Shown: positions 1 through 45,178 of the stretch, in pieces
Position numbering within the stretch: the first letter of the stretch is position 1
Layout: every line of letters begins with the position of its first letter
Source: a bacterium
GTDB taxonomy: Bacteria; Electryoneota; Tariuqbacteria; Tariuqbacterales; JADHWD01
DNA: 45,178 nucleotides
Direction: 5' to 3'
Assembly: GCA_016783645.1 (NCBI GenBank)
Contig: JADHWD010000002.1
Coordinates: 1 to 45,178, forward strand
Notes under the pieces: generated by a model
The model's input: only the letters and a program-made list of their open reading frames with translations
Databases searched by the model: none
Told to the model about the DNA's origin: nothing
Position numbers and translations under genes: made by a program

Positions 1-42
1 ATCCATCAGTGGCGGATTCGACCACATAATTTGTGTTGCAAC

Positions 43-126
43 ATCCCCAAAGGGGATGAATGTGAATAGCCGTAGGTGAAACCTACGGAAAAGAAAGCCA
101 CATTCATCGACCCTGAAGGGGTCGAA
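43..126 (-). repeat. Triple-hairpin REP-like module E (ATCCCC..GGGGAT / CCGTAGGTGAAACCTACGG / CGACCCTGAAGGGGTCG)
   Basis: Reverse complement recurs at about 6431-6513 and 18593-18676. Confidence 0.8.
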
Positions 127-332
127 CATTTCCGAAATGATAAACAATTACCAACATATTATATGCGTAAATGCAAATATGACACGACACTAGTATGATA
201 TTTAGGTTAGCGTGGGAGTAGATTTAACGATCTCAATTAAGTTAGGTGTATTGACATTCAACATTTGTTCGATTTAAAACAGGAGATTGCCACAAGGCTT
301 TCGTCCGCTGTACAGCGGACATGTCGGGAATC

Positions 333-355
333 GATTCCGGACAAGCCGGAATGAC
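333..355. repeat. Palindromic element GATTCCGGACAAGCCGGAATGAC (GTCATTCCG-type REP/RPE-like)
   Basis: Hairpin visible in the sequence; a related degenerate copy lies at about 15422-15457. Confidence 0.55.
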
Positions 356-534
356 GGCGTTATGGGGATTATTTACAGATTGAGAAACAATATCAACAAT
401 TAACCGACACCACCAAATTTTCCAGCCTACCCAATTATTCCCCAAGTATAGATACTTACACATCCAATGTAGGAGTCCATCTCTTACATTTCTGTAAGTA
501 TTTGTAATTCATAATGATATATGATTCTATTTTC

Positions 535-611
535 CTTGAGTCTTGAGCCTTGAGCTTTAAGCCCAGAGCCTAAAATCAAATTTCAAATATCACATATCAA
601 ATTTCAAATAT
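535..611. repeat. Degenerate heptamer tandem repeats (CCTTGAG-like, then TCAAAT(A/T)T-like)
   Basis: 7-bp periodicity just downstream of the pseG stop. Confidence 0.6.
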
Positions 612-630
612 CTTTGGCTAGTATTTTCAT

Positions 631-1671
631 CTAACGCCTCATGAAATCCGCCATACGCGCCAGCGCTCTTTCTCTGCCGAGTCCATCCACAATCTCCCGT
701 CCGCTGGCGCACATCCTGCGCCTTTTGAACTCATCGGCTGATAAACGACTCATCATCCAGCCGATCTCTTCGGGTTCAATAGTGTTGTACCATCCCAGAT
801 TAACCGCCGCTCCTAATCTGCTCATGCTGTCAGCGATGGGATATTGATTATCAGACAGCACCATAGCGGCGCAGGGTAATCCTAAAAAAGCCGCTTCATA
901 TAGTGTTATACCGGCGGCGGTGACCGCTATATCCGCATTGGTCATCAACATCGACATGTCTTTTATACCGCGGTATATATCAATTCCCTTCATTTCACGC
1001 TTGATAAATTCCGCCAGTTCATCATAATGAATATTACTTCGGCCGACAACTATTTGAGCTTTAAATCCGTTATTGATTAACGGTTTCACACCTTTCAGGG
1101 CGATTAATGCGGCGTTTTCTATATCAGCGCCGCCCATAGTGATAAGCAGATTTTCCGCTTTCGACGGATTATAACGCGTCCATCCCAGCCATTTTATGAA
1201 TTCATTCCGCAATAAAATATATTCACTGCCTAATAACAGCGATGCGGCGGGATTGTCCGGCCGGTAAAGAGTTTCATTGGCGTGAGGATTCTGATTTAAA
1301 ATTATATCGGCGTGATATTTTTTATTACAATTGTCATCGTCAATAGCGAGCACTTTTTTACCAGCCAGTTTGACTTCCTTGCGGTAAGCGCTGTTAAAAT
1401 GATAACCATCGATGACTATCCAATCGACATTGCGCCAGCGGGAAAATTCGACTGTCTCGTAAGCGTCATCGGCGCTTCCGAGTTCCGATTCAATTCGGTG
1501 CACTTCAATCCCCTCCCTTCCGAACCTATCTTCGGGAATTTGGGAATCGGCTCCGGTGAGCAGGTGCGCATATCCGCCGCGTTTCAGCGCCGCTTCCGCT
1601 AAAGCTAAGCAGCGCATAATATGTCCTGAACCTATGCGGCTGTCCGCATCCGCGCGTATCAATATTCTCAT
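631..1671 (-). CDS. pseG: UDP-2,4-diacetamido-2,4,6-trideoxy-beta-L-altropyranose hydrolase
   Basis: N-terminal RADADSRIGSGHIMRCLALA, IVIDGY and LITMGGAD motifs; directly downstream of pseC. Confidence 0.85.
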   Translation of the reverse strand: MRILIRADADSRIGSGHIMRCLALAEAALKRGGYAHLLTGADSQIPEDRFGREGIEVHRIESELGSADDAYETVEFSRWRNVDWIVIDGYHFNSAYRKEVKLAGKKVLAIDDDNCNKKYHADIILNQNPHANETLYRPDNPAASLLLGSEYILLRNEFIKWLGWTRYNPSKAENLLITMGGADIENAALIALKGVKPLINNGFKAQIVVGRSNIHYDELAEFIKREMKGIDIYRGIKDMSMLMTNADIAVTAAGITLYEAAFLGLPCAAMVLSDNQYPIADSMSRLGAAVNLGWYNTIEPEEIGWMMSRLSADEFKRRRMCASGREIVDGLGRERALARMADFMRR

Positions 1672-1796
1672 TCGCTTCTCAAATACTGATTCTGCAATCC
1701 CCGGCGTGAAGGCAGTTCAGCGGGAATAATTACATTGTGAGAAATATCCGGCATTTTAAATCGCTGAATTAAACTATGTAATGTACCATAATTTAA

Positions 1797-2966
1797 TTAA
1801 AGGGCAAATACCGCGCTGTGTTTTCGGACAACTTTCCGCATTTGTTCTATCACAAATTCAATATCTTTTAATGTAAGCGAAGGAAATATCGGAAGGCTGA
1901 TTATCCTTTCATAAGCCGCTTCCGCCGCCGGACATAATCCGTACCCGGTGCGGAATCTATTCCGGTAATATGGATGCAGATGCACCGGTATATAATGGAC
2001 ATTCACTCCTATTCCCGCTTCCCGCAGTTCAGTGAATATCTGCCCTCTATCCGCATCGAGCTCATCTAAATTCAGTTGAATCACATATAAATGATAAGCG
2101 TGCCGCACGGATGATTTCACATTCAAGGGTGAAATCCCCTCAAGCTCGAGGAATTCGCGATTGTATATTTTCGCAATCATCCTGCGATTGGCTATAAAAG
2201 AATCCAGCTTGTGGAGTTGGCTTCGGCCCAAAGCGCATTGAATATCGGTCAATCGGTAATTATAGCCTAAATCCACCATTTCATAATACCAGGATCCCTG
2301 CGAAGCCCGTTTGTGAAAATCAGAGTCGATCCCATGGTTACGGAATCTTCGAGCCCGTTCCGCTAATTTATCATCATTCGTAACTGCCATCCCTCCTTCA
2401 CCAGCGGTGATATGTTTCACCGGATGAAAGCTGAAGACGGTGATATCCGCCAAACATCCGCATTTCTTCCCTTTGTATTCCGCGCCTAAAGAATGGCAGG
2501 CGTCCGAAATTAATAATAAGCCGTATTCATCGGCGATTCTCCGGAGTTCATCATAATCAGCCGGATGACCGGCGTAATCGACCGCTATAATCGCCCGGGT
2601 ATGGGGCGTTATTTTAGATTCTACCAATTCCGGATCAATCAGCAGTGTATCCGGCTGGACATCGGCGAACAGCGGTATCCCGCCCATATAGACCACTGCG
2701 TTGGCGGTGGCGGCGAAAGTGATAGGCGGGACTATCACTTCATCACCAGGTTCAATCCCCGCTGCGAACATCGCTGTATGCAAAGCCGCAGTGCCGCTGG
2801 AAACCGCTATCGCATGTTTGACGCCGACATACTCGGATATCTCCCGCTCGAAGGTCTCCACCATTGGTCCAGTGGTCAGCCAGTCACCTCTTAGGACTTC
2901 CACTACCGCCATTATATCAGCTTTATCAACAAACTGCTTCCCGTAGGGGATGAAGTTCCTTTTCAT
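1797..2966 (-). CDS. pseC: UDP-4-amino-4,6-dideoxy-N-acetyl-beta-L-altrosamine transaminase (DegT/DnrJ family)
   Basis: IPYGKQ N-terminus, DACHSLGA, FSFHPVKHIT (PLP lysine), LGYNYRLTDIQCALG; pse gene context. Confidence 0.88.
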   Translation of the reverse strand: MKRNFIPYGKQFVDKADIMAVVEVLRGDWLTTGPMVETFEREISEYVGVKHAIAVSSGTAALHTAMFAAGIEPGDEVIVPPITFAATANAVVYMGGIPLFADVQPDTLLIDPELVESKITPHTRAIIAVDYAGHPADYDELRRIADEYGLLLISDACHSLGAEYKGKKCGCLADITVFSFHPVKHITAGEGGMAVTNDDKLAERARRFRNHGIDSDFHKRASQGSWYYEMVDLGYNYRLTDIQCALGRSQLHKLDSFIANRRMIAKIYNREFLELEGISPLNVKSSVRHAYHLYVIQLNLDELDADRGQIFTELREAGIGVNVHYIPVHLHPYYRNRFRTGYGLCPAAEAAYERIISLPIFPSLTLKDIEFVIEQMRKVVRKHSAVFAL

Positions 2967-3294
2967 CTTTTACCTCTGATTCTAAACGCCAATAATCTTC
3001 ATCGGTGAACCACCATACGTTATTGTCGCTGCTGTAATGGAATCCTTGAGGAACCGGCCGGCCGCCTTCAAGGAAATCCTCGTCCCATTCGTGCAACCGA
3101 TTATCTGGTCTAACTACATAGAAATCATCGAATTCCAGTGCCCGGCGGGATTCATCCTCCGTTAACAGCACTTCATGCAGTTTCTCACCGAGGCGGATTC
3201 CCACCACTTCATGGCGGCATTCCGGGGCTATCGCCATCGCTAAATCCACTATCCGCATACTGGGCAGTTTGGGAACAAAGATTTCACCGCCAAT
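2926..3294 (-). pseudogene. pseB: C-terminal remnant of UDP-GlcNAc 4,6-dehydratase (inverting)
   Basis: Frame extends upstream of the called ATG as GGEIFVPKLPSMRIVDLAMAIAP...GIRLGEKLHEVL...YSSDNN. An in-frame TAG lies at 3297-3295 and the Rossmann/catalytic N-terminal two-thirds is absent. Confidence 0.8.
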
Positions 3295-3906
3295 CTATTA
3301 ATGTTCTGTCTTTTCGGTTTTGATGATAGGAAAAAATAGACTTCGGAATCGAGACCTTCCGGAAGTTATTGCCTATGAGAATATTCATGCGGGTATATTG
3401 ACAAACCTTATGTGTTTGATATTACAGCATATATGAACCGCTTCCATATTCTCGGCTCCGGAATCACGCTTTTCCGCTCATAAAAAAGGCAAGCAGTGAG
3501 CCAAAACATGAAACCGGGTGATGTCTGCGGGTGAGGGGAGTTTGACCCGGGATCGGATAAAGCGGTTATAGCGTTAGAACACCCATGTACCGCCGGCGCA
3601 CCACAAATATCGGAATCGTATCTCTATCAGGCGGGGACGCCTGTCAGCATAGCAATGCTATGGATTTGGGGAATTAACATTAAATATTTATAATGGTAAC
3701 CCATAAAACAATAAATTCACAAGAATATTTGCGTTTATTTCTTGAAAATGCTATATTTTATAGGAATTGACACCCACTTACTGAATAACGCCCGCGGGAA
3801 TGTTTTTTTAAAATTTTTTTATCAGCATAAGTTACTATAAAACAACAGTATATAATAATTAAAGTAAAATATTAGATAAAATACTTTAAAAATACTGCGA
3901 AATTAC

Positions 3907-3935
3907 TTGACATTATCAAAATATTTTTTTAGATT
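3907..3935 (+). promoter_or_regulatory. sigma70-type promoter of the dcw cluster
   Basis: TTGACA (3907-3912), 17-nt spacer, TAGATT (3930-3935), with AT-rich sequence upstream. Confidence 0.7.
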
Positions 3936-3938
3936 TTT

Positions 3939-3973
3939 GTGGGTTAGAGTTGCATAAAGTAGGGTATTGTGGG
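3939..3973 (+). promoter_or_regulatory. MraZ operator direct repeats
   Basis: GTGGG (3939), GTTGC (3949), GTAGG (3959), GTGGG (3969) at an exact 10-bp period directly before mraZ, matching the known MraZ box arrangement. Confidence 0.75.
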
Positions 3974-3977
3974 TTAA

Positions 3978-4754
3978 TTGCAGGGCCAAGAAGACATATT
4001 ATTCATCGGAAACTTCCTTTATACGCTGGACAACAAGGATCGAATCAACATTCCTTCACGCTGGCGTAAAGAACTTCCTCCTGAATCCGGTGACAGTTTT
4101 GTAATCACCAAAGGATTTGAAACCTGCCTCTACATGTATCCCGCCAACTACTGGTACCATTTCATCTATCGATACCGCAACACTTTCGCCTCGGATCAGG
4201 AAGAAGACCGTAAATTCGCCATCTGGTGCTTGAGGGACGCTAATGAAGTCCAGATGGATAAGCAGGGAAGGATACCTGTCCCCAAGATTCTGCTCCGCTA
4301 TTCCAGGATCAGCAAGGAAGTGAAAATTATCGGCAACCGCAATCGAATCGAGTTATGGAATCCCGATATCTGCGATGAATTTGTGGGTCATGATGACGGT
4401 GTATATAAGAAGAAAGCCGCCAGTTTCGCTTCCGGTCTTTCAGCCATGAATCAAGCGGCGGCGGATTCACCCGGGTTATATCCTCCCCCGTATAATCCAG
4501 CGTCAATGCCCGTTCCCAATCAGCAGGGATATCCTCAATATCCGCCGGTCTATCCATATTACCCGCCGGGTTATCATCCTTATTATCCTTACAATTATAT
4601 GCCCGGGCAGCCTCCGATGCTAACCGGAGGTTACCCGGAACAGCCTTACAAAGGACCTGATAAACCGCCGGCATCCCAAAATCCTAAACCGAATACTAAT
4701 CAACCGCCTTCACAGAATTCTGACCAAAAGAGTGAAGATCCCGAAGGACAGTGA
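3978..4754 (+). CDS. mraZ: Transcriptional regulator MraZ with a ~105-aa Pro/Tyr/Gln-rich C-terminal extension
   Basis: FIGNFLYTLDNKDRINIP and MDKQGRIPVP...RIELWN motifs; first gene of the dcw cluster; TTG start. Confidence 0.9.
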   Translation: MQGQEDILFIGNFLYTLDNKDRINIPSRWRKELPPESGDSFVITKGFETCLYMYPANYWYHFIYRYRNTFASDQEEDRKFAIWCLRDANEVQMDKQGRIPVPKILLRYSRISKEVKIIGNRNRIELWNPDICDEFVGHDDGVYKKKAASFASGLSAMNQAAADSPGLYPPPYNPASMPVPNQQGYPQYPPVYPYYPPGYHPYYPYNYMPGQPPMLTGGYPEQPYKGPDKPPASQNPKPNTNQPPSQNSDQKSEDPEGQ

Positions 4755-4881
4755 ATTAAGCATTTATTTTATAGTTGTTTGATATACACATCTTCTGACA
4801 ACAGTTGTATTTGATTCTGTCCCCTTATGTCACTTCAGTCAATTTGCTTTCTTGAACAATAATAAAATCTTAAACTGAATA

Positions 4882-5799
4882 ATGGAAGTAACAGCGCCGC
4901 ACTCTACGGTGATGCTTAATGAAACTATTAAGTTATTAGCTGTCAAACCCGCCGGAGTGTACTTGGACGCTACCGTGGGGACCGGCGGCTGCAGCCGGGC
5001 GATTTTGGATTCACTGAATGAGAATGGGCGGTTGATCTCAATAGATCTCGATGAAGAGGCGCTGAAGATAGTGGAAGCGGAATTAGGGAAAGATTCCCGT
5101 ATCTCCTTGGTACACGGTAATTTCAGCGATTGTAAGATAATTCTCTCACAATTAGGTATTTCAAAATTAGATGGGATGACTGCGGATTTAGGATTATCCA
5201 GCCTTCAGTTAGATAGTCCTCTTAAGGGATTTTCCTACCGCTTCGATGCGCCTTTGGATATGAGATTCGACTCCCGCAGTTCTTACACAGCTTTAGATTT
5301 AATCCGGAATAGTTCCGCACAACAACTGGCGGAGATAATCGCTCGATACGGCGAACAGCGCGGAGCTGTCCGGATAGCAAAAGCGATAAAATCCTGTAAA
5401 CCTGTGGCTACTACTCAATTAGCCGGAATTATCTGCAAAACCGCCCCGCGGGGGAACAGGGATAAAATACTTGCCCGGGTATTCCAAAGTTTCAGAATCG
5501 CTGTCAACCGCGAATTGGAAAATCTGCAGGCTTTCCTGGAGGCTTCATCATCATTACTAAAACCAGGCGGAAGACTGGCAACGCTCTCTTATCACTCGCT
5601 GGAAGACAGGATAGTCAAGAATTTTCTGAAACGGGAATCTTCCGATTGTATCTGCCCGCCCGAAGCTCCGCAATGCGGATGCGGACATCGAGCGCAGTTC
5701 AAAATTATCACCAAAAAACCGGTGACCCCTTCGGAATTGGAAAAAGTGAACAATCCCCGTTCAAGAAGCGCCAAGATGAGGGCTGGCGAAAGAATTTAA
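4882..5799 (+). CDS. rsmH: 16S rRNA m4C1402 methyltransferase
   Basis: DATVGTGG, DLGLSSLQLD...GFSY, PLDMR, SYHSLEDRIVK and NPRSRSAKMR motifs. Confidence 0.95.
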   Translation: MEVTAPHSTVMLNETIKLLAVKPAGVYLDATVGTGGCSRAILDSLNENGRLISIDLDEEALKIVEAELGKDSRISLVHGNFSDCKIILSQLGISKLDGMTADLGLSSLQLDSPLKGFSYRFDAPLDMRFDSRSSYTALDLIRNSSAQQLAEIIARYGEQRGAVRIAKAIKSCKPVATTQLAGIICKTAPRGNRDKILARVFQSFRIAVNRELENLQAFLEASSSLLKPGGRLATLSYHSLEDRIVKNFLKRESSDCICPPEAPQCGCGHRAQFKIITKKPVTPSELEKVNNPRSRSAKMRAGERI

Positions 5800-5801
5800 C
5801 A

Positions 5802-5853
5802 GTTAAGCGGTTAAGTAGTTAAGTAGTTGAGTAGTAAAGCGGTAAAGTGGTTA
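5802..5853 (+). repeat. Degenerate octamer array (GTTAAG(T/C)(A/G)), about 6 units
   Basis: 8-bp periodicity; same family as 32540-32579 and 36974-37053. Confidence 0.7.
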
Positions 5854-6218
5854 AAAGCGGGAAGATAAAAAAAGACAAGGAAACCGGAGCGTTCTCGCTG
5901 CGAAAGACTCTGGTTTTTTGTTTGCTGATAGGCGGTATCGCATTGGGATTTGTCTGGAAGAAAGCGGCGCTGGATGAAGCCTACCGCCTCCGGCAGAAAC
6001 TGAATGAACAAAATTATAATCTTAAAGCCGAACTGATCGAAGTGAAAATTGTCTGTGATAAAGAAACTTCCTTCCCGGTAATATTGGAGAAGGCGAAAGC
6101 GATGGGATTCAACATTTCCACTAACCGCCCCCGCATCGTCAATTTGTCGTTGAATGATCTGCCGCATGAATTTTTCCGGGAGTATCAAGCATCTTCCACA
6201 AATAATAATGCTGATTAA
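5847..6218 (+). CDS. ftsL: Cell division protein FtsL-like
   Basis: Basic N-terminus, one TM segment and a coiled coil ending EKAKAMG; sits between rsmH and ftsI. Confidence 0.7.
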   Translation: MVKSGKIKKDKETGAFSLRKTLVFCLLIGGIALGFVWKKAALDEAYRLRQKLNEQNYNLKAELIEVKIVCDKETSFPVILEKAKAMGFNISTNRPRIVNLSLNDLPHEFFREYQASSTNNNAD

Positions 6219-6236
6219 CACTGTTTGATATTATGT

Positions 6237-6387
6237 ATAATCCCTCACCCGTCCCCGCATGACACTAATACACTGTTATTATTATATATGGTGTCGACTG
6301 CGGGGAGTCGACACCACAATATATGCGATTTTGTAGGGACACGCTATAGCGTGTCCCTACAATCCTGCATATTTATTTTCAGAGTAA
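6237..6387 (+). mobile_element. L/R cassette copy 0 (truncated left end; cargo modules A, B and the GTAG palindrome C)
   Basis: Partial left end ATAATCCCTCA; right end ATTTTCAGAGTAA (6375-6387) fused to the next left end. Confidence 0.5.
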
Positions 6388-6745
6388 ACTCTCGTGCGCC
6401 GGCGGCGCGCCACCAAGCATGAAAATAGTGCGACCCCTTCAGGGTCGTCAGGATTAATGTTCTACTTCCGTAGGTTTCACCTCCTGCTATTCATGTTTTT
6501 CCCCTTCGGGGAAGGGCGGCCGCAAGGGCCGCCCCTACATTCCCTGATATTTGTGGTGTCATGCGTCCCCGCATGACACTAATTGATATGTCGGGATTGA
6601 GACAATCCCGACTCCATAAATGGCAATCCGGTTTCTCCGAAACCGGGGAATACTGGCAGGTCACACCCGCTGTCAGCGCGCAAGACCTGCCAGAACAAGG
6701 TACTAGACCCTAAACATCAGCCCCTAGACCCTATTTTCAAAGTAA
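6385..6745 (+). mobile_element. L/R cassette copy 1 (cargo E-F-A-G-H-I-J)
   Basis: Left end 6385-6428, right end ATTTTCAAAGTAA 6733-6745; cargo blocks shared with the 18546-18844 and 27438-27562 copies. Confidence 0.7.
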
Positions 6746-6779
6746 ATATTGATCATCACTAATTATCCAATGACATTTT

Positions 6780-8861
6780 ATGCGCAGACAGCGGCGTAAA
6801 AAAAGCGGATTACGAGAAGAGCGTCCTTCGTACATGAACCGGGGCAGACTATGGCTTCTTTCCGCTCTATTTATCATTCTGAGTTTCGCAGTGTGGGCTC
6901 GGCTGTTTCAGTTACAGGTATTACTTCATGGCCATTACCATGAACTTGCGGTGAATCAGCGCGGGGACCGTATGGAGATAAAACTGCCCCGGGGCAGGAT
7001 ACTCGACCGTCACGGCGCGGCGCTGGCTCTCAATATCCCCCGTAGTTACTCTTTCGGAGTGCGGCCGTCGGAGGTGAAAGATAAATACAGTCTGGCATCG
7101 AATATATCCAAAGTGACCGGCCGCAGCCGCAATTACTATCTTGACCGTATGCGGACCGATTCACCTTTCATCTGGCTGGAACGGCAGACGGATGCCGATA
7201 AAGCCGGCAGATTGAGTTCCGTGAACGGTTTGATTCAGCAGTGTGAGACCCGCAGATTATATCCCAATGGCGCCGCCACACCCAAAGCTTTGGGATTCGT
7301 CAACCGCGATTGCGAAGGTATCGCCGGTATAGAGGAAATTTTCAATAACAAACTGGAGAGCGCGCCGGGTTATGAGATGACGGTGGAAGACGGATTCGGC
7401 AGAATATACGGTAATCTGAACGGTGCGCGGCAGGAACCGGTGCCGGGATGCAATATCTACACCACCTTCGACTGCGCGGTGCAGGAGATTGTTCTTAGCG
7501 TTCTGAATGAAGCTGTCGCCGGATATGATGCCAAAGGGGGGATGGCGATAGTGATGCTCCCCCGCACCGGCGAGATATTATCCATGGTTTCCACCCCTTT
7601 AAGCGACCCTAATAATCCCGCAAACTCAACTAATGATCATAAGCGTATCAAGCCTGTAGTCAATATCTACGAACCCGGTTCCACTTTTAAATTAGTGCCT
7701 GCGTTAGCCGCTTTGCTGAAAGGTATACCGCTGGATTATAAAGTCGACTGCGAAAACGGGCGTTACCGGATTGGAAGCCATACCATCAAAGATGTCAAAC
7801 CCTATAAAATTTTAAACTTCGAAGAGATCATCGTCAAATCGTCTAACATAGGCATCGCTAAAATCGCTCAGATGGTGGGCCGTAATGAATTATATCATGC
7901 GGCGCGGGATTTGGGATTCGGATGTCCTACCGGGATCGAACTGCCCGGTGAAGCGCGGGGAATTTTATCCCAGCCGTCGGAATGGGACGATTATTTGGCG
8001 GCGACTATAGGTTATGGTCAGGGAGTGTCGGTCAGCGCGTTACAGCTTGCCGCCGCCTATTCCGCCGTCGCTAACGATGGATTGATGTTCAAGCCCCGGA
8101 TAGTGCGCGCTATCGAGAACGCCGAAGGCGAAATATTCATGATAAAACCCACCACTGTCCGCCGGGTGATGTCCACCGAAACCGCCCATACCCTCACAGA
8201 TATTCTGGTAAAAGTCGTCAATGAGGGATCCGGAACCGCCGCCAAGATAGAGGGGATGGTTATCGCCGGTAAAACCGGCACCGCTCAGGTTCCTATTTCC
8301 CGCACCGAGGGTTACAGCCATGAACGGTTCATCAGCTCCTTCATCGGATTCACCCTCGATGAACCGCGGGTGCTCTGTATGGTAGTTCTGGAAGAACCGC
8401 AGAAAGCATATTACGCCTCCACAGTGGCGGCGCCTCAGTTCCGAAAAATCATCGAAAAGATTGTCCCTCTGTTAATCTCAAATGAAAGGTTGAAACAAGG
8501 ACCTCTTTGCGGATTACGCAGGTTTGAGATCGAAGAGATGAAAACACCTAACATGCTGACGCTGCCGCCTGAGAGCGCTTTAGCCGCCGCTAAAGAGGCC
8601 GGTATCAAATGTGTGCTTCTCGGAGACGGAGCTAAAATCACAAGCCAGCAGCCACCGCCGGGAGCTATGTTTATGAAAGGTGATACTTTAACGGTGTACG
8701 CTGGAAAATATGAGAACGCTCACGATGTCGTCGGTATGACGCTCCGCACAGCTGTCAAACGATTGACCGCTATGGGATATGAAGTCAGAGTGAATGGTTC
8801 GGGAGTAGTTAAATCCGCCGATTTCAGCGGCAAATTTTGTACACTCAATTGCATGCTCTAA
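6780..8861 (+). CDS. ftsI: Class B PBP FtsI (PBP3) with C-terminal PASTA-like domains
   Basis: RGRILDR, YEPGSTFK (SxxK), KSSN (SxN) and GKTGTAQ motifs. Confidence 0.93.
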   Translation: MRRQRRKKSGLREERPSYMNRGRLWLLSALFIILSFAVWARLFQLQVLLHGHYHELAVNQRGDRMEIKLPRGRILDRHGAALALNIPRSYSFGVRPSEVKDKYSLASNISKVTGRSRNYYLDRMRTDSPFIWLERQTDADKAGRLSSVNGLIQQCETRRLYPNGAATPKALGFVNRDCEGIAGIEEIFNNKLESAPGYEMTVEDGFGRIYGNLNGARQEPVPGCNIYTTFDCAVQEIVLSVLNEAVAGYDAKGGMAIVMLPRTGEILSMVSTPLSDPNNPANSTNDHKRIKPVVNIYEPGSTFKLVPALAALLKGIPLDYKVDCENGRYRIGSHTIKDVKPYKILNFEEIIVKSSNIGIAKIAQMVGRNELYHAARDLGFGCPTGIELPGEARGILSQPSEWDDYLAATIGYGQGVSVSALQLAAAYSAVANDGLMFKPRIVRAIENAEGEIFMIKPTTVRRVMSTETAHTLTDILVKVVNEGSGTAAKIEGMVIAGKTGTAQVPISRTEGYSHERFISSFIGFTLDEPRVLCMVVLEEPQKAYYASTVAAPQFRKIIEKIVPLLISNERLKQGPLCGLRRFEIEEMKTPNMLTLPPESALAAAKEAGIKCVLLGDGAKITSQQPPPGAMFMKGDTLTVYAGKYENAHDVVGMTLRTAVKRLTAMGYEVRVNGSGVVKSADFSGKFCTLNCML

Positions 8862-8956
8862 TTGCGAGTCAAAAGATTCAAGCAGTGAGCTAAAATAATC
8901 GACATTATAGCGTGTTCGATAGATTGTTTTACAATGAATATAATCCTCCTTAGGCG

Positions 8957-9093
8957 CTTAAGCGCTTAAATAAGCGGAATTGATTGTTTTTAAGGGCGAA
9001 GCAATTATTTTTAAGTGATTAATATTTTTATTGTTAACTAAAATTGCTTCGCCCCTACATTCCGTGAAAATAAGTCTTAGTTAAGCACTTATG
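8957..9093 (+). mobile_element. MITE with CAT-type TIRs, copy 1, inserted in a TAATCCCCC...GGGGGATTA palindrome (8941-9162)
   Basis: Homologous to 25304-25441; degenerate ~10-bp flanking duplication TCCTTAGGCG / CCCTTAGTCC. Confidence 0.7.
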
Positions 9094-9207
9094 CCCTTAG
9101 TCCCCCTTTAAAAAAGGGGGAAACCTAACCCCCCCTTTACTAAAGGGGGGCAGGGGGGATTATTTAATGATTATAATTAATGTCGCTCATTATAATATCG
9201 CAAATTT

Positions 9208-9343
9208 AACCTGTTCTGGCAGGTCTTGCTCGCCGCAGGCGGGTGTGACCTGCCAGCATTAACCGGTTTCGGATAAACCGGCCTGCTATTCTGTATATAA
9301 CTAACAGCTAACAGCTGACAACTGATAGCTATTTCAAGAGAAG
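9208..9343. repeat. Modules I and H, CTAACAG heptamers and a degenerate cassette right end
   Basis: CTGGCAGGT...GACCTGCCAG, CCGGTTTCGGATAAACCGG, then ATTTCAAGAGAA just before murE. Confidence 0.6.
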
Positions 9344-9351
9344 GATACTTA

Positions 9352-10836
9352 TTGAAGCTCAGCAATGTTCTTTCCGGTGTGGAAGTATTGGAGACTTCCG
9401 GATTCACCGATGACATAGAGATAACCGGATTAGCCTATGATTCCCGGCGGATTCAACCCGGTGATTTATTCTTCGCTGTAAAAGGATACAAGACTGACGG
9501 TCATAAATATATCGATGACGCCTTAAAAAAGGGCTGCGCCGCAGTGGTTCAGGAGGATAAATGGAATGACAGAGCTGAAGGATACCGTGTCAGAACCGCT
9601 GACTGCCGAACCGCAATGGCGCTGTCCGCATGTAATTTTTACCATCATCCTTCAAAAGATTTACTGTTATGTGGAATAACCGGCACTGACGGGAAGACTT
9701 CCGCCTGCCACATTCTCCGGCATATACTTAATCACCGCGGAAAAACGGGGATTATAGGCACGGTGGGAAATATATTTGAAAATCGAATATCCAAAGCTGT
9801 CCGCACCACTCCCGAAGCGGTGGATATTAACCGCACTCTGCGTGAGATGGCGGATGAAGGAGCGGCGTCAGTGGTCATGGAAGTGTCGTCACATGCGTTA
9901 GCGCTTAAACGAGTCGAAGAACTCGATTTCGATATCGCGGTCTTCACCAACCTGGCGCATGATCATCTCGATTTTCATTCGGATATGGAGGATTATTTTC
10001 AAGCCAAACTACAATTATTTAAAAACTTGAAACCTGCGGCCTGCGCCGTTATTAATATTGATGATCCCTATGGGAAGCGTATCCTGAAAGATGTCCAAGC
10101 TAAAAAATACTGTTTCTCCATGCAGGATGAAGGCGCTGATTTATATTATGAAATTCTCGAAAGCGATATAATGGGGAATCTGATGCGGTACAGATTTTCC
10201 GGCAAGGAATTGACAATCAGAGTACCCTTAATCGGATTTCCGGGAGCTTCCAATAGCGCAGCGGCGGTTTCAGCCGCTCACTGCGCCGGATGTGAAGCGG
10301 AAGAAATTGTGAAAAAGTTAGTCTCTTTCTCCGGAGTGAAAGGGCGGTTTCAAAGAATTGACTGCGGCGGTTTCACAGCTTTCACTGATTATGCGCATAC
10401 GCCTCAGGCTTTGGAACGCTTACTGCAGACAGTTAAACCCTTAACCGCGGGAAAACTTCATTTAGTGTTCGGATGCGGCGGGGACAGGGATAAAGCGAAA
10501 AGACCTTTGATGGGCGCCGCCGCTGAAAAAGCCGCGGATATGGTGTATATCACCAGCGACAATCCCCGCAGTGAAAATCCCGCTGAAATCATTAATGAAA
10601 TCCTGAAGGGTATTAAAGAAAGAAACCGTGTGCTTACAATCCCAGATAGGAGAGATGCGATAATCGAAGCTATGAATCGGTGCGAAAAAGGTGATACCGT
10701 CATCATCGCAGGCAAAGGACATGAAGATTATCAGGAAATCAACGGCGTCTTTTATCACTTCGATGACTGCGAAATCATCGAAGAGTGGCTAGGTAGGTCG
10801 GGGGCTTGTCCCCCGACAAATTGTGCGGGGGGATAA
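9352..10836 (+). CDS. murE: UDP-MurNAc-L-Ala-D-Glu:meso-DAP ligase
   Basis: GITGTDGKT, MEVSSH, DYAHTP, DNPR (meso-DAP specificity motif) and GKGHE. Confidence 0.95.
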   Translation: MKLSNVLSGVEVLETSGFTDDIEITGLAYDSRRIQPGDLFFAVKGYKTDGHKYIDDALKKGCAAVVQEDKWNDRAEGYRVRTADCRTAMALSACNFYHHPSKDLLLCGITGTDGKTSACHILRHILNHRGKTGIIGTVGNIFENRISKAVRTTPEAVDINRTLREMADEGAASVVMEVSSHALALKRVEELDFDIAVFTNLAHDHLDFHSDMEDYFQAKLQLFKNLKPAACAVINIDDPYGKRILKDVQAKKYCFSMQDEGADLYYEILESDIMGNLMRYRFSGKELTIRVPLIGFPGASNSAAAVSAAHCAGCEAEEIVKKLVSFSGVKGRFQRIDCGGFTAFTDYAHTPQALERLLQTVKPLTAGKLHLVFGCGGDRDKAKRPLMGAAAEKAADMVYITSDNPRSENPAEIINEILKGIKERNRVLTIPDRRDAIIEAMNRCEKGDTVIIAGKGHEDYQEINGVFYHFDDCEIIEEWLGRSGACPPTNCAGG

Positions 10837-10850
10837 ACCCCCCGCCTACC
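10792..10850 (+). repeat. GTAG-type REP doublet overlapping the murE 3' end
   Basis: Near-perfect reverse-complement copy at 15601-15659. Confidence 0.8.
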
Positions 10851-10922
10851 ATAACAATTATATTAGGACACCACCATAAAATCGAATAAAATATTTTCAA
10901 CATATAGACTCAAGGAAGACTC

Positions 10923-11150
10923 ATGACCAATGAAAAACCCTGCGGACATACCGCAGGAAAGTTCATAGGGGTGCAATATAATCCCCTCCGTAACGAGTAC
11001 ATATCTCTATTCAACTGCACAATCTGTAAGACCACCTTTTCCGTTCCCATCAGTGTAAATTCCAATTTGGAAAATCCATTTGAGGAGGCGGATTTTGAGC
11101 GGATTCCCGAATTCATGATAACAGAATCAGCGTTGAGGTTCGGCGCGTGA
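10923..11150 (+). CDS. Small hypothetical protein, possible zinc ribbon (CGH...CTIC)
   Basis: AGGAAG upstream; stop overlaps the murF start (GTGA), consistent with translational coupling. Confidence 0.6.
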   Translation: MTNEKPCGHTAGKFIGVQYNPLRNEYISLFNCTICKTTFSVPISVNSNLENPFEEADFERIPEFMITESALRFGA

Positions 11151-12502
11151 AAATCGGAGAAGCGGCGCGCGAATTGGGCTGGGAACTCCGCAGTGTCAAT
11201 CCTACGATGGAAATTCCCGCATTCTCCAACGACAGCCGTAATATATCCCCGGGCGAAATCTTCTGGGGACTTAAAGGGACAAGAGACGGCTGTGAATTCG
11301 CCGGAGACGCGCTTGAAAAAAGAGCCGGAGCGGTGGTCGTGAACCGCAGATGGGCGGATAAACTGCCTTCAGGCAGTCCCATCATCGTAGTATCCAATAT
11401 TGAAAAAGCCCTGGCGGCTTACGGAAGTCTCGCCCGCAGTAAATTCAAGGGCAAAGTATTCGCATTGACCGGAAGCTGTGGAAAGACCACCGTTAAAGAA
11501 CTGTTATATCAAGTTTTATCCAAAAAATACCGGGTAATCCGCAGTCAGGCAAGCTACAATAATCATATCGGAGTCCCTTTCACACTTAATTTATTGAATG
11601 ATAAGTTGGAAATAGCTGTAATTGAGATGGGCGCGAATCATCCGGGCGAAATCGCCGAATTATGCGAAATCGCCCGCCCTTCAGCCGGATTAATAACGAT
11701 GGTGGGCAGGGCGCATATGGCGGGGTTCACCACTCTCAAAGGAGTAGCGGAGGCTAAAGGCGAGCTGTTCCGGGGATTAATAGGACCGAAACTGGGATTT
11801 GTCAATTTCGATGACGCATATATAGTAGGCCAATCGGATATCCTGCCGCATCGTCTTGGCTATGGTTTCGGCCTTCCGCCGGCGGGGAAAGGATTCGCCC
11901 GGCTGTACCGCGCAGCGGAGACTTCCGATGGATTCAATCTGTTAAATAATGATTATAAATTCCCGTTCCCGCCTTTTATGATGATTCACGCCGTATCCGC
12001 CGCCGCTGTCGGGCATTTCTGGGGTGTGGAAACCGAAAATATCGCCGATGCGCTCGCCAAATTCGAAGGCTTGCCCGGCAGAATGCGCCGTATTGTAAAG
12101 GAAGGGATTATAATCTACGATGACACCTACAACTCCAATCCTTCGTCTCTTAAAGCGGCTCTACAGTATATTTCAGGTTTAAAAGCCGGCCGGAAAATCG
12201 CCGCGCTGGGAGATATGCGGGAGTTGGGAAATTACGAAGAGATGGAACATAAAGCGGCGGTCAAGCTGTTACAAGAGTTAGATTTCGATAAATGGTTCAC
12301 CTGCGGTGAAGCGTTCTCAAAAATCGAAGGCGCCTGTTATTGTTCCGATAAAGATGAGATGACGCACGAGATAGTTAAATATCTGCGGGAGGGGGATATA
12401 GTTCTCTTCAAGGGTTCGAGGGCAAACCGGATAGAACATGTCATGAATGAAGTGTTGAAGATGATAAATCCTAATGCGCCGGCGGCGCGCAACGAGACAT
12501 GA
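11147..12502 (+). CDS. murF: UDP-MurNAc-tripeptide:D-Ala-D-Ala ligase
   Basis: LTGSCGKTTVKE, NNHIGVP, EMGANH, DTYNSNP, LGDMRELG and KGSR motifs. Confidence 0.93.
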   Translation: MKIGEAARELGWELRSVNPTMEIPAFSNDSRNISPGEIFWGLKGTRDGCEFAGDALEKRAGAVVVNRRWADKLPSGSPIIVVSNIEKALAAYGSLARSKFKGKVFALTGSCGKTTVKELLYQVLSKKYRVIRSQASYNNHIGVPFTLNLLNDKLEIAVIEMGANHPGEIAELCEIARPSAGLITMVGRAHMAGFTTLKGVAEAKGELFRGLIGPKLGFVNFDDAYIVGQSDILPHRLGYGFGLPPAGKGFARLYRAAETSDGFNLLNNDYKFPFPPFMMIHAVSAAAVGHFWGVETENIADALAKFEGLPGRMRRIVKEGIIIYDDTYNSNPSSLKAALQYISGLKAGRKIAALGDMRELGNYEEMEHKAAVKLLQELDFDKWFTCGEAFSKIEGACYCSDKDEMTHEIVKYLREGDIVLFKGSRANRIEHVMNEVLKMINPNAPAARNET

Positions 12503-12584
12503 AATAGTCTCTAGGGCGACCGCAAGGGTCGCCCCTACAATATTGGATATATATTTGTAGGGGCAGACCAATGTGTCTGCCCTT
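12463..12584 (+). mobile_element. L/R cassette copy 2 (left end plus an F/GTAG REP pair; right end not recognised)
   Basis: Left end 12463-12507 overlaps the murF C-terminus; cargo nearly identical to 28169-28243. Confidence 0.6.
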
Positions 12585-12670
12585 CATTCAATAACATCAT
12601 ATCCCCAACAGGTTACGGGCTTAGCCCTTGAAACCTGCCGGGAACACAATATCGGACAAGGAAGTTCCTA

Positions 12671-13789
12671 TTGTTTTATCACCTTCTATATCCCTTGAAA
12701 GAATATATTTCCGGATTAAATATCCTGAGATATATCACCTTCAGGGCGGGATTTGCGGCTTTAGCGGCGCTGTTATTCAGCTTCATTATCGGTCCCCGGA
12801 TAATCAGATTCTTGAAAAACCATCAATTCGGTGAAGAGATCCGTTCCGATGGTCCCGCCACACACCAAAAGAAAGCCGGAACCCCGACTATGGGAGGATT
12901 GATAATAATCGCTGCCACAGTTATACCTACTTTATTATTCGCCAAACTTGACAATCTGTATGTATGGCTGACTCTGTTGGCGCTGTTATGGATGGGCGCT
13001 GTCGGATTCGCCGATGATTATCTCAAAGTGCGGATGAAAAAGAAAAAGGGATTAATCGCTAAGTACAAACTTGCCGGGCAGGTATTACTGGGGCTGATAG
13101 CGGGAGGGATTATTGTTCTTTTCGCCGAGGATTTATCGCCCAATTTCGCCCGCTATATCAATGCCACCACCATGCCGTTTTTGAAGGATACACTGATCGA
13201 TTTTGGATTATTTTATATTCCGATGATTATTTTTGTCTTGACCGCCACTTCCAACGGTGTGAACTTAAGCGACGGGCTCGACGGATTAGCGATTGGATTA
13301 GTGGGGATCATCACCGTAGCTTTAGCGGTAATGTGCTATATCACGGGAAATGTGCAGTATAGCGATTATCTTAATATCATCTACCTCCATGGTTCCGGTG
13401 AGTTGACCGTGTTTGCGGCGGCGCTTCTGGGTGCGGCTTTGGGATTTTTGTGGTACAATACCTATCCCGCCGAAGTGTTCATGGGGGACACCGGCAGTCT
13501 GGCTATCGGCAGCGCTTTAGGAATGATGTTCATCCTAATAAAGAAGGAACTTTTACTCATAATCATCGGCGGCGTATTCGCGGCGGAAGCAGCTTCCGTG
13601 CTCATTCAGACCACTTATTTCAAATACACGCGCAAAAAATTCGGCGAAGGCAGGCGGATATTCCTCATGACGCCTCTGCACCATCATTTTGAATTACTGG
13701 GATGGCCCGAAAGCAGGGTTGTTGTCAGATTCTGGATTGTTGAAATACTTTTAGTGCTAATCAGCCTGACGACATTCAAGATAAGATGA
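12671..13789 (+). CDS. mraY: Phospho-N-acetylmuramoyl-pentapeptide transferase
   Basis: GTPTMGG, GFADDY, NLSDGLDGLA, FMGDTGS and PLHHHFEL motifs. Confidence 0.97.
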   Translation: MFYHLLYPLKEYISGLNILRYITFRAGFAALAALLFSFIIGPRIIRFLKNHQFGEEIRSDGPATHQKKAGTPTMGGLIIIAATVIPTLLFAKLDNLYVWLTLLALLWMGAVGFADDYLKVRMKKKKGLIAKYKLAGQVLLGLIAGGIIVLFAEDLSPNFARYINATTMPFLKDTLIDFGLFYIPMIIFVLTATSNGVNLSDGLDGLAIGLVGIITVALAVMCYITGNVQYSDYLNIIYLHGSGELTVFAAALLGAALGFLWYNTYPAEVFMGDTGSLAIGSALGMMFILIKKELLLIIIGGVFAAEAASVLIQTTYFKYTRKKFGEGRRIFLMTPLHHHFELLGWPESRVVVRFWIVEILLVLISLTTFKIR

Positions 13790-13802
13790 AGCAACGCATT
13801 AG

Positions 13803-14009
13803 AGAAACCCTCATGCCGGCAAGCCGGCGCAACGAAGCATGAAAATAGCCTCAAGGGCGGCCGCAAGGGCCGCCCCTACATTCCCGGATGTAATTGTGGT
13901 GTCATGCGTCCCCGCATGACACTAAGGTATTGTTATTATTATATATGATATCTACTATAGAGAGTCGACACCACGTTGAATTGAATCCTAAACCCTATTT
14001 TTAAAGTAA
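13803..14009 (+). mobile_element. L/R cassette copy 3 (cargo F-A-B-J)
   Basis: Left end 13803-13848, right end ATTTTTAAAGTAA 13997-14009; colinear with 18676-18844. Confidence 0.7.
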
Positions 14010-14049
14010 ATATCTGAAAAATCTTGATAACATACGAACTGCGGTCGTC

Positions 14050-15357
14050 ATGGGTATGGGCCGATCCGGCTCTGCGGTCAGCCGCCTATTGAACCGTCAC
14101 GGCATCAATGTTATCGGTGTAGATGATGCGCCAGCCGATAGACTTAAGACACCTGTTGAAGAACTAATATCTCAGGGTGTGATGATCCATGCTCCCATAG
14201 ACATATCATTCCCGCTCGATGATGCTGATTTACTGATAGTATCTCCCGGCGTTTCCTTGGATCATTGGCTGGTCAGAAAGGCTCAATCGAAAGGTATAAA
14301 AGTCATCGGCGAATTGGAAACCGCCTCTTACTTTTTTTCCGGCAAAATAATAGCGGTCACCGGTACAAATGGCAAGAGCACCACTACGGCTTTGACAGGG
14401 CATATACTGAAAACAGCGGGTGTGGCATGTTCGGCGGCGGGCAATATAGGATTACCCTTTTCGGAAGTGGCGGATGAGCGGTTTGAGGCGGCGGTTATTG
14501 AAGTGTCGAGCTACCAGCTGGAGACAATCGATACTTTTCATCCCCATGTGGCAGTCTGGCTCAACCTTACACCCGATCATCTTGGCAGGCATGGGAGCAT
14601 GACGAACTATGCCAGCATGAAAGCCCGCATATTTTCCAATCAGAACGCTCAGGATTGGCTTGTATATAACGCCTCCGATAAGATAACGGCAGAATACTGC
14701 TCCCGCGCCGTATCGCGCCTGCTCCCATTCGATATATCCGGCGCCAGCGGAGCGGTATTGCGTGATAAAATAATCACTATTATGTCCGGCAGCGGAGAAT
14801 CCGAAGAAATACTGCCGGCGGATGAGATGTTAATAAAGGGCCGTCATAATATTGAAAACGCCTTAGCCGCTTCTGCGGCAGGCTGGGCCTACGGAATATC
14901 AGCGAAATCAATCGCTGAAGGATTGAAAACTTTCAAAGGACTGGAACACCGTCAGGAATTTGTGCGGGAGTATCATGGTGTAAGGTTCTGCAACGACTCA
15001 AAAGCCACCAATGTGGCATCCGGGATCACGGCTTTGCAAAGTATCGATGCTCCCATAATATTAATCGCCGGCGGACGAGGCAAAGGTGATAGTTTCGCAG
15101 ATGCATCGGATTTAATCAGCAAGAAAGTAAGATTAATAATCGCCATTGGCGAGACCGCAGAGCAGATTGAAAATGAATTATCATCGATCACAATAGTCAA
15201 AAGAGCGTCGGATATGAAAGAAGCGGTGAACACCGCCCTCGCTAACGCTGTGAGCGGAGATAATGTTCTGCTGTCACCCATGTGCGCATCTTTCGATATG
15301 TACGATGATTTTGAACACCGGGGGAGAGTATTTAAAGAATTGGTCAATGATTTATAA
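14050..15357 (+). CDS. murD: UDP-MurNAc-L-Ala:D-Glu ligase (true start may be the in-frame CTG at 14014)
   Basis: GMGRSG, TGTNGKSTT, NDSKATN and SPMCASFD...FEHRG motifs. Confidence 0.95.
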   Translation: MGMGRSGSAVSRLLNRHGINVIGVDDAPADRLKTPVEELISQGVMIHAPIDISFPLDDADLLIVSPGVSLDHWLVRKAQSKGIKVIGELETASYFFSGKIIAVTGTNGKSTTTALTGHILKTAGVACSAAGNIGLPFSEVADERFEAAVIEVSSYQLETIDTFHPHVAVWLNLTPDHLGRHGSMTNYASMKARIFSNQNAQDWLVYNASDKITAEYCSRAVSRLLPFDISGASGAVLRDKIITIMSGSGESEEILPADEMLIKGRHNIENALAASAAGWAYGISAKSIAEGLKTFKGLEHRQEFVREYHGVRFCNDSKATNVASGITALQSIDAPIILIAGGRGKGDSFADASDLISKKVRLIIAIGETAEQIENELSSITIVKRASDMKEAVNTALANAVSGDNVLLSPMCASFDMYDDFEHRGRVFKELVNDL

Positions 15358-15510
15358 CAGAATTTCGTCTTTCTTGAGCCTTGAGTACAGAGTCCTGACA
15401 GTGTGCCCGATAATAGCAAATGTCATTCCGAAACGGCAAAGGCTATTCGGAAACCATAGTTATTTAATAACTTAAATTAAATATGATTGTTCATCCGCTT
15501 TACAGCGGAT

Positions 15511-15741
15511 TCAGGAGAACAGACTTTAGTCTGTTCATAAAAGTTAAAGGTAATGATATTTAAGATTAGTTCCAATATTGTATTTATTTGAGGTCTTCTT
15601 GGTAGGCGGGGGGTTTATCCCCCCGTATAATTTGTTGGGGGACAAGCCCCCAACCTACCAAATTATAAGTTGAAAATTGAACTAATCTATCATATCAATA
15701 CAGTTAAACACTAAAATGTCGGACTAAAGTCCGACCTCCTG
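15511..15741. repeat. Nested palindrome mosaic: inverted CAGGAG-..GACTTTAGTC.. pair enclosing the GTAG REP doublet at 15601-15659
   Basis: 15511-15536 and 15718-15741 are imperfect reverse complements of each other. Confidence 0.6.
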
Positions 15742-15757
15742 TTCATAGGAGATATTT

Positions 15758-16960
15758 TTGCCAGTCAGGAATTATTCAGACAGATTTAAGTCCGCCATGA
15801 AAGGGGTGGCGGACCCAATTTTAATCGCTGTGGTGATTATCCTAGTGACCGCCAGCTTGGTGATAATATTCACCGCCAGTTCTGCACGCGCTTATGAACT
15901 TAAGAACAACAGCGCATATTATCTCTATCTGCAGTTTATCAGGGTGATAATCGGAGTTGTGTTTCTGCTAATTTTAAGCCGTTTGAATTATCGTAAGTTG
16001 AAATATGCGGGACATTTACTGCTCATCGTATCTCTCGCCGCTTTAATCTACATCCTTATTCCCGGCGCGGTGGAGGAGGTCAAAGGCGCCCGCAGGGCTA
16101 TTATAATCTTTGGTATCAGCTTCCGCCCTTCTGAACTGGCAAGATTCGCTGTGATTATATATCTCGCTTCATCGGTTTCATATTGGGGAGAGGAATTGGA
16201 TAATTGGGGCGGATATCTTAAAAGATTGATAATCATTCTGGGAATCGCAGGATTGATCATATTCCAGCCGGATTTATCCACCAGTATGATGTTCACTGCG
16301 ATTTCCCTGGCGGTTTTATATATCGGCGGCGCAAAGATGCGGCATCTCCTTTGCACAGGCTTTCTGCTTATTCCTGTTATATGGTATAAAATCGCTCATT
16401 CTCATTATCAATGGGACCGGATAATACAGTACCGGGACAGCCTTCTGCATCCGGAAAAAACGGGATATCAGGTCAAACAGTCATTGATAGGTTTGGGCGA
16501 CGGCGGTATCATCGGATTAGGATTGGGCGGCAGTAACCAAAAACAATTCTATCTCCCGGAGCCTTTCAGCGACTTCGTCTTCTCAATATTAGGCGAAGAA
16601 TTCGGTTTCCTCGGCACCAGCGCCGCAATCATTCTCTTTTTAGTGATAGCGTGGCGCGGTATAATAATCGCCCGAAACGCTCCTGACAAATTCGGTTTTA
16701 TACTTGCCGCCGGATTGACAACTTCAATAACGCTCTACGCGTTTGTCAACCTCTGTGTGGTGACCGGGATTCTGCCTGCCACCGGGCTGCCGCTTCCCTT
16801 CTTGTCTTACGGAGGATGCTCCCTGATCATAAATCTCGCTATGGTGGGGATTCTTCTCAATATCTCCCGCCAGCAGGGAGTGAAGATAAAGGACAGCCGT
16901 TATAAAAAACCTGCGGCTAAACCTAATAAAAACAGCGGGAAATACTTACTGCCAAAATAA
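15758..16960 (+). CDS. ftsW: SEDS peptidoglycan polymerase FtsW
   Basis: KGARR, RPSELAR, QPDL, GYQVKQS, SDFVFS...EEFG and TGLPLPFLSYGG motifs. Confidence 0.93.
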   Translation: MPVRNYSDRFKSAMKGVADPILIAVVIILVTASLVIIFTASSARAYELKNNSAYYLYLQFIRVIIGVVFLLILSRLNYRKLKYAGHLLLIVSLAALIYILIPGAVEEVKGARRAIIIFGISFRPSELARFAVIIYLASSVSYWGEELDNWGGYLKRLIIILGIAGLIIFQPDLSTSMMFTAISLAVLYIGGAKMRHLLCTGFLLIPVIWYKIAHSHYQWDRIIQYRDSLLHPEKTGYQVKQSLIGLGDGGIIGLGLGGSNQKQFYLPEPFSDFVFSILGEEFGFLGTSAAIILFLVIAWRGIIIARNAPDKFGFILAAGLTTSITLYAFVNLCVVTGILPATGLPLPFLSYGGCSLIINLAMVGILLNISRQQGVKIKDSRYKKPAAKPNKNSGKYLLPK

Positions 16961-16974
16961 AACGGAATATTTAT

Positions 16975-17053
16975 GTGCTGTCAACCCTCTGCGGTCGACA
17001 GCATTTCCTTAAAACACAAATAAATTGTGCCGGCTGCGGAGAGTCGACACCAC
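16975..17053. repeat. Inverted pair of module B (GTGTCGACT..AGTCGACACCAC family)
   Basis: Related to 6289-6317, about 13946-13974 and about 18768-18794. Confidence 0.6.
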
Positions 17054-17087
17054 ATCTTTATTCTAATCGAAGCTTACAGGCAATTAG

Positions 17088-18188
17088 TTGAATAATATCC
17101 GCGTCCATATCGCCGGCGGCGGGACCGGCGGGCACTTATTCCCGGCGTTAGCGGTGGCGCAGGAACTAAGGAACAGAGGTGTCCGGGATATTGAATTTTT
17201 CGGTACGAGTTTCGGACCGGAAGCGAGGATAGTCCCCGCAAACGGATATAAACTAAACAGAATCTGGATAAAAGGATATCCCCGGAAACTGAAGCCGGAA
17301 GTTCTTCTTCTTCCATTGAAAATCAAGGTATCCATCATACAATGCCTGTCTGCCATGCTGAGATTCAAGCCGGATGTTTTGCTTGCCACCGGCGGATATG
17401 TATGCCTCCCGTTCATGCTGGCGGGGAAGATTTTAGGGAAACCTTTGATAATTCATGAACAGAACAGCCTGCCGGGAATCACCACCAGAATCGGAGCGCG
17501 ATGGGCGGATACTCTGTTTTACAGCTTCCCGCACAGCGCGAAACACTTCACTAAACACAAGGACTGCCGGTTAAGCGGGAATCCGGTCCGAAGCGGATTG
17601 GGAGAATTGAATAAGAGTGAAGCGCTAAATGAGTTAAGACTTGACAGCGGACGGAAAACTATTTTAGTTTTCGGCGGCAGTCAGGGCGCTAAAAGTATCA
17701 ATAATGCGGTTTCGGAAATAATTGATGATCTCACAACAAAATACAATCTGATATGGCAGACCGGGCGGGGAAACCGGCAGGAAATCAATCTGCCCCGCAA
17801 TGTGATAACGGCGGAGTTTTTCGATAATATAGGACTATTATATTCAGCGGCGGATTTAGCGGTATGCCGGTCCGGCGCGATGACTTTGGCTGAATTAGCC
17901 GCAGTGGGATTACCGGCAATTCTCATCCCCTTCCCTTACGCCGCTGAAGACCACCAGAGAATCAACGCTGAACCGATAGCCGAAGCGGGCGCGGCAAAAT
18001 TATTATTGGATAAAGAATTGAACGGCGCAATATTGCTTAATACTATACAAGAATTATTCAGCGATTCAGAAGCGGTTGAAAAAATGTCCCAAAAAATAAA
18101 GGAGTTTCATCATCCGGATGCCGCCGCATTGATTTCCGCGAGAATCATAGAAATAGCGGAGAGGAAAGATGCTCATTATCGGATATAG
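17088..18188 (+). CDS. murG: Lipid II N-acetylglucosaminyltransferase
   Basis: GGGTGGHLFPA, HEQN, GNPVR, GGSQGA, RSGAMT and HQRINA motifs. Confidence 0.96.
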   Translation: MNNIRVHIAGGGTGGHLFPALAVAQELRNRGVRDIEFFGTSFGPEARIVPANGYKLNRIWIKGYPRKLKPEVLLLPLKIKVSIIQCLSAMLRFKPDVLLATGGYVCLPFMLAGKILGKPLIIHEQNSLPGITTRIGARWADTLFYSFPHSAKHFTKHKDCRLSGNPVRSGLGELNKSEALNELRLDSGRKTILVFGGSQGAKSINNAVSEIIDDLTTKYNLIWQTGRGNRQEINLPRNVITAEFFDNIGLLYSAADLAVCRSGAMTLAELAAVGLPAILIPFPYAAEDHQRINAEPIAEAGAAKLLLDKELNGAILLNTIQELFSDSEAVEKMSQKIKEFHHPDAAALISARIIEIAERKDAHYRI

Positions 18189-18384
18189 AATTCATCGGAG
18201 TTGATTTAACCCCATTGCGCCGTCAACGCATAGCGGAGCAGGAAAATAGTAAGACCTCTTCAGAGTCGAGATCATACGACTTATTTGCATAGAAAACACC
18301 TAATCTTTATACTGAATTCAGTTTCATAACCGAGTAATCGGCTGTTATTGATATTATATACTTATATATATCGGAGGGTTTTCA

Positions 18385-18510
18385 ATGGCTAAGCGAAGAA
18401 GGCGGATGAAGCCGCGGGAAAAAAAGCAGTTACTCTTGACAGTAGTTTTAAGTGTCGTCACAGCATTAATTTTAATTTATTTTTTTCAATGCTTTGAACC
18501 GAACTTCTAA
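18385..18510 (+). CDS. 41-aa single-pass membrane microprotein (not in the ORF track)
   Basis: GGAGG RBS at 18373-18377; MAKRRRRMKPREKKQLLLTVVLSVVTALILIYFFQCFEPNF. Confidence 0.65.
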   Translation: MAKRRRRMKPREKKQLLLTVVLSVVTALILIYFFQCFEPNF

Positions 18511-18545
18511 CCTTATTAATTCAAGAATTTAACAAGGATGTACAG

Positions 18546-18844
18546 GATAAACCCTCATGCGCCGGCAGCGCACAACTTAACATGAAAATAGTTCGACCCC
18601 TTCAGGGTCGTCAAGATTAATGTTCTTCTTCCGTAGGTTTCACCTACGGCTATTCATATTTTTCCCCTTCGGGGAAGGGCGGCCGCAAGGGCCGCCCCTA
18701 CATTCCCGGATGTAAGTGTGGTGTCATGCGTCCCCGCATGACACTAAGACATTGTTATTATTGTATATGGTGTCAACTACGGAGAGTCGAACCATATTGA
18801 ACTAAACCATAGACCCCAGCCCCTAAACCCTATTTTCAAGATAA
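18546..18844 (+). mobile_element. L/R cassette copy 4 (cargo E-F-A-B-J) with direct repeat GATAAAC at both junctions
   Basis: GATAAAC at 18546-18552 and 18840-18846; removing the cassette restores the tandem ACAGGATAA-ACAGGATAA. Confidence 0.8.
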
Positions 18845-18932
18845 ACAGGATAAATCTTTTATTTTTAAAGTTATATAGTCTAAATTTTCAGATTCGGACT
18901 TGGAATTTTAATAAATTTTAGTTGTTTGACAA

Positions 18933-19004
18933 GGCAGGATTGAGGCAATTCTGCCTCCACGGAGAGCGCTCTTCTTGTGGATCCGGGATTGTCTCAATCC
19001 CGGC
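18933..19004. repeat. Inverted pair of module G (GGGATTGAGACAATCCC family)
   Basis: Related copies at 6590-6616 and 32508-32534. Confidence 0.65.
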
Positions 19005-19152
19005 GTTATGCGCTTCACAATGCTATAATGTGACTGAATTTTGAATCCTGTAAATCCTGTATATCCGTAGTTAATTTATGAGTAATTCAGGTTAAGAAGG
19101 TAAAATAAAATATTTCCGTATATTTCAGTATGGAAATTGATTACAGGCTTAA

Positions 19153-20538
19153 ATGTTATTCCGAAAATTCAGAAAAATCCATTTTATAGGGATTGGCGGG
19201 ATTGGTATGAGCGGTATCGCTGAAATCCTGCACAATCTGGGCTTTGAAATCACGGGTTCTGACTTGCAGAAGACAGCTGTCACCGATAGATTGGAATCAT
19301 TGGGTATCAGGATATATCAGGGGCATTCTGGGGAGAATCTTGGTGAAGCAGAGGTGGCAGTATATTCCTCGGCAGTGGCAGGTGATAATTCGGAGGTGGC
19401 ATGCGCCCGTCAGCGCGGTATCCCTGTCATCCGGCGGGCTGAAATGCTGTCCGAACTGATGAGGATGAAATTCGGTATTGCGGTGGCAGGCACTCATGGA
19501 AAAACTACCACTACCTCCATGATCGGCACGGTGCTGGAGCATGCGGGGATGGACCCAACAGTAATTGTGGGAGGCTTATCGCCGGTCACCGGCAGTAACG
19601 CCCGTTTGGGAAAGAGTGAATTTTTAGTGGTGGAAGCTGACGAATTCGACCGCTCCTTTCTCAAACTCACTTCCACCATCGCAGTTATCACAACCTTGGA
19701 ACTGGAACATCTTGACTGCTACAGCGATATGGATGATTTGAAACGCGCCTTCGCCGAATTCGCCAATAAAACACCTTTTTTCGGCACCGTAATACTATGT
19801 ATCGATGAACCGGCGGTCAGAGATTTACTGCCTTTAATCGACAGGCCTAAACTTACATACGGCTTCGATTCAAACGCGGATATCAGATGCGGCAGGATTG
19901 AAATCTCCGGGATGAAATCCCGCTTCCAGATATATAATAAGGATGAAGAACTAGGCTGGGCGGAATTAGCTGTTTTAGGCAGACATAACATAAAAAACGC
20001 TTTAGCCGCGACCGCCGCCGCTTTGGAACTTGACATACCGTTCACAAAAATAGTCGAGGGATTGAAGAAATTCACTGGAGTTAAGCGCCGATTTGAGATA
20101 AAAGGAGAAATCGGAGGGGTGATGGTGGTCGATGATTACGCTCATCATCCCACCGAAACGGCGGTCACTCTCGAAGCGGTCAGGAATAGTTTCGACCGCC
20201 GTATTATCGCGGTTTTCCAGCCGCATCTTTACAGCCGCACCAGAGATTTTCATGAAGATTTCGGAAAATCTTTTAAGAATTCGGATATACTGATATTAGC
20301 CCCCATCTATCCCGCCAGAGAAAAGCCGCTGCCGGGTGTCTCCACCGTTTTGATAGCGGAGGCGGCGCGGAAAGCGGGTCATCCTGATGTCAGATATATT
20401 GAAAATAAGGATTTTATCGCTAAAGAATTAGCCGTATTGGTGAAACCAGGGGATATTGTGATCACTATGGGAGCCGGTGATATATGGAAGAGCGGTGAAG
20501 AATTGTGCGGAATTCTCAAGGAATTTGACAAGGGATGA
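19153..20538 (+). CDS. murC: UDP-MurNAc:L-Ala ligase
   Basis: IHFIGIGGIGMSG, GTHGKTTT, EADEFD and DDYAHHPTE motifs. Confidence 0.97.
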   Translation: MLFRKFRKIHFIGIGGIGMSGIAEILHNLGFEITGSDLQKTAVTDRLESLGIRIYQGHSGENLGEAEVAVYSSAVAGDNSEVACARQRGIPVIRRAEMLSELMRMKFGIAVAGTHGKTTTTSMIGTVLEHAGMDPTVIVGGLSPVTGSNARLGKSEFLVVEADEFDRSFLKLTSTIAVITTLELEHLDCYSDMDDLKRAFAEFANKTPFFGTVILCIDEPAVRDLLPLIDRPKLTYGFDSNADIRCGRIEISGMKSRFQIYNKDEELGWAELAVLGRHNIKNALAATAAALELDIPFTKIVEGLKKFTGVKRRFEIKGEIGGVMVVDDYAHHPTETAVTLEAVRNSFDRRIIAVFQPHLYSRTRDFHEDFGKSFKNSDILILAPIYPAREKPLPGVSTVLIAEAARKAGHPDVRYIENKDFIAKELAVLVKPGDIVITMGAGDIWKSGEELCGILKEFDKG

Positions 20539-20542
20539 TGAG

Positions 20543-21478
20543 ATGGAAAGGCGGGATAGAAACGGAGAGGATTTTCATGAGATTGAGCATCCGGAATCAC
20601 GCAGATTGAGTGAATTCACTTCCTATCGCGTAGGGGGTCCCGCGAAGCGGATTTTAGTTCCTCGACACAAAGAGGAGCTTGTTAGTATTATCCGCTTGCT
20701 GAAAGATGAAGCGGAGGATTATTATATCATCGGCGGAGGATCAAATTTATTGGTCTCCGATAGAGGCTTCGACGGCGCTGTCATCCTTATGACTGAATGC
20801 TGTCTGGATTTGCAGATTGAAGACGGGGAGGTTCACTGCGGTTCCGGCATAGAACTTTTAACGCTGATAAGCGCCGCAATAAACTCTGGTTTAGGCGGAT
20901 TAGAACGATTAGCCGGTATTCCGGGGACTGTCGGCGGGGCGTTGATGATGAACGCCGGCGCTTACGGCAGTGAAATATCCGACAGATTGAAAAGGGTCGA
21001 AATCCTTGACGAGAATGGAAAATTCATGGCGCTTGATAAAGATAAAATCGGTTTTTCTTATCGTAACGCTCCCGGATTGGAAAACAAATTTATACTATCC
21101 GCAGAATTTGAACTGCAACCCGGCGAATGGGTCGGTCCCGCTAAGATGGCGGTGGAAATAATGAGGATGCGCGCCGCCAAGCAGCCTCTGGAATATCCCT
21201 CTGCAGGATCAGTATTTAAGCGTAATTCCGCAGGTCCCGCCGGAATGTTCATAGAATGGGCGGGATTGAAAGGGATGAGATTAGGGGGAGCGCAGATATC
21301 GGAAAAACACGCCAATTTTATCATTAACCGCGGCGGCGCTAAAGCTCTGGAAATTTTAACATTAATGAAAAGAATGCAAAAAATGGTATATGAGAAATAC
21401 GGAATAGAACTGGAATTGGAACAGCGTCTGATAGGATTCACTCCTGAAGAGCTGGAAAATCCTGAGGCTTTTCTATGA
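20543..21478 (+). CDS. murB: UDP-N-acetylenolpyruvoylglucosamine reductase (start moved to ATG 20543 to remove the overlap with murC)
   Basis: TSYRVGGPA, GGGSNLL, GIPGTVGG..MNAGAYG, PSAGSVFK and KHANFIIN motifs. Confidence 0.93.
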   Translation: MERRDRNGEDFHEIEHPESRRLSEFTSYRVGGPAKRILVPRHKEELVSIIRLLKDEAEDYYIIGGGSNLLVSDRGFDGAVILMTECCLDLQIEDGEVHCGSGIELLTLISAAINSGLGGLERLAGIPGTVGGALMMNAGAYGSEISDRLKRVEILDENGKFMALDKDKIGFSYRNAPGLENKFILSAEFELQPGEWVGPAKMAVEIMRMRAAKQPLEYPSAGSVFKRNSAGPAGMFIEWAGLKGMRLGGAQISEKHANFIINRGGAKALEILTLMKRMQKMVYEKYGIELELEQRLIGFTPEELENPEAFL

Positions 21479-22203
21479 GACGCCGCAGGAAGAAAAATCC
21501 CTGGAACGCGGTTCTGCTTCTGCTGTTCATCGGAATCGGTGGTTTCGCTTTATGGAAATTAGTGTTCTGGTCTTTACAAACGGAATCCTTCGCAGTGAAG
21601 CAGGTGAATATAAAGGGATTGAGATATCAGGATAAAACATCGGTCTCAACTATCATAAATTCGGCGCTGGGGCAGAATATTTTCAGAGTCGGATTGGATT
21701 CATTAGAAATGCGGGTGGAAAGACTGCCTTGGATTAAGAAGGCGAGATTATATCGTTCCTTTCCGGCGCATTTGAATTTAGTTGTAGAAGAGCGGTCATT
21801 GATAGCGGCGCTTAACCGCGGCGGCAGATTGATCGGTGTGGACTGTGATGGCAACACCACTGCGGAACTGCGTCCGGGCGAGGTATTCGATCTCCCTATA
21901 ATATCTAAACTACGCAGCGGAGAAAAGGAGATGAAACAAGCTGTCGATTTCCTAACCGCGGCCTATACTCTCAGCCCCGCTATCTATTCCCGCATCTCTG
22001 AAGTCACCATGTACCAAGGTAAATTGGCGGTTTTAATGGGGGAGAACGCTCAATTAATCATAATCGGCGCCGGGCAATATGCGAATAAGTTAATCAAATT
22101 ATGGGCGCTTCTTGAAAAATCAGATTGGAAACCCGGCGCTTATTCGATTATTGATCTAAGATTTTCCCGGCAGGTGATATTGAAAAAAGACGGAAATTCG
22201 TGA
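21475..22203 (+). CDS. ftsQ: Cell division protein FtsQ/DivIB
   Basis: One TM segment, POTRA-like region (LPWIKKA..R.FP..L...EER), C-terminal IDLRF; position before ftsA. Confidence 0.85.
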   Translation: MRRRRKKNPWNAVLLLLFIGIGGFALWKLVFWSLQTESFAVKQVNIKGLRYQDKTSVSTIINSALGQNIFRVGLDSLEMRVERLPWIKKARLYRSFPAHLNLVVEERSLIAALNRGGRLIGVDCDGNTTAELRPGEVFDLPIISKLRSGEKEMKQAVDFLTAAYTLSPAIYSRISEVTMYQGKLAVLMGENAQLIIIGAGQYANKLIKLWALLEKSDWKPGAYSIIDLRFSRQVILKKDGNS

Positions 22204-22361
22204 GAAACAATATTACTAAATAGTGTTTTATTCATGTGTGCGAGTCTTAGCATAACGGATTTTAAAATTATAAGAATTGCAAAATGATTTTTCTTGCCCC
22301 ATTGACTTAACAACTTGCAGACTTGCAGACATATTTTAAAAAATTAAAGAGGTATCCTGTG

Positions 22362-23624
22362 ATGCAAGGCAGTCGAAAAATAGTGGGATTAGATTTAGGA
22401 ACTACCAAAGTTTCCTGCATCATCGCCGAAGTGGACGAAGACGGTATTCCTTCGATTGTAGGAGTGAGCAGTTATCCCGCTCAGGGGATGCGGCGCGGTG
22501 TGGTGATAAATATTGAACAGACGGCGGCGACTATTGAAAAAGCGGTTGCGGAAGCTGAAAGGATGGCCGGCACAGAGGTCTCAGCGGTTTATACCGGAAT
22601 AGCCGGCGACCATATCCGCAGTATCAATTCCCGCGGAGTCATCGCCATCACCCGCCGGGGCGGGAATGTGAGTCAGAATGAAATCCGCCAGGATGATGTA
22701 GACCGGGTGGTAGAAGCGGCGAAAGCGGTGTCCATGCCTATGGATAGGGAAGTGATTCATGTGATAGTCCAGCAGTTCATCGTCGATGACCAAAAAGGGA
22801 TTAAAAATCCGGTAGGACAAGCCGGTGTGAGACTTGAGGCGGATGTTCACATAATCACCGGAGCGGTCGCTTCCGCACAGAATGTCTACCGCTGTGTGAA
22901 AAGAGCGGGTATCACGGTCAGAGATTTGGTGTTAGAACCCTTGGCTTCCAGTTATGCGGTATTAGAGGAGAACGAGCGGGAATTGGGAGTGGGGATGATA
23001 GATTTAGGCGGAGGCACCAGCGATATCGCTATTTTCGAGGATGGTGTGATCAAACACACTCATGTGCTGGCGGTCGGTGGGCAGTTAGTCACCAGAGATA
23101 TAGCTATCGGACTCAACATACCGCTGGATCAGGCTGAAAAATTGAAACTCGAACACGGCTTGGCGCATCCATCATTGGTGAAAGAGGATATAGAGATTAA
23201 ATTACCGAAATTCGGCAGCCGTCCCGCCAGCAGTATCGCCGCTTCGGAACTGACCGGAATTATCCATTTCCGGATGCGGGAGATATTTGAATTCGCCCGC
23301 GATGAAATCATCAGAATGCTCGGCGCTAATTATCAGCAGAAACTGCCGGCGGGTTTAATATTAACCGGCGGAGGCGCACTCCTGCCGGGCACCGATATCC
23401 TCGCCGGTGAAGTGCTGGGATTCCCTGTGCAGATACGGGGATCGCTGGGTGTCAGCGGTTTGACCAGCTTGGTAGACAGCCCGGTCTACGCCACCGGAGT
23501 CGGTCTGATTCTATACGGAATGAAATTCGGCGGCGATACCGATGCTTTCCTCGGCGATGAAAGCAAAGTCTTTGAAAAAATCCTCAACCGCATGAAACGC
23601 TGGTGGGATGAGTTTTTCACTTAA
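22362..23624 (+). CDS. ftsA: Cell division protein FtsA (start at ATG 22362 after an AGAGG RBS)
   Basis: GLDLGTTK, IDLGGGTSD and LTGGGA motifs; amphipathic C-terminal helix. Confidence 0.95.
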   Translation: MQGSRKIVGLDLGTTKVSCIIAEVDEDGIPSIVGVSSYPAQGMRRGVVINIEQTAATIEKAVAEAERMAGTEVSAVYTGIAGDHIRSINSRGVIAITRRGGNVSQNEIRQDDVDRVVEAAKAVSMPMDREVIHVIVQQFIVDDQKGIKNPVGQAGVRLEADVHIITGAVASAQNVYRCVKRAGITVRDLVLEPLASSYAVLEENERELGVGMIDLGGGTSDIAIFEDGVIKHTHVLAVGGQLVTRDIAIGLNIPLDQAEKLKLEHGLAHPSLVKEDIEIKLPKFGSRPASSIAASELTGIIHFRMREIFEFARDEIIRMLGANYQQKLPAGLILTGGGALLPGTDILAGEVLGFPVQIRGSLGVSGLTSLVDSPVYATGVGLILYGMKFGGDTDAFLGDESKVFEKILNRMKRWWDEFFT

Positions 23625-23960
23625 ACGCGCTATGCGCTGCCGGTGCACGATGAAGCATGAAAATAGTTTCAAGGGCATCCGCAAGGGATGCCCCTACAAT
23701 ATTATTGTTCTGCCAGGTCTTGTCCCAGCTTAACGGGATGTGACCTGGCAGCGTCAGATCACACTTGCGTTTCCGTAAGAAGGTACTGTCGCAACGATAG
23801 AACAATGTTCTGTCCATACCGGATTCCCGCCTGTGCGGGAATGGCGGCGTTCCCTCTCGTTCCCACGCTCCAGCGTGGGAATGCATACCTAATTCTCATT
23901 CCCACGCTGAAACATGGGAATGAGAAAGCAGCTAACAGCTAATAAATATTTTCAATGTAT
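23622..23960 (+). mobile_element. L/R cassette copy 5 (cargo F, I, dRS3-like palindrome, two TTCCCACGCT palindromes, heptamers)
   Basis: Left end begins at the ftsA TAA and ends CATGAAAATAG at 23666; right end ATTTTCAATGTA at 23948-23959. Confidence 0.65.
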
Positions 23961-24049
23961 CAACAAATGAACACGAACAGTATAGTCATTTCTCAATTCA
24001 TTAAGGAGTACGGTATGAAAGGAAGAAGTTTATTACAGGAGGGCAGCCG

Positions 24050-25231
24050 ATGAGTGAACGATTCAAATTGGAATTGGCTGACGGATTTGAACAGCACGCC
24101 GAGATTGTGGTGGTCGGCGTGGGCGGAGCGGGCAAAAATGCGGTCAACAACATGATTAATTCCGGCATGAGCGGGGTTGATTTCGTAGTGGTGAACACCG
24201 ATGTGCAGGCATTGGAATCCAGTTTGGCTGACCGCAGAATCCAGATAGGCCGTAACATCACCAAGGGATTAGGCGCCGGAGCTAATCCGGAAATCGGCCG
24301 TCAAGCTATCGAAGAAGACCGGGACTCGGTGGCTGACGCTATATCCGGTGCGGATATGGTATTTATCACCGCCGGTATGGGCGGCGGGACTGGCACCGGA
24401 GCCGCGCCGGTGATAGCGGAAATCGCCCGTGAAAACGGAGCTTTGACGGTCGGAGTCGTCACCAAACCCTTCATGTTTGAAGGCGCTAAGCGCAACCAGA
24501 GAGCTGCCGCTGGTATCGAAGAATTAAAAGGGAAAATCGATACTTTAATCGTGATACCCAATCAGCGGTTATTGGAGATTGTCCCTGAAGACGCTCCTCT
24601 GCAGGAAGCATTCAAGAAAGCCGATGATGTTTTACTGCAGGCGACCAAAGGAATATCCGATTTAATCACCATACCGGGACTGATAAATCTCGATTTCGCC
24701 GATGTGAAGACGGTGATGTCGGAGATGGGAGACGCTTTGATGGGGATCGGTAAGGGCGAAGGCAGTAACCGCGCTGTAGAAGCGGCGAAGAATGCCATCA
24801 CCAGCCCCTTGCTCGATGAAATCAACATCAAAGGCGCTAAAGGTGTTCTCATCAATATCACCGGCGGATCCAGCCTGTCGCTTCATGAAGTGGGCAAAGC
24901 CACTGATATCATCTACCAAGCCGCCGGCAATGACGCCAATATTATCTTCGGCGTCGTCATCGATCCCAGCATGAACGATTCGATCAATGTCACTGTCATC
25001 GCTACCGGATTCAACGAAAACGGCCGGAAGCAGATTATAAGACCCGGAATAGAAAGGATCACCAGCTTCCAGCCGTCTGACGAGGAAGTCCATAATATCC
25101 CCTCTATCCATCGTAAAAGATATCCCCGCAATGTCGATGAACATCGGCTGGATTCCAACACTGTGGAGGCTTTTAGCCTTGATGAACTTGAAATACCGAC
25201 ATTCATCCGCCGCTCAAAAGTAGGGAACTGA
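24050..25231 (+). CDS. ftsZ: Cell division protein FtsZ
   Basis: [16 protein letters not shown] and C-terminal [10 protein letters not shown] motifs; GGAGG RBS. Confidence 0.98.
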
Positions 25232-25303
25232 GAGGATAAGAAGATATTAAATTGGATAATATTTTTAATAACCCTCAGCGCTTTCATGCGCACCTCCAAG
25301 CCC

Positions 25304-25441
25304 CATAAGCGCTTAAATAAGCGGAATTGAATGTTCTTGTAAGGGCGAAGCATTTTAGGTTAACAATAAAAATATTAATCACTTACAAAAAATGCTTCGC
25401 CCCTACATCCCTTGAATATATGTCTTAATTAAGCGCTTATG
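25304..25441 (+). mobile_element. 138-bp MITE, copy 2, with TIR CATAAGCGCTTAA(A/T)TAAG and an 11-bp TSD
   Basis: CCTCCAAGCCC at 25293-25303 and 25442-25452; CAT ends with an 11-bp TSD resemble IS4-family (IS231-like) elements. Confidence 0.85.
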
Positions 25442-25754
25442 CCTCCAAGCCCCCTTCATCCGAAGGGGGTTATTATTACAAAAGAAACAAAATAGGTTCA
25501 GTGATAGTTAAATTACTCAATCCGCTAAATTCACTGTGAATATTTAAAACCCGGATTCTGGGTTATGTGCTTAAAATATTCACCCGGTTGCTGATAATTT
25601 TATTTTTTTCTCTGATAATGTTGAAATTCATTGATATTAGTGTAATTGTATATTTTAATTGAATATGCATCTGCGCAATCAGTGAAAATCTGCGTTAATC
25701 TGCGGTTCAGATACTGGTTTACACAGAATCGAGGTAAAATAGTTAAGTAAAATA

Positions 25755-27275
25755 ATGTCTTCACATACGCCTAAGACTTCAAGCGAAAGACACCTGTATC
25801 AATATCAGTCCGGCAGATTCAAAGTCAGCCTGTTTTATCCGAACAGTTACCAGACAGCTATGGCGAGTCTGGGATTTCAGACGGTCTATCATTGTTTCAA
25901 TTCCCAGCCGGAATTCAGCGCGGAGAGGATATATTGGGATAATTCAGGACGGCCTTCAGCTTCCGTCAGTGGAGAAATATTAGCGCTGTCGATTTCTTAT
26001 GAACTGGATATTTTGAATTTCATTAAAGCCTTGATAAAATGGGGAATTGAACCTTTTGCTGATAAAAGGTCAGGACCTCTAATTGTTACAGGCGGGATAT
26101 TGACACTGATAAATCCTCTGCCTTTGGCTCCTTTCGTCGATTTATTTCTCATAGGAGATGGCGAGCATCTGATACCACGGTTCCGCCGGACATACCAAAG
26201 GTATTATCTGGAAGGGAAAGCGAAACTACTGGAGGAATTATCCAAAATCGAAGGATGCTGGGCGCCGGCTTTAGGCAAACCTCAGAATATCACACCGGTA
26301 TCGTATCCTCGTTCCAGCCCTTTGCATTCAGCGGTGATCACTCCCGACAGCCATTTCGGCGATATGTTTCTGATCGAAGCCGGCAGGGGATGTCCCCGCA
26401 AATGCAGGTTCTGCGCCTCCTGCCATATTCATAGATACGAATATCACCCGCCGGCTGATTTGATAGAAACTGTGAAACGGCACATCAATCCCCCGGCATT
26501 GGTGGGATTGATAGGATCAGCCCTCTCGGATTATCCTTACCTGAAAGAGTTGATAGGATATCTCGCCGGTAACGGTTATAAGATTTCCACATCCTCTCTG
26601 CGGGTCGATGCGGTCGATGATACGATTTTGAAGTATTTGGTGAACAGCGGTATGCGCACTTTGACAATTGCTCCGGAAGCTGGTTCTTTAAGATTGCGCA
26701 GGATAATCGGTAAAGGTATGAGCGACGCTCTGATTAAACGGGCGGTTAAAAAGGCGCGGGAAGCCGGATTCAATCGACTTAAGCTCTATTTTATGATAGG
26801 TCTACCCGGGGAAACCGACTCTGACATCGATGCGTTAATCAAGCTTGTTGAAGATATGTCGGAGATCTATAATTCCGGCGGACTGGAATTATCCCTCAAC
26901 GCTTTTATTCCTAAACCTCACACACCCTTCCAATGGGCGCCTTTCCGTGGTGAACCTTATTTAAAGAAAGTGCGAAAGAGAATCAAACAGGCTTTGCCGA
27001 AAATTAAATTCATACCGCGCAGTTCCGGGCAGGAAAAACTGCAGGCGCTTTTATCACTTGGTGACGAACGGATAGGGACTGCATTATATGAAAACATCAC
27101 TAAGGGGATATCGATACCGGCTGTTTTAAAAGACTTGGGAGTCAATATTGAAGAAACATTAGGATTAAAGGGCGCGGAATATCAACTGCCTTGGCGCGGT
27201 TTTCAATCCATCTTCGACACCGATTTTCTCTATAAGCAATGGCGGAAAGCGCAGATACTGGCTGAACTAACATGA
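25755..27275 (+). CDS. Radical SAM protein with a B12-binding-like N-terminal region
   Basis: RGCPRKCRFC (CxxxCxxC), YPNSY..AM.SLGFQ, TIAPEAGS and FIPKPHTPFQW motifs. Confidence 0.85.
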   Translation: MSSHTPKTSSERHLYQYQSGRFKVSLFYPNSYQTAMASLGFQTVYHCFNSQPEFSAERIYWDNSGRPSASVSGEILALSISYELDILNFIKALIKWGIEPFADKRSGPLIVTGGILTLINPLPLAPFVDLFLIGDGEHLIPRFRRTYQRYYLEGKAKLLEELSKIEGCWAPALGKPQNITPVSYPRSSPLHSAVITPDSHFGDMFLIEAGRGCPRKCRFCASCHIHRYEYHPPADLIETVKRHINPPALVGLIGSALSDYPYLKELIGYLAGNGYKISTSSLRVDAVDDTILKYLVNSGMRTLTIAPEAGSLRLRRIIGKGMSDALIKRAVKKAREAGFNRLKLYFMIGLPGETDSDIDALIKLVEDMSEIYNSGGLELSLNAFIPKPHTPFQWAPFRGEPYLKKVRKRIKQALPKIKFIPRSSGQEKLQALLSLGDERIGTALYENITKGISIPAVLKDLGVNIEETLGLKGAEYQLPWRGFQSIFDTDFLYKQWRKAQILAELT

Positions 27276-27276
27276 T

Positions 27277-27440
27277 TTACCTTGAAAATAGATGGAAGGG
27301 CGGGTTATAAACCCGCCCCTACGAAGGGCGATGTAGGGGTGGGTTTTTAACCCACCCAAAGATTATCCGGTTTCGGAGAAACCGGGCTACCACCGCTATT
27401 TTCATGCTAAGTTGTCAGCCGTACGGCTGATGGGGGTTTA
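27277..27440 (-). mobile_element. L/R cassette copy 6, minus strand (cargo H plus a GTAG REP pair)
   Basis: Left end is the reverse complement of 27396-27440; right end is the reverse complement of TTACCTTGAAAAT (27277-27289). Confidence 0.7.
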
Positions 27441-27562
27441 TCTTGAAAATAGGGTTTAAGGGCTGGGGTCTAGGGTCTAATACCTTGTTCCGGCAGGTTT
27501 TGCACGCCATAAGCGGGTGTGACCTGCCAGTGTTGTCCCGGTTTCGCAGAAACCGGGCTGCC
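27438..27562 (-). mobile_element. Right part of a tandem cassette (H-I-J plus right end)
   Basis: About 120-bp inverted homolog of 6622-6745, fused to the left end of copy 6. Confidence 0.7.
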
Positions 27563-27779
27563 TTAAAACTAAGAGAATGGAGGTATTTTTAGTATATCTT
27601 TTCTTTACCCTTGACCCATTACCATGTTTTCATAAATCAAAAAAATCATAATAAATTATCAGATAACGGGAACCGGTGAATAAAGATCAAGTTTAATCTA
27701 TTGTGAAGATTTGCTTTTTTCAAATGAAAAAATTATATTTTTCAAACTTGATTAAATCACTAAAGCAAATCACGATAAT

Positions 27780-27944
27780 ATGCTGAAAAAAGAATTATTG
27801 GATATTCTCGCCTGCCCCAAATGTAAAGGGGATCTGGAGTATGATCAAGAGAACGAGGTTCTCATCTGTCATGCCTGCCGTTTGAAATATGAGGTCAAGG
27901 ATGACATTCCTATCATGCTCATAGACGAGGCGGAAAGTTTTTAA
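27780..27944 (+). CDS. Trm112/YcaR family protein (54 aa, not in the ORF track)
   Basis: [19 protein letters not shown]...[27 protein letters not shown]. Confidence 0.9.
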
Positions 27945-28067
27945 CTAGGATTAAATTCATAGACGGAGCAGCTTATATAACAGTTCGTTAAAGGTTTTTT
28001 ACACATGTGTCAGCTTCCCATTGTATCGTAAATCATTGTGCATTCGCCTTTAACGAATTTGTGTTCA

Positions 28068-28102
28068 AACCGGATATTCGCGGCGGATGTTCGGTTTTTT
28101 TT
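28068..28102 (+). terminator. Probable intrinsic terminator
   Basis: AACCGGATATTCG / CGGATGTTCGGTT stem with G-U pairs, followed by a T run. Confidence 0.65.
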
Positions 28103-28122
28103 ATTTCAAGAGGTTCAGGCAG

Positions 28123-28349
28123 GAGAAACTCTCAAACTCCTTCAATACGCCGCCAAGCATGAATATAATCTCAAGGGCGACCGCAAGGGTCGCCCCTACA
28201 TGTCAGATGTTATTTGTAGGAGCAGACCAATGTGTCTGCCTTTAATTCAGTAGCCCGGTTTCTCCGAAACCGGGGAATTATTAGAGATATGAGACAGGAG
28301 ACCTGAGACTTCAATCGAAACTCGCAACTCGAAGTTATTTTCAGAAAAA
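28123..28349 (+). mobile_element. L/R cassette copy 7, degenerate ends (cargo F, GTAG palindrome, H, heptamers)
   Basis: GAGAAACTCTCA...CCAAGCATGAATAT left end; TATTTTCAGAAAAA right end; cargo matches copy 2. Confidence 0.55.
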
Positions 28350-28384
28350 AAACTTCCTTCAAAATTATTAAAATTTTTTCACTG

Positions 28385-31300
28385 TTGAAAAATAGACGCA
28401 AATTAATATTAATATTGCTGTTATCCTGCGCCGGATTGGTGTATGCGAGCGGTTTCAGCGATATTGAGATTCTCAAATCGGATGAAACCGGAATCAGTAT
28501 TGTCTATAAACCCCGCATAGATGATTTCAATCCGGGATATTCCGACAGCGCGCAGACTTTAGATATAGTTAATCATTCACTGAATCCCGATTCCGGCGGC
28601 TGGATGATACCTTTCCGGCGGCATCTGATAGCTATCCCTCCCGGAGCTAAAGCGCGGTTGACCACTTCAGGTTTGAAAACCCGCCAGTATAATAATATCA
28701 AGTTATCAAAAAATGACAAATTAGAGGATGATATTGACAGCGCTCAGCGTAAATCTCCCGATATAACATCGAATTTTATAAGTATATCTGCACCCCGCAG
28801 TTTCCGCCGGTATCAGGTAGTGGAATTAATCCTTCGTCCCGCCCGCTATGAGCCTTCAAACCGAAGACTGCACCTGCTGGAGGAAATTCGGATTGATATA
28901 GTTTTCCAGGGGGGAGGCATCGGAGCTGGCAGGGAGCGGGTTCATTTACCTTTGAATGATTTTATTCTCAATCATAATCAATCGGCTGATTGGACAATCG
29001 CGGCTGAATCCCGCAGGGGAAATTTTTTACCGGAAGGCGAGAATCTGAAAATCTTGATTGACAGCGGAGGTATTTATAAGATTGGATACAATGATTTGGT
29101 TTCCGCTGGTGCAGATCCAGCGGATTATCCGCTTAGTATGATCAGGATGTTCAATAACGGCGGCCGTGAACTTCCGGCGAGCATCAGCGCGGCACGGCCT
29201 GACTCCCTTATTGAAATCGCAATTTTAGTCGAAGACATTGATTCCGATGATGTTTTCGACCCGGAAGATTTTCTGCTGTTTTACGGAAAGGGAGTCAGCG
29301 GCTGGGAATACCAAGGTAACGGTGAATTCTCACACTATATCAATCATTATACCTATGATAATGCTTACTGGCTGAATTTATCGGCGGCTGGTCCTTCGGG
29401 CAAGCGGATGGAACCTTTGGGAGCTGACGGCCAAGCTTCTTTGATGGTGACCGAGACTTTAGCGCGGGTATATCATGAAGATGATTTCGTCATCTACGCA
29501 TACAGCGGTTTCCCCAACAGCGGATTGGATTGGTACGGCGATCACTTCGGCGGGGTAACCACCCGTTTTTATCCTGAAAGCTTCGCTAATGTCGCCTCCG
29601 GATACTATAAAATCAAGCTGAATGTAAAGCGGTTATCTTCTTATAGCAGTTTCGATGTATATTTTTTGAATCAGGACACATCTGCTATAGTTGGAACTTT
29701 CGCCGGCAATTATTTTCAAATAAGCGGGGAAGGATTATCCAAAGAAGGAGTCAACTATCTCCGTTTAGATCAAACACATCCCTCCGGCAGTGTCTACTTC
29801 GATTATTACGAAATTGAATACCGGCGTGAATTGACGGCGGTTAATGGAGAACTTTATTTTGAGTCGCCTTTAGGTTCACAGGCTCCGCAATATAATTTAA
29901 GCGGACTACAATCGAACGCTTTTATATTTAAGATAACCGATTTTCAGGATGTTCAATATACCAAAGGGACGAGCTTCATCGATGATCCGCTTTCTATGAT
30001 TGAGGTGGAACGCTATATCGCTTTAGACGATGACCGCTTTAAACAGCCAAAATCCGTATATAAGTATCTGCCTCCCGCCAGCGATATTCTCGATTTGCGG
30101 GATGTGAACAACGCCGCCGATTATATAATGATAACCCACTCTGATTTTTATGATGAGTTACAGCCGCTGGTATCGATGTGGAGCGCGCAGGAAGGGATAA
30201 TAGTGAAGCGAGTGAATGTTCAGCGGGTTTTCGACCAATTCGCCTGGGGATTATACGATCCGGTCGCGATCAGGGATTTTCTGAAATACACCAAAGACCA
30301 TTGGGCGGTCATGCCCTCGTATATCGCTCTTATCGGCGACGGCGATTACGATTACCGTAATATTCTGTCATCTAATGATAAGAACTGGATTCCGCCCTAT
30401 GAAGAAGGCGGCTATTGCTACGATGATTTTTATGTATATCTCAGCGGTCCTTATCAAACCCAGAATCCGGAGATGGCTGTGGGACGTTATACTGTCACCA
30501 GTGAATCTGAAATCGAAAATGCGGTCTCAAAAGTGATTGAATATGTGGAATCACCGGAATTTGGTCCTTGGAAGATGAGTATCACCTTAGTGGCTGATGA
30601 TGAATATGAACAAGGCGGCAAAGTGACCACTTTGGAGTATTATCATACTCAGCAGAGTGAGGATTTGGCGGATTATTATATCCCCGATTTTATGCATTTG
30701 AATAAAGTGTATTTGACTGAATATCCTGTGATTCCGAGCGCCGGAGGCCGTCAAAAGCCCACCGCCGGTGATGATTTGGTCAAATATATCAACAAGGGCA
30801 GTTTGATGGTGAATTACTTCGGGCATGGACATGAATGGGTATGGGCTCATGAAGCGGTATTCTTCGCTGAACGCGATTTACCCCGAATTGACAATGACGG
30901 ACGGCTGGCTTATTTCGTAGCGATGACCTGCGATTGGGCTTACTTCGATTACCTGGAACGGCAGTCAATGCCGGAGATGCTGCTGGTGATGCCGAACGGC
31001 GGCGCCATCGCCTCCATCGGCGCCACCAGACCCACCGGTTCATCGCTAAATTTCAATCTATCTAAAAATTTCTATTCATACCTGTTTGAAGATCCTCACA
31101 ATCCTCACAGCGGCGGCGAAGCGCTGATGTGGGGAAAAATACATTATGGAAATGAAAATTCGGAGAAATACCATGTTATCGGCGACCCCTTAATCCGCCC
31201 CGCTATTCCAAGCAGCTGCGGAAATATCGTCTCCATCACTCCTGATACCTTGTATGCCCTTAATATCATCACCGTCACAGGGGAACTATTGAAAAATGGC

Positions 31301-32278
31301 GCTAAATGGACGGATTTCGACGGGACGGTCTATCTGCAAGTGTTCGATACTTCAAAGCCTATTACTTATCAGTTCGCACCCCCTACTTCTCAATCAACCG
31401 GCAGCATTGTAACGGTGAATTACGATTTATCCGGCAGCATGTTATTCCGGGGACCTTATTCCGCGGTGGGAGGTGATTTCATTTCAAATTTCATCGTCCC
31501 TATGGACATCACCTACGGCGGACTCAACGGCAGGATAAATTATTATTTCAATAACGGTTCCGAAGACGGCTGCGGTTTCATCGACAGTCTGCGGCTCGCC
31601 GCCGGTGATGTATCATTAGTAGACAGCGACACAACATCGATTGCGGTCTATTTCGGCGATAGAAGCTGGAAGCCGGGCGGTCAGGTTGCGCCTTCGCCTA
31701 TGCTAATCGCCGATTTATACGACACTTCCGGCGTCAACCTTACCGGTTTTCCCGGACATAAAATAACTTTGACCATCGATGACGATTTGCAATTCGACTT
31801 GACCGATGATTTCGACTATCTGGTGGATTCCTACCGTCAAGGGTCGGTTGAAAAGCGCTTGGATTACATCCCCCAAGGGAATCATGAGATGAAATTCCGA
31901 GTGTGGGACAGCTTCAACAATCCCCAGCAAATCACCTTCACAGCCAATGTGGCTTCATCCGAACCCTCAGATGAATGGCTGTGGGATTTATTGAATTATC
32001 CCAATCCCTTCGCAGACGAGACTATCATCACTTTCCGGCTAATTGAAGCGGCGGAAGTCAAAATGCGGATATTCACCGTGGGCGGCAGATGCATAGACGA
32101 AATCGGACCCTATTATGAAGAAGATGAAGGGTATATCTATAACGAACAACGCTATACCTGGGACGGCAGGGACAGGATGGGCGATAAAGTCGCTAATGGA
32201 GTATATCTTTATAAGGTATCCGCCGATTTTTCCGGAAAAACTATTTCCAAAATCGGACGGATAGTTGTAATGAGATGA
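28385..32278 (+). CDS. porU: PorU-like type IX secretion sortase (peptidase C25) with C-terminal Ig-like domain
   Basis: Signal peptide, AIRDFLKY, LIGDGDYD, NYFGHG and MTCD catalytic-type motifs, NYPNPF...GVYLYKV; directly upstream of porV. Confidence 0.85.
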   Translation: MKNRRKLILILLLSCAGLVYASGFSDIEILKSDETGISIVYKPRIDDFNPGYSDSAQTLDIVNHSLNPDSGGWMIPFRRHLIAIPPGAKARLTTSGLKTRQYNNIKLSKNDKLEDDIDSAQRKSPDITSNFISISAPRSFRRYQVVELILRPARYEPSNRRLHLLEEIRIDIVFQGGGIGAGRERVHLPLNDFILNHNQSADWTIAAESRRGNFLPEGENLKILIDSGGIYKIGYNDLVSAGADPADYPLSMIRMFNNGGRELPASISAARPDSLIEIAILVEDIDSDDVFDPEDFLLFYGKGVSGWEYQGNGEFSHYINHYTYDNAYWLNLSAAGPSGKRMEPLGADGQASLMVTETLARVYHEDDFVIYAYSGFPNSGLDWYGDHFGGVTTRFYPESFANVASGYYKIKLNVKRLSSYSSFDVYFLNQDTSAIVGTFAGNYFQISGEGLSKEGVNYLRLDQTHPSGSVYFDYYEIEYRRELTAVNGELYFESPLGSQAPQYNLSGLQSNAFIFKITDFQDVQYTKGTSFIDDPLSMIEVERYIALDDDRFKQPKSVYKYLPPASDILDLRDVNNAADYIMITHSDFYDELQPLVSMWSAQEGIIVKRVNVQRVFDQFAWGLYDPVAIRDFLKYTKDHWAVMPSYIALIGDGDYDYRNILSSNDKNWIPPYEEGGYCYDDFYVYLSGPYQTQNPEMAVGRYTVTSESEIENAVSKVIEYVESPEFGPWKMSITLVADDEYEQGGKVTTLEYYHTQQSEDLADYYIPDFMHLNKVYLTEYPVIPSAGGRQKPTAGDDLVKYINKGSLMVNYFGHGHEWVWAHEAVFFAERDLPRIDNDGRLAYFVAMTCDWAYFDYLERQSMPEMLLVMPNGGAIASIGATRPTGSSLNFNLSKNFYSYLFEDPHNPHSGGEALMWGKIHYGNENSEKYHVIGDPLIRPAIPSSCGNIVSITPDTLYALNIITVTGELLKNGAKWTDFDGTVYLQVFDTSKPITYQFAPPTSQSTGSIVTVNYDLSGSMLFRGPYSAVGGDFISNFIVPMDITYGGLNGRINYYFNNGSEDGCGFIDSLRLAAGDVSLVDSDTTSIAVYFGDRSWKPGGQVAPSPMLIADLYDTSGVNLTGFPGHKITLTIDDDLQFDLTDDFDYLVDSYRQGSVEKRLDYIPQGNHEMKFRVWDSFNNPQQITFTANVASSEPSDEWLWDLLNYPNPFADETIITFRLIEAAEVKMRIFTVGGRCIDEIGPYYEEDEGYIYNEQRYTWDGRDRMGDKVANGVYLYKVSADFSGKTISKIGRIVVMR

Positions 32279-32326
32279 AAAAATTGTTATATTAAATGTT
32301 TATATCTCTTCAGATAAAGAAAAATG

Positions 32327-32479
32327 ATAACACTTTAGCTTTCTGAAGTAAACACAAAAATCGTGGCGTCAGGTGTCCTCACCTGACGCAATAAATAAGT
32401 AAGAAGATTATAGGAAATACTGTCAAGTGGGGACACTTGACAGCACATCTCGATTAACTTCATAGATCTAAAGTGTTAC
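32327..32479. mobile_element. 153-bp MITE with ~25-bp imperfect TIRs and an 8-bp TSD
   Basis: TAACACTTTAG...GAAGT / ACTTC...CTAAAGTGTTAC; GAAAAATG at 32319-32326 and 32480-32487. A GTAA end with an 8-bp TSD resembles IS66-family elements. Confidence 0.75.
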
Positions 32480-32539
32480 GAAAAATGATGAGCGATACAT
32501 GGAAATACCGGGATTGAGACAATCCCGGCTCCACATTTA

Positions 32540-32579
32540 CTACTTAACTACTTAACTACTTAACCACTTAACCACTTAA
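32540..32579 (-). repeat. Octamer array (C(T/C)ACTTAA) x5
   Basis: Direct count; reverse complement of the 36974-37053 unit. Confidence 0.9.
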
Positions 32580-32621
32580 CTAATGGATAATTCGCATCTA
32601 CAGATACTTAGAGGTATAGTG

Positions 32622-33686
32622 ATGAAGCGTTATTTTATTCTATTATTGGCAATTACCTTATTTTTACCGCCTTTGAATTCCTACGCCGGCAGTGTATCTC
32701 AGGCGGGACTACTGTTTTTGAAGATCTCCCCCGGCGCGCGTCCGTCAGGTATGGGTGAAGCTTTTGTGGCTTTAGCCGATGACGCCACTGCCACCTGGTG
32801 GAATCCGGCGGGGCTGGCGTTCGTTCCTTTCAATGAATTGACGCTGATGCATACCAACTGGCTGCCTCAGTTCAAATTCAGCGATCTATATTACGATTTC
32901 GTCAGCTACACGCATTATGCTGAGGACTGGGGAACTTTCGGCGGTAATATTATCTTCCTGAATTATGGCGAAATTCAAAGGACGAACGAAATAGGGCAGG
33001 ATTTGGGCTCTTTCAATGCCTTTGAAGTCGCCTTCAGTGGAGCTTACGGGTCGCAGGTCACTCCTAATCTGGGATTGGGAGTATCCATGAAGTTCGTCTA
33101 TAGTATGCTGAGTCCCTACGGCGCAGGCACGGAAAAAGGAAGCGGCAAGGCGTCGGTAGTGGCGGTGGATATAGGGACTTTATATAAAACCACCTTCCTG
33201 CCCGGACTGCAGCTCGGCGCCAACTTATCTAACATGGGGCCTAAAGTCGCTTATATCGACCGGGCTCAAGCCGACCCTCTTCCCACTAATTTAAAGTTCG
33301 GACTGGCTTATAAAGTGTTAGAGCAGGAATATAACCGCTTCACTGTGACCTTCGATGTCGATAAAGAATTAGTCACTCGTAAGGCTAATGGAGAATCAGA
33401 TCCGTTCTATATCGCCTTGTTCACCTCTTGGTATAATGACGGCGGATTCATGTCCGCCGATGAATTAGAGGAATTCATCTGGCATATGGGCGCTGAATAT
33501 TGGTACGGCGATATGGTGGGTCTGCGGGCAGGTTATTGGAACGACTCTTTAGGCAAAGTCAAACCTATGACCTTTGGACTCAGCGTCAAATATTCCGCTT
33601 ACCGCTTCGATTTCGGATATATGACCGCGGGGGAAAATCATCCCGTCACCGATACCATGAGATTCTCATTGACTTTCGGGTTGTAG
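32622..33686 (+). CDS. porV: PorV/PorQ family outer membrane beta-barrel (start at ATG 32622)
   Basis: FLKISPGARPSGMGEA, ATWWNPAGLA, LSNMGPK, DPLPTNLK and C-terminal RFSLTF. Confidence 0.85.
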   Translation: MKRYFILLLAITLFLPPLNSYAGSVSQAGLLFLKISPGARPSGMGEAFVALADDATATWWNPAGLAFVPFNELTLMHTNWLPQFKFSDLYYDFVSYTHYAEDWGTFGGNIIFLNYGEIQRTNEIGQDLGSFNAFEVAFSGAYGSQVTPNLGLGVSMKFVYSMLSPYGAGTEKGSGKASVVAVDIGTLYKTTFLPGLQLGANLSNMGPKVAYIDRAQADPLPTNLKFGLAYKVLEQEYNRFTVTFDVDKELVTRKANGESDPFYIALFTSWYNDGGFMSADELEEFIWHMGAEYWYGDMVGLRAGYWNDSLGKVKPMTFGLSVKYSAYRFDFGYMTAGENHPVTDTMRFSLTFGL

Positions 33687-33723
33687 TTTGGAACACTCAA
33701 AAGATAACAGATCAGATTACTTC

Positions 33724-36700
33724 ATGTCAAGAGCCTTTATGCTCTTGACCGCGGTTATCACTCTGATATTACTCAGCGGGTCAGCGTCGGCAGACCGCAG
33801 TGTAAAGACTAACCTTCCTAAGAATAACACTATCAATTCCCTTCAACAGACGGATGTGATTAAGATCTTGGCTGTGCGGGTGGAATTTCAGATTGATTCT
33901 CTTGAGACCACTTCGGGGAACGGCAAGTTCAACACCGCTTGTGATGGTGATACCGCTTATGTCGATCCCGGCGACACCGCCAGTTATGATATCGATCCTA
34001 TCCCCCATGACCGGGACTATTTTCAAAGGCAGCTGCGGTTCTTAAAAAATTACTACGAAGATATATCCAACGGCAGTCTGACCATCGATATTTCCGATTC
34101 CACTTATCCCCGGGACAGCGATTCAGCCTACACGCTGGATTATCCCATGTGGCATTATAATTATAATAACGATGACCCGCTGGTATTCAATAGTAATTAC
34201 ACGGTTCTAGACTCTAATTTAGCCCTACTGTTCCGTGACGCCTGGCTCAAAGCTTCCGAGGATGAAGATATCGACTTCAGCCAATTTGATCCTGAATACG
34301 ACTGCTTCATCATCTTCCACGCCGGTGTGGGGCAGGATTTCGCCTTCGATTACGACCCTACTCCCTTCGATATTCCCTCGGCTTACATGGAATCTGAAGA
34401 TATAACCGAACCTTTGGGAATGAATCCCGGCGGAGTTTTGGTGGATACCGCTAACGGTTATTATATCAAGCAGGGGATGATTCTGCCGGAAGCGGAAACG
34501 CAGGTTGGCTATAACCTGGGGATGCACGGCCATTTGGCGATATTGATGGGCCATCATATCGGACTGCCGAATCTTTACAACAGCGAGACCGGGGAATCGG
34601 TTATCGGATGGTTCGGCTTGATGGATCAGGGCTCCGGCAAATTGGACGGATTAGTCCCCGCTCCGCCCTGCGCCTGGTCGAAAGTATTCATGGGATGGAC
34701 CCAGCCAGTATTAATCGATAGTTTTCCGAATAATATCACCGCTCCGGTGGGAACAATATTTAAAATCCCGATTAATTCCAGCGAATATTTCCTGATTGAG
34801 AATATCGATTCCTATGTCTATTGGGGCGAAGATGACGGGGTGATGGTGGGTGTCAGTTATGACAGTATGAGGTACGCTTACTACGATTCCACCGGGGAAT
34901 ACGCCGATGCGTATTTCATGCTTACCGATACATCATTTGTCAGAAAGTATCAGACAGTGGATTTCGATAACGGCGTCTTGGTGGATATGGAGAATTGGGG
35001 GATAGGCCGTCCCGGCAGCGGTATTTTAATTTGGCATATAGATGAAGAAGTGATACAGAATAACATTTCCAGCAACCGAATTAATACGGATAAAGACCGG
35101 CTGGGAGTTTATATAGAAGAAGCTGACGGCGCGGTGGATATCGGTAAAGATTACTGGCTGTTCGATGCCGGTTACGGCAGCGAATTAGGCAGTCCCTACG
35201 ACGCATTTTTCGATAAAAACGAAGCCTGGGAAAAAGCCAACGCTGACCGGGTTGATGTGATTTTCGATGACGAGACTCATCCTGACGCCAAGAGCAATTC
35301 CGGCGCTTATTCGCATTTAGTTCTGAAAGATTTTTCAGTGATTTCGGACACTATGAGTTTCGTGGTGACCAATGATTTGCTGATGCCCGGTTTCCCCAAA
35401 GATTTAGACCTGCCGGTTTTCCTGTTCAGCGCCGATGTTGACGGAGATGACTGTGATGAACTATTCGCCGCCGAATTCTATACTCTGCACGGATGGGAAC
35501 AGGACGGAAGCGTTATCCCGGTCCAATCCGGCGCGGGATATCAACCCTATTTCTATGAATTCAACACAAAGATTGTCTCTAAACCCGCAGTGTACGATTT
35601 CAATGATGACGGATGTGATGAAATAATTTTACAGATAATGCCTTTTGCATACAATTCCCGATTATATAAACTATCATATTCCCCCATCGAGCATACTGTA
35701 TCTATTGATTCGGTTTTGATAGGCGAGCAGGGAAATCCGGTCTACAGCGATTTTATTCTGACTGACGGCGAATTAATCTACATCGGCTTATTGAATAATA
35801 TCTACGCTTATCAAGCCGATGATCTTTCAGCCGGTTCAGTATGGGACTGCGAGATAGAAGAACCTGCGAAACACGCATTCTTGACTCCTCCCGGAATATT
35901 GACCGATGACGGGGCGTTGATTGTGGTGGATCAATCCGCTGTATTTCACGCTATCGATAAAACCGGTCAATTATTATGGTCATACCATCCCTATGCTTAC
36001 TTCGGCATAACCGGATGGCCTAATGAAATGCCCTATCCCCCCGCATTAGGCGATATTGACCATGATGGTCATATGGAAATGGTATTCGTCTGCGGCTACT
36101 CCAGCCAGAATATTTTAATAATAGTCGATGTCGAAGGGATGAATCTGGTGTCTAGTTACACCGAATACTGTGATGCGATTTTACCATCAGACGCTACAGG
36201 CCCTCCCTCGCTGGCGGATATAGACGATGATGATTATATGGAGATAATCATCCCTACTATCGAAGACGGAATATTGGTCTATGAGCACAATGGTGTGATT
36301 AACGACTATGCGCCCTATCCCTTAGATGGGACTCCCGCAGACGCTCATAGTGTGGTGTGCGGTAAAACTAATAATGCGGTGAACCTTTTTTACACTGGGA
36401 TTCAGCCGGAATATGACAACACCTTCATTTTCGCCTGCGATGAATACGGCGATAAACTTACCGGTTATCCCATCTCGGTGGAATTCGCTGAAATGGATTT
36501 GATCCAAAGTCCACTGTTGTATCATTTAGGGGGCGTTTCAACCGCATTGGCTTTCGCCGCCGGGAACAGAGTTTATTCCTGGAAAACCGATGTGAAAACT
36601 ATATTATGGGGTTCGATATTTGGAGATAAGCGCAACTCCTGCGCTATTGACACAATTTATACTGAATCTCCGCCGGATATTCCCGGCGGATTGATGCCGG

Positions 36701-36981
36701 ATGATTTAGTCTACGCTTGGCCCAATCCCAATAAGCCCGGCGAAAATTCAGTCAACATCCGCTATTATCTCAATGATTATGCTGAAATGCGCTTCAGAAT
36801 ATATGATATGGCGGGGGATAAGGTGGACGAATTGAAGAAATTGAACAATACAGCTCCAGCATATAACGAGATTGTGTGGGATTTGACCAGCATCTCCAGC
36901 GGAATATATTTCGCCAGGGTGGAAGCAAAGGGGAGCGGTGAAAAGGCGGTGAAGATAATTAAAATTGCGGTGATTAAGTAG
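33724..36981 (+). CDS. Secreted M6 (immune inhibitor A)-like protein with FG-GAP repeats and a T9SS-type CTD; zinc motif degenerate
   Basis: IIFHAGVG, GLPNLY, FGLMDQG, AWSKVFMGW, EYFLIEN, GILIWHIDE, DVDGDD repeats, AWPNP...GIYFARV...KIAVIK. Confidence 0.75.
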   Translation: MSRAFMLLTAVITLILLSGSASADRSVKTNLPKNNTINSLQQTDVIKILAVRVEFQIDSLETTSGNGKFNTACDGDTAYVDPGDTASYDIDPIPHDRDYFQRQLRFLKNYYEDISNGSLTIDISDSTYPRDSDSAYTLDYPMWHYNYNNDDPLVFNSNYTVLDSNLALLFRDAWLKASEDEDIDFSQFDPEYDCFIIFHAGVGQDFAFDYDPTPFDIPSAYMESEDITEPLGMNPGGVLVDTANGYYIKQGMILPEAETQVGYNLGMHGHLAILMGHHIGLPNLYNSETGESVIGWFGLMDQGSGKLDGLVPAPPCAWSKVFMGWTQPVLIDSFPNNITAPVGTIFKIPINSSEYFLIENIDSYVYWGEDDGVMVGVSYDSMRYAYYDSTGEYADAYFMLTDTSFVRKYQTVDFDNGVLVDMENWGIGRPGSGILIWHIDEEVIQNNISSNRINTDKDRLGVYIEEADGAVDIGKDYWLFDAGYGSELGSPYDAFFDKNEAWEKANADRVDVIFDDETHPDAKSNSGAYSHLVLKDFSVISDTMSFVVTNDLLMPGFPKDLDLPVFLFSADVDGDDCDELFAAEFYTLHGWEQDGSVIPVQSGAGYQPYFYEFNTKIVSKPAVYDFNDDGCDEIILQIMPFAYNSRLYKLSYSPIEHTVSIDSVLIGEQGNPVYSDFILTDGELIYIGLLNNIYAYQADDLSAGSVWDCEIEEPAKHAFLTPPGILTDDGALIVVDQSAVFHAIDKTGQLLWSYHPYAYFGITGWPNEMPYPPALGDIDHDGHMEMVFVCGYSSQNILIIVDVEGMNLVSSYTEYCDAILPSDATGPPSLADIDDDDYMEIIIPTIEDGILVYEHNGVINDYAPYPLDGTPADAHSVVCGKTNNAVNLFYTGIQPEYDNTFIFACDEYGDKLTGYPISVEFAEMDLIQSPLLYHLGGVSTALAFAAGNRVYSWKTDVKTILWGSIFGDKRNSCAIDTIYTESPPDIPGGLMPDDLVYAWPNPNKPGENSVNIRYYLNDYAEMRFRIYDMAGDKVDELKKLNNTAPAYNEIVWDLTSISSGIYFARVEAKGSGEKAVKIIKIAVIK

Positions 36982-37053
36982 TTAAGTAGTTAAGTGGTTA
37001 AGTAGTTAAGTGGTTAAGTGGTTAAGTAGTTAAGTGGTTAAGTGGTTAAGTAG
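36974..37053 (+). repeat. Octamer array TTAAGT(A/G)G x10
   Basis: Direct count; the first unit supplies the TAG stop of the upstream gene. Confidence 0.95.
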
Positions 37054-37163
37054 TGAAAAGGCAGCCCGGTTTCTCCGAAACCGGATGAACAAAATTACAT
37101 GATAGGTTTTTCGTTAAATTCGTTAAATTCGTTGTGAATTTTTACAGTCAATTTGGGGACGAA

Positions 37164-37580
37164 ATGGGACATGTTAGAGTAAAATTAAAAATTGTGAACC
37201 GGGGAGATCAATATCTCGCTGATGCGGGTATTATCTCACCTGAGAAAGTCAGATATATAGAGACCGAAGGCTTGGTCGATTCCTGCGCCACAAATCTGTG
37301 TCTGCCGATTTCGATTATTGAAAAACTTGGATTGAAAAAAGCGGGTGAACAGGAAATTAGGACAGCTAACGGAATAGTTTTGCGGCGGCTGTATCAAGAC
37401 GCCTGGATCACTATTTTTGATCGATTTTGCACTCAACTTGTTGTGGAATTACCGGATGATTGCCCGCCGTTAATCGGTGTAACTATACTGGAATCGCTTG
37501 ATTTAGTTATCAATCCTATCAAAGAAACATTGGAATATAATCCTGAACATGGCGATAAATGGACTACTTACGCCTATTGA
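37164..37580 (+). CDS. Clan AA (retropepsin-like) aspartic protease, copy 1, with variant DSC motif
   Basis: MGHV...GLVDSCATNLCLP...RTANG...PLIGVTILESLDLVINP. Confidence 0.85.
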   Translation: MGHVRVKLKIVNRGDQYLADAGIISPEKVRYIETEGLVDSCATNLCLPISIIEKLGLKKAGEQEIRTANGIVLRRLYQDAWITIFDRFCTQLVVELPDDCPPLIGVTILESLDLVINPIKETLEYNPEHGDKWTTYAY

Positions 37581-37596
37581 ATTACATGAGAACAAG

Positions 37597-38046
37597 ATGG
37601 GACATGTGAAAGCCAAAATCAATATTATCAACACCTATGATCAGATATGTGCTGAAAAAGGCTTAATAACATCTGATAAAATCAGACAAATCGAAATTGA
37701 AGGATTAGTGGATACCGGCGCGACAAATATCTGTCTGCCTATTTCTGTTATAGAACAATTAGGATTAAGGAAAGCAGGAGAAAAGGAAATCAGGACCGCA
37801 AATGGCAAAGTCATTAGGCGGTTATTTCAAGACGCTTGGATTACTATTTTAAACCGTTTTTGCACTCAGCTCGTTGTCGAACTGCCGGATGATTGTCCTC
37901 CGTTAATCGGTGTTACTATTTTAGAAGAACTTGATTTAGTCCCCAATCCCGCTAAGGAAACACTGGAATACAATCCGGAACACGGCGATAAATGGACGGG
38001 GTACGCCTATACAGGATACGATCCTTCTTCTCTTATTATGACCTGA
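37597..38046 (+). CDS. Clan AA (retropepsin-like) aspartic protease, copy 2
   Basis: GLVDTGATNICLP; clearly paralogous to copy 1. Confidence 0.88.
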   Translation: MGHVKAKINIINTYDQICAEKGLITSDKIRQIEIEGLVDTGATNICLPISVIEQLGLRKAGEKEIRTANGKVIRRLFQDAWITILNRFCTQLVVELPDDCPPLIGVTILEELDLVPNPAKETLEYNPEHGDKWTGYAYTGYDPSSLIMT

Positions 38047-38057
38047 AAACAAGCATC

Positions 38058-41000
38058 ATGCTCGTACGCAAATATATATATATTATCATCTTAACCGCAT
38101 TGAGCTTCGCGGTGAAAATCCAGGCTCAGCCGGAAGATTATCCCCATCCTAATTTAAAATGGTACACCATCGAGAGTGAACACTTTTTCGCGCATTACCA
38201 TGAAGGCGCGGAACGGGCGGCGAAGACCTGTGTCAAAATCGGCGAAGATATTTACGAGCCCATCACCAAATTATATGGATATGAGCCTGATACCAAGATA
38301 CATTTTTTGATAAAAGACACCGATGATTATTCCAACGGCGGCGCTTATTACTATGATAATAAAATATTGATATGGGCGACGGCGTTAGATTGGGATCTGC
38401 GCGGCACTCACAATTGGTTAAGAAATGTAGTCACCCACGAATTCAGCCACATGATACAATTAGGCGCTTCCCGCAAACTGCCCCGTAGATTCCCCGGAAT
38501 CTACCTGCAATGGCTGAATTATGAAGAGGAGAAGCGTCCCGATGTGCTTTACGGCTATCCTAATGTGCTGATGTCCTATCCCATCGCCATGACCGTGATT
38601 CCGCCTTGGTTCGCTGAAGGATGCGCTCAGAGTCAAGCTCCCGGATTCGATTATGACACTTGGGACAGCCACCGCGATATGATACTGCGGACGCGGGCGC
38701 TGACCGGGACTCTGCTCTCCTTGAATGAGATGGGCGCTTACGGTAAAAACACGGTGGGAAATGAATCGGTATATAACCAGGGATATTCCCTCACGCAGTA
38801 TATTATAAAGCGCTGGGGAGATGATGCGCTGCAGCGGATCTCCGCCAATATGAAAGCGCCCTTGAATTATTCCTTCAGCAACGCTATAGAAAAAGCTATC
38901 GGATTGACCGATAAGCAATTATATAAGGCATGGAAGGATTCACTGGAAAAGTATTATACTGAAACTACCGCTTCCATCTCGAAGAGTCTTTATACCGGAG
39001 CGAAAATTGGGACAGAAGGTTACGGTAATTTCTATCCGGCTTTCATCAATGATATAGAGATTGTTTATCTGTCCAACAAGGGGCGTGATTATATGTCCAT
39101 CACCAGCCTTTATAAGATGGACCTCACCACCGGAAAGAGCGAATTGTTGAAGAGCGGCGTTCAATCGCGCCCGGCCGTTTCACCCGATGGTGAATGGCTT
39201 GCATACTCCCGCAAGACTGTAACTCATAGAGCGCATCTTAACGACCTTTATCTATTCAATCTGGCGGATGAGAAGGAATATCGTATGACGACCGGGGCGC
39301 GGGCGGAATCGCCAGCATTTTCACCGGATGGAAAATCTATCGCCTTTGTCCTGAACTGGGGAGGCACTAAAAACTTGGCAGTGGCGGAACTGCCGGAATT
39401 GACCGGAAAAAATATACCTCAAATTGAAAGCTGGCGGATTATCACCGATTTTAATGACGGCGAGCAGATATATAATCCTGTCTATTCTCCCGACGATTCG
39501 TCAATAGTATTCGCCTTTTCCGATCGTTTTTCGCGGGATATCGGCGAAATATCAACGGAAGGCGGCAAAATCAATTGGATTCTCAACAGTGAAGCCGATG
39601 AAAGAAATCCGTCATTCACACCGGACGGCAAAGGATTGCTCTATTCCAGCGATAAAACCGGAATATATAATTTATACCGGTTAGATTTGGCATCCGGTGA
39701 AGAGACATTGTTGACCAATGTTTTAGGCGGCGCTTTCATGGGGAATATGTCCGATAGCGGGATGCTGGTCTACAGCGGTTACTGCGACAACGGCTATTAT
39801 ATTTATCTGATAAACACACCGGAGCCGCAGAATTCCAAATTCGCTTTATATGAGCGTGATTTCGAGCAAAATATTCCCATACCCCAATTCAATGACCATC
39901 ATTTACCGGATTATAAAATCGACCGGTATAAGCCCGCTTTCGGCATCACATTTTTACTGCCGCGGCTGATGGTGGATTTGAGTAGTTTCAAGCCGGGATT
40001 GTATTTCTATAAGACTGACTTTTTAGACTGGTTCAATCTTTTCGGAGGATTTTCCTTCAACGGTATCACGGAAGATCCAAAATTCTGGTACGGGGTGACT
40101 CATCTGAATATGAATTATCTGGGCGATTACGATATGTTCGCCATGATCGAATATGTCAATATCAATCCCACGATTTTCCTCGAAGGCTACAATGTGGTGC
40201 GCAACTCCGAGCAGACATTTTTAAATGATATCGGCGGCGGCGCCCGCATCATCGGCGAAACGCCGGAACACGAGCCGATATACGATGACTACGCTATCGA
40301 TTATAAGTTTTCTCTCAACGAAGTTGACGGCGGTTTCCGTTATCAGTTGAACGACAAAGATAACTTGGAACTGCGGGGCATTATTTCCCGGTATAACTCC
40401 AAATTGACTTTCGATGACGGCGCCGTATTCAACTATTACTATTTCAAAGGCAAAAGCCTGGCTTTAAGGTGGCGCTCCGACCAGCGGATACCGGCGATGG
40501 ATATGGATATCAATCCCCGCATGGGCCGCCAGGTGATCGCCGAAATTGCCCGCGAAAACAACGATTTCATCGACGGATTCACTGTCGATGCCGGATTAAT
40601 CAAGGAAGTTTACATCCCCTACAACTACGGACGCTATTCACTGCAGTGGGAAGAATACTTGAAATCCCCCTTGGGAGACATGCATGGGATCACATTGAGG
40701 GCGAACGCCGCATTCTTAGACCAGAATAATGTGGACGACTTCTTCTATTTATACGGCGGCGGACTGCCGGGGATGAAGGGCTATTCTTTCTACAGTTTAG
40801 GCGGCACCCGAAATTTCATCGGAACATTAACTTACCGCTTCCCCTTGCTGTGTCGAGGGGGTCCGAGGATTTTACAGGCTTATCTCCAGCGGGCATATTT
40901 GGGATTGTTCATGGATTATGGCAACGCCTGGACGGGCGATGTGGATTTCGCCGATTGGAAGAAGGATATAGGGGTGAACCTGCGGATGCAGTTAGTCTCA

Positions 41001-41177
41001 TTCTTCGCTTTTCCCACCGCAGTGACACTGGAAGCCGCATACGGATTGGATAAATTCAGCGTATCTCAGCAGGGATTTGAAGGAACTTACGGCAAAGAAT
41101 GGCGCTATTATTTGACGGTGCTGTTCAATTTCAATATGATGCAGAGAGGAAGAACCGTTAGGAATATTGGGTTTTGA
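38058..41177 (+). CDS. Exported protein: gluzincin-like domain, PD40/TolB propeller and Omp85/BamA-like barrel (start at ATG 38058)
   Basis: Signal peptide, VTHEFSH plus WFAEG, SPDG repeats, YLYGGGLPGMKGY and FMDYGNAW barrel-type motifs. Confidence 0.75.
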   Translation: MLVRKYIYIIILTALSFAVKIQAQPEDYPHPNLKWYTIESEHFFAHYHEGAERAAKTCVKIGEDIYEPITKLYGYEPDTKIHFLIKDTDDYSNGGAYYYDNKILIWATALDWDLRGTHNWLRNVVTHEFSHMIQLGASRKLPRRFPGIYLQWLNYEEEKRPDVLYGYPNVLMSYPIAMTVIPPWFAEGCAQSQAPGFDYDTWDSHRDMILRTRALTGTLLSLNEMGAYGKNTVGNESVYNQGYSLTQYIIKRWGDDALQRISANMKAPLNYSFSNAIEKAIGLTDKQLYKAWKDSLEKYYTETTASISKSLYTGAKIGTEGYGNFYPAFINDIEIVYLSNKGRDYMSITSLYKMDLTTGKSELLKSGVQSRPAVSPDGEWLAYSRKTVTHRAHLNDLYLFNLADEKEYRMTTGARAESPAFSPDGKSIAFVLNWGGTKNLAVAELPELTGKNIPQIESWRIITDFNDGEQIYNPVYSPDDSSIVFAFSDRFSRDIGEISTEGGKINWILNSEADERNPSFTPDGKGLLYSSDKTGIYNLYRLDLASGEETLLTNVLGGAFMGNMSDSGMLVYSGYCDNGYYIYLINTPEPQNSKFALYERDFEQNIPIPQFNDHHLPDYKIDRYKPAFGITFLLPRLMVDLSSFKPGLYFYKTDFLDWFNLFGGFSFNGITEDPKFWYGVTHLNMNYLGDYDMFAMIEYVNINPTIFLEGYNVVRNSEQTFLNDIGGGARIIGETPEHEPIYDDYAIDYKFSLNEVDGGFRYQLNDKDNLELRGIISRYNSKLTFDDGAVFNYYYFKGKSLALRWRSDQRIPAMDMDINPRMGRQVIAEIARENNDFIDGFTVDAGLIKEVYIPYNYGRYSLQWEEYLKSPLGDMHGITLRANAAFLDQNNVDDFFYLYGGGLPGMKGYSFYSLGGTRNFIGTLTYRFPLLCRGGPRILQAYLQRAYLGLFMDYGNAWTGDVDFADWKKDIGVNLRMQLVSFFAFPTAVTLEAAYGLDKFSVSQQGFEGTYGKEWRYYLTVLFNFNMMQRGRTVRNIGF

Positions 41178-41215
41178 TTAATAACTCCTAACCCGGACGA
41201 GCCGGAACTAAAAAG

Positions 41216-41304
41216 GAATATTGAACAAGGAACAAGGAATATCGAATTACGAATTCAACACGGTCATGAATATTTCGACATTCCTTGTTCGATATTCGTT
41301 ATTC
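41216..41304. repeat. Inverted heptamer arrays (GAACAAG-like / CTTGTTC-like) around a short spacer
   Basis: GAATATTGAACAAGGAA (41216-41232) versus TTCCTTGTTCGATATTC (41281-41297). Confidence 0.65.
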
Positions 41305-41358
41305 AAAACAATTTATTGAATAATATACATATTTCCAAATAAACACAGGGAGCATGAT

Positions 41359-42285
41359 ATGAGAATCATAATCATACTTGTGATTTTAACTTTGGCTTCA
41401 AGCCTGTTTGCGCAGGATGAGGCTGCATTGAATTACAATCAACAGGCTTTTCAATTGAGCCAAAAGTACTTATCCGCTTCGCAGGGCGGTGACAGTCAAC
41501 AGCCGTTGGCTTCTTCCAAACCCGAAGGCTGGAAATCCCCCGGTAAAGCTTTAATGCTGTCCGCAATTATGCCCGGCGCCGGTGAATTATACGCCGGTTC
41601 GCCTATAAAAGCCGCATTGTTCTTCGCGGTCGAAGTCGCCGCTTGGACCGGCGTGGCGATTTACCAAAAGGAGGGCAATGACAAGGAGAAAGAATATCAA
41701 AATTATGCCAATTCCCATTGGGACATTGACCTTTATCATGAATGGATGCGGAATTTCCCCACCTGGGGGGATTTCATCTCCGATTATCCGCAATATACCG
41801 ATCCTTCGACTATTCCTAATGAAATTTATAACCTCTTTGAAGAAGACAATAATTTCACCCACCAGCTGCCCAATACTGTGACTCAGCAGTATTACGAGAT
41901 GATCGGCAAATACATGACTCAGTTCGGTCCTGGATGGGATGATTCAGGATGGCAAAGTTCAACATCGCCTTATATACAGAACGAAGAGACGGAATCTTAT
42001 TATTGGCCCGGAATCGATCAGAATCCTGATCCTACGGTATCGGATTACTGGTTGAATACTAACAATGCCTATTTATATCAGGATATCCGCTATAAATCCA
42101 ACGAGGCTTTAGACAACGCCACTTTATTCGCCGAATTAGCGTTAATCAACCATGTAGTGTCGGCTTTGGACGCCGGATTCACCGTGCGATTGAAGAATAA
42201 GCGTCTGGAAACCGCGCTGAATGTCGAACCTCAGATGTATTGCGGGCATGCGATACCGATGGGTAAAATCACGGTGAACTGGTGA
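41359..42285 (+). CDS. Exported/membrane hypothetical protein, DUF5683-like
   Basis: Signal peptide; KSPGKALMLSAIMPGAGELYAG; YYEMIGKY; NHVVSALDA; GGGAG RBS. Confidence 0.7.
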   Translation: MRIIIILVILTLASSLFAQDEAALNYNQQAFQLSQKYLSASQGGDSQQPLASSKPEGWKSPGKALMLSAIMPGAGELYAGSPIKAALFFAVEVAAWTGVAIYQKEGNDKEKEYQNYANSHWDIDLYHEWMRNFPTWGDFISDYPQYTDPSTIPNEIYNLFEEDNNFTHQLPNTVTQQYYEMIGKYMTQFGPGWDDSGWQSSTSPYIQNEETESYYWPGIDQNPDPTVSDYWLNTNNAYLYQDIRYKSNEALDNATLFAELALINHVVSALDAGFTVRLKNKRLETALNVEPQMYCGHAIPMGKITVNW

Positions 42286-43280
42286 TTCTAATGAAAATCA
42301 TCCTTGAATATCTGAAGCGCTGTATGGTAAGGAAAATAATCCCCCTTAATCCCCCTTTAGAAAAGGGGGAAATATCGGATCATTCCCCTTTAAAAAAAGG
42401 GATAAATTTCCGTTCCAATTTTTCCAGAGGAAAAAATTTTTTCACCCCCTTTTCTAAAGAAAAATACCAATTTTCCCCCTTTTTTAAAGGGGGGAAGGGG
42501 GGATTACTTAAAATATATCCATCAAAGCTGCCCTTTTTATATAAACCGCTAACCGCGTTGATTGTTCTTATTCTATTTACCTTAACCGCCGCCGCTTCCG
42601 GACAGTTGAATTCGGAGGCTGGGAATTTGCAGGGAACACTCTTCACTATTAAGCGGACGACAGCGGAATTTGAATTGATGAAAGCAAAAAATTCGGCGGC
42701 TTCCCCAACCGGCGCTAATTTGAAAAAGCCGCGCCAGAAAGACGCCAAACCGCTCTTGCTTTCAGTTTTAATACCAGGCGCCGGGCAGTATTACAACGGT
42801 GACAAGAAAAAAGCGGCGGTTTTTTTCGGGATAGAATTGACGCTGTGGGGCGCAGTATATGGCATAAACGCTTACAGCGGATGGATAGAAGACGACTACA
42901 AGGCTTTCGCATTGCAGAACGCCGGCATAGATTTATCGGGGAAAGATCATCAGTACTTTGTGGATATCGGCAATTATATGAACCGCGAGCAGTTCAACGA
43001 TCAGCAGTTGATCGAACGCGATTATGATTCTATGTATCTCGATTCCGCTTATAACTGGCAGTGGGACAGCGATTCCGACCGGCAGAGATTCAAGGATCTC
43101 CGCATACGGTCGGATTCCATCAAGAACACCGTCTTTTTCGTCTCCGGAGCTATCGTGCTGAATCATCTGATATCGGGGATAGAAGCGGCTAAAAGCGCGG
43201 ATAAAAAGAATAAAATCAGCGCCGGAATAAGCTCCGGACCTAATGGAAGTAAAATGTTAACTATTATAAAGGAATTTTGA
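42282..43280 (+). CDS. DUF5683-like paralog; 5' part contains an in-frame palindromic repeat, start uncertain
   Basis: LLSVLIPGAGQYYNG; YFVDIGNY; NHLISGIEA. Confidence 0.7.
   Translation: MILMKIILEYLKRCMVRKIIPLNPPLEKGEISDHSPLKKGINFRSNFSRGKNFFTPFSKEKYQFSPFFKGGKGGLLKIYPSKLPFLYKPLTALIVLILFTLTAAASGQLNSEAGNLQGTLFTIKRTTAEFELMKAKNSAASPTGANLKKPRQKDAKPLLLSVLIPGAGQYYNGDKKKAAVFFGIELTLWGAVYGINAYSGWIEDDYKAFALQNAGIDLSGKDHQYFVDIGNYMNREQFNDQQLIERDYDSMYLDSAYNWQWDSDSDRQRFKDLRIRSDSIKNTVFFVSGAIVLNHLISGIEAAKSADKKNKISAGISSGPNGSKMLTIIKEF
42337..42506. repeat. TAATCCCCC...GGGGGATTA palindromic element inside a reading frame
   Basis: Same family as 8941-9162; translates as IIPLNPPLEKGE...SPFFKGGKGGL. Confidence 0.8.
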
Positions 43281-43281
43281 A

Positions 43282-44169
43282 TTGAAGAAGCTGTTAATAA
43301 CAGGCGCCAGCGGTCTTATAGGCCGCAGTTTGATGAAACATTGTCATAATCGATTTGATGTTATAGGCACATATAATACCACTGATTATAAACCCGATAA
43401 CAGCGTATTGAAAAAATTGAATTTGACCGATACCGCGGAGTTAGAACAATGCCTCGACGCTATCAATCCGGAAGTGGTGATTCATACTGCGGCTGTCAGC
43501 AGTATCAGCGGCTGTGAAAAAGACCCAAAGCTGACGGAGGAAGTCAATTACCGCGCTTCCGCTCAATTAGCCGCTTTCTGCGTCCGTAAAGATATCAGGT
43601 TGATATATTTATCCAGCGATATGGTTTTTAATGGCGTGAAGGGGAATTATTCCGAAGACGATGAACCCCATCCCATCAATCAATACGGCAAATCCAAATA
43701 CTCCGCCGAAGAAGCCATCAAGGGAATCTGCCAGAATTATGTGATCGCCAGATTGAATTTAGTCTACGGCAAAGGCGATGCGGTGAAGAAGTCTTTCACC
43801 GATGAACTGCTGATCGCTAACTGGAGCGGCAAAAGCTATCCAGTATTCAAGGATCAAGTCCGCAGTCCCATCTCATTGAACGCCGCCACCAGAGCTATAA
43901 GAGAATTGGCGGAAGGGAATTTTGAAGGCGTGTATCATCTGGGAGGATTAGAACCGATTAACCGCCTCGATTTCGCTAAAAAATTCATCTCTATGTTTCA
44001 TCTCGTTCCGGAGATTATCGAGGAGGCTGATGTGCCGGAAGAGCTGCAGGGCATCTATCCCATGAACACTTCCTTCGATGTTTCCAAAGCGAAGGGTGAT
44101 TTGAAAACGGTTCTGATGACTATCGAAGAGGGGCTTGATCTGGAATACGGCAAACCCCAAGTGCAGTAA
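43282..44169 (+). CDS. dTDP-4-dehydrorhamnose reductase-like SDR
   Basis: ITGASGLIG, LSSDMVFNG, PINQYGKSK (YxxxK) and DQVRSP motifs. Confidence 0.85.
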   Translation: MKKLLITGASGLIGRSLMKHCHNRFDVIGTYNTTDYKPDNSVLKKLNLTDTAELEQCLDAINPEVVIHTAAVSSISGCEKDPKLTEEVNYRASAQLAAFCVRKDIRLIYLSSDMVFNGVKGNYSEDDEPHPINQYGKSKYSAEEAIKGICQNYVIARLNLVYGKGDAVKKSFTDELLIANWSGKSYPVFKDQVRSPISLNAATRAIRELAEGNFEGVYHLGGLEPINRLDFAKKFISMFHLVPEIIEEADVPEELQGIYPMNTSFDVSKAKGDLKTVLMTIEEGLDLEYGKPQVQ

Positions 44170-44290
44170 TATTCCATAAAGCAAAAATCTCATATCAAAA
44201 ATCTAAAATCTTTATAGTTTTAATAGCCATAATAGCCAGTGAATCTTTTACCTTAATTACCTGTGAATCTTCATATTTTTAGCGGAAAAT

Positions 44291-45178
44291 TCACTTCATC
44301 ACCGCCACAACTTTATAAAACCGCATCTGATCATTCACAGAAACATCGAGAAAACTATCTTCCTCCGTGATTCCCAGCAGTACCGCGTTTTCCGGTTCAA
44401 AATGCGCTTGTGAAGACGAGTATATTCTGTATTCATAACCTTCCCGCTTCAGCCATTTCAAAAGATATCCGTCTTCCTGCCGGATAATCCTCAAATCGTC
44501 AGCAATTCCGCCTAATGTCTGCCCGGTAACCTCCATTTCCACCGGTAAGATCACTAACTGCTGTTCCGGGTCATTGGAATATAGAAATATATTAGTATTA
44601 TAAATTGTCGGGTACATATTCGCCGCGCTGGCGGTCACTAATATGGTGTCGATTTCATTCTCTTCCATACTGCCGGAGATGGGACTCAAGGATAACCAGG
44701 GTCTGACGATGTCAATTCTAAGGAGGTTGTGAACATAGTTGTTGTTGTGAGCGATAGTCAGACCATCATTTTTCTGTTGATTCTGAATACCGATGGTGGC
44801 GGAACTGACATTTCCCTCCATTTCATAATATTGCAGGGTTATCCTGCCCTCCCGCTGAAGGATATATTGGAATGTGTAAGTCCCCTGAACCGAAGTCCCA
44901 TAGTGATCAACTTCCAAGAAGCTCACCACCGTTGAATCGCTCCCGTTATTCCATATTAGTACTCTTCCATCGCCTGTCAGCGGGTCTAAGTCATCCCACC
45001 ATCCGGCGATGAGATTTTCCGGCGCGGAGGTGCTGGGAAGCTGTGTGTTGTTCCAAGCGTTAGAGTGGGAGGTGAAGCTTAACCATCCGTTAGCCGATAC
45101 AATCACCGTGGAAAAACTGCGGTTGTAGAATGGAAAGGAGAATCCCAAAGGCAGATCGGCGGAAGTGGAATCGTTATG
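44291..45178 (-). CDS. C-terminal part of a probable secreted protein (nidogen-like and Ig-like segments); continues beyond the window
   Basis: GFSFPFYN...SANGWLSF, IAGWWDDL, ATIGIQN, WLSLSPISG and SNDPE motifs; no stop seen upstream to the window edge. Confidence 0.7.
   Translation of the reverse strand, partial: HNDSTSADLPLGFSFPFYNRSFSTVIVSANGWLSFTSHSNAWNNTQLPSTSAPENLIAGWWDDLDPLTGDGRVLIWNNGSDSTVVSFLEVDHYGTSVQGTYTFQYILQREGRITLQYYEMEGNVSSATIGIQNQQKNDGLTIAHNNNYVHNLLRIDIVRPWLSLSPISGSMEENEIDTILVTASAANMYPTIYNTNIFLYSNDPEQQLVILPVEMEVTGQTLGGIADDLRIIRQEDGYLLKWLKREGYEYRIYSSSQAHFEPENAVLLGITEEDSFLDVSVNDQMRFYKVVAVMK

Follow-up and report, generated by a model that had tools for sequence, protein, structure and literature searches.

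A non-coding, two-hairpin element, probably a genomic parasite of the REP/MITE world, fills gaps between cell-division genes

The gaps between cell-division genes in the analyzed 45,178-nt stretch of DNA (hereafter, the window) are filled by a probable genomic parasite of the REP/MITE world, not by an integron-like gene-cassette system. The host genome is a 2.7-Mb MAG that is 77.6% complete. The copies, which are bounded by a left (L) and a right (R) end, very probably represent a family of mobile, non-autonomous elements of the REP/MITE kind. The interpretation that we favor as a whole, namely, a non-autonomous, non-coding element with a REP/BIME-like mosaic organization that would move to NAAA sites in the form of folded single-stranded DNA, comes close to an even chance of being correct.

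Anatomy and boundaries of the element

The full element has the order NAAA/CCCTCATG, hairpin 1, CACCACGAAGCA, TGAAAATAG, loop, CTATTTTCA, RRR, NAAA/, where the slash marks the boundary. Thus, L consists of NAAA/CCCTCATG, a GC-rich hairpin, CACCACGAAGCA and then TGAAAATAG, R is CTATTTTCA-RRR-TAAA/, and the two 9-mers, TGAAAATAG and CTATTTTCA, form the arms of hairpin 2. In the predicted fold, the boundary TAAA/C falls between the two hairpins, where the sequence is unpaired, and not within a paired R box. Hairpin 1 is free in sequence and keeps its pairing, as already pointed out in the preliminary description: the share of paired cells among 65 distinct copies, drawn from many genomes, is 82.7% (61.2% after shuffling), and the score for covariation is 0.525 vs 0.177, with none of 500 shuffles reaching 0.525.

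Variant linkage places the copying unit between L and R, from one TAAA to the next. L variants track the cargo of the cassette to which they belong (z 8.0 and 5.4) and not the preceding one (z 0.3 and 0.0); the R triplet tracks the preceding cargo (z 3.7) and not the next L (z 1.6). The initial view of L/R-bounded cassettes that abut via a common core, here TAAA, is borne out. There are no terminal inverted repeats, and duplication is limited to the tetranucleotide; the RRR triplet is not duplicated (8 identical cases vs 8.2 expected). Solo L ends have TAAA directly upstream (77-87% per base) together with a weak R-like A/T tract. The boundary tetranucleotide changes jointly on both sides between genomes, being TAAA in this MAG, GAAA in G034, CAAA in G086 and Dehalococcoidia, and CAAT or GAAT in G084. 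The TAAA on both sides could equally be left by a 4-bp target duplication, a point against our best explanation.

Copies in the window

The window contains the following copies and remnants:

6237-6388, plus strand: 5'-truncated cassette remnant with modules D and E and a GTAG palindrome, ending in R TTATTTTCA-GAG-TAAA at 6373-6388
6385-6746, plus strand: complete cassette in the rsmH/ftsI gap (L 6385-6428, cargo 6429-6730, R 6731-6746)
12465-12507, plus strand: L with a one-base deletion, CATGAAATAG, followed by a REPIN at about 12518-12590 and no R
13804-14010, plus strand: complete cassette in the mraY/murD gap (L 13804-13848, cargo 13849-13994, R 13995-14010)
18206-18249, plus strand: degenerate L (19.9 bits, E 0.007), family D5
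18548-18845, plus strand: complete cassette in the murG/murC gap (L 18548-18591, cargo 18592-18829, R 18830-18845)
23622-23961, plus strand: cassette 3' of ftsA (L 23622-23666; degenerate R, ATTTTCAATGTATC, at about 23948-23961)
27276-27440, minus strand: complete cassette (L 27396-27440, cargo of 104 nt at 27292-27395, R 27276-27291)
27437-27575, minus strand: R 27437-27452 with a separate cargo made up of heptamers and of modules H and G, fused via TAAA to L 27396-27440; no left end was found for it
28125-28350, plus strand: decayed copy with an L-like remnant at 28125-28168, a REPIN, module G and R-like ATTTTCAGAAAAAA at about 28335-28350

A covariance model of L (R1), with five window copies in its training set, scored these at 58.3 bits (13804-13848), 57.0 (6385-6428), 56.7 (18548-18591), 50.4 (27396-27440, minus strand) and 44.2 (23622-23666); the L at 12465-12507, outside the training set, reached 36.9 bits. 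These six were all among the L ends originally listed; the one given at 28123 is a degenerate remnant that lacks the hairpin (14.3 bits, E 0.13), and the degenerate L at 18206-18249 had been missed. Exact matches to the literal CCCTCATG are at chance level (2 window sites vs 1.45 expected, with 45 of 100 shuffles reaching 2), the other L copies being variants of it. By comparison, ATGAAAATAG with at most one mismatch occurs 14 times vs 5.9 expected, a count reached in 0 of 100 shuffles. Exact ATTTTCA-N3-TAAA is found at 6375, 6733, 18832 and, on the minus strand, 27276 and 27437 (5 vs 0.08 expected). These five R ends had been reported, along with one at 13997 that carries a single mismatch (ATTTTTA, within CTATTTTTA-AAG-TAAA at 13995-14010) and two, at 23948 and 28337, that lack TAAA and are R-like only.

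R is fused to L as described at 6375-6428 and 27396-27452; in the former, the TAAA of the L of the 6385-6746 cassette is common to the preceding R. The cargo of this cassette comprises modules A, B, D, F, G and H, then heptamers. The L at 12465-12507 encodes the last ~10 codons of murF and its TGA stop, and the stop codon of ftsA is the TAA of L 23622-23666, where the cargo carries REP-like hairpins. The 18548-18845 cassette is flanked on either side by CAGGATAAA. The murF-mraY and mraY-murD junctions measure 168 and 260 nt here vs 0-7 nt in G001 and G002, relatives from the same order, so the cassettes were inserted.

Abundance, orientation and distribution

The MAG contains about 270 L ends and no fewer than 375 R ends; a fuzzy pattern finds 273 L and 691 R, compared to 2 and 62 in shuffled sequence. 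An R lies within 500 nt downstream of 191 of the 273 L (70%) vs 124 of 2496 random places (5%), and 128 of 310 R (41%) have no L within 520 nt, which counts against our best explanation. Ends unpaired genome-wide, named at the outset as a sign against paired cassettes, are seen only in part. R-L fusions number 134 with the exact 9-mer and 159 with one mismatch allowed, and L ends form 167 single, 41 double and 8 triple chains. The sites, ~470 in number, are dispersed rather than gathered on one platform. Orientation relative to genes shows a weak bias (113 co-oriented vs 54; odds ratio 1.9 with skew), and divergent gaps hold the element more often than convergent ones (33 vs 10).

Carriers identified with the model are patchy in the phylum (7 of 79 genomes), and the element is also present in Thermodesulfobacteriota, Dehalococcoidia, Acetothermia and Acidobacteria MAGs. 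In other phyla, minimal cassettes without REP occur (at least 112 copies), in which the loop of hairpin 2 is 3-13 nt and the whole element is therefore 59-70 nt; these form tandem arrays of 2-5, including arrays in G086, with adjacent units unlike each other. On the complete chromosome of G084, which has at least 35 copies, 24 of 34 partly clustered copies are oriented in line with the local GC skew (p 0.034), and orientation does not follow gene direction (9 co-oriented vs 10 opposed).

Cargo and REP/REPIN modules

The "variable non-coding cargo" of the preliminary description is indeed non-coding (63-400 nt, with no ORF in any cassette) but is not arbitrary, consisting mostly of other small mobile repeats (REPs and REPINs). 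It draws on a small repertoire of hairpin modules, which are present at other places in the genome as well. The loop is here filled and continually reshuffled with heptamer tandem repeats and with REP/REPIN hairpins of RAYT transposases that are encoded at other loci of the MAG. The zone within 300 nt of a 9-mer core makes up 9.2% of the genome and holds 100% of the copies of module A, 90% of module D and 80% of module B, and 45% of the R ends in the MAG are preceded by period-7 repeats. The MAG encodes six RAYT-like Y1 genes, each with its own flanking REP, and two such REPs rank among the main cargo modules. The REPIN flanking the C215 RAYT is the most frequent cargo, and module E, which often stands just before R, flanks the C66 RAYT. 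None of the six is flanked by L/R, only by bare REPs.

Folding strand

The evidence on the folding strand is mixed. The stem had been said to extend by G-T pairs on the bottom strand only. As single-stranded DNA, the junction is on average a mere 0.34 kcal/mol more stable on the bottom strand, which is favored in 81 of 117 cases, and the closing wobbles point the other way: both hairpins close with T.G on the top (L-to-R) strand in 23 of 65 copies, and among minimal copies, this holds for hairpin 1 in 26 of 28 and for hairpin 2 in 24 of 28. Without the outer pair, stem-internal cells have about equal numbers of G.T (25) and A.C (29). The bottom-strand claim is not supported.

Search for a mobilizing enzyme

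As originally noted, the window contains no candidate mobilizing enzyme. A Y1 gene with flanking L/R was not found in carriers G079-G081, G002, G035, G083, G086, G087 or G088, and in G084, there was no Y1_Tnp match, only a broken RAYT fragment (19.7 bits). Y2_Tnp is present in one of five carriers, and no Y1, Y2, TnpB or RT gene tied to the element was found. In the 77.6%-complete MAG, we found no integron integrase, and the only tyrosine recombinases detected are one that is xerC-like, beside topA, and one within an IS91-type element without L/R ends. Carrier genomes do contain DDE insertion sequences. No L/R-bounded parent IS was detected, the six long L..R pairs in the MAG enclosing housekeeping genes. 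The 1.6-kb L..R pair in G084 does not qualify as a parent IS either, being an IS4-like element that has TIRs of its own. There was no match in Rfam, even at E up to 10, and no plasmid or phage match.

Mechanism and alternative explanations

We propose that an HUH-type (Y1-like) nuclease, provided in trans, cuts the element out and pastes it in the form of folded single-stranded DNA. The cleavage points would directly follow NAAA and lie 8 nt ahead of hairpin 1 and 7 nt past hairpin 2, and insertion would take place 3' of NAAA in an R-like A/T-rich context. Because each element ends in such an NAAA site, new copies would land behind old ones, producing head-to-tail arrays. Neither an empty site in a close strain nor a circle junction was observed, which weighs against this proposal. 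Movement by a single-strand/HUH mechanism is, by itself, a tentative assignment, somewhat below even probability. It is unlikely that, instead, the L/R backbone is immobile and serves as a palindromic landing pad (TGAAAATAG/CTATTTTCA) for REPs and REPINs, with the RAYTs of the cargo copying the composite. Cargo of at least 63 nt in every cassette of this genome, the crowding of modules A, D and B near the 9-mer core, the cargo modules flanking the C215 and C66 RAYTs, and the REP dimers inside target palindromes that are on record (PMC3733652) would all be compatible with such a pad. However, the abundance of minimal REP-free cassettes and their tandem arrays in G086 indicate that the backbone multiplies without cargo, linkage joins L to its own cargo in one block that includes the backbone ends, and RAYT genes are never flanked by L/R. 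A classical cut-and-paste MITE, mobilized by a DDE transposase with a TAAA target and a 4-bp target-site duplication, could account for the TAAA on both sides of solo cassettes and for a tetranucleotide that varies by genome, as target preferences do, and DDE insertion sequences are at hand in the carriers. Nevertheless, given the TAAA boundaries, the termini, CCCTCATG... and ...CTATTTTCARRR, do not form inverted repeats, and the 9-mers, the sole pair that does, lie internally and asymmetrically. Moreover, there are more R than L ends, with 41% of R lacking L, and neither the six MAG pairs nor the G084 pair is a parent IS, making this origin quite unlikely.

The integron analogy of the preliminary description, in which a tyrosine recombinase acts on the folded R-L junction as a non-canonical attC and assembles cassettes, has several points in its favor: the arrays are head to tail with a common core, the junction folds into a 9-mer-closed stem with an inner hairpin, the cassettes are independent units, and the boundary AAA/C resembles the AA/C at which the integron RYYYAAC box is cleaved. 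These likenesses are outweighed by the absence of RYYYAAC...GTTRRRY from all 125 junctions (the site is not a canonical attC, as had been stated), the failure to find an intI-like gene, the two tyrosine recombinases being those mentioned above, cassettes without ORFs and filled mostly with REPs and REPINs, short arrays at dispersed sites without a single platform, and a crossover point that is unpaired in the fold. We consider this scenario very improbable, and the same applies to a structured RNA element involved in processing, stability or attenuation within operons, with selection acting on the transcript and spread being secondary. The element sits between genes of one essential operon and is therefore transcribed through, it is co-oriented with genes 2:1, and U.G closes both hairpins on the sense strand. 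Against an RNA function, there is no Rfam family, antisense copies make up one third here and 10 of 19 in G084, relatives lack the element at these junctions, its distribution across the phylum is patchy, divergent gaps exceed convergent ones, and RNAalifold yielded no consensus fold for minimal units.

Comparison with known systems

Like integron cassettes, L/R elements are head-to-tail units with a short common core, and like attC, their junction can fold as a single-strand stem with an inner variable hairpin, the sequence varying while pairing is kept. They differ in lacking the RYYYAAC/GTTRRRY boxes, an integrase, an attI platform and ORFs, and in occupying hundreds of dispersed sites. With IS200/IS605 and its non-autonomous derivatives (PATEs), exemplified by IS608 and ISDra2, the element shares subterminal hairpins without terminal inverted repeats, insertion beside a fixed tetranucleotide, which is present at the opposite end as well, and an orientation bias following GC skew, here in one complete genome. 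IS200/IS605 ends carry similar hairpins, whereas the two hairpins of the L/R element are dissimilar, and no TnpA or TnpB with L/R ends was found. Furthermore, the tetranucleotide at the end of the L/R element is identical to that of its target, hence the head-to-tail arrays.

In Geobacter metallireducens, multicopy intergenic sequences consist of hepta- and octanucleotides repeated in tandem, which were read as IHF/HU sites (PMC2700814). They resemble the heptamers in forming paired intergenic tandem blocks with variable spacing; compared by consensus, the published repeats differ from those here.

The closest likeness is to REP/BIME and REPIN systems with RAYT (TnpA_REP) Y1 enzymes, which also consist of high-copy intergenic hairpins, mosaics and tandem units, in a host with several RAYTs flanked by their own REPs; the cargo modules are themselves GTAG-tagged REPs. 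The L/R backbone, in contrast, lacks a GTAG/CGTC tag, consists of two hairpins in a set direction between invariable NAAA borders, and flanks no RAYT. It also recurs in several phyla as a highly similar family, whereas each REP family generally goes with one RAYT lineage. Tandem amplification of BIMEs is explained by models of Y1 cleavage and strand transfer (PMC3333891). In Di Nocera et al. 2013 (PMC3733652), REP dimers in target palindromes are reported for Anabaena variabilis GTAG-15 and Halothiobacillus CGTC-1, the GTAG dimers being central in a longer conserved palindrome with inner arms ...TGAAA--TTTCA... as in our case. Compared with the palindromes described there, the arms here are part of a larger element that is directional, has a second hairpin and is bordered by NAAA; in other phyla, this element also occurs empty, in tandem arrays.

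Repeat cassettes in the division and cell-wall operon

The window corresponds to C187, one of the 221 contigs of a 2.73-Mb metagenome-assembled genome (MAG) that is 77.6% complete. Between 4 and 25 kb, it carries a division and cell-wall operon (mraZ, rsmH, ftsI, murE, murF, mraY, murD, ftsW, murG, murC, murB, ftsQ, ftsA and ftsZ), followed by a radical-SAM gene and type-IX-secretion cargo proteins, and the gaps between the operon genes are occupied by repeat cassettes. Each cassette has a left end (L), which includes a GC hairpin (hairpin 1), and a right end (R), bordered by NAAA, in this genome TAAA. The 9-mer cores at the end of L (TGAAAATAG) and at the start of R (CTATTTTCA) are inverted repeats, so that the DNA between L and R, the cargo, lies in the loop of a second hairpin (hairpin 2). 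No tRNA was found in the window, and Rfam yielded no matches at or above the gathering threshold across it; a search of positions 6200-6800 at E-values up to 10 returned chance-level matches alone.

Both ends are real and occur far above chance, with 5 copies of ATTTTCA-N3-TAAA in the window compared to 0.08 expected, and 14 occurrences of ATGAAAATAG with at most one mismatch compared to 5.9 expected. Among the L copies reported in the preliminary description, a covariance model of L recovered six solid ones; the seventh is a remnant, and the model added a degenerate copy that had been overlooked:

6385, L, solid
12465, L, solid
13804, L, solid
18206, L, degenerate, newly detected
18548, L, solid
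23622, L, solid
27396, minus strand, L, solid
28125, remnant of L

Three of the eight R ends in the same description, at 13997, 23948 and 28337, are imperfect, the rest stand, and both fusions of an R directly to the next L are as originally described.

Several other features of the window were observed alongside the cassettes. Tandem arrays of the octamer GTTAAGTR, with about 8 to 15 units, occupy positions 5777-5862 and 36948-37073, directly 3' of the stop codons of rsmH and of a gene for a 1097-aa secreted protein, respectively. Two 300-nt stretches, 37218-37517 and 37651-37950, lying 433 nt apart, share 75% identity and overlap the ORFs 37134-37580 and 37549-38046, which looks like a tandem gene duplication. 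Between murG and the cassette at 18548, there is a short ORF of about 41 codons (18386-18510) that starts with basic residues and ends in a hydrophobic tail; no corresponding gene is known at that point of the dcw operon in other bacteria.

Abundance and composition of the cassettes in the host genome

Fuzzy patterns detected 273 L and 691 R in the host MAG, compared to 2 and 62, respectively, in shuffled sequence. The exact 9-mer occurs 628 times, and the 627 classified occurrences comprise 241 terminal R, 134 R fused to L, 147 3' ends of L, 101 others and 4 at contig edges. An R is found within 500 nt downstream of 191 of the 273 L but of only 5% of random places. In the opposite direction, from R to L, the pairing is weaker: among 310 R located away from contig ends, 168 are paired with an L, 14 with an inverted R, and 128 with neither. 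Chains of L are short (167 single, 41 double and 8 triple). Overall, 9% of the genome is no more than 300 nt away from a 9-mer core, and 83 of the 442 contig ends are that close to one, indicating that the family breaks the assembly.

The cargo consists of 63-400 nt of hairpin repeats, and no empty cassettes were found in this genome. At least eleven hairpin modules, each present in 34-234 copies, are combined in it as a mosaic; some of them are nearly confined to cassettes (100% of module A, 90% of D and 80% of B lie within 300 nt of a core), whereas others are mostly independent of the cores (6% for M and 18% for K). Many of these modules are GTAG-tagged REPs and REP doublets. Furthermore, tandem repeats with a period of 7 precede 45% of 368 R ends compared to 0.5% of random places; the heptamers vary (CCCTAGA, ACTTGCA, ACTGTCG, CAGCTAA and others; for example, window positions 6702-6730 and 18801-18829), and similar ones precede R in other phyla (loci L016 and L043).

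The host MAG encodes six RAYT-like (REP-associated Y1 transposase) genes, three above the NCBIfam cut-off for REP-associated tyrosine transposases and three with lower scores, each flanked by its own REP. The REPIN that is commonest as cargo flanks the RAYT gene on contig C215, and module E flanks the one on contig C66. In tblastn searches against the other carrier genomes, three of the host RAYTs found matches with only ~30% identity.

Three RAYT-like genes (C83:23547-24005, C215:333-779 and C199:6583-7200) contain their own REP or REPIN inside the ORF as well as in both flanks, and the one on C199 has three tandem copies within the ORF. A RAYT gene is located just upstream of pgk both on C83 and on contig C549 of G002, a relative from the same order (loci L124 and L132), and the flanking REPs differ, which suggests that the pgk-linked RAYT is kept vertically, its REP changing along with it.

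The unit of copying and its probable insertion site

Sequence variants of L are linked with the cargo of the same cassette (z = 8.0 and 5.4) and not with the preceding cargo (z = 0.3 and 0.0), whereas the RRR triplet of R is linked with the preceding cargo (z = 3.7) and not with the next L (z = 1.6). Thus, the copied block extends from L to R, with the break at TAAA. Upstream of the 136 solo L that lack a fused R, TAAA is conserved at 77-87% per base, accompanied by an A/T tract with a weak resemblance to R. There is no duplication of the triplet that precedes TAAA (8 identical cases, 8.2 expected), nor do the termini form inverted repeats when the borders are set at TAAA. The border tetranucleotide co-varies on both sides of the element across carrier genomes, being TAAA in the host MAG, GAAA in G034, CAAA in G086 and in Dehalococcoidia, and CAAT or GAAT in the complete chromosome G084. 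From these flanks, rather than from empty sites, we infer insertion 3' of a fixed tetranucleotide.

Comparison of gene junctions provides evidence for insertion. The murF-mraY and mraY-murD junctions span 0-7 nt in the two same-order relatives, G001 and G002, compared to 168 and 260 nt with cassettes in the host MAG; in G002, these junctions are tight although many copies of the element are present elsewhere in the genome. In the window, the murF reading frame enters L (12465-12502), so that the last ~10 codons (INPNAPAARNET) and the TGA stop are encoded by the repeat, and the stop codon of ftsA is the TAA of an L.

Logan contigs from four sequencing runs of marine, aquatic and estuary metagenomes in four studies (X1, X2, X6 and X7) were compared with window positions 6000-25999. 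Over the unique genes, the pieces from these runs show no differing letters, and the sequencing depth over the repeat-bearing gaps is 10- to 90-fold that over the genes. The Logan contigs break at each repeat and none spans a cassette, the joints coming from other copies of the repeats. In the metagenome_contigs collection, there were no matches to a short mraY-murD spacer, as would mark an empty site, or to a control 24-mer from the end of mraY, so the organism is either absent or omitted from this collection.

Structure and orientation of the element

Hairpin 1 remains paired although both of its sides change in sequence: 82.7% of the alignment cells are paired compared to 61.2% in shuffles, double changes are found in 67 cells compared to 20, and the covariation score is 0.525 compared to 0.177 in shuffled alignments and 0.05-0.15 in slid controls; the alignment was fitted to a covariance model and therefore leans towards structure. 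In the units of G086, counted on a structure that we specified ourselves, pairing reaches 88.6% in hairpin 1, where two pairs covary, and 95.1% in hairpin 2, which is invariant and accordingly provides no evidence from covariation. RNAalifold itself predicted no pairs for this alignment of 29 minimal units. The flanking sequences are CCCTCA and CCACGAAG for hairpin 1, and GCA and RRR-NAAA for hairpin 2. A hammerhead-like ribozyme reading of CTGATGAGGG, made by eye, fits a single hairpin variant, with misfitting stems, and was rejected.

The preliminary description proposed that the joined ends fold specifically on the bottom strand. As single-stranded DNA, the junction is on average only 0.34 kcal/mol more stable on the bottom strand, which is favored in 81 of 117 junctions. 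On the top strand, however, T.G pairs close both hairpins, and the inner wobbles are balanced between the strands. The proposal is thus not supported, the evidence for either strand being mixed.

In the host MAG, L is co-oriented with co-directional flanking genes in 113 cases and opposed in 54, and is found in 33 divergent compared to 10 convergent gaps. Its orientation is also associated with GC skew (odds ratio 1.9), but because the skew in this genome follows the gene strand, the contributions of replication and transcription are confounded. In G084, a complete chromosome, 24 of 34 copies are oriented in accordance with the local GC skew (p = 0.034; a small, partly clustered sample), with no preference for gene direction (9 compared to 10).

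Distribution in other genomes

An exact-pattern scan for L, with one genome per species, detected copies in MAGs labelled as Thermodesulfobacteriota/Deltaproteobacteria, Smithella, Dehalococcoidia/Chloroflexota, Acetothermia and Acidobacteria, along with chance matches in about the expected number. Several of these genomes from other phyla contain minimal elements, in which L and R are separated by 3-13 nt. One of them, G086, carries at least 112 copies as units of 59-70 nt in tandem arrays of 2-5, where neighbors differ in the hairpin and loop. Among 79 species genomes of the host phylum, the exact pattern is confined to the host MAG; a model search, in which up to 80 candidates per genome were scored, detected diverged copies in 7 of the 79, including at least 51 in G002, 8 in G034, 3 in G035, 2 each in G001 and G046, and 1 in G075. 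The architecture in G002 is the same as in the host, namely, L, module A, heptamers and R.

No match to the element was found in the plasmid and phage collections; in IMG/VR, there were 50 exact-pattern stretches with one weak model match (26.1 bits), indicating chance matches. In the searched literature on REP/RAYT, Chunjie/MITE and heptanucleotide repeats, we found no published description of the family, although repeats of Geobacter (PMC2700814) may be related, and a motif search of the literature returned primers only.

Search for a mobilizing enzyme

We searched the host MAG with the profiles PF01797, NF047646, PF00589, PF07282, PF02371, PF04986 and PF00078, and the carrier genomes for the Y1, RAYT and Y2 families; none of the profile matches, in the host or the carriers, adjoins L or R. 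The assembled host genome, 77.6% complete, encodes no TnpB or reverse transcriptase. Its mobile genes include IS110, as two fragments, and a single IS91-type element that carries an integrase but lacks L/R ends; the two PF00589 genes are a xerC-like gene beside topA and the one inside the IS91-type element. No Y1 gene adjoins L/R in the host or in eight further carrier genomes. In G002, G035 and G083, all of the inspected Y1/RAYT-like matches are flanked by other REPs, and Y2 is present in one of five carriers. The complete G084 chromosome has no Y1_Tnp match, only a broken RAYT fragment, and its L copies, with lower scores (33-51 bits), may be relics.

No recurrent family was detected among the ORFs near L at 38 loci in other genomes, and where L and R are separated by more than 600 nt in the host MAG (six pairs), they enclose ordinary housekeeping genes. 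A 1.6-kb L..R pair in G084, considered as a parent IS, turned out to be an IS4-like IS bounded by inverted repeats of its own. This IS, which encodes a 450-aa DDE_Tnp_1 protein and has 28-bp inverted repeats, is inserted in a REP within a cassette at two loci of the chromosome (L160, ~643.9-645.4 kb, and L179, ~3.807-3.809 Mb) that are 98.4% alike over 1.8 kb.

Possible mechanism and comparison with known systems

Given the hairpins near both ends, the fixed tetranucleotide before L and at R, the lack of inverted termini and the head-to-tail arrangement of dissimilar units in a host with many Y1 HUH enzymes, single-strand, HUH-type transposition would fit best. Insertion would take place 3' of NAAA, and the NAAA at the end of the inserted element would offer the next target. 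A DDE enzyme that generates a 4-bp target duplication would leave an identical sequence pattern, in which the flanking TAAA copies would be the duplication. The element differs from a classical DDE MITE in that its termini are not inverted repeats and no parent IS was found among the L..R pairs of the host MAG and G084. For the HUH-type reading, the lack of a linked enzyme is a real gap. IS200/IS605-derived elements have subterminal hairpins, no terminal inverted repeats and no target duplication. Here, there are hairpins near the ends and no terminal inverted repeats at the NAAA borders, and RRR is not duplicated, but the two copies of TAAA may themselves represent a 4-bp duplication. As in those elements, insertion would be 3' of a fixed tetra- or pentanucleotide; unlike in those, no Y1 TnpA with the same ends was found, with only the broken Y1 fragment in G084. 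The orientation of IS200/IS605-derived elements is also tied to the direction of replication, for which the weak agreement with GC skew in G084 and the gene-linked skew in the host MAG give no clear parallel.

The integron-like cassette system that the preliminary description suggested is not borne out. Integron attC sites contain RYYYAAC and GTTRRRY boxes, whereas none of the 125 R|L junctions contains both on either strand, and GTTRRRY alone occurs in none on the top strand and in two on the bottom strand. The adjacent intI gene and attI platform of integrons were not found either (PF00589 search of the 77.6%-complete genome); integron cassettes usually carry one promoterless ORF, in contrast to the non-coding hairpin repeats that make up the cargo here, and the sites are dispersed by the hundreds.

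A bolder proposal, which we regard as rather unlikely, is that this is an undescribed cross-phylum family of ~60-nt two-hairpin cassettes that integrate at specific sites 3' of NAAA, line up head to tail as integron cassettes do but contain no genes, serve as REPIN landing pads, and owe their mobility to an enzyme that acts on a folded single strand and belongs to none of the Y1/Y2 HUH, TnpB and integron-integrase families. If so, comparison of genomes with and without the element could reveal the mobilizing enzyme. With its two hairpins and four-base border, the family represents a minimal, directional and clean substrate that has many independent insertions in several phyla, and hence provides a good handle for finding the mobilizing nuclease or recombinase and for studying REPIN target choice. 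Small non-coding repeats account for a notable share of the host genome and reside within the most conserved bacterial operon, rewriting the end of murF; a model of the family would also explain many MAG contig breaks in these lineages, which is relevant for annotation and binning.

The closest resemblance is to REP/BIME sequences, which are likewise short, GC-rich, intergenic palindromes present in more than 100 copies (~270 for L and 34-234 for the modules). The hairpins of L and R lack the unpaired GTAG/CGTC end tag, whereas the cargo REPs do carry GTAG; and, unlike in a REPtron, no RAYT is flanked by L/R among the six host genes and the matches inspected in G002, G035 and G083. Target palindromes that contain REP dimers have been described (PMC3733652, section 7), as have models in which tandem BIME growth is Y1-based (PMC3333891, section 25). 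Overall, we class the element with the REP/BIME/MITE sequences, as a two-hairpin cassette that is directional and bordered by NAAA, is found in several phyla and, in the host genome, serves as a landing pad for REPINs.
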